From NCBI GenBank assembly GCA_965246755.1, contig OZ251979.1, forward strand, positions 9,089 through 73,088: 64,000 bases of DNA. The letters run 5' to 3'. A program made the translations under genes and the position numbers. Of the stretch, positions 1 through 64,000 are shown piece by piece. Origin of the DNA: Alphaproteobacteria bacterium. Its GTDB lineage: Bacteria; Pseudomonadota; Alphaproteobacteria; UBA11073. The notes under the pieces were generated by a model that saw only the letters and a list, made by a program, of their open reading frames with translations, made no database searches and was not told the DNA's origin. The first letter of the stretch is position 1. The number at the start of each line of letters is the position of its first letter.

Positions 1-162
1 CTCGCTATGCAACATGGCTTTACCGTGGCGGCAACTGGCTATGCGCCGATCCGCCAGCACCGCGGCCAAGACATCGACGGGATTTATGTTTTGCTGAGCA
101 AATAATCAACTGAATTTATGCAATACAAAACGGTCATGACTTTCCACAATTGGTAGGGTCTT

Positions 163-399
163 TTGTCAAGACAAAGCCTGGCCGCCTTGCCAAACCGTAA
201 ACTGCCCATGCGCATTCGTTTTGACCCGGATTTAACCGCCACCTTGCGCAGTATTCCCGGTTATCAGACCAAGCTGAATGCTTTGGTGCGCGACGCCATT
301 AAAAAGCGCAGCAAGATATTATCTTGCCAAAACCCGCCAGGCCGATGCGGTATTGACCACCAGTACCAACAAGCTGATTACGCCGCTGGCGCGGATTGA
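163..399 (+). CDS. Small protein with BrnA-like antitoxin motif (possible TA remnant)
   Basis: The motif RIRFDPDLTATLRSIPGYQTKLNALVRDAI resembles the BrnA/COG3514 C-terminal signature (RLD..hl...k..G.GYQT.IN..LR). The ORF runs past the domain and no intact partner toxin is seen upstream. Confidence 0.25.
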   Translation: MSRQSLAALPNRKLPMRIRFDPDLTATLRSIPGYQTKLNALVRDAIKKRSKILSCQNPPGRCGIDHQYQQADYAAGAD

Positions 400-479
400 T
401 GACACTATGTTTGATGTTAAGGATGATTTGCTTAATAAATTACCAAACAAGTTAGCTATATTTTTAAAGGATTACTAAA

Positions 480-703
480 ATGATTTATCGCATGGCCACG
501 CTTGAAGATTATTTTATGCTAGCACATTTACGCTGGCAATTTCGCTTGGAAGAAAACGAAATACCGCATACAAATATAGAGGTTGGTCAAAAACTGAAGG
601 TTTAGAACTACTTGTCGTCTGGCCCAGCGCACAAAGTCGTAACATTTATGCGCGCTGCGGCTTTGTAGCTGAAAACGATATTTTAGAGTTGCTAAACTTT
701 TAG
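480..703 (+). pseudogene. GNAT-like acetyltransferase remnant split over two frames
   Basis: Two short ORFs in different frames, 480-605 (MIYRMATLEDYFMLAHLRW...) and 605-703 (...VVWPSAQSRNIYARCGFVAENDILELL, a GNAT C-terminal-like N..A..Y...GF motif). Together they are too short for an intact GNAT, which suggests an internal deletion plus a frameshift. Confidence 0.2.
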
Positions 704-707
704 TTCA

Positions 708-2951
708 TTACGCCGCTTTATCCCGCGCAAACAGCGTTTGCCCCAATTGCTTGCCGGTACGCGCCATGATGTCGGCCATGAATTGCGTCATTTGCTGGTT
801 GGGCGCGGCCAGATCTTCCAAGCTGGCCGGCGCATCGTTTTTATCATCACCGAACAGGAATTTTGGGCTGAACACATCATCGTCGTCATCATCTTTTTCA
901 AGGCTCAGCAACGGCGGCGGTTTTTTACTGTCGCGCTTGACCTCGCCGCCCAACAGATTGTCGAGTGACAGGTCGTCATCCTCATCATCGTCGTCATCGC
1001 GGCCGGATTTTTTGAGCAGGCCCATTTGCTGCGCGACTTCGGCCACTGCCAGCGCGCTGGCCTTGGCAAAATCATTGTCAATTTCCCAGCCGCGCATGAA
1101 ACCGCTGTTCAGGGCATCAAACTCTTCAACCGAGGCGGTATTATCAACGGCGCGCGCCACCGTCCAGGCGGGATTGCGGAAATTTTTTAGCAGACCGTCC
1201 ACCGCGCTGTCGCGCAAAATCGTATCCACCGCATTGGGATTGACGCGTAGAAAGCGGTTGATGCGCATCGCCTTAACCTTTTTAGGGTTGGCGTAAAACA
1301 TATTCACTTCAATCGTGTCCGATTTAAAATTGATATGCGCCTGGCCTTCTTTTTGCGACCGCAATTCACCATAGGTCGCCTTTTTAACGTCACCGATTGC
1401 GGCGCTTTTTTGTTCACGGTAATTGCCAAATAAACTGTTTTGGTTAATTTCAAAATTACCGGCCTTGGAGATGGTCGCCATGCCGACGGTATTTTCAAAA
1501 AACTCGCGGGTTTGCGTCGGGTCCTCCAGCTTGCCGAAAATTTTCATATTGCAGTTGGCGGCAATCGAACGCGCTTCTTCCTTAACGCGTTTTTCCAAGG
1601 CCGGCAAATCCTGCGCTGCGAAGATTAATGAGAAGCCGAGCGAGCGCGCCTGTGCCGCCATCACCGCCATACCCTGGGCCGCATAATAACCGACCTCGTC
1701 AAACACGGTCACAAACGGCGAGCTGGAACGGGTGACTTTATTCTCAATCACTTTTTCCCAATCGCCTTCAACATCCGCGCCCAGCGTCGCGCCCATCATG
1801 CCCTTTAAATTCGCCGCGACAATTTTACCGAGATTGGCGGCTTCATCACCCGATTTTTCCAGCGCGGGGATCAAGACCAGCATCATGCGGCGGTTTAAAA
1901 CGATATCCATCATATCGATATCGGCCAATTGCGTTCTGAAAATATGCCCATATTCATCAGCCAATGATTGCAGCGAACGGGTAAATTGCATGGTCAGATA
2001 ACCATGCTGCTGACGCGGCACCGTCATATCCGCACCCGGGTTGCCGGGGCCGGGCGGCCGTTCATTACCGTCATCGTCAAAGCCGTCGTCGGAATAACCG
2101 GGCAGTGTGGTCAGATAACCTTTGATGCCTTTTTTAATGCGGTCGGGGATTGCCTTTTCACGGCTCATGCGGATGATGTCCGGCATATTGAGCGCATCGC
2201 GGATGACCTGAACGTCCAGCAATAACCCTTCGTGATCGCGCTTCCAGGTCAGCGCCGGCATTAAGGCACCCATCAATGATACCGCACGGCCTTTCCACAT
2301 CGCGGTATCGCCGCCGGCCTCATCCATCAGCCCCACCATCATGTTGGTGAGGTAAGAGGCCGAACCGTTGGAAAATGGATTCATGGTATTGGAGACGGTC
2401 GCCATGTCGCTGTTACCCGTCATGTAATTTAACACCATGATATCGTCATCGCGCCCGAAGCGTCGCGCCATCGCATAGATCGAGGCCCACAGATCGGTAT
2501 CCGCCTTACCATCGACATAGACGAAGCCAGAGCCCCAGCATAGCGCGTTTGACACCAGCGATTTCAGCCCTTCGGTTTTACCCGAACCGGTTGTGCCCAG
2601 ATATAAGATATGGGTCCGCGCGTCATTGTTGCTGATCCACAGCTCGCTTTTATTCTTGCGCTGGTTGCCAATGAACATGATACCATCGCCGCCCTTTTCC
2701 GATTTTGGCTTGCTGTATTCAACGTCAGCATGCCGCGTCAGCAGCCAAACCAGGTAATAGAGGCCAATAGCCAGAATAAGGTCGGCCACCACTGTAAAGC
2801 TGGGCTGAACCGCGACCAGAATAGTGCAAACGCCATAAAATACTGCCGCCACAATCGGCTGCGCGGCGCTTTCCTTGAATCGCGTCCACACCGGCCGCGT
2901 ATCCCGCAGCAGCATTTTGGCATTATATTCATATTTAACATCAACAGCCAT
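708..2951 (-). CDS. Type IV secretion coupling protein ATPase (VirD4/TraD/DotL-IcmO/TrbC family)
   Basis: 747 aa with two N-terminal TM helices. Walker A is LGTTGSGKTE followed by GSGFVYVDGKADTDL (compare VirD4 VVLDVKGENF), and Walker B is VTVFDEVG. A conserved AAQD motif follows, and the C-terminal tail is highly acidic (poly-D/E). The size and tail fit the long DotL/TrbC-type T4CPs. Confidence 0.7.
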   Translation of the reverse strand: MAVDVKYEYNAKMLLRDTRPVWTRFKESAAQPIVAAVFYGVCTILVAVQPSFTVVADLILAIGLYYLVWLLTRHADVEYSKPKSEKGGDGIMFIGNQRKNKSELWISNNDARTHILYLGTTGSGKTEGLKSLVSNALCWGSGFVYVDGKADTDLWASIYAMARRFGRDDDIMVLNYMTGNSDMATVSNTMNPFSNGSASYLTNMMVGLMDEAGGDTAMWKGRAVSLMGALMPALTWKRDHEGLLLDVQVIRDALNMPDIIRMSREKAIPDRIKKGIKGYLTTLPGYSDDGFDDDGNERPPGPGNPGADMTVPRQQHGYLTMQFTRSLQSLADEYGHIFRTQLADIDMMDIVLNRRMMLVLIPALEKSGDEAANLGKIVAANLKGMMGATLGADVEGDWEKVIENKVTRSSSPFVTVFDEVGYYAAQGMAVMAAQARSLGFSLIFAAQDLPALEKRVKEEARSIAANCNMKIFGKLEDPTQTREFFENTVGMATISKAGNFEINQNSLFGNYREQKSAAIGDVKKATYGELRSQKEGQAHINFKSDTIEVNMFYANPKKVKAMRINRFLRVNPNAVDTILRDSAVDGLLKNFRNPAWTVARAVDNTASVEEFDALNSGFMRGWEIDNDFAKASALAVAEVAQQMGLLKKSGRDDDDDEDDDLSLDNLLGGEVKRDSKKPPPLLSLEKDDDDDDVFSPKFLFGDDKNDAPASLEDLAAPNQQMTQFMADIMARTGKQLGQTLFARDKAA

Positions 2952-2960
2952 GTGTTTGTC

Positions 2961-3548
2961 TTACCGGGCGGGTTGCGGTTCGGGCAGATTAAGCGGTGGC
3001 GCCAAATATTGGTCGGCCGGTAACGGACGGCCGCCGGGAATTTCCGCCGGTTCGTCCGGCGCCGCCGGCGCTGGCGCGACCGCCACCGGCGCGGCAGCGG
3101 TTTGCGCCGGTAACTGCGCTGCTTGTTGGCTGCGTTGCAACCACAGTGCACGGAGCACAACGACAATTGCCAGCATCCCAATCAATACCAATAAACCATT
3201 GATGGCCAGCAAAGCCCATTTCAACGGTCCACGCACCCAACGCGGTCGCGCAATGCCACCGGCATATTTCGGCGCGCGCCGCGGCTGGAACAAAACATTG
3301 CGCACCGCCTGCAGCGCCGCGGTCGCGCTATCACGGTCATTAAACGTCGCAATGGTTTGCCAGTCCGTCTCGCCCGCTGACTGATAGATCAGGGCATGCA
3401 GATTATTATCCTGCGCCAAGGTAAAACTCAGCTGATTGATGTCGCTGATTTCGCGCCGCCACAGCACCGGCTGCGCGGCATTCGGCAGATCCAGCGTCAG
3501 GATATTGCGTTCATAGGCTGCCAACGGCTGGTGCATGGTATCGATCAT
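2961..3548 (-). CDS. Hypothetical membrane protein (one TM, Pro/Ala-rich C-terminus) in the T4CP operon
   Basis: 195-aa ORF tightly packed between the two T4SS-like genes (10-nt gaps). It has a central hydrophobic helix LLALLAINGLLVLIGMLAIVVVL and a proline-rich tail. Backbone-like GC. Confidence 0.45.
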   Translation of the reverse strand: MIDTMHQPLAAYERNILTLDLPNAAQPVLWRREISDINQLSFTLAQDNNLHALIYQSAGETDWQTIATFNDRDSATAALQAVRNVLFQPRRAPKYAGGIARPRWVRGPLKWALLAINGLLVLIGMLAIVVVLRALWLQRSQQAAQLPAQTAAAPVAVAPAPAAPDEPAEIPGGRPLPADQYLAPPLNLPEPQPAR

Positions 3549-3558
3549 CTCATTTTCT

Positions 3559-4749
3559 CTAGTTTAATTTACGCTGGCCACCGGCGGCGGGCTTGCCGCT
3601 GCGATGCAAACTCGGCAGTTCCATTTCACTTTCATCCATATAGTCTTGCAAGGCGTTGACTGCCGATTCAACTTTTGGCATCGGCAGTGCGCGTTTTAAC
3701 ATGCGCTCGGCATAAAAATGCGCAGTCGCGCCGGCTGCCTCTGCATGGAAAGTGCGGCGCCCAGAATTGTTGAGCGCATACCATAAAGGCCGGTCTTGTG
3801 CGCGCAGCCATAAAAACGCCGCCGGCGCTAGCACGCCACCCTGCGCCCGGCACCAGATGACGCAATCAATCATCGCGGTGACCACAAACGCATGCTTGCT
3901 TGCAATTTTGGCCAGCTCGCCGCCGGTTTTGGGATCGCGCAGGATGCGGCGGATTTTACTTTTAAGCGGGCTGGTAAGTTTGAGACCGCGCTTAGGCGTC
4001 CAGCAATCCGCAATTTCGCTCAGCAACTGGTCGGCATCATCACGCTTGCGCGCTCCTTTCAATGCAAAGGCGGCATATAATGCCTGCAGATGAAGGGGCA
4101 ATTTATCCGCGCCCTGCCAGCGCACCCCCAGCTGTTTGACAAAAGCGCGCGCGGCCGCATCGCGGTCGATTTGCTTGTCCTGTACCGCGATCTGGTTGAA
4201 CGCCAGCCATTCTTCGGGTGACAGCGCTTCAGCAAACATCGGCAAGGTATCGGGCACCGGCTGGCCCAGCGCACGTTGCACGGCAGTCGCCGGGTTGAAC
4301 CGCACGATGGGGGTGATGATTGGCCAGCTTTTGCTTTGCGCGACAATCAGATCCTCCAGCGTATAAATTGAAGTTAACTGGTGGCCGGAGGAGAATTTAT
4401 AGCTCAAGACGCCAAACAGCGCGAGCAAGCCTACCGCCGGCCAATGAAAAAACTGCGGTACTACTGTTGCGCTGATGGCGGCAATCTGTCCCCAGGACAG
4501 GTTTTGACCGTTGGAACCCTGCAACCAGACGATCAGCTCTTGCGGCGTCGTGCGCGTACCGCCGGGCATGACCACATCATGTGCGAACAGTTTGACGATG
4601 TGCAATTCGGCAATCCGCACCAGGCGAATACTATCAATAATTTGTGTATGAAAAAAATGCCAGATAACCCAGCCGATCGCCGCCAGCACCAGGATGACGA
4701 CAATCATCACCACTGCTGAATCATCGCCTTTACCGCCACCGCCCGACAT
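3559..4749 (-). CDS. Inner-membrane protein, DotM/IcmP/TrbA-like candidate partner of the T4CP
   Basis: 396 aa with two TM helices (about residues 15-32 and 95-118) followed by a large cytoplasmic domain, and it is the first gene of a three-gene operon ending in the T4CP. The topology and position match DotM/TrbA, but the assignment is by architecture and context only. Confidence 0.35.
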   Translation of the reverse strand: MSGGGGKGDDSAVVMIVVILVLAAIGWVIWHFFHTQIIDSIRLVRIAELHIVKLFAHDVVMPGGTRTTPQELIVWLQGSNGQNLSWGQIAAISATVVPQFFHWPAVGLLALFGVLSYKFSSGHQLTSIYTLEDLIVAQSKSWPIITPIVRFNPATAVQRALGQPVPDTLPMFAEALSPEEWLAFNQIAVQDKQIDRDAAARAFVKQLGVRWQGADKLPLHLQALYAAFALKGARKRDDADQLLSEIADCWTPKRGLKLTSPLKSKIRRILRDPKTGGELAKIASKHAFVVTAMIDCVIWCRAQGGVLAPAAFLWLRAQDRPLWYALNNSGRRTFHAEAAGATAHFYAERMLKRALPMPKVESAVNALQDYMDESEMELPSLHRSGKPAAGGQRKLN

Positions 4750-4838
4750 TTAGAATCAATCCCCGAATTGCTATGATGCTAGCAGACAAATTGCCACGCG
4801 GGAGGACGGATTGCAAGTTTTGCCGCCTTTACCAGACA

Positions 4839-5168
4839 TTACCCATGCAAGGTTTCCAGCACCATTTTTGGATTGTGCTCAATAACCTTGAGCAACAACC
4901 GTGCAGAACCCTCCGGCTGGCGGCGCGCGGCTTCCCAATGACGGATGGCACTCAGCGAAAATCCAAAGCTGGTAAATTGTTCTTGGGTCATGCCCAGTTT
5001 GGCGCGAATGGCTTTAACATCCACGGCGTCCGGCACTTTTGGATAAAGATAAGTTTTAACGCGCGTTTTTTCGCCGCGCTGGTGCGCGGCATATTCGTCA
5101 AAACCGGCCAGAATATCGGCAGCTAACGGGCTAAAATTTTTCTGTTCGCCTGGTTTTTTGATCGCCAT
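4839..5168 (-). CDS. XRE-family HTH antitoxin (NadS/HigA-like, COG2944)
   Basis: 109 aa with ...LGMTQEQFTSFGFSLSAIRHWEAARRQPEGSARLLLKVI, the typical antitoxin partner of DUF1044 RelE-like toxins. It lies immediately downstream of the toxin gene. Confidence 0.7.
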   Translation of the reverse strand: MAIKKPGEQKNFSPLAADILAGFDEYAAHQRGEKTRVKTYLYPKVPDAVDVKAIRAKLGMTQEQFTSFGFSLSAIRHWEAARRQPEGSARLLLKVIEHNPKMVLETLHG

Positions 5169-5180
5169 GCTAATTTCCTT

Positions 5181-5507
5181 TCAAAAGATCTGGACTGCTT
5201 GCGCCAAGGCGCGCTTGTCATCAGCTGTTAAATCATCCTGCTCGTTTTTGGCATATACTGTTAGCAATAAAATAAGTTCGCCTGCGACATGATAGTAATA
5301 AATGACCCGACACCCGCCGCGTTTACCGCGTCCGGCCAATGCCCAACGTACTTTACGCAAACCACCGGTGCCCGGGATGACCTTACCACTGTAAGAATGC
5401 GCAGCCAAAAAAGCGGACAGCGCATCAATTTCATTTTCAGTCAGCAGCTTCTTGGTGCGACGGCTAAAGATTGCCGTGCGTACAACCCGGATAAAGCCAC
5501 TTTTCAC
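5181..5507 (-). CDS. Type II toxin, RelE/ParE superfamily (DUF1044/COG4737, HigB-like)
   Basis: 108 aa with a family-typical core GKVIPGTGGLRKVRWALAGRGKRGGCRVIYYY...LLLTVYAKNEQDDLT. The toxin precedes the antitoxin, which is HigBA-type order. Confidence 0.7.
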   Translation of the reverse strand: MKSGFIRVVRTAIFSRRTKKLLTENEIDALSAFLAAHSYSGKVIPGTGGLRKVRWALAGRGKRGGCRVIYYYHVAGELILLLTVYAKNEQDDLTADDKRALAQAVQIF

Positions 5508-5547
5508 ATACTACTCCATTGGCACAGCAAAAGCAAACACTATTTGC

Positions 5548-7515
5548 TTAATTCGCTTCTGCCAAATCCCCCGCCAAGGATTCCGGAAACGGTAGATCGC
5601 CCAAGGAGCCCTTGCGGGTGCCGCTGGATTTTTTCGGGCGCGGGTCTTCATCCAGCGTGCGGTCAATCGGTTTACCGTCGGCGATCAGTTTAATTTCATC
5701 GCCGGTTAGTGTTTCATATTCTAACAAAGCTTGGGCAATCGCTTCCAGCTGGTCACTGTGCGTTGCCAGTACATGCCGCGCGCGGGCCAGACCGTCTTCC
5801 ACAATCCGCCGCACTTCAATATCCACCTGGCGCGCGGTTTCATCCGCCATGCCCTGGCTTTGCGAGACCGAATGCCCCAAAAATACTTCGCGCTCCGGGC
5901 GGCCATAGGCAATCGGGCCCATCGTATCCGACATACCCCATTCGCAGACCATGCGCTGCGCCAGTTGCGTTGCCATCTGAATATCGGATGAGGCGCCGGA
6001 GGTCACCTTTTCCACGCCAAAGATCATCTCCTCAGCGACGCGGCCGCCCATCGCGACCGCCAAATCAGCCTTCAGCCGCGCAATTGAAATTGACAGGCGG
6101 TCGCCTTCCGGCAGCCGCATCACCATGCCGAGCGCGCGGCCGCGCGGGATAATCGTCGCTTTATGCACTGGGTCGGATTCCGGTTCATGGATCGCCACCA
6201 GCGCGTGCCCTGCCTCGTGATAGGCGGTCAGCTTTTTCTCATCATCTGACATCACCATGCTACGCCGTTCGGACCCCATCATGACTTTGTCCTTGGCTTC
6301 TTCCAAGTCGCGCATGCTGACGGTTTTTCTGTCGCGCCGCGCGGCGAGCAGCGCCGCCTCATTGATCAAATTGGCGAGATCCGCACCAGAGAAACCGGGC
6401 GTGCCGCGCGCGATGGTGCGCGCATTAACATCATCCGCCAGTGGCGTTTTACGCATATGCACTTTTAAAATTTTCTCACGCCCTGACACATCGGGATTGG
6501 GCACCACCACCTGACGATCGAACCGGCCGGGCCGCAGCAGCGCCGGATCCAGCACATCGGGACGATTGGTCGCGGCGATCAAGATCACACCTTCATTGGC
6601 CTCAAACCCGTCCATCTCAACCAGTAACTGGTTCAGCGTTTGCTCACGCTCATCATTACCGCCGCCCAGGCCGGCGCCGCGATGGCGCCCGACTGCATCG
6701 ATCTCATCAATAAAGATAATGCAGGGCGCGTTTTTCTTGCCCTGTTCAAACATATCGCGCACGCGGGACGCGCCGACGCCGACAAACATCTCGACAAAAT
6801 CCGAACCGGAAATGGTAAAAAACGGCACATTGGCCTCACCCGCGACTGAACGCGCGAGCAAAGTTTTACCAGTCCCCGGCGGGCCGACCAGCAACACGCC
6901 TTTCGGAATTTTACCGCCCAACCGTTGAAATTTAGGCGGGTCGCGTAAAAACTCTACGACCTCGACTAATTCCTGTTTGGCCTCATCAACCCCGGCGACA
7001 TCTTCAAAGGTCACCTTGCCGGTTTTTTCGGTCAGCATCTTGGCCTTGCTGCGGCCAAAGCCCATCGCGCCGCGCGCACCGCCATTCATCTGCCGCATGA
7101 AAAACACATAGATGCCGGCGATCAGCAGCGTCGGCAAAATAGTCGTGAACAACAGATTGGTGAAAAAGCTGGGCCGGTCCTCTGGCTGCGCGGTCAGTTT
7201 GACGCCAGCGGCGCGGATGCGCTCCACCAGTTGCGGATCGTTCGGCATATAGGTTGAAAATTTTTCGCCGCCTTTGGCAATACCGCTTAAAATATCGCCT
7301 TTAATCGTGACCTCTTCGACCTGCTTGTCCTCGATTTTTTTGAGGACATCCGTATAGGCGGCGGTATTGGCGCCGGCCTGGCGCTGCTGGTCCTGCCAGG
7401 CGCTGATGCAGATGGCAACAATGACGCCCAGCACAATCCAGCTGATGAGGTTGCGCATATTATGCGGCGGCGCATTACGGTTGGAATTATGCGGATTATT
7501 CGGTGGCGGTGCCAT
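5548..7515 (-). CDS. ftsH: ATP-dependent zinc metalloprotease FtsH
   Basis: 655 aa with an N-terminal TM region, AAA+ Walker [12 protein letters not shown] region, and zinc motif HEAGHALVA. Confidence 0.95.
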
Positions 7516-7594
7516 AGTTGGTCTTTCTATCGTTATCTAATAAATAGGCCACAAAGCATAAAAAGCAAGCCTGCAAGCGGTAAACTTGCCGCTC

Positions 7595-8560
7595 TTACTC
7601 GCGCGTGATAGTTAGCCGTCCCTGGCGATTTTTAATTTTGCAGCCGGCCAGCGTCGCGCCGCGAAAACCGGGCTGTTGCAACCGCTGTTGTAGCCCGCGC
7701 AGCTGGGCATGCCGGATATGCCGCACCTCAGGATAGACCGTTTGCAACAACACCGTCAGCGCGCGCAATTGGATTTCAAGCGGCAAGCCTTGCATGTCAG
7801 CAACCGGCAATGCGGCATAACTGTCAGGAACCAAGCGCGCCGCCCGCGCCAACATGTTTATAGTATATTTCTCTAATGCTTCTTCCGCCAAGGCCATGCG
7901 TGCAGCTAACAGCTGGGCACTGTGCGCCGTTAAACCTTCGCGCGCCAGTGTCGTCTGGCTCTCACGCAAGCGCGGCCGCGCATAATCACTGTTGTGATTG
8001 CTGGGATCTTCCAGCCATGGTTGTTGCAATGCCGCGCAGGTCGCCACACATTGCTGTTTTGAAAATGACAATAATGGTCTTAATAACTGCACATGCGGCA
8101 AAAAGCTGGTGGTTTGCATACCGATGAGACCGTTAACCCCGCTGCCCTTGCTAAACCGCAGCAACAGCGTTTCTAACTGGTCGTCGGCATGATGCGCCAC
8201 CGCCAGATGCAAAATATGTTGCTTGCGGCACCAGTTTTGCAACAAGTCATACCGCGCGGTGCGGGCAATCTCCAAAACCCGGTTGGTCGGTTTATCGCCG
8301 GTCCACATCAATATGTGATGTTCAATACCAAGTGTTTTGCACCAAGCCCTGACCTGCCGCGCCTCGCCTTTGGCGGCAGCGCGCAAACCGTGATCGACCG
8401 TCAATGCAATAGCCTTGCCGCCGTGCGGCTGCACCCAAGCATGCATTAGCCGCAGCAGCGCCATGCTATCCGCGCCGCCCGAGACTGCCACCGCCACCGT
8501 TGGCTGCGGTTCGAATGGCCTGCCAGACATCGCAGTATTAAAATCGGCAGCGGAAATCAT
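7595..8560 (-). CDS. tilS: tRNA(Ile)-lysidine synthetase
   Basis: PP-loop SGGADSMALL near the N-terminus, and the position immediately upstream of ftsH that is conserved in alphaproteobacteria. Confidence 0.85.
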   Translation of the reverse strand: MISAADFNTAMSGRPFEPQPTVAVAVSGGADSMALLRLMHAWVQPHGGKAIALTVDHGLRAAAKGEARQVRAWCKTLGIEHHILMWTGDKPTNRVLEIARTARYDLLQNWCRKQHILHLAVAHHADDQLETLLLRFSKGSGVNGLIGMQTTSFLPHVQLLRPLLSFSKQQCVATCAALQQPWLEDPSNHNSDYARPRLRESQTTLAREGLTAHSAQLLAARMALAEEALEKYTINMLARAARLVPDSYAALPVADMQGLPLEIQLRALTVLLQTVYPEVRHIRHAQLRGLQQRLQQPGFRGATLAGCKIKNRQGRLTITRE

Positions 8561-8604
8561 GTGATAAGCATAGAAAGTTTTTTAAACTCGCGATATAGAC
8601 GTTT

Positions 8605-9534
8605 ATGTCTCATCATCATTGCGATCACGCTCATCACCACGCTGGGCCCGGCCACAGCCATGCGCCGGCCAGTTTCGGGCGCGCCTTTGCCATCGGCATC
8701 ACGCTTAACACGCTGTTCGTCATTACCGAATTCATCGTGGGGCAAATCGCCCATTCCATCTCGTTAATTGCGGACGCCGGACACAATGCCGGCGATGTGC
8801 TGGCGCTGATTGTCGCCTGGGCTGCCACGGCGGCCGGCCGCGCCAGACCCACTGACCAGCGCAGTTATGGTTATAAAAGCACCTCCATCCTGGCCGCATT
8901 ATTCAATGCATTACTATTACTGGTCGCGGTTCTCGCTATCGGTTGGGAGGCAGCGCACCGCCTCATGCATCCCACGCCGGTCGCCGCGCCGGCCATGATG
9001 GTAACCGCCGCGATTGGCATTCTTATCAATGGCCTGACTGCCTGGCTGTTTATGCGCGGCCGCGACAATGACATCAACATTCGTAGCGCTTATCTGCATA
9101 TGGCAACCGATGCCTTAGTTTCGTTCGGTGTCGTCATTGGCGGCGCACTGGTCTGGTGCAGCGGTTACAATTGGATCGACCCGCTGCTGAGCCTCATCAT
9201 CGCCGGGATTATTGTCTGGAGCAGCTGGAAATTATTACGCGATGCATTGCATCTGGCCCTGCAAGGCACGCCACCGCATATTTCCGTGTCCGCCGTGCGC
9301 GATTATTTATTAAACTTGTCAGGTGTCTCTGGTTTGCATGATCTGCACATCTGGGCGATGAGCACGACTGACATTGCCATGACCGCGCATTTGACAGTGC
9401 CGGATGCCGTGCATAATGATGCGATCTTGGCACGTGCGGCGCCGGAATTACTGACGCAATTCGGCATTCATCATGCAACTTTGCAAATCGAACGCGACAT
9501 TACCTGTGCGCTTGCACCGGATGAAGTTGTTTAG
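8605..9534 (+). CDS. Cation diffusion facilitator family metal efflux transporter (CzcD/ZitB-like)
   Basis: His-rich N-terminus [19 protein letters not shown], six TM helices, and a C-terminal cytoplasmic domain typical of the CDF family. Confidence 0.8.
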
Positions 9535-9932
9535 TCTTGCCGTTGCCGCAACGCATCGCGGATATCTTCCAGCAACACTTCGGTGCGGGATGGCGCAGCG
9601 GGCGGTTCACCCGCACGTTTGCGCAGCATCTTATTCACCAGCTTGATGACGATAAACATCGCCAGCGCGACTATCATAAAATCAAACAGATGCTGCAGGA
9701 ACAGGCCGTAATTCAGCGTGACTGCCGGCGCCTTATCAATCGCTTCTTTTAAGACTACTTTGTAGTTGCTGAAATCAGTGCCGCCAATCAGCATGCCCAA
9801 GGGTGGCATAATGACATCCGCCACCAGTGAGGACGTAATCGCGCCAAAGGCAGTGCCGATCACGACCCCGACCGCGAGGTCAATCACATTGCCGCGCATG
9901 GCGAATTCACGGAAATCTTTTAAAAAGCTCAT
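9531..9932 (-). CDS. mscL: Large-conductance mechanosensitive channel
   Basis: [26 protein letters not shown] is the MscL N-terminal signature. The ATG at 9932 has an AGGA Shine-Dalgarno 6 nt upstream. The track ORF extends to a GTG at 9950. Confidence 0.85.
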
Positions 9933-9940
9933 CAGTAATC

Positions 9941-10810
9941 CTATTGGCACTTGAGGGTTTTAATTTCGCTTTCCGCCTTCGTCGCAATGCTGTTGGCGGC
10001 GGCTGGATAATCTTTGGTCAATTGCCGCAGGACGATACAGGCTTCTTTGGTGCGTTTTTGCTGGGACAATGACAGGCCCATTTTTAATAGAGAGTCCGGC
10101 GCCTTCTGGGCTTTAGGATATTTTTGATAAGATTCCGCAAACACAGACGCCGCGGCCTTGTAATTGCCGCGCGCATAATAGCTTTCGCCCAGCCAATATT
10201 GCGCATTAGCGGCCAGTGTATGATTGGGATTTTTGGCGAGAAAATCGCGGAAGCCCTTTTCCGCCGCTGGATAATCCTTTTGCTGCAGAGCGGCATAAGC
10301 CTTTTGATAAGCGGCCTCTGGCGTTGCAGTTGCGGCCACTTCCGGCGCGGTCTCATCTTGGGTCGATGCATTGTCGGCCACTGGCCCCTCGCCGGTTAGC
10401 GTGTGAGGTGCCTCGGTCTGTGCCTGGGGCGAAATTGGCTTCTTTTCAAGCAACCCAAAGCGCACATCATTATCGCTTTTCATTTTATCGAGATCGGTCT
10501 GCAGCTGCTGATTTTGAAAATTGGCGCGCTCGACCTTGTCAGTCAGATCGCGGATCTGGCGTTCCATATCGGCCACGCGGTCGTCACCGCCACCCAGCGC
10601 GCCCAATGACGAGGTCACGGCGCCCGGCACATAACCGCCGCTGCGCGACAATTGCTGGACCTGGATTTCCAATTGCGTCAGGCGATCCAGCAGCGCACGG
10701 CTGTCGGTCTGCGCCATGGCGGAACCAGCATTTACCGATACAAAAAAGGCAAGTGCGACTGCACCTGCCTTTGTGTAAATCGCCCTATAATTCAGGGGGG
10801 ATTTCGTCAT
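9941..10810 (-). CDS. cpoB: Tol-Pal system protein CpoB/YbgF (TPR repeats)
   Basis: Signal peptide, coiled-coil N-domain, C-terminal TPR repeats ([14 protein letters not shown]...), and a position directly after pal. Confidence 0.8.
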
Positions 10811-10830
10811 AGAGAAACCTCTAAGCTCTA

Positions 10831-11358
10831 TTATTGAACCGTCACCATGGCGCGGCGGTTTTGTGCCCAGGCCGCTTCGTCGTTGCCTTCCACAGCCGGA
10901 CGCTCTTTACCATAGCTGACAGTGGACAGACGACTATCCGGCACGCCTTGGCCGGTCAGGTAATTTTTCGCCGCGGTCGCGCGGCGCTCACCCAAGGCCA
11001 GATTATATTCACGCGTGCCGCGCTCATCGGCGTGGCCTTCCAATGTTGCCGTCACATTGGTGTGCGCCTTTAACCACTCTGACTGGCGGTCCAGGGTCGC
11101 ACGCGCTTCACCCGACAGGTCGGAACTGTCGGTTGCAAAAAACACGCGGTCTGCCACATCAGTGCCCATGCCAGCACCGTTCGCGCCAGCACCGCCATTG
11201 GCGCCGTTATCGCCATAGGAAAACTGCGAGTTGGGCGCCGCGCCGCCCATGCCGCTGGCATCACTGCCATCCGCATTTTTTGGGGTGTCGCTGCACGCCG
11301 CGAGGAATGCCACGGCGGCCAATGCTACTAGCCAAGATTTTTTCATATTTGTCTCCAT
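10831..11358 (-). CDS. pal: Peptidoglycan-associated lipoprotein Pal (OmpA-like)
   Basis: Lipoprotein signal ending ...LAACS, and an OmpA C-like domain with the motif LEGHADERGTREYNLALGERRA. Confidence 0.9.
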   Translation of the reverse strand: METNMKKSWLVALAAVAFLAACSDTPKNADGSDASGMGGAAPNSQFSYGDNGANGGAGANGAGMGTDVADRVFFATDSSDLSGEARATLDRQSEWLKAHTNVTATLEGHADERGTREYNLALGERRATAAKNYLTGQGVPDSRLSTVSYGKERPAVEGNDEAAWAQNRRAMVTVQ

Positions 11359-11509
11359 ACAAGGTCAGAATTCGAATTCAGTAAGTCCTTGTTAAAAGGG
11401 ATTCACGCCCTTCGCAACCCGCCAAACCATAAATTACGCATTTGAAATGTTAGCAACGCAAATAATTTTCTGTTTGCCAAATAATCGTTAAATCCGGTAC
11501 ATATCAATT

Positions 11510-12442
11510 ATGCCTTTATATGATATGCAAAAGTCGATTGCGCACGGTTGTTTCAATCCAGCAGTTATTATTGTCCCCGGCGTCGTGACCGACCGCGCCG
11601 GTTACCTGGCGCCCATTCAAGGCGAACAATTGCTGGCCGCAATGGCAATACGCGACGGTCTCTACCATGCTGGCCAGCCTATGCCCGCAATGGTCTTTCA
11701 AGCCGCCGGGCATGGCAGTCTACAGCTGGAACCCGATCCGCTGCCCGCACATTTGCAGCTGGCCGCACCGCGCTTTGGCGCGCCCAGCTATGCCGAGCGC
11801 GCGCAACAGTTTTTAACCGCGCTTGATATCTGTGACCCGGACATGGCGCGCGAAGATTGCATCAAGGGTGAACTTGCGCTTGATACCTTGATGGAAGCAC
11901 TGGAAACCATATTGCGCATGGCCGGGCGCTGGGATTTGTTGTTACGCTTGCATAAAAAATTGCGCGACTCGCTTTACGCTCCCACATCGGCTGAATGCAA
12001 TTTAGCCGCTAAATGCCAAGCCTATCGCGAAACAGGTGAGCCAGTGCCGGTGGTGCTGGTCGGGCCTGATTATAATATCGCGCGGTCCGTCTGGTATCTT
12101 AAAACCTATGCTGAACTGGCCGGCATGCCGTTGAATTTGCGCCGCATAACCATCCCATCAAAAAACTGGCTGCAAGAAAATCATGCTGAATATGTCGCCG
12201 ATATTCAAAAACGGCTGGATAAGGCCATTGTCGATTGGCAAGATCTAAAACACATAATAATTGCCGCAGCTGATCCGCTGGGGGCCCTTGTTGATCATGT
12301 GCTGACCGAACACGATTGTTACAATCACGGCCCTTTTGTCATGACCGTGCAAAGTCAGCCCAAAGGCGGCGTACCTGCCGCCTTGGATACCACCGGCACC
12401 GCTGAATATTATTACCGGCGCGTTGGCGCGCTCACGCCCTAA
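11510..12442 (+). CDS. Hypothetical protein inserted between tolB and pal on the opposite strand
   Basis: 310-aa ORF with backbone-like GC and no recognisable motifs. It overlaps the tolB stop convergently by 4 nt. Confidence 0.45.
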
Positions 12443-13755
12443 GGCAACAGCGGGCTCCACGCCGGGTCGGAGGCATTGAGCGGGGTGATGACGCGCCGTT
12501 CGTTCATGCCGGTGAGGTCGATTGAATACATATTATAGTCATTGCCGCCCTGCTTAAAATACATCAAGACCCGGCCGTTGGGCGCCCAGGTGGGTCCTTC
12601 CACATGGAATGCCTGGGTGATCAGCCGTTCGCCCGAGCCGTCGGGGCGCATGACGCCCAGATAAAATTGCCCGCCCAGCTGTTTGGTAAAGGCAATGAGG
12701 TCACCCCGCGGCGACCAGACTGGCGTGCCGTAACGCCCATCACCAAAACTGATGCGTTTTGGATTGCTGCCATCAGCCCCCATCACATAAATTTGCTGTT
12801 TGCCGCTGCGATCGGATTCAAAGGCGATATTGCGGCCGTCGGGTGACGGGCTGGGGCCCGTATTGATCGACGGATGATTAGTCAGTTGCCGCACCTGCCG
12901 TGAGACCAGATCCATGCTGTAAATATCGGCATTGCCACCACGCTGTAGTGAAAAGATAACCGAACGCCCATCTACCGAAAAGCGCGGCGCAAAAGTCATG
13001 CCCGGAAATTCACCCAAAATACGCTGTTGCCCGGTCTCCAGATTATACAGATAGACGCGCGGTTTTTTGCCACGGAATGACATAAAGGCGATTTCCTGCG
13101 CCTGTGGATTAAAGCGCGGCGTCAGCACCAAATCACTGCCATCGGTTAGGAAACGGTGATTGGCGCCATCCTGATCCATAATCGCCAGGCGTTTGACACG
13201 CGCGGTGGCGCGGCCCGACTCCGCGACATAAACCACACGCGTATCGAAATAACCGGTTTCACCCGTAATGCGGTTGTAGATGACATCGGCGATTTTATGC
13301 GCGATCCGCCGCCAGTTATCATCCGTGGTAGTAAAGGCAAGACCGGCAATCTGCTGGCCTGACAACACATCCCACAACCGGAATTCCACGCGCGAACGGC
13401 CGCCATCAGTTGGCGTAATACTGCCCGCGACCAGCGCTTGCGCGCCGATGACTTTCCAGTCAATCACACGCGGTGCGTTCACCAAATCTTGCGGTGTTTG
13501 CAAAAAGGCCGCCTTGTTCAATTGGCGGAACAGCCCGCTGCGCTCCAGATCTGCCGCGACGACGCCCGGAATGTCGGTTGCCATCGGCGAATTACCCGCG
13601 AAATCACTGACGGCGATTGGAATTGGTTCACTTAATGGATGATTAATATCAACATGGATGGCAGCGATGGCCGGGGTTGCCGCTATCGCCACTAGGCTGT
13701 ACAGCAAAGCGCCCAGTAGCAATTTCAATTGGGTTTTGCAGCGTTTCATTATCAT
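12439..13755 (-). CDS. tolB: Tol-Pal system beta-propeller protein TolB
   Basis: 438 aa with a signal peptide and repeated beta-propeller blades (PAWSPDG/PSWSPDG-type motifs). Lies between tolA and pal. Confidence 0.92.
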
Positions 13756-13756
13756 C

Positions 13757-14614
13757 CTACATCATATCTTTCGGGTTAAACCGCATGGTTATTTCGCGCC
13801 AGGTTTCGTAACGGTCTTCTGGCAAGTTAAAGGGAGAACATTTTGGATTCAAGACGGCACGTAACGCGCTATCCGCCATTGCCTTGCCAAAACTATCGTT
13901 CACGTTAACGCTATTAATCTTTGCCGTTTTAACAGTCCTGTCAGGATTCATCTCAATATACAATTCTACAATTATATCTTGGATGTTGCGCCCACCTGCA
14001 GAAATATTCCAGCATTGTTCAATCTGGCGGCGCAGCGCGTCTTCCTGGCTGATCGTTAAATGATCGGAGACCACACCTGCCGATCCCGCCGGCGGGGTGG
14101 CGGCTTTGGGCGGCGTTTTGGTGACTGCCGGCACCGGCGCCGGCTGCGGTTTATCCACCGCCAGATTTTTCAATAGCGATGAAAACTGTTGGCTGTCTTC
14201 CACCGGTTTGGGTTTCAGTTTTTCTTTGGGGGTTTCTTTTTTTGGCGGCGGTTTAGGAATATCGGCATCTTTATTGTTGGCCAACGCGGGTTCCGGTTCC
14301 TGGGCCACCGGCGTCGGCGCGGGCGGTTTGGGCGTTGGTGTTGGCGTCGGCTCTTGTTTCTGTTGTGGCGGGGTTATTGGCGTCGGCGGCGCCGGGGTTG
14401 GCTCCGGCGGTTTGGCAATATTGCTGGCGGCGACCTTGGTTGTAGTGGTAACTGGCCCCAATTCCATAATGTCGATGGGGATCGGCTGCATGATCTCCAG
14501 CGGCGGCGTTTTAAGATGTGGCAGGCCAAAGAGGCAAATTGCCGCAATCAATCCATGAAACAACAGCGATGTGGCAAGCGCCTTGCGTTCTTCAGGATAT
14601 TGTAGTGCTGCCAT
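13757..14614 (-). CDS. tolA: Tol-Pal system protein TolA
   Basis: N-terminal TM anchor, a long Pro/Ala/Lys-rich periplasmic linker, a C-terminal TolA domain, and adjacency to tolR. Confidence 0.75.
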
Positions 14615-14617
14615 AAT

Positions 14618-15073
14618 TTACTTCGCTTGGGATGGCTGTTCCGTGACCAGCGCCAGCTTGGTAAAACCCGCCTGCTTGATCAGCGAGATGACCTGCATCA
14701 CCTGATCATAGGGCAGTTTTTTGTCCGCGCGCAAATGCACCGGCGTATCGGCGCGGCTGTCTTTGATTGCCGCCAGCCGCGCCGCCAATTGATTTAATTG
14801 CACCGCTTGCTCTTGCAAAATAATCTGGCCCGGCATCACCCGGATCTCAAGCGGCTGTTTGGGGTCTTTGAGCGCCGGCGCCCCGGCCTTTGGTAAATCG
14901 ACCGCGACGCCCTGGGTCAGCATTGGCGCTGAAATCATGAAGATAATCAGCAGCACCAGCACCACATCAATAAATGGCGTCATATTGATTTCGTTAATTG
15001 GGCGACGGCTGCCCCCACGTCCGTAACGGCTGCGGCCACCCGATGATTGCCCGGAAATGAGATTAACACCCAT
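14618..15073 (-). CDS. tolR: Tol-Pal system protein TolR (ExbD/TolR family)
   Basis: 151 aa with a single TM helix and the ExbD-like fold motif ...TPFIDVVLVLLIIFMISAP. Confidence 0.85.
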   Translation of the reverse strand: MGVNLISGQSSGGRSRYGRGGSRRPINEINMTPFIDVVLVLLIIFMISAPMLTQGVAVDLPKAGAPALKDPKQPLEIRVMPGQIILQEQAVQLNQLAARLAAIKDSRADTPVHLRADKKLPYDQVMQVISLIKQAGFTKLALVTEQPSQAK

Positions 15074-15078
15074 ATCAG

Positions 15079-15894
15079 TTACGTTCCAAACCGCGGCGCG
15101 GGCGCGGTGGTATCAGTGGGTCGCACCTCGCCAGGCCGCGGCAATTGTCCCGACGGCTGACCGTCTTGCAAATTGCGCGACAGAATGACGATGAAATCAT
15201 TGACGAAGGCTTCCAGCCGGCTGCCATAACGGCCGATATCAGACGAGAACTTATTATAGGCCAAGACTGCCGGCACCGCGGCAACCAGGCCCATAGCAGT
15301 GGCCAGCAGCGCCTCGGCAATCGCTGGCGCTACAACCGGCAATGAGGTGTTTTCCGCCGCCGCAATCGCGATAAAGCTGCGCATAATTCCCCATACCGTG
15401 CCAAACAGGCCGATAAAGGGCGCAGCAGAACCTAGCGACGCCAAAAACGTCATGCGGCGTTCAATGCGGTCCATCTCGCGCCCGATGGTATTATGCATGA
15501 CTTGGGTAATGCGCGCCTGCAACGTTGCGGCCTGAGCCACGCCCAGTATGGTGCCGCTTTTGATAGCCGTTTGCCATTCCTTCATGCCGGCAACAAACAC
15601 CGCAATCATTGGATCATTGGCGGCGCGCGTTACCACACGGTCGTATAATTTATCCGGGCTGCCGCCTGACCAAAAAGCTTCCTCAAACACGCGCGCGCTG
15701 CGACTGACCTTGCGCATCACGCTCCATTTTTCGAAAATAATCGTCCAGGCCCAAATCGACGCGAACAGCAAACCGATCATCACCGCTTTCACCACCGTAT
15801 CCGCCTGCATGAACAGCCCGGTAAAGGACATATCGCGCGCGACCGTCCCGGCAAGCTTGGCGGTTTCAACGGCGGTGGTGGCGGTGGGCGGCAT
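15079..15894 (-). CDS. tolQ: Tol-Pal system protein TolQ (MotA/TolQ/ExbB proton channel)
   Basis: Three TM helices and a conserved ...LFMQADTVVKAVMIGLLFASIW region. The ATG at 15894 has an AGGA Shine-Dalgarno 7 nt upstream. The track ORF extends to 15990, probably an over-extension. Confidence 0.85.
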   Translation of the reverse strand: MPPTATTAVETAKLAGTVARDMSFTGLFMQADTVVKAVMIGLLFASIWAWTIIFEKWSVMRKVSRSARVFEEAFWSGGSPDKLYDRVVTRAANDPMIAVFVAGMKEWQTAIKSGTILGVAQAATLQARITQVMHNTIGREMDRIERRMTFLASLGSAAPFIGLFGTVWGIMRSFIAIAAAENTSLPVVAPAIAEALLATAMGLVAAVPAVLAYNKFSSDIGRYGSRLEAFVNDFIVILSRNLQDGQPSGQLPRPGEVRPTDTTAPAPRFGT

Positions 15895-16100
15895 TTGGCT
15901 ATCCTGTAAATAATATGTGCTGAAGACTGCGCCCCGTGATCGGCATACAGAATCCCTGCTAAAGCCTAGGCAGGTTGGCATTCTTTGCAAAGAATTTTTT
16001 CACGAATTTTTGATAATAGAATCGGTCAAATACTGTCTTTTGATTTTATAAACTATCCCATTTTGATGGGAACACCCGCCGCATGGCAAGTTACATAATG

Positions 16101-16853
16101 TTATGTGACAGGCGCTGCCAGCGCTTTAATAATCGCCGTCGGGATTGCCGCCGGTCGCGCCGCCAAACTGATACAGGCCAGTTCAACCTTTAACCGCGCG
16201 CATAGCTGCCCGTAACAAGAGATATCCTGATCAAGCGTCAGCCGTGTTTTGGTCAGCGCAGCGACCTGTACCGTTACCGCCAGCAGGTCATCCAACCGCG
16301 CCGGTTTTCTGTAATCAATCTCGCAGCGGCGGACGATAAACAATATGGGTGGAACCGGCAGGCACACGGCAGCCTCTACCGCTGGGCGCATATTACCCGA
16401 TGCGCTGCCCTGCGCATGTTCTGCCAGGCTACCGGTTTTCGCAATGGGTGCAGTGACAGCCGATATATCAGTGGCGGTAGCCTGGTCTGCGCTAGGCAAG
16501 GCGGCGCTGACATTTAAGGGCGCCATGCTGCGTGGAGCGGCCATCATCGTTTTATGTGTTGGCGAATTTTCATCTGCCGACTGAGGCCAGTCATATCCGG
16601 CGGCATGGCCCGGTTGTGTGAACTCCGGCGCCAGCTCAGACTGACCAGCGCTCCGCGCACAGCCGGACTGGCTGAGCCCTTGTGACAAACCAGACTGGCT
16701 GAAACCCAGCCCGCGCAGCCATTCTGTCCGCGCCCGCTCGGCAAATTTCAGATAATTGGCATAATAAACAATCCCGCCGCCATCGGTGTCTTCCCAATAG
16801 ACGCGAGTTAAGTGGGTGAAGGCAATTCCGGTCGTGTTTTCTTTAACTGTCAT
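16101..16853 (-). CDS. ybgC: Tol-Pal-associated acyl-CoA thioesterase YbgC (4HBT hotdog) with a roughly 100-aa low-complexity insertion
   Basis: The N-terminus [36 protein letters not shown] and the C-terminus ([17 protein letters not shown]...) match YbgC. A Ser/Ala/Gln-rich insert ([11 protein letters not shown]...) makes it 250 aa against the usual 140. Confidence 0.7.
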
Positions 16854-16911
16854 AAAATCGTAATGATAAACTGATAGTGTAAATATTGAAAGATACAGCT
16901 ATATATTAAGT

Positions 16912-19485
16912 ATGACCCAAAGTCCCCAGGAATTACCATTTGAAACTCCTCGCTCAGGCCCAAAAGCGCGGCCTGTGCGCCCTGCCAAAGCTGCGCGCCC
17001 TCCTTCAGCTGCACGTTCGGCTTTAAAATTTGCTTTTTCTCCTGAAATCGGCCGTAGTTTTGGAAGTATTAATTTTGCATGGACCACTTTTATAAATGTA
17101 ATTGTACAGTTGTTTGTTTCTGCCAAACTAATTAATAAACATGCCCTAGATAAACAAGAAAATATTAAACTTAGCCACGTAATTAGTCTTGCTTACCGTA
17201 ATCTAACGTGGAACAGACAGAATGTCCGACAAATAGTATTATTCTTTGGCGTGATGGGGTTTTTGTTATTTATGTTTTTAACGGTACTAACGCTTTTAAT
17301 GCAACTAATGACCGGCGTTGCTATGGCTCAAGGACCTAATCCATCCACAAATTCTGGTGATAATTTATTAAATTCTTTATTTAACCTTACTGATAATGAT
17401 ATTATTCCAAAGGCTTTAGGATCAATGTTGGCTGTCTATAGTCAAGGCATGCTTATTTTAGGTGGCATTATTTTATTATTTCTTATTGTATCTACTGTAA
17501 TGGAAACTGCCCATAGCGGTGTACCTTTTGGTAAGACCTTTAATCAAACTTGGACCCCAATCCGGCTAGTGTTTGCAATAGGATTGTTAATCCCTTTATC
17601 GAGTGGGCTTAATTCAGGACAATATATAGTTTTAAATGTAGCAAAATGGGGTTCTACGCTGGCTGGCGAAGCTTGGGGAAAATTTGTTGGTTATTCAGCC
17701 ATTCTACAAGGCGATCCTGGAACATTATGGACAGGGTCAGCACGTCAAACTGTAAACCAAATTATGGCAATGGAAACATGTCGCGTACGTAGTCTACAAG
17801 CGGGCAATAATATTAACATTGTTGACGCACCAGGGACAGCTAATAATGCTGGTCTGCAGCCGGGCAATACTTCTGTTGATCCTGATGCTGGCCTAACCTT
17901 ATCAGGCAATCGCGTGGTTTATGATGAAATTCAATATCGCGGCGACACGATAGGCAATCAAACCGGTTGCGGCACGGTGCGTTTTGCGCGACTACAAAGG
18001 CTACCATTTGCCAGCATTAGTGTTAATCCTAATGATTTTAAAATTGCTAACGCGGTCAATGCCATTTGGTCTGATACCGGTGAATATCTAATGCACGCGC
18101 GTTTTTCAATGTACCAAAATGCAGTGCCTATTGCTGCCAGAATTGCTGAAGAATATGCATCGCATCTCGATCCTTCGAATGCTCGCTACTTTAAGGAAAT
18201 GCCACCACATATCAAGCAAGATTATGAAAGGCTAGTCTCTACTTATTCTGACGCTATGGATATGCATGCTAAGCGTGCTATGGCGGCAATGCAACAACGA
18301 ATTGGTAAAAACCTTGAAACTGAAATGAACCAACTTGGCTGGATTGGCGCACCTGTGTGGCTACATAAAATAGCCCAATTAAATGCACAGCTGCAGTCAG
18401 AAGCGGCAACGCAACCAATGTTTATCAATGTTCCTGGTGTAAAAAACACTGCACCAGAGCAGAGCTCGGTTAAGATTACGGGCACAGCTAGTATTGGACC
18501 AGGCCAAGCACAAGATGATGTTAACAACTTTCTATCTGATACACCTGCTGGAGTAGTTGCACAAAAAGGCGAACAAATATTGCAGGATTGGATAGATAAT
18601 TTTGCTTCACGTATTGGTTGTCAAGACGGCGATAGCTGTGTCAGCAATTTTCAATTATACTCAAACAATCCTTTATCGGAGATTGCGCTTCTAGGGCAAA
18701 AACTTTTTTTATGGGGCACTATGGGTGTAAAAGCTTTAATATTCGCTGCAGCTATTAGTACAGTACCTTTAATTGGCAGTGCCATTTCTATTATTGTGCC
18801 AATTGCTTCTGTTTTAATATTGGGCTTAATTACCGCTGGAACATTGATGGGTTTTGTTGTTCCATTGCTACCCGTTATGCGGTTTATGGCAGGCATTTTG
18901 GGGTGGATCATGCTGGTTTTTCAAGCTGTCTTGGCTGTGCCCCTCGTTGCACTGGTTCATTTAAACAAAGAGGGCGAAGGATTAAGTGGCAAAGCCGGGG
19001 ACCGCGCATATCTTATGTTATTAGGTATAGTGGTTCGGCCTCTATTAATGACCTTAGGGCTAATTTGCGGTTTATTGTCTTTCAATTTAATTGTAAAAAT
19101 CGTTAATCTTTTATTTGTCCCAGCTCTATCAGCAACGTTTGCGTTAAATGATATGAGTTTATTTCATTTTATTGTAATGACTTTCATATATGCTGTATTT
19201 ATCTTTGCATTAGGAAATTCAGCTTTTAAAATGATTGATATTATTCCTGATCAGGTAATTGGCTGGATTGGCGCCAATCTTGGCAGCCAAGGTACGCAGA
19301 ATGATGCCGACCAAGTTGCCAAAACTGAAGCTTTCGCTGGGGCAGTTCTCATATCTAAAGGTGCTGAGCCATTGAGCAAGGCGGTGTCAGCTGTTGGTCA
19401 AACTGCTAACAAAAAAGTTGCAGAAAAATATAAAAAATATCTTGATAAAAAGGGGGGTGGTAGTGATGATACCGGTAATTTATAA
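16912..19485 (+). CDS. Large polytopic inner-membrane protein, T4SS DotA/TraY-like or VirB6-like architecture (AT-rich island gene 1)
   Basis: Two or three N-terminal TM helices, a hydrophilic domain of about 400 aa, five or six C-terminal TM helices, and a Lys-rich tail. The composition switches from GC-rich to AT-rich near 17060. The first internal ATG is at 17254, which gives 743 aa, so the real start probably lies between 17110 and 17254. Confidence 0.5.
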   Translation: MTQSPQELPFETPRSGPKARPVRPAKAARPPSAARSALKFAFSPEIGRSFGSINFAWTTFINVIVQLFVSAKLINKHALDKQENIKLSHVISLAYRNLTWNRQNVRQIVLFFGVMGFLLFMFLTVLTLLMQLMTGVAMAQGPNPSTNSGDNLLNSLFNLTDNDIIPKALGSMLAVYSQGMLILGGIILLFLIVSTVMETAHSGVPFGKTFNQTWTPIRLVFAIGLLIPLSSGLNSGQYIVLNVAKWGSTLAGEAWGKFVGYSAILQGDPGTLWTGSARQTVNQIMAMETCRVRSLQAGNNINIVDAPGTANNAGLQPGNTSVDPDAGLTLSGNRVVYDEIQYRGDTIGNQTGCGTVRFARLQRLPFASISVNPNDFKIANAVNAIWSDTGEYLMHARFSMYQNAVPIAARIAEEYASHLDPSNARYFKEMPPHIKQDYERLVSTYSDAMDMHAKRAMAAMQQRIGKNLETEMNQLGWIGAPVWLHKIAQLNAQLQSEAATQPMFINVPGVKNTAPEQSSVKITGTASIGPGQAQDDVNNFLSDTPAGVVAQKGEQILQDWIDNFASRIGCQDGDSCVSNFQLYSNNPLSEIALLGQKLFLWGTMGVKALIFAAAISTVPLIGSAISIIVPIASVLILGLITAGTLMGFVVPLLPVMRFMAGILGWIMLVFQAVLAVPLVALVHLNKEGEGLSGKAGDRAYLMLLGIVVRPLLMTLGLICGLLSFNLIVKIVNLLFVPALSATFALNDMSLFHFIVMTFIYAVFIFALGNSAFKMIDIIPDQVIGWIGANLGSQGTQNDADQVAKTEAFAGAVLISKGAEPLSKAVSAVGQTANKKVAEKYKKYLDKKGGGSDDTGNL

Positions 19486-19506
19486 TTTAAAAATAAAGGA
19501 TATAAA

Positions 19507-21180
19507 ATGCTGTCTTTAAATAAAATGTGGGACTGGATTTTATCGCCCTGGCGTGAAGATGTTGCCAGTAACCTGGATGATATTTTTGAACCGAATAAAG
19601 ATCATGGTTTAGGGAGTGCAATTGTTCAGGGCTTTATGGCTTTGCGTAAAACTGGGGGTAAATCTTTATCACCGGTTATATTTAGGGCAAAAATAAAGTT
19701 TTGGATGTATTGTCCGCCCTTTCGGTCACGCCAGGATGCCGCCCAAATTGTTTTAGGTCCTGGGACGAAATCTGATCCTGTTCAAGGTACGACAACGGGT
19801 TGGGTATATGAATCTCCAACAGAAGGGGTTTATTGGACCGCCTCACCTAAAGATGCGCAAGCCACCCAACAAGCGGCTGTTTCTCGCGCTGTTAAACGTA
19901 AATATGACAAAGACCCATGGTCTCAAGGCTTAAATCCTGGTGGTAAAGGTAAATATGTACAGCAAGTTTCACTCTATTTCAAACAAAATGCTATTGCTGC
20001 CCATGGCGTAAATTATGGACGTCTGCAAAATGATCGCTCTCAATGGTGGACAGTCAACTATGCCCAAAATTACAGAAATCATAAATTGTTGCCATTTTAT
20101 GAAAAGGAAAAGGAACTAACCAAAAGGTTTGAAGGTGGTTACGCTATATATTATAATGTAGGCGCAGAAAATTTTGATCAATTTGAGCATGTTATTTTCG
20201 ATGGTATTTGCACATTATGTCCAATTGATGAAGAGCATGATCCAACACCACAAGCAAACGAAATTCGTGTTAAACGTGATATAGCATTCAATGGCGAAAC
20301 AATTAAAGCGGGTGAAACAGTCACAAGAGAGGTCGCACATAAGCTTTTTCGTGAAAAATTATCACGTAATGATAGGTATGATATTACGCTCGCAACAAAA
20401 GCTGCCACTGCAGTATTGTTTCAACAGTGGCGGCGGTGGGATGTCCGTGATCCGGGCTTTTTAAATCCAACAAAAGATGACAAGATAGCTGCTTTAAGTG
20501 GCATGCCTCATGATGATGCACTGTCAATCTTTAGCAACATGTTTGCTTTATCTCGTCAAGTTGGCGGACAAGGCAACTATGAGATGCGCAATAGCTGGAA
20601 TGGCTACGATGATACTGCAGCAGAAGTAATTTCTATTACTAGAAATAGTGTAACTCAAGATGGGCCTGTAATTGGAGGTGCTGATTTACACTATGCTCAG
20701 GTGATAGAATGCTATCGGCAAATCATGCTAATGCGCAATATGTGCCAAAAAGAAAATTTTCGAGATGTAATAGCCGAAGACATGGGAGAACCTAAAGATT
20801 TAAACAAGCTTGATCCTGAAATTCCTCAAAATGCAGCTATTCTTGATATTCGTGTTGCTTTCCAAAGCCTTATTCAAACACTTGCCCGAGATGGAGGCCA
20901 ATCACCAGCAGAAGCATTAAGAGATCTAAATTTAGCTCATCTAGGCGAAGAAACTCAAATTGAGGGTACGGATGTTAAAATTGGGCAGATCTTAAAATTT
21001 GCTTATCTGATATCTGATAAAAATGAAAATGGGGTTAAAAAATCCCCGGAATATCCGCCGGAACTAACAAAACGCTCTAATGCTGTACTTGGCCCTGAAA
21101 TTGTATCCAACTTAGGGAAAGCATTTCGTCGTCAGGTTATGAAAGAAAACACAGGCCCGACACCATTTTGGGGCGCTTAA
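19507..21180 (+). CDS. Hypothetical soluble protein (AT-rich island gene 2)
   Basis: 557-aa AT-rich ORF 21 nt after gene 1, with no TM helix and no recognised motif. Confidence 0.5.
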   Translation: MLSLNKMWDWILSPWREDVASNLDDIFEPNKDHGLGSAIVQGFMALRKTGGKSLSPVIFRAKIKFWMYCPPFRSRQDAAQIVLGPGTKSDPVQGTTTGWVYESPTEGVYWTASPKDAQATQQAAVSRAVKRKYDKDPWSQGLNPGGKGKYVQQVSLYFKQNAIAAHGVNYGRLQNDRSQWWTVNYAQNYRNHKLLPFYEKEKELTKRFEGGYAIYYNVGAENFDQFEHVIFDGICTLCPIDEEHDPTPQANEIRVKRDIAFNGETIKAGETVTREVAHKLFREKLSRNDRYDITLATKAATAVLFQQWRRWDVRDPGFLNPTKDDKIAALSGMPHDDALSIFSNMFALSRQVGGQGNYEMRNSWNGYDDTAAEVISITRNSVTQDGPVIGGADLHYAQVIECYRQIMLMRNMCQKENFRDVIAEDMGEPKDLNKLDPEIPQNAAILDIRVAFQSLIQTLARDGGQSPAEALRDLNLAHLGEETQIEGTDVKIGQILKFAYLISDKNENGVKKSPEYPPELTKRSNAVLGPEIVSNLGKAFRRQVMKENTGPTPFWGA

Positions 21181-21209
21181 TTCAACAAAATCAACTAAGG
21201 AGACAATTA

Positions 21210-22088
21210 ATGGGAAATTTTAGTTTAACAAGAAGTAAAGGCGGCAGGGCTATAGTTAAAGCACTGAAACTTGGCGCTTTAGGATTTGTAGCATGGCAAG
21301 GAAAAGGCTGTTGGGATTCCTATCATAGTGATCCAAATGATGCTCAATTAGGACGTGTGAATCCAGTTATCACAACACCTCCAGTGCCGCGTCAATCCAT
21401 TTTACCAAATTTTGAGCGTTCAAAAGAAAACTTTGCTAAAAATGCGCGCGATACTTATAAAGTTCCTGTTGAATATGACAAGAAAAATATTCTCTATGTT
21501 GGAAGTGGATTACCATCCGCAATAGGCGACAAGCCAATCTTAAATAGTAAGGATGAGGGTGACCTTATTCCTGTTGAACCGGCACAAACGCAGGCACTGG
21601 CGCAAGTTATTCAAAAGCATGAACAGCGCAAACAAAAACTTGGCACAAATGGACAGCTTTATATTGTCTTTTTACCGCGTGTAAAAGATGACAGTGGAAA
21701 TGAAATTAGGGATAAGGCGCATATTATTGGTTATGATGTTCCAAATGCCACCAAACCAACTTATGCAATAGATTTAGATACAGGATTTGTTTATTCTGAA
21801 GCAATAACTGAACGCGAACAAAGTCAGCAACTTCTCAAAAAACTTTTTGCGATGCCCAATCATCAGCCAGTTGATTTTTTTGCTTTAGAACGAGACATTA
21901 TGAATGAATCTTTAGATCATGCAAAACGCTATGGCACAAAAATTGGTGAAAAAACGGATGGTCATCCAGAATTAAAATACGGTGAAATTCGTTGGACTAG
22001 TCCTACCGCTGAAAAAAAATATGGTTTAGATGCTGAGGGTGATCTGCCGACGCCGCGTTCTCGTATAAACCGTGGACCTAATCCATAA
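21210..22088 (+). CDS. Hypothetical signal-anchored protein (AT-rich island gene 3)
   Basis: The ATG at 21210 follows a strong AAGGAG Shine-Dalgarno (the track ORF begins at 21168). It has an N-terminal TM anchor AIVKALKLGALGFVAW, and an intrinsic terminator follows it. Confidence 0.55.
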   Translation: MGNFSLTRSKGGRAIVKALKLGALGFVAWQGKGCWDSYHSDPNDAQLGRVNPVITTPPVPRQSILPNFERSKENFAKNARDTYKVPVEYDKKNILYVGSGLPSAIGDKPILNSKDEGDLIPVEPAQTQALAQVIQKHEQRKQKLGTNGQLYIVFLPRVKDDSGNEIRDKAHIIGYDVPNATKPTYAIDLDTGFVYSEAITEREQSQQLLKKLFAMPNHQPVDFFALERDIMNESLDHAKRYGTKIGEKTDGHPELKYGEIRWTSPTAEKKYGLDAEGDLPTPRSRINRGPNP

Positions 22089-22120
22089 ACATGCTTTCTA
22101 AAAAATTTTAAATCCTTACA

Positions 22121-22148
22121 ATCGCGCTTCATGGGCGCGATTTTTTTT
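22121..22148 (+). terminator. Rho-independent terminator after the three-gene island
   Basis: Perfect hairpin ATCGCGC-ttcatgg-GCGCGAT followed by T8. The track's yejA-like start ATG at 22131 lies in the loop. Confidence 0.6.
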
Positions 22149-24131
22149 GCAATGATAATGCTAGCGGTGCAGCTGGTGACGTTTGGTGCCTTTGCCGATG
22201 TACCCGCTGACACGTCTATTGTCGGCTTGGCGAAGCCAGATGCGATGCCGTCTGCCGTCGCTGCAAAAGGCACTTTTAGCCCGCAACACGCCCTCTCCTT
22301 ATACGGCACACCTAAATACCCCGCGACCTTCCAGCATTTCGATTATGTGAACCCTGATGCACCGAAGGGCGGCGCGATTAATCTGGCCTCGCTGGGTGGG
22401 TTTGACAGTTTGAACGGTTTTATCCTGAAGGGTGAAGCCGCAGCAGGGCTTGATTATCTATATGATACGCTAATGACCGGCTCGCTCGATGAGCCGTTTA
22501 CGCAATACGGCCTGCTGGCGGAGAGTGTTGAGGTCAAGGAACTGAGCGAACGTCCCGAGGTCCCGGGTCGCATCACGCCTTCGCCAAGGCTGCGGCGCGA
22601 CTTGCCCGGGATGACAACTCCAACAGCTGCAGCGCCGGTAGGTGGCCGCACTGTCACCTTTACGCTGCGGCCGGAAGCAAAATGGCAGGATGGCGAACCC
22701 ATCACGCCCGCCGATGTGATTTTCACCTTTAACACATTGCGGACCAAGGGTCACCCGTCCTATCGCTCCTACTTCGCGGATGTCGCGAGCGTTGCGCAGT
22801 CCGGCCCCCGTGCCGTGACCTTTACACTCAAACCTACGCAAAACCGCGAACTGCCGATGATCCTGGGCGGTCTCCCCATTCTGCCGGCACATTACTGGGC
22901 CAAACATGATTTCAGCGCGACGACATTAACCGCGCCGCTTGGCAGCGGACCCTATAAAATCCAGACTGTCGATGCACCGCGCCGCATTACCTATACACGC
23001 GATCCCGATTACTGGGGCCGCAACCTGCCGGTCAACACAGGCCGCTATAATTTTGATACGCTCAATTTTGATTATTACCGCGACAGCAATGTCTTGCTGC
23101 AGGCGTTTTTTGCCGGCGCGATTGACCTGCATCAGGAAAATGTCGCCAAAGACTGGGCGACCTCCTACCAGACCAAACCGGTTTTGGACGGCCGTATTAA
23201 AAAGGAGGAAATCACCCACCACCTGCCTGCCGGCATGCAGGCCTTTGTCATGAATTTGCGTAAACCGGTGTTTCAGGACCGCCGCGTGCGCGAGGCGCTC
23301 AACCTCGCCTTTGATTTTGAATGGGCCAACAAACATGTCGCCTTTGGCGCCTATACGCGCACGCAAAGTTTTTTTGAAAATTCCGATTTGGCGGCACGCG
23401 CGCTGCCATCGGCGGATGAATTAAAACTGCTGGAACCATACCGCGATCAACTCCCACCCGAAGTTTTCACGAGCATATTTCATACCCCGCAATCCGACGG
23501 CAGCGGCGATAACCGCGCCAACCTGCGCCGCGCCAAGCAATTGCTGGAGGAGGCCGGTTATACGCTGCACAATGGTGTGATGGTCAAGGACGGCCAACCG
23601 CTGGAATTCGAAGTGCTGCTGGTGCAGGATGCGTTTTTGCGCTGGCTGAACCCGCTGGCGCGTAACCTCGAAAAAATTGGCGTCCGCGTTAACATCCGTG
23701 TTATTGACACTGCGCAGCTACAGCGCCGCCAGGACCAGTTTGATTTTGACATGTTGGTCGGCACCTTTCCGCAATCGAACAGTCCCGGTAATGAACAGCG
23801 CGATATGTGGATGTCGGCGCGCGCCGAGACAAAGGGCAGCCGCAATTTAATGGGCCTTAAATCCCCGGTGGTGGATATGCTGGTTGGCAAGATTGTCAGC
23901 GCCAATTCATTGGCAGAATTGCAAACCGCCTGCCGCGCGCTCGACCGCGTGCTCAGCTGGGGCTATTATGTCATCCCCAACTGGTACATCAATAATTTCC
24001 GCGTTGCTTACTGGAATAAATTCGGGCGGCCCGCCGTGAACCCGCCCTATGGGCTGCCGATTGTGGATACCTGGTGGAGTCGCGAGCAGACGAGTAGACG
24101 AGTAGACGAGAAAAAACTACAATCAAAATAA
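22131..24131 (+). CDS. ABC transporter substrate-binding protein, family 5 (YejA/microcin C-type oligopeptide binding)
   Basis: 666 aa with an N-terminal hydrophobic signal, YejA-like blocks (NLASLGGFDSLNGFILKG, TFTLRPEAKWQDGEPITPADVIF) and an SBP_bac_5 fold. The true start is probably the ATG at 22152 or 22158. Confidence 0.75.
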   Translation: MGAIFFAMIMLAVQLVTFGAFADVPADTSIVGLAKPDAMPSAVAAKGTFSPQHALSLYGTPKYPATFQHFDYVNPDAPKGGAINLASLGGFDSLNGFILKGEAAAGLDYLYDTLMTGSLDEPFTQYGLLAESVEVKELSERPEVPGRITPSPRLRRDLPGMTTPTAAAPVGGRTVTFTLRPEAKWQDGEPITPADVIFTFNTLRTKGHPSYRSYFADVASVAQSGPRAVTFTLKPTQNRELPMILGGLPILPAHYWAKHDFSATTLTAPLGSGPYKIQTVDAPRRITYTRDPDYWGRNLPVNTGRYNFDTLNFDYYRDSNVLLQAFFAGAIDLHQENVAKDWATSYQTKPVLDGRIKKEEITHHLPAGMQAFVMNLRKPVFQDRRVREALNLAFDFEWANKHVAFGAYTRTQSFFENSDLAARALPSADELKLLEPYRDQLPPEVFTSIFHTPQSDGSGDNRANLRRAKQLLEEAGYTLHNGVMVKDGQPLEFEVLLVQDAFLRWLNPLARNLEKIGVRVNIRVIDTAQLQRRQDQFDFDMLVGTFPQSNSPGNEQRDMWMSARAETKGSRNLMGLKSPVVDMLVGKIVSANSLAELQTACRALDRVLSWGYYVIPNWYINNFRVAYWNKFGRPAVNPPYGLPIVDTWWSREQTSRRVDEKKLQSK

Positions 24132-24210
24132 TGATCATAACCGTTATTCATCACGATAACTTAAAAGGCGTCTTGCCTCGTCTGCTCGTCTGCTCATCTG
24201 CCCATATCTC

Positions 24211-25329
24211 ATGATCTCTTATATTCTCCGCCGCCTGCTGCTGATTGTCCCGACCCTGCTCGGCATCATGACGCTGAATTTCCTGATTGTGCAGGCGGCC
24301 CCCGGCGGCCCGGTCGAACAGATGATTGCGCGCGTCCAGGGCAATGCCGTGGATGCCACCTCACGCGTCGGCGGCGCGGCCTCCAGCGATGTATCGCCCA
24401 ACGCGATGAGCCAAAAGAATTTTGACAGCGCCAGTGCCGCCCCATCGAAGTATCGCGGCGCCCAGGGCCTCGACCCCGAATTTATCAAGGAGCTCGAGCA
24501 TCAGTTTGGCTTTGATAAGCCGCTGTGGGAACGCTATCTCATTATGCTTAAAAGCTATGCCACTTTTGATTTTGGCAAAAGCTATTTTCGCGACACGCCG
24601 GTTATTCAACTCGTCATGTCCAAACTGCCGGTGTCCATTTCACTGGGGCTGTGGACCACGCTGCTCGTCTATTCCATTTCTATCCCGCTTGGCATTCGCA
24701 AGGCGGTACGCGATGGCTCCCATTTTGATATCTGGACCAGCGGCATAATTTTCGTGATGCATGCCATCCCCAGTTTTCTGTTCGCAGTACTTCTGATCTT
24801 GCTGTTCGCGGGCGGGGAATATTTTGCGTGGTTTCCGCTGCGCGGGCTGGTGTCTGACAATTGGCACGATCTCGACTGGCCGCATAAAATCTTCGATTAT
24901 TTTTGGCATATCGCACTGCCGGTATTGGCGATGGTCGTGGGTGGTTTTGCGTCTCTTACCATGCTCACCAAAAATTCCTTCATCGATGAGCTGGGCAAGC
25001 AATATGTATTGACCGCGCGCGCCAAGGGCCTGTCGGAACAGCGTGTGCTGTATGGTCATGTCTTCCGCAATGCGATGCTGATTGTGATCGCCGGTTTTCC
25101 ATCCGCCTTTATCAGCATGCTGTTCACCGGCGCGGTGCTGATTGAAGTGATTTTTTCATTGGACGGGCTGGGGTTGCTGGGCTTTGAATCCGCAATGCAG
25201 CGCGATTATCCAGTAATGTTCGCAACGCTCTATATCTTCACGCTGATTGGACTTGTCATGAACCTTATTAGTGATGTGACTTATATGTTGATTGATCCGC
25301 GCATCGATTTCAACCAGCGGAGCGATTGA
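24211..25329 (+). CDS. ABC transporter permease (YejB-like, BPD_transp_1)
   Basis: 372 aa and about six TM helices. The N-terminus [19 protein letters not shown] is typical of DppB/YejB permeases. Confidence 0.8.
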
Positions 25330-25916
25330 TGGACATGATAAAAACTCTATTGCCACAACGCCCCAGAGGATGGAGCGAACATTATGTTTGCATCCTTTGG
25401 ATCATTAACTTTTTGATTGTCACAGTACTGCTAATAGCAAAAAATTTTCTTACTTTTCATACTTATATTTTTTCCGCCTTAAAACAACAAGCGGACTTCA
25501 ACCATATAATTTTCTCTGTTCTTACTATGATGGGAAGCTTGATTCTGCTTATCAAACCAAAAGTTTTTCTTCCCGTGGTCGCTGTCAACGTTTTAGCCAT
25601 GTTGCTTGCTAAATTTGGCGTGCTTATTGCGTTGTTTACAACTGTGTGGAGTGCGTTGTGGGGATTATATTACATTATTAAAAATATTATCATTAAATTT
25701 AATGACCCCTTGGAACAAAACATCAATCTTTACCGGCACATTTTCATATTGCTCTGTGCATTTACACTGTTGAACGGGCTTATCAATTATGACTTCGGCT
25801 TTAGCGGATTTAGTGAACAAACATTCTTCACAATTGGTGTCATGGTCAGCCATGTCATAACCATCGGCTGCGCTTTTTTCTTGGCACGCAAAATATTAAA
25901 AATGTCTCATGATTAA
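25326..25916 (+). CDS. AT-rich polytopic membrane protein inserted between the two permease genes
   Basis: 196 aa and about five TM helices. The ATG overlaps the yejB-like stop (ATGA), and the 3' end overlaps the yejE-like start by 8 nt. Its GC content is far below the flanking genes. Confidence 0.5.
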
Positions 25917-26934
25917 AATCTCCCCGCTTACCCGCCGCCGCTTGTATAATTTCCGCAAGAATAGGCGTGGTTACGTTTCTTTCTGGATTTTCCTGGGCAT
26001 CTTTGTGGTGACGCTGCTAGCCAACTTTGTGGCCAATGACAAACCACTATTAATGTCGTTTAAAAATCATCTTTACACACCAATATTTCAAAGCCTGCCG
26101 GAAACCTTTTTAGGCGGTGACTTTGCGACCGCGGCCGATTACCGCGACCCTTATGTGCAAAAACTGGTTACACAAAGCGGCTGGATGGTCTGGCCGCCCA
26201 TTCATTATAGTTATAACACGATCAATTATAACCTACCGCAACCGGCGCCGTCACCGCCGAGCCATGACAACTGGCTGGGCACCGATGACCAGGGACGCGA
26301 TGTGCTGGCGCGCTTGATCTACGGCGTACGTATTTCATTATTATTTGCACTGGCTTTAACGGTGTTATCATCAGCAATCGGCATCGCGGCGGGCGCGGTA
26401 CAGGGATATTTCGGCGGCCTCATTGATCTCGTCTTTCAACGGTTTATCGAAATCTGGTCGGGCATGCCGGTGCTCTATCTCCTCATCATTATGGCCAGTA
26501 TTATTGAACCCGGGTTTTGGCCGCTGCTATTGTTATTACTATTATTTTCCTGGATGAATTTGGTTGGCGTGGTGCGCGCGGAATTTTACCGCGTCAGAAA
26601 TTTTGACTATATCCGCGCTGCGCGGGCACTCGGCGTTGGCAATGCCACGATAATGTGGCGGCACATCCTGCCTAATGCGCTGGTGGCCACGATTTCGCTA
26701 ATGCCCTTTATCGTGACGGGGGCGGTGACCACCCTCACCTCGCTCGACTTCCTCGGCTTTGGCCTGCCGCCCGGGTCGCCATCACTGGGCGAACTGTTGG
26801 CACAAGGCAAGGCCAACCTGCACGCGCCGTGGTTGGGTCTTACGGCCTTTTTCGCGCTGGCGATCCTGCTCTCCATCCTGACCTTTATCGGGGAAGCCGT
26901 CCGCGATGCCTTTGACCCGCGCAAATTGGGGTAA
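25909..26934 (+). CDS. ABC transporter permease (YejE-like)
   Basis: 341 aa and about six TM helices, with the DppC/YejE-type conserved loop ([10 protein letters not shown] near the C-terminus). Confidence 0.8.
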
Positions 26935-26978
26935 TTTTATTGCGTGACGGGTTAATTCCCGCTACTGCTGTCCGCCTT

Positions 26979-28556
26979 ATGGCTACACAAAACTCTCCCA
27001 AGCGCGCTTTAATATCCGTCTCCGACAAAACCGGCATCGTGGAATTCGCGCGGCAATTGCTTACCCAAAATATCGACCTAATCTCAACCGGTGGCACGTA
27101 CAAGGCATTAAAGGATGCCGGACTGACTGTTACCGAAGTTAAAGATATCACGGGTTTCCCCGAAATCATGGATGGGCGTGTTAAAACGCTGCATCTCAAA
27201 ATTCATGGCGGGCTGCTCGCTAATCGTGAGAAACCAGAACATTTGGCGGCCATGCAAACGCATGGCATTACTGGTATCGATATTCTGGCTGTTAATTTGT
27301 ATCCATTCCAAACGACAAGTAACGATCCTCATGCAGACTATGCGGATTGTATCGAAGACATCGATATCGGTGGCCCGGCAATGATCCGCGCGGCTGCCAA
27401 AAACCACGCGTATGTCGCGGTAATCACCGATCCTGCGGATTACACAACTGTGGCCGCCGCGCTGCAAAATAATACATTCGATTTTACATTGCGCCAAAGG
27501 TTGGCGGCCAAGGCCTATTCGCATACCGCCAATTATGACGGCGCGATTGCCCATTGGTTTCAGACCCAGCTGGGAGACACGCCATCATTACCATTTATCG
27601 CCATCGGTACATTGCATCAAACATTACGTTACGGTGAAAATCCTCACCAAACTGCAGCGTTATATTTAGATAATACTAATCGTATTGGTGTGGCAACTGC
27701 GGTGCAAATCCAGGGCAAAGAATTATCCTATAATAATATCAATGATACCGATGCCGCGTTTGAATGCGTCGCGGAATTCCAGAAACCCGCCGTCGCCATT
27801 ATCAAACATGCCAATCCCTGCGGCGTCGCGGAGGCGGCTGATTTAACGACTGCTTACCAACGCGCGCTGCGTTGCGATCCGGTCTCCGCCTTCGGCGGCA
27901 TCATCGCGCTTAACCAAACCTTGGACGCCCAGACCGCCGCCGAGATTGGCAAAATCTTTACCGAGGTCATCATTGCGCCCGGCATTACGGATGATGCGCG
28001 TGACTTGCTCGCTAAAAAATCCAACCTGCGTGTGCTATCGACCAATGGCCTGCCCGACGTTACCGCCGCTGGCCTTAGTTACAAATCCATCGCCGGCGGT
28101 TTGCTGGTGCAAAGCCGTGATAATGGCCGAATTACCGAGAGTGATCTGCGCACCGTCACCAAACGCGCGCCAACAAAACAAGAATTACAAGACTTGCTGT
28201 TCGCCTGGCGCGTCGCCAAGCATGTGAAATCCAACGCAATTATCTATGTGAAAGATGGCGCAACGGTTGGCGTCGGCGCAGGCCAAATGAGCCGTGTCGA
28301 CAGTGCGCGGATCGCCGCGCAAAAGGCCGCTGAGGCCACCACGGCGGCGGGTCTGGACATATTATTGACCACCGGCAGCGCCGTTGCCTCTGACGCGTTT
28401 TTTCCCTTCGCGGATGGTTTGCTGGAGTTGGTAAAGGCCGGCGCGACTGCGGTCATTCAGCCCGGCGGCTCCAAACGCGATGATGAAGTCATTGCCGCCG
28501 CTGACGCGCACGGCATCGCCATGGTCATGACCGGCATGCGGCATTTTAGACATTAA
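26979..28556 (+). CDS. purH: Bifunctional AICAR transformylase/IMP cyclohydrolase PurH
   Basis: [17 protein letters not shown]... MGS-like domain followed by the AICARFT domain. The track ORF begins at a TTG at 26940, and the ATG at 26979 gives the canonical N-terminus. Confidence 0.92.
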
Positions 28557-28560
28557 AATT

Positions 28561-28740
28561 TGTCATCCCGGCCGGCCGCAGTCACGCCGTAGCGCAAAGC
28601 GCGAAGGCAGACAAGGCGTGTGCCGGGATCTCATGACGTTGGCAGAGGAATAATCTGCGCCCAAATTCGCTGGGATCCGCTGCCACGGGGGCCCGGGTCA
28701 TTTCGCTTGATGCTGATGCACACGTGGCCCGGGATGACAG
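28561..28740. repeat. MITE-like element with terminal inverted repeats TGTCATCCCGGCC...GGCCCGGGATGACA
   Basis: A 180-bp unit exactly fills the gap between convergent purH and wrbA. It has roughly 13-bp terminal inverted repeats, internal CCCGGG-rich sub-repeats, and no coding capacity. Confidence 0.45.
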
Positions 28741-29310
28741 CTATGTTTTAAACTTCGCCGCCACTTCGGCGACGCGTTTGCCAAACCGCCGCGCGGTTTC
28801 AAGGTCGCCGGCGGGCGGTGCAATCTCCGGCGCTTCGTTATTGGATTGAGTCATGAGCCCTGAAAAGCTGCCGATGCGGTTAACCGCATTACTATCTGGA
28901 CCTTCCACGCCCTTTACCTGCGGCGGCATTTCGGTTTGCCCGACCCAGATCATGCCATGTTGCATGGCCAGGATCATCAGCTGCTGTAGCGCCGCCAGTT
29001 TATCACCGCTGTAAGAGCCGGAATTGGTAAAACCAGCCGCGATTTTATTCTTCCACGCGCCGGTCATCCAGCGCTTGGAAGTCTCGTCGATAAATACTTT
29101 GAAGGGCGCCGAGACGCCGCCCATATAGGTGGGCGCACCCATGATAATAGCATCCGCGGCATCCAGGGTCATCCAATCAGCCTCCGTCAATTCAGCAGCT
29201 TTTAATAAAGTCACGCTGGCGCCGGCGGTTTTGGCGCCTTGAAATACTGCCTCTGCAACTTTGGCAGTATGGCCATAGCCGCTGTGATAGACAATTGCGA
29301 TATTAGTCAT
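28741..29310 (-). CDS. wrbA: NAD(P)H:quinone oxidoreductase, WrbA-type flavodoxin
   Basis: MTNIAIVYHSGYGHTAKVAEAV... is the flavodoxin-like fold signature of WrbA (189 aa). Confidence 0.85.
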   Translation of the reverse strand: MTNIAIVYHSGYGHTAKVAEAVFQGAKTAGASVTLLKAAELTEADWMTLDAADAIIMGAPTYMGGVSAPFKVFIDETSKRWMTGAWKNKIAAGFTNSGSYSGDKLAALQQLMILAMQHGMIWVGQTEMPPQVKGVEGPDSNAVNRIGSFSGLMTQSNNEAPEIAPPAGDLETARRFGKRVAEVAAKFKT

Positions 29311-29311
29311 G

Positions 29312-29918
29312 TTATTTGCTTTCCTTGGTTGCTGCGGTGGGTTTGGGTGCCTCTACCTGTGCTTCGGCCTCAATTCTGATCTCTACATCATCGCTGACAT
29401 CCGGCACATATTTGCTGATGCCGAAATCCGCGCGTTTGATGGTCGTGGTCGCCGTAAAACCTACTGCCTTTTGCTTGGTCATCGGATGCAGAGCTTGTTT
29501 GTTTAGCGTCACATCTAACGTGATCGGCTTGGCCACATTCATCAACGTTAAAGTACCATCAATTTTGGCGGTATCTTTACCGGTCACGGTGACTTTGTCA
29601 GACACAAACTTGGCGGTGGGGAATTTTGCGGCATTCAAAAAATCCGCGCTTTTGATATGCGCGTTGAACTTGTCCAGACCGGTCACGAGTTTTTTAATGT
29701 CGATATCGGCCACCACCTTGCTGTTTTCAGGATGGTCACTGTCCAACGTCACACTGCCGGTCACTTCCGGAAACACGCCCCACGGATGCGAAAACCCAAA
29801 ATGGCTGAGGCGCCACATGATGCTAGTATGGGTTGGGATCGAGTTTATAGGTGTCGGCAGCCAAGGCTGCGTTGGCACTCAAGGCCACAACGGCAACGGC
29901 CAGTAATAAACGTTTCAT
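29312..29918 (-). pseudogene. yceI: YceI-family periplasmic protein, frameshifted near codon 30
   Basis: The signal peptide and mature N-terminus (MKRLLLAVAVVALSANAALAADTYKLDPNP) are in one frame (ORF 29823-30011). The remainder of YceI (THTSIMWRLSHFGFSHPWGVF...) is in another frame (ORF 29312-29878). The switch occurs in the C-rich run GATCCCAACCCATAC near 29830-29840. Confidence 0.6.
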
Positions 29919-29956
29919 AACCAAGGTCTCCAAAGGTAAGTGTAAGATGAACTGTT

Positions 29957-30760
29957 TCACCGGAAATACAAGAGGGCCAGCATGACCAGGCCGGCCGTAA
30001 TCCTGTACCAACCGAAGAGCGTAAAATCATGCCCCATGATAAACCGCAACAGCCATTTGACAACCAAGAGGGCCGCTAAAAACGCGGTGATAAACCCGAC
30101 CGCCATAATGGCTATGTCGTCGCCAGACAGGACCGCACGGTTTTTATACAGGTCGAATACCGTTGCCGCCAGCATGGTCGGCACCGCCAAAAAAAATGAA
30201 AATTCCGCTGCGGTCTGGCGCACGACGCCCAGCACGCGTGCGCCCATAATGGTGGCACCGGACCGCGACACGCCCGGCACCAGCGCCAGGCACTGCATCA
30301 AGCCGATTTTAAAAGAAATTTCAACCGGCAGTCTTTCTACATCATGATAACGGTCGGCCAGCTTCACATATTTTTCAATCGCGATGATCGCAATACCACC
30401 GATAATGAGCGACCAGCTGACAACCCACGGTGAAAATAATTTCGCTTTCACAACATCATGCAACAGTGCGCCCAAAATCATCGCAGGTAAAAACGCGATC
30501 AGCAGCGACCACACAAAATGCCGCGCTGCGCGGTCGTGGGGCAGACGCTGTACGACCGTTATCAGCCGTTGGCGGTATAACACGCAAATCGCCAAAATCG
30601 CGCCCAGCTGAATGACGATTTCAAACACCTGGCCCGGCATCTGTTGCCAGCCGAATAGCCGTTCCGCCAAAATCATATGCCCGGTTGACGAGATTGGCAA
30701 AAATTCCGTGATGCCTTCGATCAAACCAAGGATAACCGCCTGTACGAACTGATGAGTCAT
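29957..30760 (-). CDS. uppP: Undecaprenyl-diphosphate phosphatase
   Basis: 267 aa with eight TM helices and the BacA motifs GLIEGITEFLPISSTGH and PGVSRSGATI. Confidence 0.9.
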   Translation of the reverse strand: MTHQFVQAVILGLIEGITEFLPISSTGHMILAERLFGWQQMPGQVFEIVIQLGAILAICVLYRQRLITVVQRLPHDRAARHFVWSLLIAFLPAMILGALLHDVVKAKLFSPWVVSWSLIIGGIAIIAIEKYVKLADRYHDVERLPVEISFKIGLMQCLALVPGVSRSGATIMGARVLGVVRQTAAEFSFFLAVPTMLAATVFDLYKNRAVLSGDDIAIMAVGFITAFLAALLVVKWLLRFIMGHDFTLFGWYRITAGLVMLALLYFR

Positions 30761-30772
30761 GCATGGTATTAT

Positions 30773-30849
30773 GAGGCTGGAGATTGGAAGCTGGAAGCTA
30801 AAAAAACACGTGGCAAGAATCCAACCTCTAGCTTCTAACCTCCAGCCTC
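30773..30849. promoter_or_regulatory. 20-bp imperfect inverted repeat in the divergent uppP/GST promoter region
   Basis: GAGGCTGGAGATTGGAAGCT pairs with AGCTTCTAACCTCCAGCCTC at 18 of 20 positions, separated by a 37-nt A-rich loop. Confidence 0.3.
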
Positions 30850-30863
30850 TATAAACTCCACAC

Positions 30864-31532
30864 GTGCGTCTGCTGTATCATTTCAATTTGTCACCGGAAG
30901 GCCGGCTGGTCCGCCTGGCGCTCGCCGAAAAAAAGCTGCATTACACCTATGAGCAGGTTGAGTTTAACCAGTTTCCGCCCGCCGTTTTAACATTATCACC
31001 GCGCGGGCAGTTGCCATTATTGGTGGATGAGGATGGCCAAGCGGTGGCCGGCGCCGGTGCGATTACCGAATATCTGGAAGAATTATATCCGCTCGACCTT
31101 TTGATTGGCGCCAACAGCATGGCCCGCGTTGGCGTGCGCAGCCTGCTTGATTGGCTCAATGCGGATTTCGCCTGTGAGGTCACGCATAAATTATATGGCG
31201 AACGTTTGCTGAAACGCGCGTCACGGGTCGGCGCGCCGGACAGCCGCGCCATTCGGGAAGGGCTGGCGCGTATTCCCGCCTATTTGGACTGGATCGGCGC
31301 GCAATGCGAACTGACGCGCTGGCTGGCCGGGGATGATCTGACCTTGGCCGATTTAAATATGGCCGCGCAATTGTCTGTCATCGATTATCTTGGCGATGTG
31401 CCGTGGCAGGATTTCCCCGGCGCCAAAACCTGGTACAGCCGGATTAAATCCCGCCCGAGTTTCCGGCCTTTGCTGACCGACATTTTTCCAGGCCTGCCGC
31501 CCAGCAGCCATTATGCCGATTTGGATTTTTAA
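30864..31532 (+). CDS. Glutathione S-transferase family protein
   Basis: 222 aa with a thioredoxin-like N-domain (LLYHFNLSPEGRLVRLALAEKKL..., a GST_N pattern) followed by an alpha-helical C-domain. Confidence 0.6.
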   Translation: MRLLYHFNLSPEGRLVRLALAEKKLHYTYEQVEFNQFPPAVLTLSPRGQLPLLVDEDGQAVAGAGAITEYLEELYPLDLLIGANSMARVGVRSLLDWLNADFACEVTHKLYGERLLKRASRVGAPDSRAIREGLARIPAYLDWIGAQCELTRWLAGDDLTLADLNMAAQLSVIDYLGDVPWQDFPGAKTWYSRIKSRPSFRPLLTDIFPGLPPSSHYADLDF

Positions 31533-31609
31533 AAATTATAATTGCTGCTATAGGTTATCTCGTCCTTCTCCCTTGAGGGAGAAGTGAGAACAACCCTCGA
31601 GGCACTATA

Positions 31610-32311
31610 ATGAAACAACTTTTACTGACTCTTACCGTTCTTCTTTTCACCCTCCCCGCCATCGCCCAAGACGCCAAATGGCATGACGACCGCATCGTGC
31701 TGCAATTAACGGCGGAAGATTATGTGACTGCTTCCACCGCACGTGTGATTGTCAATGTCGTCGCATCGTTAAAGGGCGACGCCGCGCAAACACGTAAAGA
31801 CATTCTGGCCGCCGCCGATAAAATCGCCAAAGGTGCCAACTGGCGTATTATCAATTTTAATAATTCCACCGACCAGGCCGGCCTTGAGCGCTGGGATGCG
31901 GCATTGGAAGCGCGCCTGCCAGAGGTACAATTATCAGGCCTCAACAATGCCGCCAAAGCCGCCAGCCGCCCGGGCCTGCAGTTCACGGTGGGCAGCAGCG
32001 ATCTGACGCCAACCTTGGATGAACTCGAGACCGGGCGCGCCAAACTGCGCGAAACGCTATTGAAAAAGGCCCAGGATGAATTGGCGCGTTTGAACAAAGC
32101 CGCCGGCAAAACCTATCGCCTGGCCGATATCAATTTCATGGGCGGTGCCATGCCACTGCCGCAACCGCAATATATGGCCAAGACGATGCGCGCAGCTGCA
32201 CCCGAAATGGCGATGGCAGCCGATGCCGCGGCTGGCAGCGGCGGTTTTAGCACCGACAATAAAATTCAAATGTCGGCGACAGTGGTATTGGGTGTTAAAA
32301 TTACAGAATAG
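31610..32311 (+). CDS. Periplasmic SIMPL/DUF541-like protein (tentative)
   Basis: Signal peptide, about 230 aa, and a block pattern similar to YggE/BP26-type proteins. The similarity is weak. Confidence 0.35.
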   Translation: MKQLLLTLTVLLFTLPAIAQDAKWHDDRIVLQLTAEDYVTASTARVIVNVVASLKGDAAQTRKDILAAADKIAKGANWRIINFNNSTDQAGLERWDAALEARLPEVQLSGLNNAAKAASRPGLQFTVGSSDLTPTLDELETGRAKLRETLLKKAQDELARLNKAAGKTYRLADINFMGGAMPLPQPQYMAKTMRAAAPEMAMAADAAAGSGGFSTDNKIQMSATVVLGVKITE

Positions 32312-32338
32312 GAATTATCTGGTGCGCAAGCATCAAGA

Positions 32339-33409
32339 TCATCCGCGTGTTATAATTGCGCCTAAATCTTTGGCCATACGTGCTCTTATTTTATCTGCCT
32401 GCATATCCGAGTTTGCACCACCATAATTTTTAAAATTAGAAATTTCTTGCCAAGTTTTATTTTTCAATAAGAGGGAGTGTGCCTTTAACAACTGCTGAAT
32501 TTCATTAGGGTCAACGAGAGTGGTATCGCCATATAAGTATTCAAAAATAGTTTTAATTTCCTGCTTCTCCACATCGGTAAGCAAATTTTTATCGCCATAA
32601 ATCATAATAACATCTTGTTTCATTGCGAGTTGCGGCATTGTCAATTCAAGCAATAATGACCTATCTTTAAAAGGATTAGGCCTGTTAATTTCGTGTGCCA
32701 AAGAATGCAAGACGGTTTGGATATAATCATCTGAGCAGCCATGCGTTTCACAACTGTTCTTTATAATATCGTATGCAGTTAACTGCAGCTTTCGCTTTTC
32801 TGCTATTTTTTCATATCGTGCGATAGCTAACAGGCTGTCGGCTGCATAAAATTCGCCATCCACATCCAGTTGTTTTCGTCTTTTTAAAAAGAATTGTTTT
32901 ATCTTCGTTAGCGCATTTTGAAATTCTGGTTTTTTTGCTTGTTCTGACTTAAGGTTAAATAGTTTTTCTGGATCAATAATTACGTCAGATGGGTCGCAAG
33001 CATAACAATTTTGCGGCACATAATTTTTTTCGTTTAGAAATTCAGCAAAAGTATCTAACACAGCCAAATGATTTTGGTCACAGTCAAAGCATGATTTAAT
33101 CGTAATAAGACTGTTGGAAGTTTGCACCAAATCAAATTTCAAATCGCGTTGCTTCAACTTAATAACCAGCGTGTAAAATCCATTATCTTCTTCAGAACTG
33201 ATAAAACCATTTCCCGACTGATAGGCGTCAAACAAAAAATGCCGCAACAAGCCTTCGGGTAGGGTATTTTTGTCTGAGGTGTAAAACTCGCCCTGTGGCA
33301 AAGGTTTTGAATTATCGGCGTTATTTGAACATAATATGCATTGCGCAAAGGCGTTTGGCATTTGCCCAAAAAGTAAAATTATTAATATGAAAAAGACTCT
33401 TTTCATCAA
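32339..33409 (-). CDS. AT-rich secreted hypothetical protein (signal peptide, Cys-rich N-region)
   Basis: 356 aa with the signal peptide MMKRVFFILIILLFGQMPNAFA. GC is far below the backbone. The start overlaps the lpdA stop (ATGA), which implies translational coupling. Confidence 0.55.
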   Translation of the reverse strand: MMKRVFFILIILLFGQMPNAFAQCILCSNNADNSKPLPQGEFYTSDKNTLPEGLLRHFLFDAYQSGNGFISSEEDNGFYTLVIKLKQRDLKFDLVQTSNSLITIKSCFDCDQNHLAVLDTFAEFLNEKNYVPQNCYACDPSDVIIDPEKLFNLKSEQAKKPEFQNALTKIKQFFLKRRKQLDVDGEFYAADSLLAIARYEKIAEKRKLQLTAYDIIKNSCETHGCSDDYIQTVLHSLAHEINRPNPFKDRSLLLELTMPQLAMKQDVIMIYGDKNLLTDVEKQEIKTIFEYLYGDTTLVDPNEIQQLLKAHSLLLKNKTWQEISNFKNYGGANSDMQADKIRARMAKDLGAIITRG

Positions 33410-34794
33410 CTATGTATCTGCCGCCCTTCAACCGCTAGTGCGGCTTCCTTGACGATTTCGGACAGTGTCGGATGCGCATGGCAGGTGCGGGCGATGTCTT
33501 CCGATGACGCGCCGAATTCCATCCCCACAGCGATTTCGTGGATCAAATCGCCCGCGCCCGCGCCAATGATATGGCAGCCCAAAATTTTATCGGTCTTCGC
33601 ATCCGCCAGGATTTTGACAAAACCATCGGTCGCATTCATCGCGCGGGCGCGGCCGTTGGCGGTGTAATTGAATTTGCCAGCTTTGTATGCCACGCCGTCC
33701 GCCTTAAGCTGCTCTTCCGTTTTACCGATTGAGGCCAGTTCCGGCATCGTATAAACCACACCCGGCACGAGGTTGTAATCGACATGCGGTTTTTGCCCGG
33801 CCAGCATCTCGACACAGGCGACGCCGTCCTCTTCCGCCTTGTGCGCCAGCATCGGCCCCGGGATCACATCGCCAATCGCATAGATGCCCCGCACGCTGGT
33901 CTGATAGTGATTATCCACACTGACAAAACCCCGCTGGTCTAATGTCACACCAATTTTATCCAATCCCAAACCTTGCGTATAGGGACGGCGGCCAATGGCG
34001 ACCAAGACGATATCCGCTTTTAGCGTTTCCGCCGCACCGCCCGCGGCAGGTTCAACTGTTACCGTCACAATTTTGCCATCCGCCTTCGCCGCCGTCACCT
34101 TCGCGCCGAATTTAAATGTCAGACCCTGTTTTTCCAAAATGCGCTGCCCCGCCTTGACCAGTTCGCCATCCAGTCCTGGAATAATGCGGTCGCCATATTC
34201 AATAACGGTGACTTCGGCGCCCAAACGGCGCCACACCGTGCCCATCTCCAACCCGATGACGCCCGCGCCGATGACAATCATCGTCTTTGGCACTTTGGTG
34301 AGCGCCAAGGCCCCGGTCGAGGACACAATCTGTTTTTCATCAACGGTGACGCCGGGCAGCGGTGTCCATTCCGACCCCGTCGCAATAATAATATGCTTGG
34401 CGCTATGTTCCGCACCCGCCACATTAACCTTGCCAGGCGCCATAATAGTTCCGGCGCCTTGCAGCCAGTCAATCTTGTGTTTTTTGAACAGGAATTCGAT
34501 GCCTTTAACATTGTCGGCAACAGTTTTATCCTTGTGCGCCAGCATACCGGGCAAATCCAGTTCCAGCTTGCCGACCTTAATCCCCAGCGCGCCGAGATGA
34601 TGGCCGGCCTCCTCAAACCGCTCGGAGGCATGGAGCAAGGCCTTAGACGGGATGCAACCGACGCGCAGACAGGTGCCGCCCAGCGCGGGTTCCTTTTCCA
34701 CGACCGCGGTCTTAAACCCCAGCTGCGCGGCGCGGATCGCCGCCACATACCCGCCGGGGCCCGCGCCCACTATCATTACATCATAATCAGCCAT
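33406..34794 (-). CDS. lpdA: Dihydrolipoyl dehydrogenase (E3)
   Basis: FAD motif MIVGAGPGGYVAAIRAAQLG, redox-active disulfide GGTCLRVGCIPSK, and an NAD-binding GxGxxG. Confidence 0.95.
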   Translation of the reverse strand: MADYDVMIVGAGPGGYVAAIRAAQLGFKTAVVEKEPALGGTCLRVGCIPSKALLHASERFEEAGHHLGALGIKVGKLELDLPGMLAHKDKTVADNVKGIEFLFKKHKIDWLQGAGTIMAPGKVNVAGAEHSAKHIIIATGSEWTPLPGVTVDEKQIVSSTGALALTKVPKTMIVIGAGVIGLEMGTVWRRLGAEVTVIEYGDRIIPGLDGELVKAGQRILEKQGLTFKFGAKVTAAKADGKIVTVTVEPAAGGAAETLKADIVLVAIGRRPYTQGLGLDKIGVTLDQRGFVSVDNHYQTSVRGIYAIGDVIPGPMLAHKAEEDGVACVEMLAGQKPHVDYNLVPGVVYTMPELASIGKTEEQLKADGVAYKAGKFNYTANGRARAMNATDGFVKILADAKTDKILGCHIIGAGAGDLIHEIAVGMEFGASSEDIARTCHAHPTLSEIVKEAALAVEGRQIHS

Positions 34795-34924
34795 GTTGTT
34801 CCCTTGTTGACGCTGTTATAACTGTCTGCCTGCTTGCAAGGCAATATCTACAGGCGGTCAAATATAATTTGCTTTTATGAAGATAGATGGCGTAAAGCCA
34901 TTTTACGAGCAAAAGGGATATATA

Positions 34925-35932
34925 ATGAAAAAAATAATTTATGATGGCGACGGTGGCGGCGATGAAATGCAAGTTGCCACGGTTTTATTGGCTCATCAAC
35001 CTGATGTCACAGTATTGGGCGCAACGTCGGTCTACGGCAACACAGTTCATGACCAGGTTTTGCAAAACATGGGTGATATTCTTTATCTGCTAGGCCATGA
35101 GGGTATTCCCTATTTTCCTGGCGCAAAGGGGCCAACTGATGGTCTGGAATTAATGGGCGACAATGCCCATGGCAATAATGGGCTAGGCGGGGTTATTTTA
35201 CCTGTTACGCCAATGCCTGCTGAAGACACGCCGGCGTTTGAATTTATCCTCGAAACATTGCGCGCGGAACCGCGCGGTACAGTTACATTAATTGCAACCG
35301 GCCCTCTAACTAATTTAGCGCTCGCTCTTCAAAAAGAGCCGGAGACAATGGCAAAAGTTGCCAATATTTTGATCATGGGTGGCTGTACGCGTCCAATCCC
35401 GGCAGCGGATATGCCCAGCCGACGTGGCAATATCACGCCATTTGCCGAGTTTAATTTTTACATGGCAGCAAATGATGCGAAAACGGTTCTGGAAAGTGGT
35501 TTGCCGATTACGCTTTTTCCGATGAACTGTACACAGCAGTTATCAGTCACGCCCGAAAGATGTTTGGCAATACAAAAAGCTTTTGTCGCCATGCCACATT
35601 TAGGTCACACACTTGTGGCATTGATATCTGCACCCGCCGCATTGGATAAAATGAAATTTGGTGCCGCGCCATTTATGCATGACATTCATACCGCATTATA
35701 CGCTATAAGACCTGATCTTTATCAAGGAGGTCAAGGGAGCGTTTATATCACCACTGAAGGCGCTGAGATGGGTAGATCAACTTTCAGACCCCATCTCGAT
35801 GGCAATATTACTGTTATGGAAAATCTTTTAAATCCCGACTGGGCTTTTAGTCTCTTCCTAAATAGCTTAAAAACTGTTTTTAAACTTGCCCTGCCGCAGT
35901 CAATTTCAACCAACGCTCCTGCACCTACTTAA
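34925..35932 (+). CDS. Inosine-uridine-preferring nucleoside hydrolase family protein
   Basis: N-terminal IIYDGDGGGDEMQVATVLL matches the IUNH aspartate cluster (DxDxxxDD-like). The ATG at 34925 has an AGGGA Shine-Dalgarno. Moderately AT-rich. Confidence 0.55.
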   Translation: MKKIIYDGDGGGDEMQVATVLLAHQPDVTVLGATSVYGNTVHDQVLQNMGDILYLLGHEGIPYFPGAKGPTDGLELMGDNAHGNNGLGGVILPVTPMPAEDTPAFEFILETLRAEPRGTVTLIATGPLTNLALALQKEPETMAKVANILIMGGCTRPIPAADMPSRRGNITPFAEFNFYMAANDAKTVLESGLPITLFPMNCTQQLSVTPERCLAIQKAFVAMPHLGHTLVALISAPAALDKMKFGAAPFMHDIHTALYAIRPDLYQGGQGSVYITTEGAEMGRSTFRPHLDGNITVMENLLNPDWAFSLFLNSLKTVFKLALPQSISTNAPAPT

Positions 35933-35950
35933 CCAAAATTTAAGCTGCAC

Positions 35951-38611
35951 TTGGGCCTTGGCTTCGCCTACAGTTCGCCCATGAAAAACATCTTCCGCAT
36001 TTTGGCGCGCGGCATGCTGGTGATTGCTGTCGTTATGGCTGCTGCCTATGGCGCATGGTATTTGGGCAACCCCGCCGTGCAGGGCGAGGCCTGGGACGGC
36101 GCGATTGAAAATTTCTCCTTTGCGCCGTTTCAAAAAAATGAAAATCCGTTGGAGGATAAACATCCCAGTAAGGAAGAAATCGCCCGCGATCTGGAATTTA
36201 TCAGCCAATATGCGCATGGCGTCCGTACCTATTCCGTGACTAACGGCCAGGAAGCCATCCCGGAGCTTGCCAAACCTTACGGCCTCAATGTCACGCTGGG
36301 CGCCTGGATTGATAAAAACGATGCCAACAACCAGCGCGAGATAGAACAGCTTGTGCAACTGATGAAGGATAATAAAAAAACCGTAGTGGCCGGTTTTGTC
36401 GGGAATGAAGCAGTATTGCGCGGTGACAAATCCGCGCACGATATGGCAGAGCTGATCCGTGCGGTGCGCAAACGCGTCAAACAGCCGGTTTCCACGGCCG
36501 AAGTGTGGGATGTCTGGCTTAAAAACCCCGAACTCGTCGATGCCGTCAATTTCATTGCCGTGCACGTGCTGCCCTATTGGGAAGGCGTTAATGTTGATGC
36601 CGCAGTACATGACGTGTTCATGCGTTACGAACAATTGAAAACCGTCTATCCCGACAAACGCATTATGATTGCCGAGGTCGGCTGGCCGTCCACCGGTCCC
36701 TGGATGATGGGGTCAGAGCCCGGCCTGGTCAATCAGGCGAAATTCATCCGCGCCTTTTTGAACGAGGCGCATACCCGCAAGATTGATTACACGATTATGG
36801 AGGCGTTCGACCAACCGTGGAAATACGCGCTAGAAGGGCCAGTGGGTACCGCCTGGGGGCTGTTCGATGCCGACCGCCATCCCAAATTTCCGATGCAGGG
36901 CGCAGTGCATGAAAACGAAAACTGGCGTGACCTGTTTTGGTTCAGCTGTGTCCTGGCCCTGCCCTTCATGTTGTTTTTCCTGTGGCGGCGCAGGCATGAT
37001 GTGCGGCTGCGCGGGCAATTGTTTTATTGCGCGCTGATTATGGGTTTTGCGTCGCTACTGGTGCTGACTGTTGTAGAAATCGCGACAGAAGCCCTGCTAC
37101 TGTCGATCGGCATCGCCTGGAGTGTGCTGGTCGTAGCGCAGGCGCTGATGGTCGCGGTCACCTTGTTTGACGGACTGGAGATGACTGAACTGTTGTGGAA
37201 ACGCAAATGGGCGCGGAAGTTTGAGCCCGTGACCGGCGCCGCGCTGGCCGATGCACCCAAAGTGTCCATCCATGTACCCTGCTATAACGAACCGCCCGAG
37301 ATGGTGATCAATACGCTCGATCACCTCGCCGCGCTTGACTATCCCAACTTCGAAGTTTTGGTCATTGATAACAACACCAAGGATGCAGCAATCTGGCAAC
37401 CGCTGCAGGATTATTGCGCCGGTTTAGGCGACCGGTTCCGTTTTTTCCATCTGCCGCAATGGCCTGGCTTTAAAGCCGGGGCGCTGAATTTTGCATTAAA
37501 GGAAACTGCCGCCGATGCCGACATCGTCGCAGTGATTGACAGTGACTATGCGGTGGAACCGCAATGGTTGGCGGCGCTGGTGCCCTATTTTGACCAGGCG
37601 GAAACCGCGCTCGTGCAATCGCCACAGGCGTACCGCGGCTGGCAGGGCAATGCGTTTAAAACCATGTGCAATTGGGAATATGCCGGCTTTTTCAACATCG
37701 GCATGATGCAGCGCAACGAACGCAACGCCATCATTCAGCATGGCACGATGACGATGATCCGCCGCAAAACCATGGACAGTGCCAATGGCTGGGCCGAATG
37801 GTGTATCACCGAAGATGCCGAACTGGGCCTGCGCCTGTTTGAAGAGGGGCATGACGCGGTCTATTGCCCGGAACCGTTTGGCCGCGGTTTGGTGCCGGAC
37901 AGTTTCGGCGCTTATAAAGACCAGCGTTTTCGCTGGGCCTATGGCGCGGTGCAGATTATCAAACGGCACTGGCGATTGTTATTACCAGATTCTAAAGGCC
38001 TTAATGCCGCGCAACGGTTTCATTTCATTGCCGGCTGGCTGCCCTGGTTTGCTGATGCCGTGCATTTGATTTTCGCGGCGGCCAGCATTTTCTGGTCGAT
38101 TGGCTTTCTAATCTCGCCTAAAATTTTCGGCTTTCCGCCGACGATGTTTATGATCCCAACCATCGCTGCCTTTATCGCCAAGGTCGCGTTTTCTTATTTG
38201 CTCTATGTCAAATGCGTGCCGTGCGGATTCCGCGACCGTATCGGCGCGGCGATTGCCGGCATGGCGTTAAGTTTTACCGTCGGTCGTGCGGTCTTGCTGG
38301 GCATCTTCACGAAAGACAAACCGTTTGTCAGGACGCCGAAGGCGGAAGGCCAACCGGCGCTGGTGCAAGCCTGGCTTATGGCGCGCCCGGAGATCACACT
38401 GCTCATTATCCTCGGCATACTTGCTATTCTCATCCCCACGCTCGCCAGCTGGGCCAACCTGCAGGCGCGCATGTGGGGTTTGCTGCTGGTCGTGCAAGCC
38501 CTGCCCTATCTTGCGGCGCTGATTACGTCAGTCGTGAATGTTTGGCCGGGGCAAGAGACGCGAGCGGCTGGAAGCGAGACGTCTGAGTTGTTGGCGCTGC
38601 CTGCGGCGTAA
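35951..38611 (+). CDS. Bifunctional glycoside hydrolase family 17 / glycosyltransferase family 2 protein (NdvB-like beta-1,3-glucan synthase)
   Basis: GH17 catalytic motifs FVGNEAV and IMIAEVGWPSTG in the N-terminal domain. Central TM helices, a GT2 domain with DYPNFEVLVIDNNT, and a processive-GT2 QxxRW motif (QRFRWAYG). The ATG at 35981 is an alternative start. Confidence 0.6.
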   Translation: MGLGFAYSSPMKNIFRILARGMLVIAVVMAAAYGAWYLGNPAVQGEAWDGAIENFSFAPFQKNENPLEDKHPSKEEIARDLEFISQYAHGVRTYSVTNGQEAIPELAKPYGLNVTLGAWIDKNDANNQREIEQLVQLMKDNKKTVVAGFVGNEAVLRGDKSAHDMAELIRAVRKRVKQPVSTAEVWDVWLKNPELVDAVNFIAVHVLPYWEGVNVDAAVHDVFMRYEQLKTVYPDKRIMIAEVGWPSTGPWMMGSEPGLVNQAKFIRAFLNEAHTRKIDYTIMEAFDQPWKYALEGPVGTAWGLFDADRHPKFPMQGAVHENENWRDLFWFSCVLALPFMLFFLWRRRHDVRLRGQLFYCALIMGFASLLVLTVVEIATEALLLSIGIAWSVLVVAQALMVAVTLFDGLEMTELLWKRKWARKFEPVTGAALADAPKVSIHVPCYNEPPEMVINTLDHLAALDYPNFEVLVIDNNTKDAAIWQPLQDYCAGLGDRFRFFHLPQWPGFKAGALNFALKETAADADIVAVIDSDYAVEPQWLAALVPYFDQAETALVQSPQAYRGWQGNAFKTMCNWEYAGFFNIGMMQRNERNAIIQHGTMTMIRRKTMDSANGWAEWCITEDAELGLRLFEEGHDAVYCPEPFGRGLVPDSFGAYKDQRFRWAYGAVQIIKRHWRLLLPDSKGLNAAQRFHFIAGWLPWFADAVHLIFAAASIFWSIGFLISPKIFGFPPTMFMIPTIAAFIAKVAFSYLLYVKCVPCGFRDRIGAAIAGMALSFTVGRAVLLGIFTKDKPFVRTPKAEGQPALVQAWLMARPEITLLIILGILAILIPTLASWANLQARMWGLLLVVQALPYLAALITSVVNVWPGQETRAAGSETSELLALPAA

Positions 38612-38775
38612 TTTATGCATGATATGGCAAGTTGTGGTCCCCGGCCCCGCGCGCATTCTATATAGCTTTAGCGAAGCAGAACAGCGCGGAAATGTGCCGG
38701 GGTCTGGTAAGGCAACGCAAACCGGTCCAATATCATTTATCACAGCTTTGCGCAAAAATAATGCGAGACATCTTC

Positions 38776-38810
38776 TAATAATTTACCAAATCCCGGCACG
38801 CTTCGCCGGG
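38776..38810 (-). terminator. Candidate intrinsic terminator for the 292-aa gene
   Basis: Minus-strand hairpin CCCGGC-gaagcgu-GCCGGG followed by AUUUGGUAAAUUAUU. Confidence 0.3.
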
Positions 38811-38837
38811 AACCACAACTGATAGAGACGCGCTTAA

Positions 38838-39716
38838 TTACAACGGCTCCACAACACGATCTGCCGTCACGCCAACCGGCTGACGCAACGCCTTTGCCCA
38901 GGCATCGCCAATGAGGATGTTCTCTCTATCGAGCGCCAGCGCTTTGCCATCCATGCGATCACGTAACATAGCGACAACATCGGTCACTTCTTGGTCGGCT
39001 TCAAAATTCAGACAATACCATAGCGTTGTTACAGCCATCACACCTGATGGTTTGTCACCATCATAATCAGTGATAGCAATCCGCGTTGAAAATAAATCAT
39101 ATAACTTTTGTGCATCCAGGTGCTGCGCTAAAAATTCCATATTTTCTGCAGAATTGTCACTATACCAGTAGCCGTCATTAACATCTAAATAACCTCTTCT
39201 GACCTTGAGAATTGGCACACCGGTTTGTACGCAAAATTCTTCCTGATGTGTTTGATAATATGCGACCAGATCACCTGCATCTATTGGCGTCACAACGGCT
39301 TTAAAAACGTCTGTTTCCACAGCGGCAAGATAGTTTTTTTCTGCATCTGACTGATCTGCAGCAGCAAGGCGCGCGGCGGACGGAACATCGTGAAACAAAG
39401 CTTCAACAACGTCTTTTTCACCAAACAAAGGCATGTTTTCAGCAAGGAAATTTTTCCACTGAATGATTTCAAGACGTTTTTCTAAAGCAGTTTTCTTTAA
39501 CAATGCAACAACCAGCAACTGATCTGCAGCATAATCCACGGTTGTTTCTAATAAGTTTTCATCTCCATAAATACCATCGGCCTCAAAGTCTAAAATAGAA
39601 AAGGCATCTTCAGCGCTTAATTTTTCAATCTCAGCTAATAGCTTTGACCGGTCTTCATCAGAAATGTCTTGCGCTTTCGTCTTAAGGATTTCGCCCCATA
39701 GTTCTAATGTATTCAT
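38838..39716 (-). CDS. Hypothetical acidic protein
   Basis: 292-aa ORF, moderately AT-rich, with no recognised motifs. A candidate terminator lies downstream. Confidence 0.45.
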   Translation of the reverse strand: MNTLELWGEILKTKAQDISDEDRSKLLAEIEKLSAEDAFSILDFEADGIYGDENLLETTVDYAADQLLVVALLKKTALEKRLEIIQWKNFLAENMPLFGEKDVVEALFHDVPSAARLAAADQSDAEKNYLAAVETDVFKAVVTPIDAGDLVAYYQTHQEEFCVQTGVPILKVRRGYLDVNDGYWYSDNSAENMEFLAQHLDAQKLYDLFSTRIAITDYDGDKPSGVMAVTTLWYCLNFEADQEVTDVVAMLRDRMDGKALALDRENILIGDAWAKALRQPVGVTADRVVEPL

Positions 39717-39794
39717 GTTGTATCTCCTAAATTAATGTTAGGCGAGCAACATAGCGCGATAAGCTCAATTTTGGCAAGTTTTTAAGCGGCTTAA

Positions 39795-40202
39795 TTATAA
39801 ATCCTTAAGCCGTACCATCTGTGTTGGGTATATCCCCGCCGCCGCATCGTAAAATTTTTGATCCGCCGTCACCAGTTTCGCGTCGCGTTGCAAGGCCAGC
39901 GCTAGATACAGGCAGTCGTAGATAGGATGATTAAGTTGCAGCGCAAGTTGCAATCCTTGTTCCAACAACAGCCCATCGCTAACAAATTCAAGCGGGACGC
40001 GCCGCAGCTTTTGCAAGCCATCAATTGCTGTCGCGGCAAAAATCCGTTTCTGAATTACATTAGTGCGTAAAGCGTTGGCGCATTCCACCAATATATAAGC
40101 TGGCGCGATTAAGTTTTGGCCGTGCAAGCGAATGGCTTTATCGCTGTCGTCTTCCGCCAAAACCCATTTTAGGGCGACTGATGCATCAACAACATATGTC
40201 AT
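39795..40202 (-). CDS. vapC: PIN-domain toxin VapC
   Basis: MTYVVDASVALKW... PIN N-terminus with the conserved acidic residues, and a 4-nt overlap with the upstream antitoxin gene. Confidence 0.8.
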   Translation of the reverse strand: MTYVVDASVALKWVLAEDDSDKAIRLHGQNLIAPAYILVECANALRTNVIQKRIFAATAIDGLQKLRRVPLEFVSDGLLLEQGLQLALQLNHPIYDCLYLALALQRDAKLVTADQKFYDAAAGIYPTQMVRLKDL

Positions 40203-40456
40203 CCTTCGTTATTGGTGTCCCGGAAATGACGGATAATAGGCGTGCTATCCGGCAAGACGCCATATTGCTGTTTCATTTCAGCTTGAAAAGCTTTGATTTC
40301 CGCCCACGGGTCAACGGTTGGCGTGGTCGCTGGTTTAGCAATCGTATCCAACAGCGCCCGATGCTCCGCCTCAACCGAACGGCCGTTGTCATGTGCACGC
40401 TGTTTCAGCAGCGCGACGATGTAATCGGGAACATTACGGACGAGCAGTTGGGCCAT
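40199..40456 (-). CDS. vapB: Ribbon-helix-helix antitoxin VapB (FitA/Arc-like)
   Basis: MAQLLVRNVPDYIVALLKQRAHDNGRSVEAEHRALL is the FitA/VapB RHH signature. Confidence 0.75.
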   Translation of the reverse strand: MAQLLVRNVPDYIVALLKQRAHDNGRSVEAEHRALLDTIAKPATTPTVDPWAEIKAFQAEMKQQYGVLPDSTPIIRHFRDTNNEG

Positions 40457-40463
40457 ATTTAAA

Positions 40464-40480
40464 TGCTATCATTGATAGCA
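40464..40480. promoter_or_regulatory. Perfect palindrome TGCTATCA-tt-TGATAGCA directly upstream of vapB (candidate operator)
   Basis: An 8+8 inverted repeat 8-24 nt upstream of the vapB ATG, and three direct TGTCAAG repeats lie just beyond it. TA operons are typically autoregulated through such palindromes. Confidence 0.4.
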
Positions 40481-40609
40481 CTTTGTGTCAAGAATTGGCG
40501 CCACTCCTGCAATCGCATGTTCGTCAAGGGTTGCTTGTCAAGGCCAAGGCCAGCTATTTACCAAGACTAAGACTGCCATTGTCATGTTGCACGTGAAACA
40601 ATTCCTATT

Positions 40610-41857
40610 TTAGATTTCCAGTAACAGCCGCTGCGGGTCTTCCAGCATGTCCTTGATGCGGACCAGGAACGAAACCGCCTCGCGGCCGTCGATCAGCCGA
40701 TGGTCATAAGACAGCGCGAGATACATCATCGGGCGAATAACGACCTGGCCGTTCAGCGCGATCGGGCGCTCTTCAATTTTATGCATGCCGAGGATACCGG
40801 TTTGCGGCGCGTTCAAAATCGGCGTCGACAGCAATGACCCAAAGGTACCGCCGTTGGTGATGGTAAAGGTACCGCCCTGCATCTCATCCATCGTGATTTT
40901 ACCGGCCTTGGCACGGGTGCCAAGGTCAACAATTTTACTTTCGATCCCGGCGAAGCTGAGCTGGTCGGCATCGCGGATTACTGGCACAATAAGGCCGGTC
41001 GGCGTCGAAACCGCGACCGAAATATCATAATGATTTTTGTAAATGATTTCATCACCGGCAATTTCGGCGTTGACGGCGGGAAATTCTTTGAGCGCCTTGA
41101 TCGCGGCCTTCACAAAAAACGACATGAAGCCAAGTTTAATGCCATGTGCATCGGCGAATTTATCCGCGTAAGATTTGCGCAATTGCATGACCGCCGACAT
41201 ATCCACCTCGTTAAAGGTGGTCAGCATCGCCGCGGTATTTTGCGCATCTTTCAGGCGTTTCGCCACCACCTGACGCAGCCGCGTCATTTTAACGCGCTCT
41301 TCACGCTCGGACACTGGACGCTGGACGCTGGATGCGGGAGAAGCAGAAGCCGGCTGATAATTTTGCACATCTTCCTTGGTGACACGGCCATCTTTGCCGG
41401 TACCCTGCACATCATTGGGCGTAAGATTTTTCTCATCCATCAGTTTGCGCGCGGCAGGACCCGACTGAGCTGCCTCGCCCTGTTTCACATTTTGCTGGTG
41501 GGCGTTTTTGTCAGCAACTTGCGGCGCGGCATTTTCCTTGGCCGCGGTCTGGTCATTGGCAATGACGGTCGTCGGCGGAGACATCGGCGCTGCCGTCGCC
41601 TTGGCAGACACCACACCGCCGCCTTCTGAAATTTGCGCCAGGATTTTACCAACCTCAACCGTGGCGCCTTCCTGCGCGGCAATTTCTGTCAGTACGCCGT
41701 CAAACGGCGCATTCACTTCAACCGTCACCTTGTCAGTTTCCAGCTCGACCAGCGCCTCGTCTCGTTTGACGCTGTCGCCCGCTTTCTTAAGCCATTTTAA
41801 AACGGTCGCTTCGGAAACGGATTCCCCGAGCGCGGGGACGACAAGTGGCTGGGCCAT
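40610..41857 (-). CDS. sucB: 2-oxoacid dehydrogenase E2 component, dihydrolipoyllysine succinyltransferase-like
   Basis: Single lipoyl domain ([14 protein letters not shown]...[12 protein letters not shown]), an E3-binding domain and a catalytic domain (DHRLIDG). The ATG at 41857 has an AGGAG Shine-Dalgarno. The track ORF starts at a GTG at 41893. Confidence 0.85.
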
Positions 41858-41963
41858 AACAAAACTCCTGATAATAAGATGGTTTTGAAACACATGCGGT
41901 TAAAATGCAAGCGTGATATACATCCCGACTTCCCAACCAGAGCAACAACGCGTAAAAGACATT

Positions 41964-42332
41964 ATGACCGCCGCCCAACTTGCCGAATATCTGCCGATCC
42001 TGCTGTTTTTGGGCGTTGCGGGCGGCATCTCGGTTGCAATGCTGATGGGGTCGTGGCTGCTCGCCAAGCAAAAACCGGATGCGCAAAAAAACTCACCCTA
42101 TGAATGCGGGTTTGAAGTCTTCGCCGATGCGCGTAACAAATTCGACGTGCGGTTTTACCTGGTGTCGATCCTCTTCATCATCTTCGACCTGGAGGTCGCG
42201 TTTCTGTTTCCCTGGGCGATTTCCCTGGGCAAAATCGGCCTGTTCGGGTTTTGGTCGATGGTAGCGTTTTTAAGCTTGCTGACCATCGGCTTTATCTACG
42301 AGTGGAAAAAAGGCGCCTTGGAGTGGGAGTAA
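41964..42332 (+). CDS. nuoA: NADH-quinone oxidoreductase subunit A
   Basis: [41 protein letters not shown] is the NuoA signature. The track ORF starts at a GTG at 41913. Confidence 0.9.
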
Positions 42333-42371
42333 TTTGATTATTTTAAGCGCTTAATAGCTATCAATTATTTA

Positions 42372-43433
42372 TTAGGCAGGCCCATTCGTGAATGGATGCT
42401 GAGAAACCGCAGTAGGTTTTGCGGCGATGTCTTGTTTGACAATGGCTTTTAAATATTGCGCGATGTGGCGTGCCAACGGCCGCGTATTTTCTTTAAATAA
42501 GACGATATATTGATATTCGATGCCATCATGCTGGTGTGTCACGATATTACGGCGTGACACGTTAAAACCGGCCTGGCGCGCCATTGACACAAAATTGTTG
42601 AATTCCGAACCTTCTGCGCGACCCGAAAAATTACCAAACAAAATCCCATTATCGCCAATGGCTTGGCTAATATCTTGGAGGCTTTGTGCATCTAAATGGT
42701 GCAGAACATATGGCGCGAGCGCAATCACCTCGCTTAACCCCATCGCCGCTTGGAATCTTTGCAGATCGTCTCGCAATGTTTCCGGCCTCGTCAGCTGACA
42801 TGGCACGCTGCAAACTGGCGGCACGGGGTCGGCAATCATATCGACGCCCAACCATGCCGCCATGCCATACGGTTCCAGCGCGCGTTGCGGCAGCGGATTA
42901 TGACCGGGGCCAATTTCAAGTGACAGGAATCGCGGCGACAAATCGCCTGCCACGCCTGCCGCTGTCAGCGTATCCAACAACAGCTTTTGACCGGGACGCA
43001 ATTGTTGCACCGGACGCGGTCTATGCTCATAACAATATTTTTCCAGCTGGCGCGGCATATGCCGCACTGCGCCGTAATAGCTATAGATAAAGCCAAACCA
43101 GCGGCGCAACCGCAATTGTAATTGACCATCTGTATAACGATAAGCGGGGCCATTTTCGTCCCACCCTTTCGTGCCATAGGGTTTGGGGTATTGTATGAGT
43201 TGCGCCGCCAGATCCGGAAAAATTTTGTCGGCCATATCTCGATCTAGTGTGACCCACAGATATTCGGGGCTGTTGATAGAGAGCAGCCTTTTACTATCAA
43301 TAATAAAACCCTGTTTGGCGACGAGGCGCGTGCGGCTGTCAAACGGTTGCAGGGCACTATTGGCGTCAATTATTGCCACCAGTGGCGGCGCATGAAATTT
43401 AGCCAAGGAAATTGTGATCGTTGGACTATTCAT
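42372..43433 (-). CDS. Hypothetical protein with a possible SAM-methyltransferase-like core, opposite strand between nuoA and nuoB
   Basis: 353 aa. The motif LSLEIGPGHNP followed by GVDMIAD resembles motifs I and II of class I methyltransferases, but the match is weak. Confidence 0.4.
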   Translation of the reverse strand: MNSPTITISLAKFHAPPLVAIIDANSALQPFDSRTRLVAKQGFIIDSKRLLSINSPEYLWVTLDRDMADKIFPDLAAQLIQYPKPYGTKGWDENGPAYRYTDGQLQLRLRRWFGFIYSYYGAVRHMPRQLEKYCYEHRPRPVQQLRPGQKLLLDTLTAAGVAGDLSPRFLSLEIGPGHNPLPQRALEPYGMAAWLGVDMIADPVPPVCSVPCQLTRPETLRDDLQRFQAAMGLSEVIALAPYVLHHLDAQSLQDISQAIGDNGILFGNFSGRAEGSEFNNFVSMARQAGFNVSRRNIVTHQHDGIEYQYIVLFKENTRPLARHIAQYLKAIVKQDIAAKPTAVSQHPFTNGPA

Positions 43434-43537
43434 TATGTATCCTTCAATATTTATCCCATGAATATCTTACAGACTTGCTAATATTCCGCCATTAGACAGC
43501 ACTTTCATTCACAGGCGGTTTTTGGTATGATAATGCC

Positions 43538-44113
43538 ATGCAAACGCCGTCTGTGCCGATTATCGCCAACTCCGCCGGCTGGACCGGTATCCATACGCTG
43601 CCCGCGCATGACAATTTCGCCAAAGCCGCGGCGGCGGAACTGGAAGACCGCGGCTATGTGGTGGCGCAATTTGATAAGTTGGTCGCCTGGGCGCGCACCG
43701 GTTCAATGTGGCCGATGACCTTTGGCCTCGCCTGCTGCGCGGTGGAGATGATCCACGCCTATATGGCGCGCTATGACCTCGACCGCTTTGGCGTGATCCC
43801 GCGCCCCAGCCCGCGTCAATCCGATGTAATGATTGTGGCCGGCACGTTGACCAACAAAATGGCCCCGGCGCTGCGCAAAGTGTATGACCAAATGCCGGAG
43901 CCGCGCTGGGTCATCTCGATGGGCAGCTGCGCCAATGGCGGCGGCTATTACCATTATTCCTATTCCGTGGTGCGCGGCTGCGACCGCATCGTGCCGGTTG
44001 ATGTTTATGTACCGGGTTGCCCCCCGACGGCCGAAGCACTGGTTTACGGCATTATGCAATTACAGAAAAAAATCCAGCGCGCGGCGGATCGCAAACCGCT
44101 GATCCGGGCGTAG
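43538..44113 (+). CDS. nuoB: NADH-quinone oxidoreductase subunit B
   Basis: GLACCAVEM and the Fe-S ligand pattern [16 protein letters not shown]...VPGCPP. Confidence 0.95.
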
Positions 44114-44114
44114 C

Positions 44115-44744
44115 GTGATGGTAATTGACACCCTCACCCTGCTTGCTGAAGGTTTTGCCATTGTGCATCCCGAAATTGTTACCGGTTACGAATTCGACCA
44201 TGGCGAATTGATTTTGGATATCGCGCGCGACCAGATTAACGTGGCGCTGGCGTGGTTGCGCGATCACCCCGATTATAAGTTCGTGCAGCTGGTTGACATC
44301 TGCGGCGTTGATAATCCATCGATGCCGGAACGGTTTACCATTGTTTACAATATGCTGTCGCTCAAGAAAAATCTGCGCATCCGGCTGAAGGTCACAACTG
44401 ATGAGGTAACGCCGGTGCCGTCTTGTGTCGCGCTGTTCCCCGTCGCGGGCTGGTATGAACGCGAAGTTTACGATTTATACGGCGTCAGCTTTGCCGGCAA
44501 TCCTGATATGCGCCGCATCCTGACCGATTACGGGTTTGAAGGCTTCCCCCTCAGGAAAGATTTCCCGCTGACCGGTTATCAGGAACTGCGTTATGACCCG
44601 CTCGAGCAACGCTGCGTGTATGAGCCGGTCAAACTGACCCAGGATTTCCGCCGTTTCGAATTCATGTCACCATGGGAAGGTATGACCAACGTGCAGCTGC
44701 CCGGCGATGAAAAGGCCGTGAAGCCGTTGGGTACTATCAATTAG
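44115..44744 (+). CDS. nuoC: NADH-quinone oxidoreductase subunit C
   Basis: 209 aa with the 30-kDa subunit motifs (ERFTIVYNMLSL, EREVYDLYGVSF). Confidence 0.9.
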   Translation: MMVIDTLTLLAEGFAIVHPEIVTGYEFDHGELILDIARDQINVALAWLRDHPDYKFVQLVDICGVDNPSMPERFTIVYNMLSLKKNLRIRLKVTTDEVTPVPSCVALFPVAGWYEREVYDLYGVSFAGNPDMRRILTDYGFEGFPLRKDFPLTGYQELRYDPLEQRCVYEPVKLTQDFRRFEFMSPWEGMTNVQLPGDEKAVKPLGTIN

Positions 44745-44774
44745 CTTGACAAAGCGCACGTTTTCACGTACGTT

Positions 44775-45077
44775 TTGAATATGTATGATGTTCCCACTAT
44801 TATAAATGCCACCCGCGCCCGCGCCGATATCTATAATCTGATCGAACGTGTGCATGACGAAGCGCGCCCTATCGTCATTACTGGCAAAAAGCACAATGCT
44901 GTACTGATGTCTGAGGAAGAATGGCGCGGCATTCAGGAAACGTTATATTTGTCTGCCATCCCTGGTATGGTGAATTCAATTTTAGAAGCCAGCAAAGAAC
45001 CATTGGAAGATGGTCTGGAATATACGGGACAGTCATTGGATGAACTGGAAAATTTCGTTAAACAAACAGGCGGTTAA
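44775..45077 (+). CDS. yefM: Phd/YefM-family antitoxin
   Basis: ...TRARADIYNLIERVHDEARPIVITGKKHNAVLMSEEEW is the YefM signature. The track starts at TTG, and the ATG at 44781 is likely. Confidence 0.75.
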   Translation: MNMYDVPTIINATRARADIYNLIERVHDEARPIVITGKKHNAVLMSEEEWRGIQETLYLSAIPGMVNSILEASKEPLEDGLEYTGQSLDELENFVKQTGG

Positions 45078-45303
45078 AGACCTAATCAAATGGGAGCGCT
45101 TGGGACGCGGGCATGCACCGCGTGTTTTACTTGATGTGATTGCGGATGATCCATTTGCGCCTTATCCCAAATATGAAAAACTTAATGGCAATTTAGCCGA
45201 ACATTATTCGCGCCGCATCAACCAACAGCATCGACTTGTTTACACCGTTGATCAAAATACGCGCACTATTCATGTCGTGCGCATGTGGACGCATTACGAA
45301 TAA
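45040..45303 (+). CDS. yoeB: YoeB/Txe-family toxin (RelE superfamily)
   Basis: ...HYSRRINQQHRLVYTVDQNTRTIHVVRMWTHYE is the YoeB C-terminal catalytic region. It overlaps the antitoxin gene. The track ORF starts at 45010. Confidence 0.7.
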   Translation: MNWKISLNKQAVKDLIKWERLGRGHAPRVLLDVIADDPFAPYPKYEKLNGNLAEHYSRRINQQHRLVYTVDQNTRTIHVVRMWTHYE

Positions 45304-45321
45304 GCCGTTATAAATCCGTCC

Positions 45322-46077
45322 ATGGATATTGATATTATTGGCATGCTGACCGATCCGGCGGCGTGGCTGTCGCTGGTCACGCTAGCGCTGTTGGAAATTG
45401 TGCTGGGGATCGACAATCTGGTCATTGTCGCTATTTTGGCCGGTAAGCTGCCGCCAAAACAGCAGCCGCGTGCGCGGCGGCTGGGCCTTTCCGTCGCGCT
45501 GATCACCCGGATTATGCTGCTGTCATTGGCGTTCTTTATCGCGCAGATGGCAAAGCCACTGTTCAGCATCGCGCAATACAGTTTCTCCATTCGCGATTTA
45601 TTGCTGATCGCGGGCGGGCTGTTCCTTTTGGTCAAGGGCACGCTGGAGATTCATCATACAATCGAGGATGACGACAGCGGGCCCGAGGTTAAACCCAAGG
45701 TGCAGGCGGTATTCGGTCTCGTCATCGCGCAAATCGCCGTTATGGATATCGTCTTTTCGTTCGACAGCGTCATGACGGCAATTGGCGTGGCCGAACATCT
45801 GCCGATCATGATCCTGGCCATCGTCATTTCAATGGCGGTGATGATCTGGGCCATCAACGGCATCTCAGACTTTATCGCGCGGCACCCGACGGTTAAAATG
45901 CTGGCGCTCAGTTATATTCTGCTGATCGGTATTGCCTTAATCGGCGAAGGCTTTCAATTCCATATTCCGAAAGGCTATCTGTATTTCGCGATGGCGTTTT
46001 CGTTTGGTGTCGAATTGCTCAATATGGCGGGACGGCGCAGGGCCGCGAGACGGTTGATTGGAAAAACACTCGACTAA
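45322..46077 (+). CDS. TerC family integral membrane protein
   Basis: LEIVLGIDNLVIVAILAGKLP is a TerC/YoaE-type repeat, with seven TM helices. Confidence 0.7.
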   Translation: MDIDIIGMLTDPAAWLSLVTLALLEIVLGIDNLVIVAILAGKLPPKQQPRARRLGLSVALITRIMLLSLAFFIAQMAKPLFSIAQYSFSIRDLLLIAGGLFLLVKGTLEIHHTIEDDDSGPEVKPKVQAVFGLVIAQIAVMDIVFSFDSVMTAIGVAEHLPIMILAIVISMAVMIWAINGISDFIARHPTVKMLALSYILLIGIALIGEGFQFHIPKGYLYFAMAFSFGVELLNMAGRRRAARRLIGKTLD

Positions 46078-46253
46078 TATTATCAAAATGGTAATATTTA
46101 AAAATGGAATATGTGGAATTTAATGTAACAATTGAATTAGAGGCTTGGGTCGTGGCACGTTTGTATGAAAACGCCAAAGATTATGCAAGCATGGAAGAAT
46201 ATCTAAAGTTTATATTGCGCGAAGATGCTTTGCGTTCCCAGAATAACAGAAAA

Positions 46254-47123
46254 TTATAAATGCAAACCGGAAAATTTATGAAATCGCGCGCTAAGATTTT
46301 CAGGCATTGCAAAATCATCTCTAACTATCGCATTGCACAATCCAGCCATTTTTTGTTCTTCCCTATAGTCTCTTGGCACGCCACAAACAACAATATTGTT
46401 CCTACCCGTTCTGGTCTTAATGAACTCCTTTGCCGCCATTGCGGATTCCGCGCCCTTTTCATTATCTTCAATTACAAAGGCATACGTTTCTTTGGCTGAC
46501 CAACCATGTCTTTTTACTATGTCATAAAAAGACTTTAGATACATGTCAGGTGCGGGCTTACTGTTACGCACTTCATCGGCAGTTACAGTGCTTTCCCAAG
46601 GTAGTTTTTCTTCTAATTTTCTATCTACCAACGCTAAATTTGCCTCAACAATTGGACGTCCACTATTAGATACCGCGCCGATAGGAATTTGCGCCGCACT
46701 TACCCGTTGCACTAATCTTGCCACCGGCATGCGCACATTTGATGTTTCGGGAATATATTGCGCCATGACGGTATCAAAATGGCTTTTGATAAGATCGCGA
46801 AGATGATCCTTTGGCATGTCTTTAGGAATAACCTCGCCTGCTAACTCTCTAAACCATATTTCTGCCGCCTCATATTGCTGACCGGGCAACTGCTCTGCGC
46901 CAACCTTAAAAAGACGCTTAGTTAATTCAGGCCCTAGTGCATCAGGCACAAATGTTTCATAGGAATTAACAACGGCAAGACCAAAACCAATGGCATCAAC
47001 GGCAAGTCCTGTTGTCCCTTCTTCGCCACATAAACGCGTATCCAAACAATCCACATTTGGATTGACAACGGTCAGCGTGAAATCCACATCGCTTTGCAAA
47101 ATAAGGTTTTTCATTTCAATCAA
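46254..47123 (-). CDS. HAD-superfamily hydrolase-like protein (AT-rich)
   Basis: Motif I DVDFTL, motif II GAVSNS and motif III/IV ...FVIEDNEKG. The composition is AT-rich relative to the flanking nuo genes. Confidence 0.4.
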   Translation of the reverse strand: MIEMKNLILQSDVDFTLTVVNPNVDCLDTRLCGEEGTTGLAVDAIGFGLAVVNSYETFVPDALGPELTKRLFKVGAEQLPGQQYEAAEIWFRELAGEVIPKDMPKDHLRDLIKSHFDTVMAQYIPETSNVRMPVARLVQRVSAAQIPIGAVSNSGRPIVEANLALVDRKLEEKLPWESTVTADEVRNSKPAPDMYLKSFYDIVKRHGWSAKETYAFVIEDNEKGAESAMAAKEFIKTRTGRNNIVVCGVPRDYREEQKMAGLCNAIVRDDFAMPENLSARFHKFSGLHL

Positions 47124-47237
47124 TCTCTTAAGTTATAGTCTAAACTACAACGTATCCTCTAAAAAACGCAAGTTTTTAAATAGTTGCAGGTTTTTACCTG
47201 CCTTGTCCCTGCGGCCATACTGCGATATTAAAGATCC

Positions 47238-48455
47238 ATGACCGCCGTTTTAAAACCAGCCGAGACCGCGCCGCCGAATATGGCGGAAGACATCAAGCCC
47301 TACACCATGAATTTCGGGCCGCAGCATCCCGCCGCGCATGGCGTCTTGCGGCTGGTGATGGATATGGAAGGCGAGACGGTGCGGCGCTGTGATCCGCATA
47401 TCGGCCTCCTCCACCGCGGCACCGAAAAGCTGATTGAATATAAAACCTATTTGCAGGCGATCCCGTATTTCGACCGGCTCGATTACGTGAGCCCGATGTG
47501 CCAGGAACATTCGTTTGCGCTGGCGGTTGAAAAACTGCTCGGCATCACCGCGCCGCCGCGCGCGCAATATATCCGCGTCTTGTTTGCCGAAATCACCCGC
47601 ATCCTCAACCATATTTTGAACATCACGACCTATGCGCTCGATGTCGGCGCCATCACGCCGTCTCTATGGGGCTTTGAAGAGCGTGAGAAAATGATGGAGT
47701 TTTACGACCGCGTCTGTGGCGCGCGGTTGCATGCCAATTATTTTAGGCCCGGCGGCGTTGCCATCGATATGCCGGATGGGTTGCTGGAAGATATCGCCAG
47801 CTATTTTGACGGGTTTGGCAAATTCATTGACGATCTGGAAAACCTGCTGTCCGGCAACCGCATTTTCAAACAGCGCACGGTTGATATCGGCATCGTGTCG
47901 GCGCAAGAGGCGTTGGCTTGGGGCTTTACGGGGCCGATGCTGCGCGCGTCCAATGTCGCGTGGGATCTGCGCCGCAGCCAGCCGTATGATGTCTACGACC
48001 AGATGGATTTTGACGTGCCGGTCGGCAAAACCGGCGATTGCTGGGCGCGTTATCTGGTCCGCATGGAGGAGATGCGCCAGTCGGTGCGCATCATCAAACA
48101 ATGCATTGAACAGATGCCGGAAGGCCCAGTGAAGTCGGACGATCACAAGATTTCGCCGCCCAAGCGCGCCGACATGAAGACGTCGATGGAGGCCCTGATC
48201 CATCATTTTAAACTCTACACTGAAGGCTATCACGTGCCGGCCGGGGAAACCTATACCGCCACGGAATCGCCAAAAGGGGAGTTCGGCGTTTATCTAATAT
48301 CCGACGGCACCAACAAACCCTATCGCTGCCACATTCGCGCGACCGGCATGTCGCACCTGCAGGCGATGGATTTCATGGCCAAGGGGCATATGCTGGCTGA
48401 TGCGGTCGCCATCATCGGCAGTATGGATATCGTGTTCGGTGAGATTGACCGTTAA
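47238..48455 (+). CDS. nuoD: NADH-quinone oxidoreductase subunit D
   Basis: 405 aa. [17 protein letters not shown] and the C-terminal [14 protein letters not shown] motifs of the 49-kDa subunit. Confidence 0.95.
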
Positions 48456-48495
48456 TAAAACTATACATTCTGCATAATTCTTAGCAGAATAAATT

Positions 48496-49311
48496 ATGTT
48501 AAATATTCCCATTAATGACGTCGCGCAGGTCATGCGCGACTGCGCTGCCACCGAGATCATGCCGCGGTTTGGCAAACTGCTGGCGCATGAGATTGAAGAG
48601 AAGTCACCCAATAATCTGGTGACGGTCGCCGACCGCGCGGCCGAGGAATTTTTGCGGCCCAGGTTGGAGGCGTTACTGCCCGGCTCCGTCACCATTGGTG
48701 AGGAGGCGGTGCATAAAAAGCCGTCGCTGATAAAATTATTGAAGCAGGATCAGCCGGTGTGGATCATCGACCCCATTGATGGCACGCATAATTTCGCGCA
48801 TGGCGTGCCGGTGTTCGGGATCATCATTGCGCTCATAATCAATAACGAAACACAGGCCGGGTGGATTTATGATCCAAACCAGGACCGTATGGCAATGGCG
48901 ATAAAGGGCGAGGGCGTCACTATCAACGGCCAGCCTGCGACCGTCGCCGCGCCGTCGGCACTCGCGGATGCCACTGGCTTTGTCTCCGCCAAATTTTTTC
49001 CGCCGGCGCAGCGTGAGCTGCTCGCCAAACGCGCCGCCGCCCTTAAAAATACCGGGCACCTGCGCTGTGCCAGCCACGAATATCTGGCGCTGGTCGAAGG
49101 CGCACGGCAGTTCGGCGTTTTCCGCAAGCTGATGGTGTGGGACCATGCCGCCGGTATTTTAATGCATGCCGAGGCGGGCGGTTATAATGCCAAACTGGAT
49201 GGCAGCCACTATCAGCCCACCGATGAAACCGGCGGTATCCTGCTGGCCCCGGATAAACAGATGTGGTTCCAGCTGCGCGACCATCTGTTCGGTGAAGATG
49301 TGGAGTTATGA
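48496..49311 (+). CDS. Inositol monophosphatase family protein
   Basis: IMPase motifs IIDPIDGTHNF and WDHAAG. Confidence 0.75.
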   Translation: MLNIPINDVAQVMRDCAATEIMPRFGKLLAHEIEEKSPNNLVTVADRAAEEFLRPRLEALLPGSVTIGEEAVHKKPSLIKLLKQDQPVWIIDPIDGTHNFAHGVPVFGIIIALIINNETQAGWIYDPNQDRMAMAIKGEGVTINGQPATVAAPSALADATGFVSAKFFPPAQRELLAKRAAALKNTGHLRCASHEYLALVEGARQFGVFRKLMVWDHAAGILMHAEAGGYNAKLDGSHYQPTDETGGILLAPDKQMWFQLRDHLFGEDVEL

Positions 49312-49808
49312 TCGAAATTAAACCTATGACTTTAAATATGTTTGACGACTGGTATTCCGCCTTGGATAGCATAGCATCTGAAAAATACTGGTTATCATTT
49401 GATACCGCACCACCTAAGGCAGAAGCGCAAAAATATGTAACAGACATGATTGATCAAGATGCGCCGTTTTATACAGCATGGAAAGATAACCAATTTATTG
49501 GCTGGTGCGATATAAGTTTAAACAAAACAGCTTGGAATAAAGTATTCTCACGTCATATTGGTGATTTGGGTATGGCGATATTATTGGAATGGCGCGGGAA
49601 CGGAGCAGGACAAAAGTTGATCACAGAAGCGATTGCTCATGCAAAACGGATTGGCCTCGAAAAAATTCATCTAAGCGTTTATAGTCATAATATCGCCGCA
49701 AAGAATTTATATCTTAAAAATCGTTTTGATATTATTGGTGTCCAGATAAAGGCATTTAAATCAGGCGATAATTATAGTGATATATTGCCTATGGAACGGT
49801 TTCTCTAA
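49308..49808 (+). CDS. GNAT family N-acetyltransferase (AT-rich)
   Basis: 166 aa with the acetyl-CoA-binding motif RGNGAGQKL and a C-terminal ...AKNLYLKNRFDIIG. Confidence 0.6.
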   Translation: MIEIKPMTLNMFDDWYSALDSIASEKYWLSFDTAPPKAEAQKYVTDMIDQDAPFYTAWKDNQFIGWCDISLNKTAWNKVFSRHIGDLGMAILLEWRGNGAGQKLITEAIAHAKRIGLEKIHLSVYSHNIAAKNLYLKNRFDIIGVQIKAFKSGDNYSDILPMERFL

Positions 49809-49848
49809 CTTTGAACATCTTGCTGGTCTGCTAAATCTGCGGTAATCA

Positions 49849-50463
49849 ATGATCATGAAAGCGCTGTTCGCCGCCCATCAGCCTGAAACGTTTGCCTTTA
49901 CGCCCGAAAACCGTGTGGCGGGTGAGGCGATTATCCAAAAATACCCAGACGGGCGCCAGCAATCAGCCGTGATGCCGCTGTTGCATCTGGCGCAATTGCA
50001 GCATGACAACTGGCTGCCCCGCGCGGCGATGGACCATGTGGCAGATTGGCTCGGCATGCCGCGCGTGCGCGTCTATGAGGTTGCCAGCTTTTACACCATG
50101 TATAATCTGGCGCCAGTCGGTGTGCATCATGTGCAGATTTGCACCACGACGCCGTGCTGGCTGCGCGGATCGGCGGCAATTGTCAGCGCCTGCCAAACGC
50201 ATCTGGGCATTGGCCTCGGTGAAACCACCGCCGACGGCCAGTTCACATTAGACGAGGTCGAATGCCTTGGCGCCTGTGTCAATGCACCGATGGTGCAGGT
50301 GGATACCAAAGACAGCAGCACCTATTATGAGGACCTAACGCCGGAAAATATCACCGAAATTTTACGCAAACTCGCCGCTGGCGAGCCAGTCACGCCCGGC
50401 CCGCAATCCGCGCGGCACAGTTCAGAACCGTTGGCGGGCACTATTGCCGCCAATCAAAACTAA
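49849..50463 (+). CDS. nuoE: NADH-quinone oxidoreductase subunit E
   Basis: 24-kDa subunit with the [2Fe-2S] ligands ...QICTTTPCWLRG...CLGACVNAP. Confidence 0.92.
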   Translation: MIMKALFAAHQPETFAFTPENRVAGEAIIQKYPDGRQQSAVMPLLHLAQLQHDNWLPRAAMDHVADWLGMPRVRVYEVASFYTMYNLAPVGVHHVQICTTTPCWLRGSAAIVSACQTHLGIGLGETTADGQFTLDEVECLGACVNAPMVQVDTKDSSTYYEDLTPENITEILRKLAAGEPVTPGPQSARHSSEPLAGTIAANQN

Positions 50464-50502
50464 TAATTGATTTTTGAAATTGCTTTCCGCTAGCGTTGTG
50501 GC

Positions 50503-52041
50503 ATGACGACCCTCCGCCTTGTCCTCGGCGACCAGCTGTCGCATGATATCTCATCGCTGCAGGATGCTGATAAACAGCGCGACATTATTTTGATGTGCGA
50601 GGTGTGGGACGAAGCGACCTATGTCAAACATCACCAGAAAAAGATCGCTTTTCTGTTTTCCGCGATGCGGCATTTTGCGGCGGAATTGGATAAAAAAGGT
50701 TACCGCGTCCATTATACGAAGTTAGACGATAAACAAAACGCCGGCTCATTCCGTGGTGAGGTCGCGCGGGCGATCAAGACATACAAAGTTACCAAACTTG
50801 TTATGACGCATCCGGGCGAATATCGCGTGCTCGTGGAGATGCGGCGTTGGCAAAGCGATTTTGGCCTGCCGGTCGAAATCCTGGATGACAATCGCTTTTA
50901 CTGCGGCATTGGTGAATTTAAACGCTGGGCGCGTGGCAAGACCGGTTTGCGCATGGAGTTTTTCTACCGCGAGATGCGGCGGCAATATAATATTCTGATG
51001 GATGGCGCGGACCCTGTCGGCGGCCAATGGAATTACGATAAGGAAAATCGGGAGCCGGCGCAAAACGATCTGTTTATGCCCAAGCTTAAACCCTTTAAAC
51101 CGGATGCCATTACGCAAGAGGTATTGGCATTGGTCGCCAAGCGCTTTGGTGACCATTTCGGTGATTTGGCGCCATTCAACATTGCGGTGACGCGCAAACA
51201 GGCGCTCGCGGCGCTCGACCAGTTTATCACCGAGCGGCTGCCGGATTTCGGCACCTATCAGGATGCGATGCTGACGGGTAAACCCTATCTTTATCATGCG
51301 CATTTGAGTTTTTATATCAATGCCGGACTGTTGAACCCGCGTGAAGTCGTGGCGCGTGCGGAACAGGCCTATACCGATCACGCCGCGCCGCTGAATGCGG
51401 TGGAAGGTTTCATCCGCCAGATCCTCGGCTGGCGCGAATATGTGCGCGGTATCTATTGGTTGAAAATGCCGCAGTATGCGACCGAGAATTATTTCAAGGC
51501 CACACGCAAGCTACCCGGCTTTTATTGGACCAGTGATACCAAAATGAATTGCCTGCACCAGTGTGTGAGCGAGACCAAGCGCAATGCCTATGCGCATCAT
51601 ATCCAGCGGCTAATGGTGTTGGGGAACTTCGCGCTGCTCGCCGGCCTGGACGTGGCAGAGGTCAACGAATGGTATCTGATCGTCTATGCCGATGCCTATG
51701 AATGGGTAGAGCTGCCGAACGTCAGCGGCATGATTTTGTTCGCCGATGGCGGGCTGATGGCCAGCAAACCGTACGCCGCGACGGGGGCCTATATCAACCG
51801 CATGTCGGATTATTGCCAAGGCTGTTATTATGATCCCAAGCAAAAAACCGGCACGCGCGCCTGCCCATTCAATTATCTCTACTGGGATTTCATGGCACGT
51901 CACCGTCCACAGCTGGCGCGTAACCCGCGCCTGGCCCTCACCCATCGGAGTATGGATAAAATGAATGCCGAGACGTTGGATGACATGCGCGCGGAGGCCG
52001 CAGAATTTTTGGCATCGGACGAGATGTCACCGGATTATTAA
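50503..52041 (+). CDS. phrB: Cryptochrome/photolyase family protein, PhrB-type (6-4) photolyase (FeS-BCP/CryPro, COG3046)
   Basis: 512 aa and near-collinear with Agrobacterium PhrB: LRLVLGDQLS, KKIAFLFSAMRHFA, NAVEGFIRQILGWREY, AYAHHIQRLMVLGNFALLAG, EWVELPNV, RMSDYCQGCYYDPKQKTGTRACPFN. Confidence 0.85.
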   Translation: MTTLRLVLGDQLSHDISSLQDADKQRDIILMCEVWDEATYVKHHQKKIAFLFSAMRHFAAELDKKGYRVHYTKLDDKQNAGSFRGEVARAIKTYKVTKLVMTHPGEYRVLVEMRRWQSDFGLPVEILDDNRFYCGIGEFKRWARGKTGLRMEFFYREMRRQYNILMDGADPVGGQWNYDKENREPAQNDLFMPKLKPFKPDAITQEVLALVAKRFGDHFGDLAPFNIAVTRKQALAALDQFITERLPDFGTYQDAMLTGKPYLYHAHLSFYINAGLLNPREVVARAEQAYTDHAAPLNAVEGFIRQILGWREYVRGIYWLKMPQYATENYFKATRKLPGFYWTSDTKMNCLHQCVSETKRNAYAHHIQRLMVLGNFALLAGLDVAEVNEWYLIVYADAYEWVELPNVSGMILFADGGLMASKPYAATGAYINRMSDYCQGCYYDPKQKTGTRACPFNYLYWDFMARHRPQLARNPRLALTHRSMDKMNAETLDDMRAEAAEFLASDEMSPDY

Positions 52042-52798
52042 AAATAGCTTTGAAAGTAATAAACTTCTTTTAAAATAAACATATTTAATAGTAATAAACT
52101 CATTATGAGTAATTTTCGTTTAGACCATCATGTGCATGTTTTGATCCAGTTTGCCAGACATTTTGGCGTTAAAGGCAAAATCGATATTGTTAGATTAAAT
52201 GGCGCGTTTACCAATACATTTTTGGATGAAAATTCTAAATTATGCTTTCAAATGCGTAGCAGAAATACCGGTTGTCTTGTCGAAAGAAAAGAGTGGTTTC
52301 GATATAGTCTTCCTGAAATGCTTGCTCCATTGGTTGTAATTTCAGCTCCTGATTATTGGCTAAACCATTACACCTTTAATAAATACTAAAAACGATGACC
52401 CTATTAAAAGTGAATTAGCTTTTAACAGATTAAAAAAAAGATTAGCTATTTATGGATTAGACGCAGATATAAGTTGTGGTGGTAAAAACATTGGTTATAT
52501 CGGACCGCATAATAAACCAATTATTTATGACTTGGGAGCATTTAGACCGCTAGGTTATAAGTACGGCAATCAAGGCAAGCTGTTAGAAAATTTTTATCTA
52601 TCAAATCAGCCAGAGGTAAGTGATTATGAACATCAAAAACAGATTTGGCGAGAAAGATGCTATAATTTAAAAAGAATATCTCGCTTAGCTCAATCTTACG
52701 CTGATAAATACAAAGATGACTTATCGGAATTAGTTTTATTGCCTTATTTATCATCGCCATCGGGCATAAACCTGGCTGCATCTCAGCCATAACCGCCA

Positions 52799-54124
<1,326 letters not shown>

Positions 54125-54219
54125 AATCTAAAATATTTGTATAGCCCGAAATATGGTCAGATAAGGCCTTGATTTTACTATGTACTCGTGATCAAAAATT
54201 ATAATCAAACGAGGCTAGA

Positions 54220-56013
54220 ATGATCAAACCTGAAGCTAAATTTATCAGAGAAATTCTTTCATCATCTATTCAATATGAAATTCCAATATATCAAAGAGAC
54301 TACAAGTGGAGTGGGGCCGAAGCAGAAGAACTTATTAACGATCTAAAAGAAAGACAAGAAGCCAAAGCCGATAATCTTTTCTTAGGGACAATCATTCTTG
54401 AATCGAGCAAGGATGAGGGTAAAAAAGCCCAAGTTGTTGATGGCCAACAAAGATTAACTACTATCATTTTGCTTCTTATAGCTTGTCGTGAAAGAGCAAA
54501 AGTAGTTAATCAAAAACAAGCTGTTAAAATTCATGATTTTATTTCTTATTTAGACTCTAAAGGTGATGAGATCGATCGTAAACTGATCCCCTCAAAATCT
54601 ATTAAGGAAACTTTCGATTATATATCTAACTATGATTGGGCTGGAGACTTTCCTTCTATTGTTACTGTAAATGACGGAAAAAAACGCATACAAAAACAAG
54701 TGGCGCGTCAACGCAATAAAATTAAACCTATCTATGATTTTTTCTTTTACGAGCATGTATCAAAATTCGATCGTGATGCTTTAGGAGAGTTTGTTGAAGC
54801 GCTATTAAGCGCCTATGTAGTTAAAATAGATATTGATGATCCTCAAGAAGCTTTCATGATTTTTGAAAGAACAAATGCGCGTGGAGTGGATTTGGAAGTA
54901 GGTGATCTTTTAAAAAATTATTTATTTAAGCAAAGCATTGATGAGTTTGCCGCAGCCTGGGATGAAATTGTTGAAAATTCCGAAAAGACTCTTTTGAGAA
55001 TGATAAAATATTTTATCGTCTCTAAAAATGGCTATACTGCAAAAGTGAAACTTTACAAAGAAGTCCGCGATTACGCCAAAGAAATTGGTGTCGAGCAATT
55101 TGTTGAACAATTAATGGATTTTTCTAAATTTTATAAAGTTATAAGATCGGCATCTATAGTTGAGTACAAAAATTATTTGGAAATGGCGGGATTAGTAGCT
55201 TTGTCACAGGATGAAGACCGTTACAAACAGACTTATTATTCTATTGAAGGATTACGCGAGTTCAAAGTTTCGCAAATTTTTCCATTACTTTATTCAGCTG
55301 TTCAGTGCTTTATAAAATGTGGACATGGCGAAGATAGAGAGAAATCAAAAGAATTAGTGAGATTATTTGAATCTCTAGAAAAATTCCATTTCATTAATAC
55401 AGCAATCGGGGAAATGATTGGAAATAAGGTAGAAAAAGAATATGCAAGATTTTGCAAACGGTATTATGAGTCCACTGATTTCAAAGGTACTACTCAAGAA
55501 CTAATTTCTTGGCTAAAAAGTCAGTTAATTTCACGCGATGTATTTGTTTCCAAGTTTCAAGATCCAAAAATTACTGGTTATTCTACAAGTTTTAATCCTA
55601 TGGTTGCCTATATCTTTGATCGTTTTAATAACTATAGAAACAAGCCTGGTGAAAGAGTTGAAATTTTCAAACCCGATCCATCAGTTTTTAAAAAAAGCTA
55701 CAACACTGAACATTTTTTTCCACAAAATTCGTCACAGATTGATGCAAACGTAGACACAGAATATTTACACAGTATAGGTAATTTGTTGCTTATTTCAAAA
55801 CAGATGAATTCTAGCTTAGGAAATTTAACGCCATCAGATAAAATGAAATTATTAGAGGGAAAACTAAATGATAGAACACTTAATCTCGCTTATTTGAGAG
55901 AATTTATTTCTGACTATTCTTCTAAAGCAGCAGACTGGAGTGCTGAAACAATAAAGAGTCGAACCGAGACAATGGCTAAACGCGGCTATAATGAGATTTG
56001 GAAAATAGATTAA
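54220..56013 (+). CDS. GmrSD-family type IV restriction endonuclease-like protein (DUF262 + DUF1524)
   Basis: N-terminal DUF262 with YQRDYKW and the ParB-like DGQQR motif (VVDGQQRLTTIIL). C-terminal DUF1524 with the His-Me finger-like EHFFPQNS...HSIGNLLLISKQMNSSLGN. AT-rich. Confidence 0.75.
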   Translation: MIKPEAKFIREILSSSIQYEIPIYQRDYKWSGAEAEELINDLKERQEAKADNLFLGTIILESSKDEGKKAQVVDGQQRLTTIILLLIACRERAKVVNQKQAVKIHDFISYLDSKGDEIDRKLIPSKSIKETFDYISNYDWAGDFPSIVTVNDGKKRIQKQVARQRNKIKPIYDFFFYEHVSKFDRDALGEFVEALLSAYVVKIDIDDPQEAFMIFERTNARGVDLEVGDLLKNYLFKQSIDEFAAAWDEIVENSEKTLLRMIKYFIVSKNGYTAKVKLYKEVRDYAKEIGVEQFVEQLMDFSKFYKVIRSASIVEYKNYLEMAGLVALSQDEDRYKQTYYSIEGLREFKVSQIFPLLYSAVQCFIKCGHGEDREKSKELVRLFESLEKFHFINTAIGEMIGNKVEKEYARFCKRYYESTDFKGTTQELISWLKSQLISRDVFVSKFQDPKITGYSTSFNPMVAYIFDRFNNYRNKPGERVEIFKPDPSVFKKSYNTEHFFPQNSSQIDANVDTEYLHSIGNLLLISKQMNSSLGNLTPSDKMKLLEGKLNDRTLNLAYLREFISDYSSKAADWSAETIKSRTETMAKRGYNEIWKID

Positions 56014-56101
56014 CGAACGACTATAAACCAGATTAGGATGTATCAGTTCCCCCTCCGTTCTCACTTTTTTTATGGGGCCTTTATGTTACGATTGACGGTC
56101 G

Positions 56102-56770
56102 ATGATTCCGAAACTCCCCATTAAAATTGCGCCATCGGTTTTGGCGGCAGATTTCACAAAATTAGGTGAGGAAATCCGCGCCATCGATGCGGCGGGAGCG
56201 GATTATATTCATCTGGATGTCATGGATGGGCATTTTGTGCCGAATATTTCGTTTGGCCCGGCGATTATCAAGCAACTGCGCCCGCTGACGCAAAAGCCAT
56301 TCGATGTGCATTTGATGGTGGCGCCGGTTGATCCGCTGCTCGCGCCCTTTATTGATGCGGGTGCTGATATCATCTCCGTCCACCCGGAATCCGGCCCGCA
56401 TTTGCATCGCACGCTGCAAACCATCAAGGCCGCCGGCTGCAAGGCGGGCGTTGTCCTTAACCCCGCAACGCCGATCAGCATGCTGGACGATGTCATCGAC
56501 ATGCTGGACCTTATTTTAGTTATGACGGTCAACCCCGGTTTTGGCGGGCAGTCATTTATCCCGCTGCTCGAAAAAATCGCGCGCGTGCGCCAGAAAATTA
56601 CGCTGTCCGGCCGCGCGATTGACCTGCAGCTGGATGGTGGCATCACACCTGAAACCGCGCCGGATGCCGTGGCCGCAGGTGCCGATGTCCTCGTCGCCGG
56701 GACGGCGATTTTCGGCAAAGGCCAGGCCAATTACGCCAGTATTATTCAGCAATTGCGGGGCGGTGTATAA
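56102..56770 (+). CDS. rpe: Ribulose-phosphate 3-epimerase
   Basis: IAPSVLAADFTKLGEEIRAIDAAGADYIHLDVMDGHFVPNISFGP and the C-terminal VAAGADVLVAGTAIF. Confidence 0.92.
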   Translation: MIPKLPIKIAPSVLAADFTKLGEEIRAIDAAGADYIHLDVMDGHFVPNISFGPAIIKQLRPLTQKPFDVHLMVAPVDPLLAPFIDAGADIISVHPESGPHLHRTLQTIKAAGCKAGVVLNPATPISMLDDVIDMLDLILVMTVNPGFGGQSFIPLLEKIARVRQKITLSGRAIDLQLDGGITPETAPDAVAAGADVLVAGTAIFGKGQANYASIIQQLRGGV

Positions 56771-58413
56771 TGGGCCTGCCACTCCTTAAAACTGACACGC
56801 CGCCGCTGGGTAAATCGCTCAAATCACTGTTTTTCGGCAGCCCGATTTACAAATTGACGCTGGCACGTGATGCACCCGCGCAATTAAATATCCCGCCCCA
56901 AGACACCTGGCCCGCGGATGCGGATGCCGGGATTCAATTGGCCAGTGGTAATTTCGCGTTCGCCGGGCAAAGTCATGAATGCCCGTTGCCAAACTTTTCG
57001 CCATATGGCGCCAATGACGCGTGGCGCCAGGCCGTGCAATCATTCTGCTGGCTGCGTGATCTGCGCGCGGCGGGGGGCGATGCCGCACGGCGCACCGCGC
57101 GCAAATGGGTGCAGGCCTGGCTTGACGCGTATCACGATTATGAAGCGCAATGCTGGGCACCCGGCGTCATGGGCCGCCGTCTGGCCAACTGGGTGTTGCT
57201 GCATGATTTTTTCTGCGCCAGCGCCGATGATGATTTCCGCTATATGGTGTATGACAGTATCGCGCGGCAATCCTGTCATCTGGCGCGCATCTTGCCGGAC
57301 GGTCTGTCAGGTCTAGAATTACTGGAGGCTTTGAAAGGCCTCATTCTGGCATCGCTGGCACTGCCGGAACGGAATGTTTATCTGGCATCCGGCTTGCGCC
57401 AGTATGCCCAGGCACTGCAATCACAATTTCTGGATGATGGCGGCCATAGCAGCCGGTCGCCCGCCGCGCTGTTTGACGCCTTGCGCGGCGCGGTGGAAAT
57501 CCGCGCCGCTTTACATGCCCAGCGCCGCCCGGTGCCGCAGGAAATTCAGGATGCTATTGCCCGCGGCGGCATCGCGCTTAAATTCTTCCGGCATGGCGAT
57601 GGCGGCTTTGCGCTGTTCAACGGCGCGCAGGAGGCGCGCGGCGTTATGGTGGATGCCGTCTTGTCGCAGGCGGATATTAAAGGCCGCACGCTGAAATCGG
57701 CAGGGGCCTCCGGTTTTGAACGGCTGTCCGCGGGCCGGAGTTTGCTAATCATGGATTGCGGCACGCCGGCGGTGGCGCCCAATACGCACGCCGGCACGCT
57801 GTCATTTGAACTATCAGTGGGGCGCGAACGGCTGATCAGCAATTGCGGTGCCTGGCCCGGTATGGGCGCCTGGCGTGCCGCGCTATCCTCCACGCCGGCA
57901 CATAGCACGCTGACCTTGCAGGATGCCAATTCCTGTGAATTCGCGGGGTCGGGCGCAGTGGTCCGCCGCATCAAACGCCGCGCCTCTTTTGTCACGGTAA
58001 CGCGCGATGACCAGCAAGGGGATTGCCAGCTGGAGGCCACGCATGACGGTTATCGCGCCCAATATGGCATACTGCACCGGCGCACGTTGCAGTTACTGCA
58101 AAATGGCGAGGAATTGAATGGTGAGGATGCACTGATCGGCGACTGCGCGGGGTTGCAGGCGGCGATCCGGTTTCACTTGCACCCGACCGTGCAGGCGTCA
58201 TTGACCAGCGACGGCGGCGCGGTGTTGCTGCGGCTGCCGTCCGGCATCGGCTGGCGGTTCCGCTGTAACGGTGCGATGCTGGGCCTCGAATCCTCTATTT
58301 ACCTGGGCCAAGGCGATCAGCCGCGCCGCACGCTGCAACTGGTGCTGACGACACAAACGCAGGGGCCGCAGACGAAAGTACAGTGGCGGTTGAGTAGAGA
58401 GAAGCGCGGCTAG
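56770..58413 (+). CDS. Conserved alphaproteobacterial protein, heparinase II/III-like (tentative)
   Basis: 547 aa with backbone-like GC. The N-terminus, size and gene neighbourhood (rpe, pur genes) resemble the heparinase II/III family proteins annotated in alphaproteobacteria. The assignment is from memory of the family. Confidence 0.35.
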   Translation: MGLPLLKTDTPPLGKSLKSLFFGSPIYKLTLARDAPAQLNIPPQDTWPADADAGIQLASGNFAFAGQSHECPLPNFSPYGANDAWRQAVQSFCWLRDLRAAGGDAARRTARKWVQAWLDAYHDYEAQCWAPGVMGRRLANWVLLHDFFCASADDDFRYMVYDSIARQSCHLARILPDGLSGLELLEALKGLILASLALPERNVYLASGLRQYAQALQSQFLDDGGHSSRSPAALFDALRGAVEIRAALHAQRRPVPQEIQDAIARGGIALKFFRHGDGGFALFNGAQEARGVMVDAVLSQADIKGRTLKSAGASGFERLSAGRSLLIMDCGTPAVAPNTHAGTLSFELSVGRERLISNCGAWPGMGAWRAALSSTPAHSTLTLQDANSCEFAGSGAVVRRIKRRASFVTVTRDDQQGDCQLEATHDGYRAQYGILHRRTLQLLQNGEELNGEDALIGDCAGLQAAIRFHLHPTVQASLTSDGGAVLLRLPSGIGWRFRCNGAMLGLESSIYLGQGDQPRRTLQLVLTTQTQGPQTKVQWRLSREKRG

Positions 58414-58509
58414 TAAATAAACGCTGCGAGAAGCACGGATAATTTAACACGCGGCCTTCCGCCATTTTGCAAATCGCGTTATACAATCATCCCTCAAGGA
58501 TTTGTTTAG

Positions 58510-60564
58510 ATGCCCAGCCTCATCATTGACGGAATTAATATTGAAGTTGAAAACGGCACGTCGATTTTTCAGGCGTGTCAGCAGCTGGGGATTGAGGTGC
58601 CGCATTTCTGTTATCACGACCGGCTGAAGGTCGCGGGAAATTGCCGCATGTGCCTGGTGCAGGTGAAGGGCGCCCCCAAGCCGGTTGCCAGTTGCACGCA
58701 ACCCTGCAGCGACAATATGGAGGTCCTGACCAACAGCGAGATGACGCACAAGGCGCGCAAGGGCGTGATGGAAATGCTGCTGATCAACCACCCGCTCGAT
58801 TGCCCGATCTGCGACCAGGGCGGCGAATGCGACCTGCAGGACCAGGCCATGGGTTATGGGTTTGACCGGTCGCGTTATCAGGAAAACAAGCGCGCGGTCG
58901 TCGATAAAAATTTTGGTCCCCTGATCAAAACCTCCATGACGCGCTGCATCCAATGCACGCGCTGTGTCAGGTTTTCAGATGAAATTGCGGGGAATGACGA
59001 GCTGGGCGCCTTCGGCCGCGGCGAGCATATGGAAATCGGCACCTATATCGAAAAGGCGGTAACCTCGGAGCTATCGGGCAATCTGGTGGATGTGTGCCCG
59101 GTGGGGGCGCTGACCTCCAAACCCTATGCTTTCAAGGCACGGCCGTGGGAACTCAGGAAAACCGAAAGCATTGATGTGCTGGATGCGGTGGGCAGCAACA
59201 TTCGCATCGATGCGCGCGGCGGCGAAGTGATGCGAATTCTGCCGCGTTTGAATGAAGATATTAATGAAGAATGGATTGGCGATAAAACGCGCTATGCCTA
59301 TGACGGTTTGAAACGTCAGCGGCTCGACAAACCCTATGTGCGCGTCAATGGCAAATTGCAGGCTGTCACCTGGGATAAGGCCTTTCAGACGATTGCCGAT
59401 GTCTTGGCGCCGCTCAAGGGCAGCGAAATTGCCGCCATTTCCGGCGACCTGTGCGCGGCGGAAGAACTGATCGCGCTCAAGCGTTTGATGGAAGGTTTGG
59501 GTTCGCATAATCTGGATTGCCGCCAGCGCAGCGAGACGTTTGATACGACGCAGCGCAGCGGTTATCTGTTCAATTCGACCATTGCCGGGATCGATAGCGC
59601 GGATGTGATTGTTTTGGTCGGCACTAATCCACGGGTTGAGGCACCTATCATCAATGCCCGTATCCGCAAGGCTGTGCGCCAACGGAATGTAGCGGTGTCG
59701 GTTATCGGCACAGCGTATGATCTTGCCTATGCTTATGAACATATCGGTGATGTGTCGAGCGTCCTGCAGCAGATTGCTGACGGCCGCCACAGTTTGGCGG
59801 AGGTGTTGAAAAATGCCAAACAGCCTATGGTTATCGTTGGTCAGGGCGCGCTCAACCGCCGTGATGGCGCGGCAGTACAGGCAGCGCTGGCACGCATTGC
59901 CAATCAGTATCTGCAACGCGATGGTTGGAATGGCTTTAATGTATTGCACACATCAACCGGCCTCGTGACAGGCTTAGAGGTTGGCTTCACGCCGCACAAG
60001 CGTGAGGCGCGGGACACCGCCGGTATCTATGCCGGTTGCGCCAATGGCGACATTCGCGCGGTGTATTTATTAAACGCGGATGAGATTAACATCGCGGCGC
60101 TGAAACAAACATTTGTCATTTACCAGGGGCATCATGGCGACCGTGCCGCGGCGCGTGCGGATGTGATTTTGCCGGGCTGTGCCTATACCGAAAAGAACGG
60201 CACCTATGTAAATACCGAAGGCCGCGCCCAACAGGCGCGCGCCGCGGTTTATCCCCTTGGCGAGGCCAAGGAAGACTGGAAAATCATTCGTGCATTGTCA
60301 GATTATCTGGGCGCCGGTTTGGATTATATCAGCATCGCCGATGTGCGTGACGATCTAGCCAAGCATAGCGATGCGTTTAAAAATATCGGTCACATTGTGC
60401 CCGCACCTGTCCGCGATTTTGGCACACCGGGGCCGATTGACCCGACGCCGTTTATCTCACCGGTTAATAATTATTATATGACCGATGTTATCTCCCGCGC
60501 CTCGGAAACGATGGCCAAATGCGTAATGGAACTGTTGCCGCAGTCGGAATTAAAAGCGGCATGA
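58510..60564 (+). CDS. nuoG: NADH-quinone oxidoreductase subunit G
   Basis: 75-kDa subunit with the N-terminal [2Fe-2S] CYHDRLKVAGNCRMCLV, [4Fe-4S] CIQCTRCVRF and CPVGALT motifs, and a molybdopterin-like C-domain. Confidence 0.95.
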   Translation: MPSLIIDGINIEVENGTSIFQACQQLGIEVPHFCYHDRLKVAGNCRMCLVQVKGAPKPVASCTQPCSDNMEVLTNSEMTHKARKGVMEMLLINHPLDCPICDQGGECDLQDQAMGYGFDRSRYQENKRAVVDKNFGPLIKTSMTRCIQCTRCVRFSDEIAGNDELGAFGRGEHMEIGTYIEKAVTSELSGNLVDVCPVGALTSKPYAFKARPWELRKTESIDVLDAVGSNIRIDARGGEVMRILPRLNEDINEEWIGDKTRYAYDGLKRQRLDKPYVRVNGKLQAVTWDKAFQTIADVLAPLKGSEIAAISGDLCAAEELIALKRLMEGLGSHNLDCRQRSETFDTTQRSGYLFNSTIAGIDSADVIVLVGTNPRVEAPIINARIRKAVRQRNVAVSVIGTAYDLAYAYEHIGDVSSVLQQIADGRHSLAEVLKNAKQPMVIVGQGALNRRDGAAVQAALARIANQYLQRDGWNGFNVLHTSTGLVTGLEVGFTPHKREARDTAGIYAGCANGDIRAVYLLNADEINIAALKQTFVIYQGHHGDRAAARADVILPGCAYTEKNGTYVNTEGRAQQARAAVYPLGEAKEDWKIIRALSDYLGAGLDYISIADVRDDLAKHSDAFKNIGHIVPAPVRDFGTPGPIDPTPFISPVNNYYMTDVISRASETMAKCVMELLPQSELKAA

Positions 60565-60795
60565 CAAAATTACGCAGCGTCAAAAAATTAAAAACTAAGC
60601 TGGTCGATGTGTTTAATGGTTATACACGCGGTCCAAGAATGATTGTTGGGAAACCTATGCCGGATGATTTTTTACCATCCGGCAAGATTAAACGTAAAAA
60701 AATTACAAAGTGATAGTCATAACGGCTGGATTGACAGTTTTACCTGCTTCAACCGCTGCATCTGCTTCTTCCGCTGGCATGTATTGACGATTATG

Positions 60796-61388
60796 CTATT
60801 TTCCTAAATCGTCACCGTGTTTCCAGCATTTAGTTAGGATTTGAACAGCAGCGCCATACATAAAACCAGTAATTCCTTCGTTATCAGCCTCATGAGATGA
60901 TTTATCTGCAATATCAAACAGGCTTGCCCCATCTTCCATTTTAACCTGCATAATTTTCATCCAACGTGCAGCATAATTCATGATACCTGCTCCATAACCA
61001 TCCTGATTTGCATCAAGCCATTGTTGCCAAGCTTGAAAGTCTTTTAAATCCAAATCGGTATTTGCAATAGTTTCATCTATTTGTGCATCAAGCACCTTGC
61101 GTTTTTTATTTTGATAAGCGTGTTTACGCTTAGAGGCACGACCTTCGGGAGAGTTTTTCCATAATTGATTTTCGTCATCCGTTTTAGCAAAATAATTTGC
61201 TACAATTTCATTTTGTACACTGTCGGCTTTAACTGGAATTAAAATACCATTGAATTCAAGAACAACAGGTTTTATCCCCCCCCCCGACGGCGAACAGGCG
61301 GATTATTTGCCAGTAAAACAACATCCACTGCTGCATCAGTAATATTATCGCCTGGTCTTGGTTTGTAAATTTTTATCGATTTGCCCAT
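60796..61388 (-). pseudogene. 197-codon hypothetical gene interrupted by a poly-G(10) tract, a phase-variable or frameshifted candidate
   Basis: An N-terminal 38-codon ORF (61388-61272, MGKSIKIYKPRPGDNITDAAVDVVLLANNPPVRRRGGG*) and a C-terminal ORF (61095-60796) sit in different frames. An open frame continues from the tract (61276-61285, C10 on the plus strand) into the C-terminal ORF, and an 11-nt tract would fuse them. AT-rich. Confidence 0.5.
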
Positions 61389-61514
61389 GTTTTATCTCCT
61401 TAAATATGGGTTGGTTGCCATCTAAGTTAACAGTGAAAGTAATTTTTAAACAAGTTTTTTAATACTTTCATAAAATTTACTGGCAGTCGTATCACACTTG
61501 TGATACATTTCTTT

Positions 61515-61697
61515 ATGACCAGAACAACAGTTATCCATGTACGCATTGACGCAGATCTGAAAGATAAGGCACAAAAATTGTTCAAACAAATGGGGATGTC
61601 GATGACAGAGGCTATCACCATTTTTCTAACGCAAGTTGTTAATGAAGAGCGCTTACCGTTTGAGGTAAAAATATCAAAAACTAAACGTACGAAGTGA
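61515..61697 (+). CDS. dinJ: RelB/DinJ-family antitoxin, apparently orphan
   Basis: MTRTTVIHVRIDADLKDKAQKLFKQMGMSMTEAITIFLTQVVNEERLPFE matches the DinJ/RelB family. No YafQ/RelE-like ORF follows, and the downstream 200 bp is non-coding hairpin repeats. Confidence 0.65.
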   Translation: MTRTTVIHVRIDADLKDKAQKLFKQMGMSMTEAITIFLTQVVNEERLPFEVKISKTKRTK

Positions 61698-61713
61698 TTG
61701 GACAAAGAAGCTC

Positions 61714-61875
61714 CCTCTCCCTAGCAGGGAGAGGATAGACATTCTTAGCGAATGCGTAGCAGAGCTTTAGAATGTCTTGGTGAGGGGTAACTGTTGAAGT
61801 TACCCTTCACCCGAATTGCTAAAGCGCGCCCCAAGAAGCGCGCTAAGCAGTTCGACCTCTCCCTATAAGGGAGAG
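61714..61875. repeat. Cluster of four small palindromic hairpin repeats (CTCTCCCT-N3-4-AGGGAGAG family plus two others)
   Basis: Hairpins at 61714-61734 (CCTCTCCCT agc AGGGAGAGG), 61779-61811 (GGTGAGGGGTAAC...GTTACCCTTCACC), 61818-61848 (AAGCGCGC...GCGCGCTT) and 61857-61875 (CTCTCCCT ataa AGGGAGAG). A related CTTCTCCCT-tg-AGGGAGAAG hairpin sits at 31565-31584. Confidence 0.55.
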
Positions 61876-61902
61876 CAAGACCTTGAGCGAAACGTCTTTA
61901 AC

Positions 61903-62478
61903 TTACTTTGCAGCAGCAGCCGGTTTCGCCGCACCCGCCTCATCAGCTGCGACTTGCAGTTTGATGATTTTGTCCGGGTTTTGCGGCGGCTCACCGCGTT
62001 TAATTTTATCAACATTGTCCATGCCGCTGACAACTTCACCAACGACCGTATATTGATTGTCGAGGAAACGCGCGTCTTTGAAGCAGATGAAGAACTGGCT
62101 GTCCGCGCTGTCCGGTGATGAGGAGCGCGCCATGCCCACCGTGCCGCGCACGAACGGCTGCGCCGAAAATTCGGCTTTAATTTTTTTGCCGGAACCGCCC
62201 GAGCCGGTGCCGGTTGGGTCACCGGTTTGCGCCATAAAACCATCAATCACGCGGTGGAAAACGATGCCGTTGTAAAAGCCCTGGCGCGCCAGTTCCTTGA
62301 TACGCGTCACGTGGTTGGGCGCGAGATCAGGGCGCAGTTTGATTGTGACCGGGCCATTCGCCAGTGTCAGCACCAGCGTGTTTTCAGGGTCGGTTGAGGG
62401 GGTTGGCGTCGCATCGGCGGCCATGGCGGCGTTGGTCATAAAGAGTAATCCTAAGGCTAGGGTGATGGTTTTGAACAT
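61903..62478 (-). CDS. ppiA: Periplasmic peptidyl-prolyl cis-trans isomerase, cyclophilin type
   Basis: Signal peptide plus the cyclophilin motifs FHRVIDGFMAQTGDPTGTGSGG and QFFICF. Confidence 0.9.
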   Translation of the reverse strand: MFKTITLALGLLFMTNAAMAADATPTPSTDPENTLVLTLANGPVTIKLRPDLAPNHVTRIKELARQGFYNGIVFHRVIDGFMAQTGDPTGTGSGGSGKKIKAEFSAQPFVRGTVGMARSSSPDSADSQFFICFKDARFLDNQYTVVGEVVSGMDNVDKIKRGEPPQNPDKIIKLQVAADEAGAAKPAAAAK

Positions 62479-62543
62479 TTGAAATCCTTTAGATAAATTG
62501 TAGTAGGCTCATTAAGATATGCCAAGAGATAATATTAGAAGAA

Positions 62544-62831
62544 ATGTCTAAAAATGTTATATGTCATGATATGGAACAAACAAAATCAATAAACTTCCCG
62601 CCATTTCTAAAATGGCTAATTTTTGTTATAATTTTTGTGTGGCTTGATAACTATCTTTATTGGGAAATTCCATCTCCCGACAGACAATATTTACTTAAGC
62701 AGTTTTTCGATAATTTTGTTTTCTTTGCGCCTGCGCCAATTTTTTTTGGTTATTTTACAGATTTATACTATAATAAAAAAATTGCGTTCAAAAAATTTAA
62801 CGTTAATAAAATTGTTTTTAATGACAATTAG
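62544..62831 (+). CDS. Small AT-rich hydrophobic protein (hypothetical)
   Basis: 95-aa ORF with one or two TM helices in an AT-rich 400-bp insert between ppiA and purD. Weak evidence. Confidence 0.2.
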   Translation: MSKNVICHDMEQTKSINFPPFLKWLIFVIIFVWLDNYLYWEIPSPDRQYLLKQFFDNFVFFAPAPIFFGYFTDLYYNKKIAFKKFNVNKIVFNDN

Positions 62832-62902
62832 TCTTCACATTATAATGATGTTTTTTATTTGTTTTGTGAGATGTCGGCTACAGTTTAAAACACTAGTTAA
62901 AA

Positions 62903-64000
62903 TTATGACAAGGCGCGCCAGCCAATATCATGACGGTAAAACCCGTCCGGCCAGTCAATATGCATCAGCGCTTTATACGCGTGAGATTTCGCATCCTGCA
63001 GATCACTGCCCAGACCCACGACGCTCAACACGCGGCCGCCGTTGGCGGTTAATTCGCTCGCCTCGTTGCGCGCGGTGCCGGCATGAAACAATTGTACGCC
63101 CGGCATGGCGGCAGCTTTCTCCACACCATTAATGATGCTGCCTTTATTATAACTGCCAGGGTACCCATTCGCCGCCATGACCACACATAAGGCAGCCTGC
63201 GATTTCCAGCTGAGCGTCGGCATCGCGGCTAGCTCGCCCTTCGCCGCAGCATGGAAGTATTCAACGATGTCACTGCCGAGGCGCGGTAAAATGACCTGCG
63301 TTTCCGGGTCACCAAACCGCGCGTTGAATTCAATGACCTTAAAACCGCTGTCGGTTTTCATCAGGCCCGCAAACAGAATGCCGGTAAAGGGCGCACCATG
63401 CACCTGCATTTCATGTAACACCGGATGGATAATCTGGTCCATGATATCGCGCTGCATCTCGCCGGTTAGCCACGGCACTGGCGCGTAGGCGCCCATACCG
63501 CCAGTGTTGAGACCCGTATCACCGTCACCCACACGCTTATGATCCTGCGCGCCGCCCAGCGACACCGCCGTTTTGCCATCACATAATGCAAAAAAGCTCA
63601 GTTCCTCACCGTCCATGAATTCTTCGATGACAATGGCTGCACCCGCGGTGCCAAACACGTTATTGACCAGTGCGTCATCAATTGCGGTCTGAGCCTCCGC
63701 CACCGTCATCGCAATCGTGACACCCTTACCCGCCGCCAGGCCATCGGCCTTGATGACAATCGGCGCGCCCTGGTCATCTGCATATTTTCTCGCAGCAACG
63801 GCGTCGGTAAAACGGCGATATTTCGCGGTAGGCACACCGGCCGCGACCACGATTTCTTTCATAAAGGCTTTGGAACTTTCCAATTGCGCGGCACTTTGGG
63901 TCGGACCGAATGCTAAAATACCCGCGGCCTTTAAAGCATCAACCACGCCCGCCGCCAGCGGTCCTTCCGGCCCCACAATAACAAACATCGTTTGCAGTTG
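62903..64000 (-). CDS. purD: Phosphoribosylamine--glycine ligase (partial, N-terminus beyond window end)
   Basis: ATP-grasp PurD blocks (...GPEGPLAAGVVDALKAAGILAFGPTQSAAQLESSKAFMKE..., IEEFMDGEELSF, GGRVLSVVGLG). The reading frame stays open to the window edge. Confidence 0.9.
   Translation of the reverse strand, partial: QLQTMFVIVGPEGPLAAGVVDALKAAGILAFGPTQSAAQLESSKAFMKEIVVAAGVPTAKYRRFTDAVAARKYADDQGAPIVIKADGLAAGKGVTIAMTVAEAQTAIDDALVNNVFGTAGAAIVIEEFMDGEELSFFALCDGKTAVSLGGAQDHKRVGDGDTGLNTGGMGAYAPVPWLTGEMQRDIMDQIIHPVLHEMQVHGAPFTGILFAGLMKTDSGFKVIEFNARFGDPETQVILPRLGSDIVEYFHAAAKGELAAMPTLSWKSQAALCVVMAANGYPGSYNKGSIINGVEKAAAMPGVQLFHAGTARNEASELTANGGRVLSVVGLGSDLQDAKSHAYKALMHIDWPDGFYRHDIGWRALS

Follow-up and report, generated by a model that had tools for sequence, protein, structure and literature searches.

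In the window (the whole 64-kb stretch of DNA analysed here), a dotM/icmP gene, a small gene designated X and a dotL/icmO gene follow one another on the same strand (Table 1). A preliminary description of this DNA had proposed a three-gene operon at positions 708-4749, and the three open reading frames (ORFs) were indeed recovered within these limits on the minus strand, with intergenic gaps of 10 bp (dotM-X) and 9 bp (X-dotL). In several relatives, the longest ORFs of the trio overlap by 4 bp. A promoter scan of the trio gave a result no better than chance.

Table 1. Features of the trio, its neighbours and the low-GC block in the window
Feature	Position	Strand	Length	Remarks
GNAT-like remnant	479-703			Frameshifted, shortened; read from translation only
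dotL/icmO	708..2951	-	747 aa	Type IVB coupling ATPase
X	2961..3548	-	195 aa	Single-pass membrane protein between dotM and dotL
dotM/icmP	3559..4749	-	396 aa	First gene of the trio; coupling-complex membrane subunit
HTH antitoxin	4839-5168	-		NCBIfam matches of the toxin-antitoxin pair: NadS / MqsA-family HTH
RelE-type toxin	5181-5507	-		Pfam RelE PF06296, 7e-08
DotA/TraY-family gene	16912..19485	+	857 aa (longest ORF)	Polytopic membrane protein; 12 kb from the trio
Family-less ORF	19507-21180	+	557 aa	GC3 0.285; directly after dotA, in the low-GC block
Family-less ORF	21168-22088	+	306 aa	GC3 0.238; in the low-GC block

The GC3 of the trio (0.635-0.663) is similar to that of ftsH (0.666), tolB (0.626) and nuoG (0.638), and its codon composition is housekeeping-like and native. 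The flanks were also as previously described, with a toxin-antitoxin pair and ftsH on one side and the GNAT remnant on the other; the window stops 707 bp downstream of dotL, and judgement on the dotL side is limited to those 707 bp. The toxin-antitoxin pair (4839-5507) sits between ftsH and dotM, with ftsH and then tilS beyond it. Its GC3 is 0.49-0.53 vs 0.64 in the flanking genes, and a relative that lacks the pair at this site (L158) has the order tilS-ftsH-dotM-X-dotL. The pair is an insertion between ftsH and dotM and represents a neighbour, not a part of the secretion system. The chromosome is small (a 1.93-Mb contig). Its genes appear to have been rearranged: the nuo genes are interrupted, and a number of small genes are decayed.

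Type IVB components in the window

The 747-aa protein had been described as a type IV coupling protein (T4CP), and the results support this assignment. It aligned with Legionella pneumophila IcmO/DotL (6sz9_A) at 492.9 bits (E 1e-146; residues 3-580 against 5-600 of the chain), and it passed the cut-offs of the Pfam profiles TraG-D_C (39.4 bits, cut-off 22), TrwB_AAD_bind (27.5 bits, cut-off 20.5) and T4SS-DNA_transf (21 bits, cut-off 20.1). Both the Walker A (GTTGSGKT, G119-T126) and Walker B (F417, D418 and E419) motifs show no variation across 25 aligned family sequences, and a Kyte-Doolittle scan revealed two N-terminal hydrophobic segments at about residues 30-48 and 45-63. By homology, the protein is a DotL/IcmO-type T4CP with intact catalytic motifs. 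Membership of the FtsK/SpoIIIE family, which had been named as the competing assignment, was rejected, as the FtsK_SpoIIIE profile reached 18.7 bits (cut-off 24).

The C-terminal extension of DotL (approximately residues 580-747) is weakly conserved within the family, and the last 170 residues are acidic (36 D/E vs 20 K/R). It had been suggested that this tail resembles the adaptor-recruiting tails of DotL/TrbC-type proteins. The acidic extension is present; however, the tail had no PDB sequence match even at E<=10, including the IcmSW/LvgA-binding region of Legionella DotL, and at the sequence level the likeness is only positional. Coupling-protein tails of the DotL kind diverge fast.

The 396-aa protein, previously called DotM-like by topology and position, matched Pfam PF23127 (DotM_C) at 167.6 bits (cut-off 27, E 4e-49) over residues 198-368, covering 170 of the 172 model positions. 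The NCBIfam model NF033890 (DotM_IcmP_IVB) was matched over positions 4-350 of 356 at 208.8 bits, under its equivalog cut-off of 230, and L. pneumophila DotM (6sz9_B) was aligned with residues 8-373 at E 1e-31 (range for 6exb/6sz9_B, 1e-22 to 1e-31). According to these profile and structure-chain matches, it belongs to DotM/IcmP, being full-length yet diverged. In Legionella DotM, the basic residues R196/R197, R217 and R314/R315 bind Glu-rich signals (PMC5802825). In the alignment with Legionella DotM, read by eye, R197 corresponds to R196 here, R217 to K216 and the conserved R314 to R320, whereas two arginines are not kept (R196 aligns with D195 and R315 with P321).

No Dot core gene or relaxase had been noticed near the trio. 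With regard to the relaxase, none was found in the window when all ORFs of at least 110 aa were read and the family-less ones were profile-scanned. Searches of the 64-kb window by tblastn with proteins of relatives did not detect DotG, DotF, TraQ-like, IcmJ or IcmB, and DotB, DotC, DotD and DotH are likewise absent from it; nor did the window yield nikA, an integrase, a tRNA gene, DotN, IcmS or IcmW. The IcmB of this genome, if present, was absent among the 120 IcmB matches listed. On the other hand, a DotA/TraY-family gene 12 kb from the trio had been missed. Its product scored 288.9 bits with TIGR04346 (DotA_TraY; cut-off 100) and 163 bits with the equivalog NF033886 (under its cut-off of 500), matched L. 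pneumophila DotA (9ngy) at E 4e-23 and contains nine hydrophobic segments. Its identity to the DotA sequences found does not exceed about one-third, a value reached over short segments, and amounts to 21-25% over long alignments.

The dotA gene has a GC of 0.41 and a GC3 of 0.305, and it belongs to a low-GC block with sharp composition edges near 17050 and near 22130. As a further type IVB component of the window, dotA fits a reading of scattered genes, but with this foreign-looking composition its connection to the trio is uncertain, and it may not be the cognate partner. Neither of the two ORFs that follow dotA matched Pfam or NCBIfam, and no homologue of them was observed beside DotA in 72 metagenome DotA loci; they are possibly cargo or accessory genes.

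The middle protein X and its conservation in relatives

X had been described as a single-TM, proline-rich partner of the two larger proteins, and this was confirmed: it has one TM segment (hydrophobic core 113-131) and a proline-rich C-terminal part, and a homologue occupies the same place in about 73 of 80 related loci, where the middle ORF is about 165-205 aa. These 80 loci, among which the present genome does not figure, come from Micavibrio and allied alphaproteobacterial MAGs and represent a clade to which Micavibrio aeruginosavorus belongs. No sequence match to X was found in Pfam, NCBIfam or PDB. Its family comprises at least 816 clusters at 50% identity (E<=1e-3), with members of 111-227 aa among the 150 matches listed. 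On the basis of these comparisons, we consider X a conserved partner gene of dotM/dotL that belongs to an undescribed family.

In the AlphaFold2 model of X (mean pLDDT 82), residues 11-80 form six strands and a helix with pLDDT 93-97, and a further helix spans residues 106-143. Foldseek comparisons of the N-terminal domain returned the CCM2 PTB, FAK FERM F3, X11 PTB and a bacterial PH domain as best matches, with probabilities up to 0.97 but E>=0.06 and TM-scores of 0.24-0.38, which are not statistically significant. Thus, the N-terminal domain is confidently predicted to be beta-rich, and the model weakly suggests a PH/PTB-like fold. The positive-inside rule would place this domain in the cytoplasm and the C-terminal peptide in the periplasm. 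The latter carries a motif, G173-x-P175-x-x-A178-D179-x-x-L182 (GVPxxADxxL), that is 89-99% conserved.

It might be argued that X is no subunit at all but an unrelated small membrane protein riding in the operon, for instance with a regulatory, assembly or immunity-like role. Its sequence changes fast (about 20-25% identity across the family), and the solved Legionella complex has no counterpart of it by sequence or Foldseek, both of which would agree with such a role. However, its position between dotM and dotL is fixed in the loci mentioned above whatever the flanking genes, the spacing is tight or overlapping, and features on both sides of the membrane are conserved. We therefore regard a passenger role of X as unlikely.

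The trio had been described as stand-alone, and this also holds for close relatives: it is usually alone among housekeeping genes. The tilS-ftsH-dotM-X-dotL synteny is common to the window and one relative, whose DotL is 61% identical, and at least 45 Micavibrio-type loci have the trio next to ORFs that were interpreted by eye as argS-gyrB-recF-dnaN-dnaA. Native GC3 and synteny shared with relatives argue for a long chromosomal residence of the trio. In seven loci (six GTDB loci and L082), the trio directly follows icmJ-icmB, and icmE/icmG-like genes were found further upstream in four of the seven. The 1008-aa protein at the icmJ-icmB loci has been named IcmB by both NCBI and JGI. Such neighbours speak for the trio being one component of a larger machine. 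Public annotation of the nearest loci in Micavibrio and allied MAGs already uses the names IcmO and IcmB. A pT4SSi type was detected by MacSyFinder in seven marine Micavibrionales genomes (Needham et al., 2022; PMC9418006), while the 2011 genome paper of M. aeruginosavorus ARL-13 reported no type IV secretion system (PMC3189940).

These loci bear on the question whether the trio is an orphan remnant left behind when all other type IVB genes disappeared, with DotM-X-DotL being a relic or serving in another membrane ATPase role. Such a loss would be in keeping with a small genome that has an apparently rearranged order, interrupted nuo genes and decayed small genes, and with the lack of any other type IVB gene of native composition in the 64 kb. 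It is nevertheless quite improbable, considering that the three ORFs are intact, that the catalytic motifs are invariant, that the codon composition is entirely native and gives no hint of decay, and that the stand-alone layout is kept across a wide clade that does have icmB and other genes.

Proposed function of the trio

It is most likely (with a probability of roughly three in four) that the trio represents the inner-membrane coupling module of a dispersed chromosomal Dot/Icm-type (type IVB) protein secretion system. We infer that the module is active and that its substrates are proteins rather than DNA. By analogy with Legionella, the two N-terminal helices of DotL would serve as an anchor and its ATPase would take substrates and hand them to the translocon, while DotM would bind DotL and present a cytoplasmic surface to substrate signals. 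X probably represents a third, lineage-specific subunit, which would be made in step with DotM and DotL from a shared transcript and presumably binds them. Its beta-rich domain may lie in the cytoplasm next to DotL and DotM, with one helix passing through the membrane, and the GVPxxADxxL peptide, in the periplasm, could provide a docking contact with some other component of the machine.

Micavibrio is an obligate bacterial predator. One could tentatively go further and suggest, although we find it doubtful, that X is an obligatory type IVB coupling subunit throughout a large alphaproteobacterial radiation including Micavibrio, joining the DotL/DotM platform to the periplasmic machine through GVPxxADxxL, and that the dispersed system is an overlooked injection device against prey or hosts. 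If this is true, bacteria would for the first time be the target of a type IVB system, and the lineage would possess an injection device even though no type IV secretion at all was reported in its first genome paper.

Comparison with known systems

The order of the trio mirrors that of trbA-trbB-trbC in IncI1 (R64) and IncM (pCTX-M3) plasmids, where the middle gene likewise lies between a DotM-like gene and one for a DotL-like coupling ATPase. This raises the question whether the trio is the trbA-trbB-trbC equivalent of an integrated IncI-like (MPF_I) element that couples DNA instead of effectors. The best NCBIfam match of DotL is TrbC_conju (NF041447, an equivalog model), and an alphaproteobacterial MPF_I plasmid has an ORF of about 200 aa between its gene in the dotM position and its dotL-like gene; as read from the sequence, this ORF contains a hydrophobic stretch and ends in a Pro/Gly-rich tail. 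However, the TrbC_conju score of 394 bits is far under the curated cut-off of 800, so DotL does not count as an equivalog of conjugative TrbC, and DotL is closer to its Legionella and Piscirickettsia counterparts than to plasmid TrbC (43% identity with the Piscirickettsia Dot/Icm copy vs 28-32% with IncI/IncM TrbC). TrbB of the IncI/IncM plasmids is thioredoxin-like and about 340-356 aa long, whereas X is much shorter, lacks cysteine and has no thioredoxin domain; this Pfam domain was found in none of 74 X family members. The X profile matched neither IncI TrbB (E 0.55) nor the Acetobacter middle ORF. On an IncI plasmid, trbABC is located beside nikB/nikA, with the nikB relaxase gene directly after trbC, whereas the window contains no relaxase, nikA, integrase or tRNA gene, and the trio has native composition and conserved chromosomal synteny. 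A conjugative module is therefore very improbable, and the proximity to Legionella/Piscirickettsia DotL, together with the lack of nikB/nikA in the window, argues for an effector-type system.

The coupling complex of Legionella is similar in that DotL and DotM are homologous over their full core lengths, with an N-terminal membrane anchor, Walker A/B motifs and an extension after the ATPase domain, and the conserved R314 of DotM is kept (R320 here). Both sets of genes lie on a chromosome and have no relaxase close by. Legionella icmP directly adjoins icmO inside the long icmT-to-icmB cluster, whereas X separates dotM and dotL here and the trio lies apart from the other genes. The DotL tail, in which no sequence similarity to the IcmSW/LvgA-binding tail was detected, and X, for which the solved complex offers no counterpart by sequence or Foldseek, are further differences.

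In Rickettsiales, which have small alphaproteobacterial genomes, the rvh genes (VirB/D4, type IVA) are scattered among housekeeping genes. The present locus resembles them in the dispersal of chromosomal secretion-system genes in such a genome, but it is of type IVB, and we know of no DotM or X counterpart in the rvh system. Another close system is the pT4SSi of marine Micavibrionales, which has the same DotL family and clade; that study mentions the detection only in passing and describes neither the gene layout nor the dispersed trio nor the X family (PMC9418006). The type of machine is already known, and the new part is the small conserved middle protein X.

Coupling proteins in a compact three-gene operon

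A preliminary description, made from the sequence alone, had proposed a stand-alone coupling operon of a type IV secretion system (T4SS), and its three ORFs were all found in place on the minus strand (see the table). They encode DotM/IcmP, a protein here called X and DotL/IcmO, and the intergenic gaps of 10 and 9 bp make the trio compatible with a single transcript; promoter and terminator scans stayed at chance level. After the corrections given below, this interpretation is supported: the trio probably forms the coupling module for a chromosomal Dot/Icm-type system whose genes are dispersed (probability about 0.75). The coupling proteins add new members to a known family, and the novelty rests on the X family and the stand-alone layout, both of which are conserved.

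Features of the trio, its flanks and the dotA region (positions within the window)
Feature	Position	Strand	Size	Remark
BrnA-like antitoxin fragment	163-399			translations read by eye
GNAT-like remnant	479-703			two-frame, broken by frameshift or deletion; translations read by eye
dotL/icmO	708-2951	minus	747 aa	
X	2961-3548	minus	195 aa	
dotM/icmP	3559-4749	minus	396 aa	
HTH antitoxin (NadS/MqsA-like)	4839-5168	minus		upstream of dotM
RelE-type toxin	5181-5507	minus		upstream of dotM
ftsH	5548-7515	minus		upstream of trio
tilS	7595-8560	minus		upstream of trio
DotA/TraY-family protein	16912-19485	plus		TIGR04346, 288.9 bits (cut-off 100)
557-aa ORF	19507-21180	plus	557 aa	no family; directly after dotA
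306-aa ORF	21168-22088	plus	306 aa	no family; after 557-aa ORF

The assignment of the 747-aa protein as a T4SS coupling protein is borne out by scores above cut-off for three Pfam models (TraG-D_C, TrwB_AAD_bind and T4SS-DNA_transf), by two hydrophobic segments at the N-terminus, and by Walker A (G119-T126) and Walker B (D418 E419) motifs that did not vary across 25 aligned family sequences. Among solved structures only Legionella pneumophila IcmO/DotL (6sz9_A) was matched (492.9 bits, E = 1e-146, residues 3-580). The top NCBIfam match was IncI TrbC with 394 bits, far from the equivalog cut-off of 800. A reading as FtsK/SpoIIIE, for which a profile search was run, was rejected (FtsK_SpoIIIE 18.7, cut-off 24). 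Residues 580-747 form the acidic extension that had been likened to adaptor-recruiting DotL/TrbC tails; the last 170 residues contain 36 D/E and 20 K/R. This tail is poorly conserved, relatives included, and matched no PDB sequence at E<=10; as far as the sequence shows, the likeness to the adaptor-binding DotL tail is thus positional only.

The 396-aa protein, previously described as DotM/TrbA-like, is DotM/IcmP, with matches to DotM_C (4e-49) and 6sz9_B (1e-31, residues 8-373) and a score of 208.8 bits against NF033890, whose cut-off is 230. In Legionella, Glu-rich signals are bound by DotM arginines (PMC5802825). In an alignment to Legionella DotM read by eye, the conserved Legionella R314 pairs with R320, R217 with K216 and R197 with R196, and R196 and R315 pair with D195 and P321.

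On the downstream side, the 707 bp between dotL and the window edge, which are all that the window covers there, hold decayed fragments only. One of them is the GNAT remnant already noticed in the preliminary description; an intact GNAT gene (238 aa) lies two genes downstream of dotL in the closest relative (locus L081, 13016-13732). The toxin-antitoxin pair and ftsH lie on the other side, as had also been described.

The middle protein X and its family

Neither X alone nor 74 family members matched Pfam, NCBIfam or PDB sequences. An exhaustive profile search retrieved 816 clusters (at 50% identity) with E<=1e-3, of which 467 reach E<=1e-10, compared with 7 proteins from a word-index homologue search, and family lengths ranged from 111 to 227 aa among the 150 matches listed. 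These searches indicate that the X family is new.

In an AlphaFold2 model built from 73 sequences (mean pLDDT 82), residues 9-87 of X are predicted to form six strands and a helix, with 10-residue blocks over 11-80 at pLDDT 93-97. A long helix is predicted at residues 106-143, with a hydrophobic core at 113-131. Together with a variable, often proline-rich linker in the family, this agrees with the single-pass, proline-rich protein reported earlier. Basic residues before the helix suggest, by the positive-inside rule, that the N-domain is cytoplasmic. The top Foldseek matches in the PDB were all of the PH superfold (the PTB domains of CCM2 and X11, the FERM F3 domain of FAK and a bacterial PH domain), each with E>=0.06, and the PH-superfold label for the modelled N-domain is therefore tentative. 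Beyond the linker, the C-terminal end of the family carries a peptide that is strongly conserved, G-V-P-[LVM]-[PS]-A-D-[DEQ]-h-L; it is followed by about 3 residues in most members and by 13 in the X of the window.

Several known proteins were considered as counterparts of X and rejected. TrbB was dismissed on the lack of a cysteine and of a thioredoxin domain in X, and on an E value of 0.55 between the X profile and IncI TrbB. DotN, IcmS, IcmW, LvgA, DotY and DotZ were dismissed on the lack of PDB sequence matches to T4SS subunits and of NCBIfam matches, and none of them was among the Foldseek matches listed. Nor does the X profile match the small ORFs that separate the DotL and DotM genes of Acetobacter and Piscirickettsia plasmids. 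On a Piscirickettsia salmonis plasmid (L161, 3947-7848; order DotL-ORF-DotM) this ORF has 174 aa, a GD-repeat and no obvious transmembrane segment; on an Acetobacter ascendens plasmid (L159, 2164-6289) it is an unlisted ORF of 203 aa that includes a hydrophobic stretch and has a tail rich in Pro and Gly. Such ORFs indicate that a middle gene recurs in I-type coupling operons.

Gene order in relatives and the rest of the machine

Besides the identical protein on one contig of 1,925,773 bp, a homologue search with the window DotL found relatives in the thousands (50-72% identity), and JGI or NCBI call several of these IcmO. Species-representative genomes scanned with DotL yielded 395 relatives, and gene order was read in the best 80. 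These come from Micavibrio, with one complete M. aeruginosavorus chromosome among them, and from allied alphaproteobacterial MAGs. In approximately 76 of these 80 loci DotM is found upstream of DotL, and in approximately 73 an ORF of about 165-205 aa stands between them, the middle ORFs forming one homologous cluster. That X is a passenger rather than a subunit seems unlikely with such a record of position, while no secretion-system subunit appeared among the Foldseek matches listed for it.

The flanks of the trio vary by lineage. In the closest relative among the best 80 loci (65% identity, 1.79-Mb contig) it lies amid CobT, SLT, dut, GNAT, trmB and glmU genes, and in another between PCMT and dnaX. 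A third (L158, 61% identity) has the order tilS-ftsH-dotM-X-dotL, which is the synteny of the window minus the toxin-antitoxin pair; this indicates that the pair, whose GC3 is intermediate (0.49-0.53), is a recent insertion in the window. In at least 45 Micavibrio-type loci the trio adjoins ORFs read by eye as argS-gyrB-recF-dnaN-dnaA, as on the M. aeruginosavorus HCB189 chromosome (L022, 8007-21958), where such ORFs and dotM-X-dotL stand where the chromosome record begins; a conserved ORF of about 260 aa without annotation is next in order in loci of this type. The recurrence of a lone trio with differing flanks points to a conserved module that has been moved repeatedly, not an accident of one genome.

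Only in seven loci (six GTDB loci and L082) does the trio directly follow icmB, whose 1008-aa product is IcmB by NCBI and JGI naming, and icmJ/dotN; further upstream, four of them have an icmG/dotF-like gene and two an icmE/dotG-like gene. In L082, a tandem set of three paralogous ORFs (7517-9144; about 137-138 aa each) separates a TraQ-like gene from icmJ, upstream of icmB-dotM-X-dotL; neither these ORFs nor the single copy present in other relatives (129 aa in locus L042) match a family.

The trio might alternatively be an orphan relic, which we consider improbable. The source genome was not among the 120 matches listed in a search with the relatives' IcmB. On the other side, the relatives with icmB, icmJ, icmE and icmG, together with the pT4SSi systems reported by MacSyFinder in seven marine Micavibrionales (PMC9418006), give indirect support for a larger machine. 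The genome paper of M. aeruginosavorus ARL-13 (2011) reported no evidence for type III or IV secretion (PMC3189940), and our literature search found no other paper joining Micavibrio and Icm genes.

The earlier statement that no VirB/Dot core, relaxase or oriT lies nearby needs one addition. Searches by tblastn with the relatives' DotG, DotF, TraQ-like protein, IcmJ and IcmB found nothing else in the window, but a DotA/TraY-family gene had been overlooked. Its product has nine hydrophobic segments and matches L. pneumophila DotA (E = 4e-23); its identity to plasmid DotA/TraY proteins is 24%. The gene and the two ORFs following it occupy a low-GC block of about 5.1 kb (GC 0.39-0.41; GC3 0.24-0.31, against about 0.64 in the neighbours) with sharp edges near 17050 and 22130; ybgC (tol-pal cluster) lies on one side of the block and a yejA-like gene on the other. 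The block looks horizontally acquired, although neither flanking repeats nor a donor were found. A metagenome search with DotA as a single protein found nothing, and one with a three-sequence alignment found distant DotAs only (long alignments gave 21-25% identity, and the best short segment, of 126 residues, about 44%); none of the 72 metagenome DotA loci had homologues of the 557-aa and 306-aa ORFs. This DotA may belong to the native system in spite of its odd composition, or it may be a xenologue that was acquired separately.

Other low-GC ORFs (GC 0.33-0.43) lie between or inside housekeeping operons at 25326-25916, 32339-33409, 38838-39716, 46254-47123 and 54220-56013, and one of them encodes a 196-aa membrane protein within an oligopeptide-type ABC transporter operon. 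In a Pfam/NCBIfam scan of the first four, most had no family and one was HAD-like. No Glu-rich C-terminus was obvious in any of the five, which may represent acquired cargo or substrates for secretion.

YbgC, the tol-pal-associated thioesterase (16101-16853), has 250 aa instead of about 130, and its family models match residues 12-57 and approximately 170-245, which implies a low-complexity insertion of about 110 aa. The nuo genes, in translations read by eye, follow the standard order (nuoA 41913, B 43538, C 44115, D 47238, E 49849, F 52799, G 58510), and unrelated genes break nearly every junction of this region (41913-60564), among them a 353-aa ORFan, a TerC-like gene with a YefM/YoeB-like pair between it and nuoC, HAD-like, inositol-monophosphatase-like, GNAT-like, photolyase-related, DUF262-like and heparinase-like genes, and rpe. 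Further toxin-antitoxin material, also by eye, comprises a PIN/VapC-like ORF (39795-40202), that YefM/YoeB-like pair (44775-45303) and a DinJ/RelB-like antitoxin ORF (61500-61697).

Comparison with Legionella and plasmid systems

By analogy with the Legionella complex, DotL would be the ATPase anchored in the membrane and DotM its substrate-recruiting partner, and X would be a third, lineage-specific subunit across the inner membrane. To our knowledge, studies of Dot/Icm systems are almost confined to Legionella and Coxiella, in which effectors are injected into eukaryotic cells. Here, the same coupling proteins appear to be old, native chromosomal genes in a small-genome alphaproteobacterial clade that includes epibiotic predators of bacteria, and they are accompanied by a conserved extra membrane protein without database description. 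How the cytoplasmic coupling complex of type IVB systems talks to the envelope-spanning channel is, as far as we know, an open question, and X, if a true subunit, would offer a new handle on this crosstalk. Should the system prove active in Micavibrio-like bacteria, it would be a concrete, testable candidate for the means by which these predators attack their prey. The X family, with at least 816 clusters, merits a family model for annotation.

It is very improbable that the trio is a conjugative module of the trbABC type. On an IncI plasmid, trbA-trbB-trbC is directly followed by nikB/nikA, whereas relaxase, integrase, tRNA and Rfam features were all absent from the 64-kb window, which extends the earlier remark that no relaxase was nearby. 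The GC3 of the trio (0.635-0.663) is native, close to that of ftsH (0.666), tolB (0.626) and nuoG (0.638). The window DotL is 28-32% identical to IncI/IncM TrbC but 43% identical to a Piscirickettsia Dot/Icm copy. Taken together, these comparisons of composition, gene content and identity speak more for a chromosomal system of the effector type and of long standing than for a conjugative element that has integrated.

Follow-up and report, generated by a model that had tools for sequence, protein, structure and literature searches.

In an alphaproteobacterial genome of 1.93 Mb, three co-directional genes occupy the interval between ybgC and yejA: a gene assigned by sequence to the DotA/TraY family (dotA) and two genes designated X and Y (Table 1). 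The gene ybgC lies on the minus strand, divergent from dotA, and ends at 16853; positions refer to the window, i.e., the whole 64-kb stretch of DNA that was analysed. The interval 16854-22148 had been described in a first-pass annotation as an AT-rich island of about 5 kb, and it is indeed the lowest-GC stretch of 5.3 kb in the window (GC 0.403 against a median of 0.511, or 0.40 against 0.52 for the window). In 500-nt windows, GC is 0.34-0.46 from 17001 to 22000 and 0.50-0.61 on both flanks. The GC3 values of dotA, X and Y are 0.31, 0.28 and 0.24, respectively, against 0.59-0.66 (about 0.64) in the neighbouring genes. The right composition boundary falls at about 22150. On the left, the AT-rich intergenic region is followed by a GC-rich patch from 16912 to about 17050, after which the sequence is AT-rich. 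The three reading frames cover 97% of the region, and the longest open frame has 871 codons, compared with a maximum of 224 in 1000 shuffled sequences.

The GC-rich 5' end of dotA (its first 150 bp) had been taken as a sign that the island inserted into or fused with a resident sequence. This was not upheld. The segment has GC1 and GC2 of 0.62 and 0.66, while its GC3 of 0.33 is at the level of the rest of the island, and it codes for a Pro/Arg/Ala-rich N-terminal tail present in all five clade relatives examined. Since GC3 is low and the tail can be aligned with homologs, the GC-rich end is a feature of the protein and not a junction.

The segment 16912-22150 is likely to be a three-gene operon, dotA-X-Y. 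Co-transcription is suggested by short intergenic gaps, ribosome-binding sites at both downstream genes and a single terminator. The start of Y is most likely the ATG at 21210, and the dotA-X and X-Y junctions are therefore 21 and 29 nt long; the first of them agrees with the first-pass annotation, whereas the overlap reported there between X and Y would require the upstream TTG at 21168 as the start. The terminator, recognised earlier together with the three co-directional frames, is the best terminator-like site in the scan. Its hairpin is recovered in the minimum free energy fold (-12.8 kcal/mol), with a weak z-score of -1.2 against shuffled sequences. The longest yejA frame begins with the ATG at 22131, inside the loop of the terminator; the probable start of yejA is therefore 22153 or 22159. 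A consensus scan found no strong sigma-70 match inside 16854-16911, the nearest plus-strand match being at 16738-16765; the operon promoter is presumed to lie within the intergenic region or just inside ybgC. Among the surrounding genes, ybgC, tolQ, yejB and yejE score at or near the model cut-offs. The gene called yejA encodes a family-5 solute-binding protein and owes its name to the adjacent yejB and yejE and to 57% identity with the corresponding gene of a related metagenome contig, L001.

Table 1. Positions of the dotA-X-Y module, its flanking signals and the coupling genes in the window
Feature	Coordinates	Strand	Evidence or remarks
dotL/trbC, coupling ATPase	708-2951	-	TrbC_conju 394 bits (cutoff 800), TraG-D_C, TrwB_AAD_bind
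195-aa membrane protein, no family match	2961-3548	-	between dotM and dotL
dotM/icmP	3559-4749	-	NF033890 DotM_IcmP 208.8 bits (cutoff 230), PF23127 DotM_C 167.6 bits
AT-rich intergenic region, ybgC to dotA, 58 nt	16854-16911	.	GC 0.31-0.37
dotA/traY, 857-aa polytopic inner-membrane protein	16912-19485	+	TIGR04346, PDB 9ngy match, hydropathy, conserved N-terminus
Gene X, 557-aa soluble protein, pI 6.5, without TM segment	19507-21180	+	AAGGA ribosome-binding site 7 nt upstream
Gene Y, 292-aa protein	21210-22088	+	AAGGAG ribosome-binding site upstream
Putative intrinsic terminator ending the operon	22120-22150	+	10-bp stem 22120-22142, 3-nt loop, U8

The dotA product and the coupling genes

The product of the first gene matches the TIGR04346 model (DotA_TraY) with 288.9 bits (cutoff 100; E 9.3e-86), residues 152-787 being aligned with positions 5-656 of 656. 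The L. pneumophila DotA structure 9ngy is matched at E 3.9e-23 by the protein alone and at E 1.7e-42 by the clade profile; this alignment takes in both hydrophobic modules, i.e., the TM1/TM2 region and the C-terminal helices, and leaves the extended domain unaligned. Every invariant position of the clade alignment is kept. The score with NF033886, the Legionellales DotA equivalog, is 163.2 bits, below the cutoff of 500, and the match is good in the C-terminal helices only. The Pfam TrbL/VirB6 model gave no match at E up to 1. By these sequence criteria, the protein belongs to the DotA/TraY family of type IVB secretion systems, which bears out one of the two identities proposed earlier; the likeness to the other, VirB6, is structural. 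The assignment is the outcome of a standard family model and is otherwise ordinary. DotA has been described as the structural counterpart of VirB6/TrbL of type IVA systems, a pentamer built from five hydrophobic helices and an N-terminal pair of TM helices (10.1101/2025.06.23.660953). Unlike VirB6/TrbL, DotA-type proteins bear a large inserted extended domain.

The layout foreseen in the first-pass annotation (N-terminal TM helices, a large hydrophilic domain, a C-terminal TM bundle and a basic tail) agrees with hydropathy, the topology being read from a Kyte-Doolittle scan rather than a dedicated predictor. Hydrophobic segments were found at residues 108-126, 179-197 and 215-233. After them come a hydrophilic stretch at about 240-595 (about 350-360 aa), a bundle of five to six hydrophobic helices between 598 and 768, and the basic tail. 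The polytopic architecture thus stands, but the size of about 740 aa does not. That size corresponds to a start at the internal Met near 17252, which is ruled out by GC3 and by the N-terminal alignment: the first 105 aa (MTQ start, KFxFxPEIGRSF motif) can be aligned with the homologs P0006-P0009 and with the split N-terminus of the L001 protein. On this comparative evidence, the start is the ATG at 16912. The N-terminal tail of about 105 aa is presumed to be cytoplasmic.

The plan of L. pneumophila DotA recurs in the protein: an N-terminal hydrophobic leader and a TM pair come first, then a large hydrophilic extended domain, and last five hydrophobic helices at the C-terminus. In contrast, the extended domain has about 350 aa here and about 530 aa in Legionella, and the conserved N-terminal tail is extra. 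The protein also falls in the TIGR04346 subfamily together with TraY of I-type plasmids and the plasmid DotA/TraY proteins, whose gene is likewise at or near the operon 3' end in plasmids. However, identity to the best plasmid matches (Martelella, Xanthomonas) is only about 24%, and the gene is chromosomal here, with housekeeping genes on both sides and no relaxase nearby.

As in the L. pneumophila Dot/Icm system, the genome also carries dotL and dotM, at the place where coupling genes had been annotated earlier. Both are intact, set among housekeeping genes 12 kb from dotA, and have a host-like GC3 of 0.64-0.66. The small gene between them was considered as dotN and rejected on account of its TM segment, its Pro/Ala tail and the missing family match. 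Type IVB gene content was read from the 64-kb window, in which no other core genes (dotB, dotC, dotD, dotG, dotH or dotO) were seen. The presence of dotL/dotM elsewhere in the window makes the earlier suggestion of a dispersed piece of a secretion system the best reading, and these genes presumably act together with dotA. As GC3 is 0.31 in dotA and 0.64 in the coupling genes, the two loci could nevertheless differ in their history or even be parts of different systems.

Genes X and Y

The neighbours of dotA are X and Y here, whereas in Legionella they are those of the divergent icmV-icmW-icmX cluster. As stated in the first-pass annotation, neither product has recognisable domains: searches of Pfam and NCBIfam (E up to 1) and of PDB sequences returned nothing meaningful. 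No homolog of IcmX turned up, and neither product has a sequence or structural tie to any T4SS component. In IncI plasmids, the entry-exclusion protein ExcA is encoded downstream of traY; no match to an ExcA model came up for X or Y in NCBIfam or Pfam. An IcmX- or VirB5-like protein was expected to have a Sec signal peptide, an extended domain flanked by long helices at both termini, and a sequence or fold match. X lacks a signal peptide or hydrophobic N-terminus, which speaks against a Sec-exported analogue of either protein. The N-terminus of Y is basic; a single weak hydrophobic segment (residues 14-28) apparently anchors the protein in the membrane, and its C-terminal domain of about 255 aa is hydrophilic. 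AlphaFold2 models built without an alignment were too poor for fold comparison (pLDDT 33 for X and 38 for Y).

For both proteins, nothing but the query itself came back from a word-indexed search of 5.8 billion clusters. X found no homolog but itself in an exhaustive HMMER search of 1.84 billion representative proteins, and a metagenome scan with the Y alignment gave no match. When X and Y were compared with about 120 related loci by tblastn and phmmer, the sole match was the Y counterpart of L001. This 332-aa gene in the same position is 26% identical over 197 aa (pairwise E 8e-8; phmmer E 2e-6; Smith-Waterman z about 10.6), and by this similarity it is homologous to Y. X shows weak similarity to its positional counterpart there (Smith-Waterman z about 4, 0 of 300 shuffles) and a marginal one to the X family of a sister clade (hhalign E 1.2e-3, probability 19%). 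The hhalign comparison of Y of the window and L001 with the sister-clade families was negative. The third gene of the sister clade encodes a different, soluble protein with a conserved HEAxH motif and weak matches to the DUF6782 metallopeptidases, so the third gene of the module is not conserved across the wider clade. Judged from these searches, X and Y are lineage-restricted and very fast evolving.

Alternatively, X and Y would be translocated effectors or toxin cargo tied to dotA instead of machine parts, the site downstream of dotA being a hypervariable cargo slot. The genes found there change from one alphaproteobacterial lineage to another and hardly ever have a family match, divergence is much faster in X and Y than in DotA, X is without a homolog among the 1.84 billion representatives, and the sister-clade third gene has its metallopeptidase-like features. 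However, Pfam and NCBIfam revealed no effector signal, eukaryote-like domain or toxin fold in X or Y, and the apparent membrane anchor of Y is a better fit to a machine part. Moreover, X may have a motif-level core in common with the X family of the sister clade, suggestive of a conserved role. The cargo interpretation is on the whole unlikely.

Relatives, origin and proposed role of the module

The only close relative of the module is on L001, which carries dotA, a 686-aa gene and the 332-aa gene directly upstream of yejA-yejB-yejE. The three genes are therefore syntenic in a related genome, and the first of them matches a T4SS component, so that neither of the findings named in the first-pass annotation as refuting it was obtained. 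Identity to L001 declines from 71% for yejB and 70% for yejE through yejA to 39% for DotA and 26% for Y, and is marginal for X. The L001 module has GC3 of 0.32-0.38, its flanking genes 0.52-0.65; Y and yejA are separated there by 20 nt without a terminator. A metagenome scan with the DotA alignment yielded no relative closer than about 33% over full length. The named records among the nearest DotA loci all come from Alphaproteobacteria, Micavibrio or a MAG labelled "Bdellovibrionales"/Pseudobdellovibrionaceae; the rest are given only as Pseudomonadota or proteobacterium. Seven marine Micavibrionales genomes have been reported to contain I-type protein secretion systems without a relaxase (PMC9418006).

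A sister-clade locus (L083) has the order tRNA-Phe, integrase, Fic, relaxase, dotA, X, Y. Seventeen nucleotides of the tRNA 3' end are repeated 13.1 kb further downstream, and these att-like repeats enclose dotA-X-Y. It resembles the tRNA-integrated mobilisable islands that carry an integrase and a relaxase and have no mating channel of their own. The integrase, relaxase, tRNA target and direct repeats are all present in L083 and absent in the window: no tRNA occurs anywhere in the window, no flanking direct repeats were found at the module, the flanking genes scanned include no integrase or relaxase, and none of the 56 window ORFs scanned encodes a relaxase. On the evidence of L083, the module was probably once mobile. 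Both the position and the AT bias are shared with L001, whose yejB and yejE are only 70-71% identical, and any transfer must therefore be ancient. The horizontal acquisition proposed earlier keeps its foreign-like composition and the sister-clade island in its favour, but not as a recent event. An old, fixed insertion is the probable state of the module.

The account considered likely combines a dotA-X-Y operon, a DotA channel subunit, accessory or substrate proteins X and Y, and an ancient island origin. [quoted passage not shown] By analogy, the DotA described here would use its N-terminal TM pair and its five hydrophobic C-terminal helices to assemble into an inner-membrane pentamer, which would make up the chamber of the translocation channel. 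On the periplasmic side, a partner would dock onto the variable extended domain. Compared with L001, this domain is 33% identical and the TM modules 53-58%; it is also unalignable to Legionella DotA, which is consistent with a fast-evolving partner interface. DotA would presumably partner with the dotL/dotM coupling complex encoded 12 kb away. X and Y would most likely serve DotA as system-specific accessory or partner proteins, or be substrates of the system; for the periplasmic partner of the extended domain, Y is a better candidate than X. An ancestor would have gained the module on a small mobile island of the kind still present in the sister clade; the mobility genes would then have been lost and the module fixed just upstream of yejA with its AT-rich composition retained.

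Two further interpretations involve mobile elements. It is distinctly unlikely that dotA-X-Y is a self-contained, transferable "channel-tip cassette" of alphaproteobacterial type IVB systems, in which a DotA whose extended domain evolves fast is accompanied by partner or cargo genes specific to its lineage, moving on small tRNA-integrated mobilisable islands apart from the rest of the machine. Selection would then keep it AT-rich, e.g., for binding of MucR, an alphaproteobacterial silencer (PMC9410896), and a resident type IVB system could swap its host-facing end. It is very unlikely that the module is what remains of an integrated I-type conjugative or mobilisable element, with a leftover TraY that no longer works in any secretion machine and lies beside cargo genes. 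The 163 bits against the Legionellales cutoff, the relaxase and integrase adjoining the sister-clade module, the conjugative TrbC model as the best match of dotL, and the composition of dotA, unlike that of dotL/dotM, are in line with it. Against this, the three frames are intact, tightly packed and provided with ribosome-binding sites, DotA covers the full model and has all clade-invariant positions, the module has been kept at one site across a deep split, and dotL/dotM remain intact among housekeeping genes in a window whose scanned ORFs lack a relaxase.

A recent genomic island, lately inserted between ybgC and yejA and not yet drifted towards host composition, would account for GC3 of 0.24-0.31 beside about 0.64, for the same island-like composition of further accessory genes in the window, among them toxin-antitoxin genes, GmrSD and a GNAT, and for the tRNA-integrated sister-clade module, but it is highly unlikely given the site and AT bias shared with L001 (yejB/yejE 70-71%, DotA 39% identical), the borders free of integrase, relaxase, tRNA or direct repeat, and the GC-rich 5' end that belongs to the protein.

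A dotA operon with two orphan genes is only moderately unusual in itself. Good understanding of type IVB systems is confined to Legionella and Coxiella, and here an intact, divergent DotA is found in an alphaproteobacterium with a probably small genome, the genes of the system being scattered among housekeeping genes. With the AT bias conserved across a deep split and the sister clade carrying the module on a mobile island, composition alone cannot date the transfer. In recent structures, DotA occupies the channel centre as gatekeeper together with IcmX, a partner that is poorly conserved. If X or Y proves to be such a partner, or a substrate of the system, the locus would show the evolutionary replacement of the host-facing end of the machine.

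Identity of dotA and its secretion-system setting

The first gene of the AT-rich island, dotA, is a new member of the known DotA/TraY family. It matched NCBIfam TIGR04346 (DotA/TraY subfamily) with 288.9 bits against a cutoff of 100, residues 152-787 covering model positions 5-656 of 656. The Legionellales DotA equivalog gave 163 bits against a cutoff of 500; the protein is therefore a family member and not an ortholog-level Legionella-type DotA. Its sole PDB match was L. pneumophila DotA (9ngy/9nh0; E 3.9e-23). A ten-member clade profile aligned to that protein (E 1.7e-42) in two blocks, one spanning the N-terminal TM pair (chain residues 15-157) and the other the C-terminal hydrophobic helices (677-988). 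The central extended domain found no alignment with this profile. The hydropathy plan agrees with the profile alignment, showing three hydrophobic segments (108-126, 179-197, 215-233), then a hydrophilic stretch of about 360 residues, five to six hydrophobic helices (598-768) and a basic tail. Legionella DotA forms a pentameric inner-membrane chamber, the extended domain of which docks an IcmX pentamer; DotA and IcmX are equated there with VirB6 and VirB5, respectively (10.1101/2025.06.23.660953). The first-pass reading of this gene as DotA/TraY- or VirB6-like was thus right, DotA being the VirB6 counterpart; the Pfam VirB6/TrbL model itself gave no match at the sequence level.

Type IV coupling-complex genes, noted earlier elsewhere in the window, were confirmed as dotM/icmP and a dotL/trbC-type gene (see the table), and this group has host-like GC3 (0.64-0.66). 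The product of the 195-aa gene between them has a single TM segment and a tail rich in Pro and Ala. It does not resemble DotN/IcmJ and may be a component of the coupling complex that is specific to this lineage. Between dotL/dotM and dotA lies a housekeeping run of ftsH, a PP-loop tilS-like gene, a cation-efflux gene, mscL, TPR cpoB-like and OmpA-family pal-like genes, tolB, tolA, tolR, tolQ and ybgC, where tolA and tolR are presumed by position only. The 250-aa YbgC matched its 126-position thioesterase model in two stretches around an insert of about 120 aa that is rich in Ser, Gln and Ala (133 bits, just below the cutoff of 141). The genes scanned near the island and near dotL/dotM included no relaxase or integrase, and the entire 64-kb window gave no tRNA or Rfam match. 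The named records among the nearest DotA loci are all Alphaproteobacteria, Micavibrio, or a MAG labelled 'Bdellovibrionales'/Pseudobdellovibrionaceae; the others carry no label beyond Pseudomonadota or proteobacterium. I-type protein secretion systems that lack a relaxase have been described in marine Micavibrionales (PMC9418006). The contig from which the window comes is 1,925,773 bp long. Most likely, dotA, dotL and dotM are parts of a type IVB system dispersed over the chromosome.

Features of the window and of related loci (window positions unless a locus is named)
Feature	Location	Strand	Remarks
dotM/icmP	within 708-4749	-	NF033890 208.8 bits; Pfam DotM_C 167.6 bits
195-aa membrane protein	2961-3548	-	between dotM and dotL; no family match
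dotL/trbC-type coupling ATPase	within 708-4749	-	
RelE gene	5181-5507		
ybgC	16101-16853	-	
AT-rich island	16854-22148		
Terminator stem	22120-22142		10 bp, then T8
yejA-like, yejB, yejE	downstream of island		
Polytopic membrane ORF	25326-25916		196 aa; GC 0.37; between yejB and yejE; no family match
Further AT-rich islets	32339-33409; 38838-39716; 60500-61700; 62544-62831		
PIN toxin gene	39795-40202		
nuo operon	41913-60564		nuoA 41913; nuoB 43538; nuoC 44115; 684-aa subunit-G-like ORF at 58510 (read from ORF alone)
Phd antitoxin	44775-45077		inside nuo operon
HAD hydrolase	46254-47123		inside nuo operon
GNAT acetyltransferase	49308-49808		inside nuo operon
GmrSD restriction enzyme	54220-56013		inside nuo operon; GC 0.33
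Sister-clade third genes	L002:17340-18437; L083:15818-17023; L084:15808-16854		HEAxH, QPAExDAR
Island at L083	L083:4017-17234		13.1 kb; tRNA-Phe 4017-4092; repeat 17218-17234
DotA/TraY paralog arrays, Micavibrio aeruginosavorus and a related genome	L020:7135-15610; L029:4340-15306		three and four paralogs, ~900 aa each

Composition and gene structure of the AT-rich island

In 500-nt windows, GC content is 0.34-0.46 over 17001-22000 and 0.50-0.61 on both sides, and no other 5.3-kb stretch of the window has a GC as low as the island interval (0.403 compared with a median of 0.511). The contrast is sharper at synonymous sites than in overall GC: GC3 is 0.31 in dotA, 0.28 in X (the second gene) and 0.24 in Y (the third), compared with 0.59-0.66 in ybgC, tolQ, yejB, dotL and dotM. 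Three co-directional ORFs take up 97% of this interval. The longest of the open frames has 871 codons, compared with a maximum of 224 among 1000 shuffles; the island ORFs are therefore real genes. Together, these measures bear out the AT-rich island of three co-directional ORFs described earlier. The terminator placed at its end was also recovered, as the top terminator-like site of the region in a scan, with its hairpin present in the minimum-energy fold (-12.8 kcal/mol).

Three details of the first-pass annotation had to be changed. The first gene starts at ATG 16912 and encodes 857 aa, not about 740. Y most likely starts at ATG 21210, downstream of an AAGGAG site, and the junctions are therefore 21 and 29 nt; the former had been read correctly, while the proposed overlap disappears. 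In the longest yejA ORF, the first ATG falls within the terminator loop, and the probable start of yejA is therefore 22153 or 22159.

The GC-rich 5' end of dotA had been taken as a hint of insertion into, or fusion with, a resident sequence. The first 149 nt have a GC of 0.54 (GC1 0.62, GC2 0.66), the excess being due to Pro, Arg and Ala codons, while GC3 is 0.33, as in the remaining gene. The encoded tail starts with MTQ, contains a KFxFxPEIGRSF motif and aligns from its first residues with four homologous DotA proteins (P0006-P0009). An equivalent tail is present on L001, the metagenome contig of the closest relative, but split off in a neighbouring frame (L001 9682-9960, the rest of DotA at 9863-12373). 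As this contig is labelled 3x, the split is probably an assembly error; the alternative is a real frameshift. A fusion or insertion junction is ruled out by the GC3 value and the tail common to homologs.

Other AT-rich islets occur in the window. The nuo operon is broken up by several AT-rich accessory genes, and PIN toxin and RelE genes lie near islets. Islet ORFs of 356 and 292 aa had no NCBIfam or Pfam match; the small ORFs at the last two islets of the table were read only. None of these further islets resembles X or Y.

The orphan genes X and Y

Absence of recognisable domains in X and Y was upheld, with no matches in Pfam, NCBIfam or PDB. A word-indexed search of 5.8 billion clusters returned the queries alone, and exhaustive HMMER over 1.84 billion representatives found only X itself. 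AF2 without an alignment gave pLDDT of 33 (X) and 38 (Y). X is hydrophilic (pI 6.5) and has no hydrophobic segments. The N-terminus of Y is basic; the protein's only hydrophobic segment (residues 14-28) is weak, and its C-terminal part, about 255 aa, is hydrophilic. Both are real, co-oriented genes and are probably co-transcribed.

The closest DotA (P0005, 39% identical) is encoded on L001, where dotA is followed by genes of 686 aa and 332 aa, then by yejA, two small genes, yejB, yejE and yejF. The three genes thus do have a syntenic counterpart, in the order dotA-gene-gene-yejA. Unlike in the window, yejB and yejE adjoin each other in L001, and purH follows yejE in the window, the yejF ATPase gene in L001. 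Judged by sequence comparison, Y and the 332-aa protein are homologous (26% identity over 197 aa, pairwise E 8e-8; phmmer E 2e-6 in a 1196-protein set; Smith-Waterman z about 10.6), and in both a single hydrophobic segment precedes the conserved part. Similarity of X to the 686-aa protein is only marginal (BLASTP pairwise E 0.004; Smith-Waterman score 61 compared with 40 +/- 5 for shuffles, 0 of 300 reaching 61). Identity to L001 falls from YejB (71%) and YejE (70%) through YejA (57%), DotA (39%) and Y (26%) to near nothing in X; within DotA it is 53-58% in the TM modules and 33% in the extended domain. On these values, X and Y evolve very fast.

Soil and rhizosphere metagenomes yielded a sister clade in which DotA is 31-32% identical and has the same N-terminal tail. 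Two genes follow dotA there, of 677-796 aa and 348-401 aa, and both are conserved within the clade. The seven-member profile of the second gene matched X residues 124-223 (hhalign E 1.2e-3, probability 19%) with the common pattern KY.D..DPW ... QN.I ... QNYR ... GYA, which is only suggestive, given about ten comparisons. The product of the third gene is soluble and has a conserved HEAxH motif, QPAExDAR downstream of it and weak DUF6782 metallopeptidase matches; it is likely a zinc metallopeptidase encoded alongside dotA. It has no profile similarity to Y, and the third gene therefore differs between the clades. Further alphaproteobacterial lineages have different genes again behind dotA, without family matches. 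In Micavibrio genomes, DotA/TraY paralogs stand in tandem arrays of three or four amid housekeeping genes, the arrays being flanked by ABC-F, an M50 RseP-like protease, MlaC, LptF/G and an M17 leucyl aminopeptidase-like gene.

The favoured reading is that X and Y would be accessory or partner proteins associated with DotA, with Y a candidate periplasmic partner. Its main rival is that both are secreted cargo.

Age and possible mobile origin

The module is AT-rich in L001 to the same degree as in the window (GC3 0.32-0.38 compared with 0.52-0.65 in flanking genes). The same site and the same bias across the deep split between the two argue against recent arrival. The composition has therefore not equilibrated, which calls for an explanation; selection, recurrent replacement at this site, or mutation and repair that differ locally are possible.

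At the sister-clade locus L083, tRNA-Phe is followed by genes for an integrase, a Fic protein and a relaxase, then by a 230-aa gene, dotA, a small TM gene, X and Y. A copy of the tRNA's 17-nt 3' end, matching it in 16 of the 17 positions, lies 13.1 kb downstream, just beyond Y. This is a classical integrated mobilisable island. Other secretion genes are absent from it; it is odd for DotA to be carried by a mobilisable island that lacks a mating channel. In two further sister-clade loci, tRNA-Asn lies immediately upstream of dotA (L085) and an integrase-arm fragment is present (L002); toxin-antitoxin genes are near in L002 and L084. The window has no tRNA, no integrase or relaxase among the genes scanned around its island and dotL/dotM, and no repeats flanking its island. 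The module probably arrived on such an island in the ancient past and subsequently lost its mobility genes.

Overall, the initial finding is sound, though less exotic than was proposed. Its remaining interest lies in the orphan partners, the lasting AT bias and the mobile dotA-X-Y island of the sister clade.

Follow-up and report, generated by a model that had tools for sequence, protein, structure and literature searches.

In the literature of the 1990s, the nqo cluster of Paracoccus denitrificans was described as interspersed with unidentified reading frames (URFs), and in the Rickettsiales and other intracellular alphaproteobacteria with reduced genomes the nuo genes are scattered. The nuo cluster of Rhodobacter capsulatus carries urf genes (PMC9036352), and split complex I clusters have been reported to be common (bioRxiv 10.1101/2025.03.13.643058). 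In 'The Life-Cycle of Operons', Price, Arkin and Alm (2006; PMC1480536) described how insertion and rearrangement modify operons or lead to their death; inserted genes use native promoters, and native genes also enter ancestral operons, e.g. ptr in recC-recB. We give a probability of roughly 0.75 to the reading that the nuoA-G cluster analyzed here is half of a single 14-subunit complex I gene set in advanced operon erosion, which is lineage- and genome-wide.

The window, a stretch of 64,000 nucleotides, carries intact copies of nuoA, B, C, D, E, F and G at 41913-60564, which follow the canonical order on the forward strand; the gene content and order given by the first-pass annotation were reproduced using Pfam, PDB and PADLOC. 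nuoA (41913-42332; PF00507, E 5e-39; GC3 0.69) is followed by nuoB (43538-44113; PF01058), nuoC (44115-44744; PF00329), nuoD (47238-48455; PF00346, E 9e-126) and nuoE (49849-50463; PF01257, E 3e-57), with all five conserved cysteines kept in both NuoB and NuoE. nuoF (52835-54124; PF01512, PF10589 and SLBB domains) most likely starts at ATG 52835 rather than at TTG 52799, and the N-terminus of NuoF lines up with the references, with 10/10 conserved cysteines and 309 of 342 invariant positions retained. The final nuo gene in the window, nuoG (58510-60564), encodes seven NuoG domains and retains 14 of 14 conserved cysteines. Presumably, the seven intact genes still make N- and Q-module subunits. 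Unrelated genes are found at five of the six A-G junctions, which confirms the mosaic structure and upholds the earlier claim of inserts at almost every junction, except for B-C, the sole uninterrupted junction with a spacing of 1 bp.

The window shares with P. denitrificans and R. capsulatus the 14-subunit alphaproteobacterial complex I, in which nuoC and nuoD are separate genes, as well as unrelated, mostly co-oriented ORFs among the nuo genes, the junctions occupied including E-F, F-G and G-H. In these two species, all 14 genes form one locus, and the URFs are co-oriented, small and low in number. Here, by contrast, non-nuo sequence makes up 63.5% of the cluster (11.8 kb), two inserts are antisense, foreign defense and toxin-antitoxin genes are present, the cluster breaks off after nuoG, and no insert is common to any other lineage examined. 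Similarities to the Rickettsiales include a small genome (1.93-Mb contig), nuo genes distributed over at least two loci, a solitary nuoD in related lineages and secretion-system genes; unlike there, the seven genes remain collinear and co-oriented, insertion dominates over dispersal, and the GC content (about 51%, native genes about 56%) is not reduced. As described by Price et al. (PMC1480536), native genes have acquired foreign or ORFan neighbors by insertion, and the operon is split by rearrangement, but these were single events in E. coli, whereas at least ten inserted genes are stacked in one ancient operon here. Among 80 alphaproteobacterial nuo loci used as a baseline, none had more than four occupied A-G junctions or more than about 6 kb of inserts. 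Inserts at multiple junctions occurred in about nine of these 80 loci, and F-G was the junction most often occupied (11/80). Several junctions, up to four of A-G, are occupied in L042 (Micavibrio sp.), L049/L056/L067/L073, L055/L070 and L081-L085. However, the inserts of these lineages, represented by metagenome-assembled genomes, are conserved between species of one lineage and have a locus-like GC content, while half of the window's inserts are foreign by composition and all lack a counterpart elsewhere.

The inserts themselves fall into distinct compositional classes, as GC3 in the window is sharply bimodal (0.25-0.46 versus 0.56-0.74), in agreement with the earlier distinction between AT-rich and backbone-like inserts. 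The A-B junction holds orf353 (42372-43433, reverse strand) with an intermediate GC3 of 0.52, unique as an insert at this position across the 67 loci in which the junction was measurable. It had been called methyltransferase-like, a label that found no support in Pfam, NCBIfam, PDB or PADLOC, in which orf353 has no match; its AlphaFold model (pLDDT 44) is unusable, and just a LEIGPG motif resembles a SAM-binding site. At C-D, a yefM/yoeB type II toxin-antitoxin pair (44775-45303; PF02604, E 4e-15; PF06769, E 2e-12) with foreign GC3 values of 0.44 and 0.46 is followed by a terC-family membrane protein gene (45322-46077; PF03741, E 4e-45) with a native GC3 of 0.69 and, on the reverse strand, by a foreign HAD-like hydrolase gene (46254-47123; PF13419, E 1e-5; GC3 0.36). 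The D-E junction contains a native gene for an inositol monophosphatase/HisN-like phosphatase (IMPase; 48496-49311; PF00459, E 3e-45; GC3 0.69), whose top NCBIfam match is HisN, under the HisN cut-off, and a foreign GNAT acetyltransferase gene (49308-49808; PF00583, E 4e-14; GC3 0.33), whose start overlaps the IMPase stop by 4 nt (ATGA).

Between nuoE and nuoF lies a native gene for a PhrB-type FeS (6-4) photolyase (50503-52041; PF04244; GC3 0.65) with a full-length match to Agrobacterium PhrB (PDB 4dja, E 4e-195). The adjoining foreign spacer at 52042-52834 (GC 0.32-0.39) contains two short ORFs (52105-52389 and 52532-52792) lacking homologs and without hits in Pfam and PADLOC, and is probably a gene remnant. 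The F-G junction is occupied by a gene for a GmrSD-family type IV restriction enzyme (54220-56013; PF03235 and PF07510; full-length PADLOC HEC-06 match, E 7e-66) of strongly foreign composition (GC 0.33, GC3 0.25), followed by the native genes rpe (56102-56770; PF00834, E 1e-78; GC3 0.64) and a heparinase II/III-like gene (56770-58413; PF07940, E 2e-60; GC3 0.69), which overlap by 1 nt. Except for orf353 and the HAD-like gene, all inserted genes lie on the forward strand. Judged by composition, it is plausible that the AT-rich inserts are recent, as had been proposed, and the inserts of native composition could be old, ameliorated transfers instead of intragenomic translocations.

Downstream of nuoG, the cluster ends at an AT-rich island (60565-61697; GC 0.36-0.41). 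A Tad4-like ORF on the reverse strand (61388 to 60796; PF25186, E 6e-25) is frameshifted at a C10 tract (61276-61285), and G11 in place of the ten-base tract restores an ORF of 197 aa. The ORF had been described as phase-variable; the break could equally be a homopolymer assembly error. The antitoxin gene previously noted as an orphan dinJ was found as a RelB/DinJ ORF (61515-61697, forward strand; PF04221, E 4e-13) without a toxin partner. A cluster of five hairpins (61698-61890; MFE -102.4 kcal/mol, z = -10.6) without a match in Rfam separates the island from the 3' end of ppiA and is bounded by the palindrome CTCTCCCT-NNN-AGGGAGAG, which is present in two copies versus zero expected. The place expected for nuoH is taken by the native genes ppiA (61903-62478; PF00160) and purD (62903 to beyond 64000; GARS domains) on the opposite strand. 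The reported lack of nuoH-N downstream holds for the window, in which tblastn detected none of these genes and just 3.4 kb lie past nuoG, but, as regards nuoH, probably not for the genome. NuoD and NuoG of the window are identical to P0241 and P0001, and a full-length NuoH (P0134; 338 aa, PF00146) is recorded, like these two, on a 1,925,773-bp contig (ncbi and ena). P0134 is 79% identical to NuoH of the relatives that are also nearest for NuoE, NuoF and NuoG. From the matching contig records we infer that nuoH is located elsewhere on the same 1.93-Mb replicon, so that a split between nuoG and nuoH, rather than truncation through loss, accounts for the end of the cluster.

The nearest recorded relatives share about 70% NuoG identity, and none closer was present in the databases searched. 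They carry different inserts at other junctions, nuoA-D are not beside nuoE, and rpe and the heparinase-like gene are absent from their F-G junction; the identical arrangement that would indicate an ancient, stable organization was thus not seen in them. L081-L085 show the order nuoE-F-(x)-G-H-(SBP)-I-(SBP)-J-K-(x)-L-M-N-birA and lack nuoA-D upstream of it. In L087, small inserts occupy B-C, C-D and H-I, and in the more distant relatives L088 and L089 nuoD stands alone, followed directly in L089 by an MNT/HepT toxin-antitoxin pair. The outgroup L086 displays HU, a tight nuoA-N and then birA-coaX-rnj. For this group, in which the nuo genes are split, insert-bearing or fully scattered, the assumption of a tight operon as the normal state of complex I genes fails. 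Inserts are conserved within other lineages, and none of the window's 18 insert and flanking genes was found near nuoG in 85 other loci. The E-F and F-G inserts and the break between nuoG and nuoH arose after the split from the relatives at about 70% NuoG identity, a comparison that is coarse for insertion timing and polarizes these three junctions, but not A-B, C-D and D-E.

Two inserts lie on the opposite strand, and therefore either promoters before nuoB and nuoD or antisense read-through of these inserts must exist. Of the multiple internal promoters or terminators, or read-through, suggested by the first-pass annotation, the rejection of one simple operon stands, but no canonical intrinsic terminator, i.e. 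no hairpin followed by a U-tract, was detected at any nuo junction. Terminator-like sites were not enriched (23 versus 27 expected) and were absent from the junctions, and a simple sigma-70 scan flagged no convincing promoters in the spacers upstream of nuoB and nuoD. Given the two opposing inserts, expression would come from at least three units: nuoA alone, nuoB-nuoC-yefM-yoeB-terC, and nuoD-IMPase-GNAT-nuoE-phrB, the last possibly continuing into nuoF-GmrSD-rpe-heparinase-nuoG. The co-oriented inserts are located -4 to about 100 bp from their neighbors without canonical terminators, and this spacing suggests that nuo-proximal promoters most likely drive their transcription together with the nuo genes.

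Such read-through is central to the idea that junctions of essential, constitutively expressed operons are preferred and selectively retained landing sites, at which foreign accessory genes for toxin-antitoxin systems, restriction or acetyltransferases are expressed and their deletion would harm complex I. It is in line with the absence of terminators from the nuo junctions, the co-orientation of 13 of the window's 16 AT-rich ORFs with a native neighbor less than 100 bp away, the apparent overlaps of 4-8 nt of GNAT, orf196 and orf356 with their neighbors, the toxin-antitoxin pair directly 3' of nuoD in L089, and the tendency of inserted ORFans to sit downstream of native genes and to use their promoters (PMC1480536). 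However, the start codon is secure for GNAT only among these overlaps, two nuo inserts have the opposite orientation, and in a dense 1.9-Mb genome almost any site lies between closely spaced genes, so that co-orientation may be neutral; we therefore regard this selection as unlikely. Recruitment of TerC, IMPase, PhrB, Rpe, the heparinase-like protein and orf353 as accessory or co-regulated factors of complex I, comparable to the Rhodobacter urf genes, one of which has been proposed to encode an assembly methyltransferase (PMC9036352), appears highly improbable. While native composition, tight packing, co-orientation with the nuo genes and the Fe-S protein nature of PhrB would fit, none of these genes was near nuo in 85 other loci, the nearest relatives included, their known roles, such as pentose-phosphate epimerase, DNA photolyase and phosphatase, have no link to respiration, and equally unrelated genes interrupt other operons of the window.

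The heavy invasion of the cluster and the presence of nuoH elsewhere on the replicon, as deduced from the contig records, might also point to an eroding duplicate of a complete canonical nuoA-N located elsewhere. This is still harder to believe, as none of the seven nuo genes is disrupted and the cofactor ligands are retained, and a single NuoD, NuoG and NuoH from the 1,925,773-bp contig appeared among the top 120 matches of each search, where a second copy from the same clade would be expected. Least probable of all is a chimeric contig joined within nuo, despite a source that looks like a metagenome-assembled contig and a C10 frameshift that hints at long-read error. It would require joins exactly at five gene boundaries with nuoA-G order, orientation and every ORF intact, the codon usage of the native-like inserts matches that of the nuo genes, and relatives show the same kind of architecture in independent assemblies.

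We hypothesize that operon erosion started from an ancestral alphaproteobacterial nuoA-N operon, tight and followed by birA-coaX-rnj, which would have been cut between nuoG and nuoH, with nuoH relocated on the 1.93-Mb replicon. Housekeeping genes of native composition (terC, the IMPase gene, phrB, and rpe with the heparinase-like gene) may have entered four junctions, and a later layer would consist of horizontally acquired AT-rich accessory genes, namely yefM/yoeB, HAD, GNAT, the degraded ORF and GmrSD. Mosaicism is not restricted to nuo: interruptions are likewise present in the tol-pal, opp and E2/lpdA clusters of the window, and AT-rich islands make up a similar share of the sequence beyond the nuo region (24%) and within it (29%). 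Furthermore, Dot/Icm genes are present, and together with the 1.93-Mb contig they suggest that the organism is probably host-associated. Given that other operons of the window are affected too, as are the nuo genes in related lineages with small genomes, the underlying process is genome-wide rearrangement and foreign-gene uptake and not specific to complex I. The locus would therefore represent an extreme case of a known phenomenon, operon decay, and not a new system.

Seven nuo genes are found in the window in the canonical order A-B-C-D-E-F-G, all on one strand and with nuoC and nuoD as separate genes, according to profile searches and tblastn: nuoA (41913-42332, +), nuoB (43538-44113, +), nuoC (44115-44744, +), nuoD (47238-48455, +), nuoE (49849-50463, +), nuoF (+), with ATG 52835 as the preferred start and an N-terminus that aligns with reference NuoF sequences, and nuoG (58510-60564, +). 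The gaps between them amount to 1205 bp (A-B), 1 bp (B-C), 2493 bp (C-D), 1393 bp (D-E), 2371 bp (E-F) and 4385 bp (F-G), B-C being the only insert-free junction from A to G. The canonical nuoA-N organization, an unbroken run of 14 genes that overlap or are separated by short gaps, is absent from the window. The region (41913-60564) spans 18,652 bp, of which 6,804 bp are nuo coding sequence when nuoF starts at ATG 52835, and 63.5% of the region is therefore insert. All seven nuo products are full length, the conserved cysteines are kept in NuoB (5/5), NuoD (4/4), NuoE (5/5), NuoF (10/10) and NuoG (14/14), and of the positions at which two reference species agree, 75-90% are retained. Judged by these features, the nuo genes of the window appear to be working genes rather than relics.

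The ORF listing and the profile searches matched the gene map of the first-pass annotation almost item by item. Junction A-B holds orf353, a gene for 353 aa on the minus strand (42372-43433), and junction C-D holds yefM/yoeB, terC and a HAD-like hydrolase gene, the latter also on the minus strand (46254-47123). An inositol-monophosphatase-family (IMPase) gene and a GNAT gene overlapping it occupy D-E. E-F contains a PhrB-type (6-4) photolyase gene and an AT-rich stretch of approximately 0.8 kb, whose two short ORFs have no homologs, and F-G contains a gene for a type IV restriction enzyme of the GmrSD family, rpe and a gene resembling heparinase II/III. YefM and YoeB (PF02604, E 4e-15; PF06769, E 2e-12) are encoded by overlapping, co-oriented short ORFs with the Phd/YefM antitoxin directly 5' of the YoeB toxin, as in type II toxin-antitoxin systems. 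The GmrSD protein unites the N-terminal DUF262 domain of GmrS (PF03235, E 4e-35) and the C-terminal DUF1524 domain of GmrD (PF07510, E 2e-13), which is the domain content of a type IV restriction enzyme, and matches PADLOC HEC-06 over its full length (E 7e-66). The photolyase aligns with PhrB of PDB entry 4dja from residues 1-504 onto 1-504 (E 4e-195) and with CryB of 3zxs (E 2e-170), a full-length similarity expected of an FeS-BCP (6-4) photolyase. The assignment of orf353 as methyltransferase-like could not be upheld, as it has no match in Pfam, NCBIfam, PDB or PADLOC; a LEIGPG motif is its sole feature recalling a SAM-binding site, and its single-sequence AlphaFold model (pLDDT 44) is unusable.

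GC3 and the codon-adaptation index are sharply bimodal over the whole window, which bears out the proposed division into AT-rich and backbone-like inserts. The inserts form two layers, namely housekeeping genes of native composition (GC3 0.56-0.74; terC 0.69, IMPase 0.69, phrB 0.65, rpe 0.64, heparinase-like gene 0.69) and, in contrast, compositionally foreign accessory genes (GC3 0.24-0.46; yefM 0.44, yoeB 0.46, HAD 0.36, GNAT 0.33, spacer ORFs 0.29, GmrSD 0.25), with orf353 in between (0.52). A recent arrival of the AT-rich layer would be a reasonable reading of this composition. In metagenome scans, the heparinase-like protein had no match and GmrSD had relatives at 31% identity at most, hence these scans provided neither a donor nor an independent confirmation of the junctions; plasmid matches of GmrSD did not exceed 27% identity. 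The flanks of the inserts carry no direct or inverted repeats beyond short matches at chance level, and the nuo region contains no tRNA or other RNA families and, among its Pfam matches, no integrase or transposase. Given that repeats, tRNAs, integrases and known RNA elements are all lacking at the inserts, the mechanism of insertion is not visible.

Since orf353 and the HAD-like gene are antisense, nuoA, nuoB-C and the genes from nuoD onward cannot form one simple sense transcript. As the first-pass annotation had anticipated in regarding the cluster as something other than a simple operon, these two genes would require at least three transcription units or else antisense read-through. The co-oriented inserts lie between -4 and about 100 bp from their neighbors; the IMPase gene ends and the GNAT gene begins within one ATGA, and there is a 1-nt overlap of rpe with the heparinase-like gene. 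With 23 terminator-like sites versus 27 expected, such sites show no enrichment and none is located at a junction, and folding of the spacers revealed no stable hairpin followed by a U-tract. A simple scan for sigma-70 promoters returned 40 sites versus 26.9 ± 5.8 expected and no convincing promoter; the excess is attributed to the AT-rich islands and was hence not counted as promoter evidence. Most economically, the co-oriented inserts would share transcripts with their nuo neighbors, in line with a pattern already described, the use of native promoters by inserted genes (PMC1480536). Two tandem copies of the 14-nt repeat TTCAATATGTATCC (43429-43456) lie in the spacer from which orf353 and nuoB diverge, a place where one would look for a promoter or operator of nuoB.

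In the canonical operon, nuoH-N follow directly after nuoG. Here, nuoG is followed by an AT-rich island and then by ppiA and purD on the opposite strand, and tblastn with NuoH-N of Azospirillum canadense (locus L008) found none of these genes in the window, which covers only 3.4 kb 3' of nuoG. The earlier statement that nuoH-N are missing downstream thus holds for this stretch, but nuoH itself is on record: the nearest relative's NuoH, used as a query, retrieved a 338-aa NuoH (P0134) from a contig of 1,925,773 bp in NCBI and ENA. The NuoG of the window is identical to a protein (P0001) recorded in NCBI and ENA on a single contig of 1,925,773 bp, and its NuoD is identical to a protein (P0241) likewise recorded in both databases on a contig of that length. 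Furthermore, P0134 is 79% identical to the NuoH of those relatives that are also nearest for NuoE (74%), NuoF (84-86%) and NuoG (70%). The nuo genes are accordingly distributed over at least two loci of one genome, with nuoH outside the window, and the cluster is therefore split between nuoG and nuoH and not truncated by loss. Where nuoH lies, and that the genome has nuoI-N, is inferred from these database records.

The island after nuoG has features of its own. An orphan dinJ had been annotated there, and the ORF at 61515-61697 (+) indeed matches RelB (E 4e-13) with no toxin gene after it. The ORF described as phase-variable starts at 61388 on the minus strand and does stop just past a C10/G10 tract (61276-61285), which may equally well reflect slipped-strand variation or a homopolymer assembly error; one added G (G11) fuses it to a Tad4-like domain of an anti-Thoeris family (PF25186, E 6e-25), resulting in an intact ORF of 197 aa (60796-61388, -). 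The location of an anti-defence-like gene on a bacterial chromosome beside a lone antitoxin suggests the remnant of a prophage or mobile element. A stretch of 193 nt (61698-61890) that lies after the dinJ-like ORF and before the 3' end of ppiA folds into a row of five near-perfect hairpins (-102.4 kcal/mol, z = -10.6); the outermost two share the palindrome CTCTCCCT-NNN-AGGGAGAG. This hairpin cluster has no Rfam match, no further copy in the window and none in the 100 loci compared; a REP/MITE-like element is one candidate identity, a bidirectional terminator at the breakpoint another.

For a baseline, all 14 nuo genes were mapped in 80 alphaproteobacterial loci (L001-L080), and more than 300 bp at a junction was scored as an insert. 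Most of these loci are tight, with median A-to-H junctions of -21 to +20 bp, and approximately nine of the 80 have inserts at several junctions. Occupancy of the junctions is non-random across the 80 loci: F-G is interrupted most often (11/80), followed by H-I (6 loci), C-D and D-E (5 each), B-C and G-H (4 each), I-J (3), E-F (2), and J-K and L-M (1 each). Inserts were never found at A-B (0/67), K-L or M-N, where the genes usually overlap. The baseline inserts are conserved between species of one lineage (e.g., L049/L056/L067/L073 and L055/L070), and the GC content of most of them is within about 0.05 of that of their own locus. The window exceeds all 80 loci: inserts occupy five of its six A-G junctions and total 11.8 kb, and it has the sole insert at A-B.

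NuoG shares at most 65% identity with its counterparts in Azospirillum, Skermanella and various MAGs, and the nearest relatives on record (P0002 and P0003, with five loci, L081-L085) reach 69-70%. Interrupted nuo clusters are known in Neisseria; a Neisseria-like origin was ruled out by the absence of DUS sequences and the alphaproteobacterial affinities of NuoG. The five nearest loci have the order nuoE-F-(ORF)-G-H-(solute-binding protein)-I-(solute-binding protein)-J-K-(ORF)-L-M-N-birA, with unrelated genes 5' of nuoE and without nuoA-D. The embedded genes encode periplasmic solute-binding proteins, namely SBP_bac_3 at H-I and Peripla_BP_6 at I-J in L083-L085 (e.g., L083, 12796-15274) and only the one at I-J in L081 and L082, and in all five loci they have start/stop overlaps with their neighbors. 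Given that E-F and G-H are adjacent in this clade, the inserts at E-F and F-G and the break after nuoG postdate the divergence from it. A further relative, L086, has retained the ancestral layout of HU, a tight nuoA-N and birA-coaX-rnj, and in L087 small inserts are present at B-C, at H-I and, in the form of a Sel1-repeat gene, at C-D. NuoD is too conserved for ranking relatives, and the search with it led to two loci with a solitary nuoD on contigs of other small-genome alphaproteobacteria, L088 (nuoD 10001-11221 on a 1.79-Mb contig) and L089, in which no other nuo gene occurs within 10 kb on either side. Immediately 3' of the nuoD of L089 lies an MNT/HepT (NTP_transf_2/HepT-like) toxin-antitoxin pair (nuoD and pair together, 10001-11869), which echoes the position of yefM/yoeB after nuoC in the window. 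None of 18 genes of the window, comprising inserts and flanks, is found near nuoG in 85 other loci; the available data therefore contain no identical conserved arrangement, which the first-pass annotation had named as the finding that would speak against recent insertion.

Among other explanations of the locus, functional recruitment of the native-like inserts to complex I is unlikely, as none of them is linked to nuo in any of the 85 further loci and none of their functions relates to respiration. It is similarly improbable that the cluster is a redundant, decaying copy: its genes are intact, and each of the searches with NuoD, NuoG and NuoH returned, among its best 120 matches, only one protein from a contig of 1,925,773 bp, which argues against a second paralogous nuo set from the same clade. 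A chimeric assembly would have joined unrelated sequences within nuo, but the gene order is preserved, the ORFs are intact at every boundary and similar architectures exist in independent assemblies, so that we regard this explanation, too, as unlikely.

Interruption is not specific to nuo. Segments with less than 44% GC cover 24% of the sequence that precedes the nuo region versus 29% of the region itself, and three more clusters in the window are interrupted. In tol-pal (9941-16853, -; ybgC-tolQ-tolR-tolA-tolB...pal-cpoB, with tolA assigned tentatively), tolB and pal are separated by an ORF for 310 aa on the plus strand (11510-12442) with native-like composition and no Pfam match. In opp (22131-28556, +), an AT-rich ORF for 196 aa (25326-25916) lies between oppA-oppB and oppC, apparently overlapping both neighbors, and oppC is followed directly by purH without oppD/F ATPase genes. 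In the 2-oxoacid dehydrogenase cluster (33406-41893, -), about 5.8 kb with a PIN-domain gene, an AT-rich ORF, a GT2 glycosyltransferase gene and an AT-rich nucleoside hydrolase gene separate the E2 gene (40610-41893) from lpdA (33406-34794). An AT-rich ORF for 356 aa with a weak BTB/POZ match (E 0.03) apparently overlaps the lpdA stop by 4 nt. A run of three large AT-rich ORFs (857, 557 and 306 aa; GC3 0.24-0.31) between ybgC and oppA (16912-22088, +) has no Pfam or PADLOC match and could encode effectors or an unknown system. It is conceivable, but in our estimate improbable, that foreign AT-rich genes (defence, toxin-antitoxin, possible effectors) preferentially embed in junctions of essential operons (nuo, opp, lpdA, tol-pal), where they would rely on the operon's transcription, at some sites on translational coupling too, and would be protected from deletion, such junctions rather than tRNA-gene islands being the main integration sites. 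Dot/Icm type IVB genes are present at 708-4749 (-), encoding a TraG/DotL-like coupling protein (708-2951) and DotM (3559-4749; PF23127, E 4e-49); together with the 1.93-Mb contig, they suggest a host-associated or intracellular organism with a fluid, reduced genome.

URFs in the nqo cluster of Paracoccus have long been known, and scattered nuo genes are classical for the Rickettsiales. The nuo cluster of R. capsulatus is interspersed with urf genes (PMC9036352), and split and single-cluster forms of complex I both occur across most clades according to a recent survey (bioRxiv 10.1101/2025.03.13.643058). In contrast to the Paracoccus/Rhodobacter clusters, in which co-oriented ORFs are part of a complete 14-gene cluster, the locus of the window contains two antisense genes, orf353 and the HAD-like gene, and ends at nuoG. 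Conservation of the interspersed ORFs among related species, as expected of that type, is not seen either: the inserts are absent near nuo in the 85 other loci, none of which is congeneric. The locus joins both known modes, interspersed ORFs and scattered genes, at unusually high density and together with defence and toxin-antitoxin genes. As operon erosion by insertion and rearrangement is already established, it is an extreme case of a known event; it reveals no new molecular system and is real but ordinary in kind. The initial observation of a mosaic cluster was thus confirmed, but its interpretation only in part, given that nuoH was not lost and that other clusters are interrupted as well.

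The locus offers a clear, if extreme, snapshot of an ancient 14-gene operon that is eroding with every structural gene intact, as it takes in translocated native genes and foreign insertions and is split in the end. Annotation tools that require contiguity would wrongly call complex I incomplete in this group. Related lineages provide a graded natural series, from tight clusters over those with few inserts and split clusters with inserts to solitary genes, in which the death of an operon can be studied, as well as how a multi-subunit enzyme keeps its stoichiometry without one.
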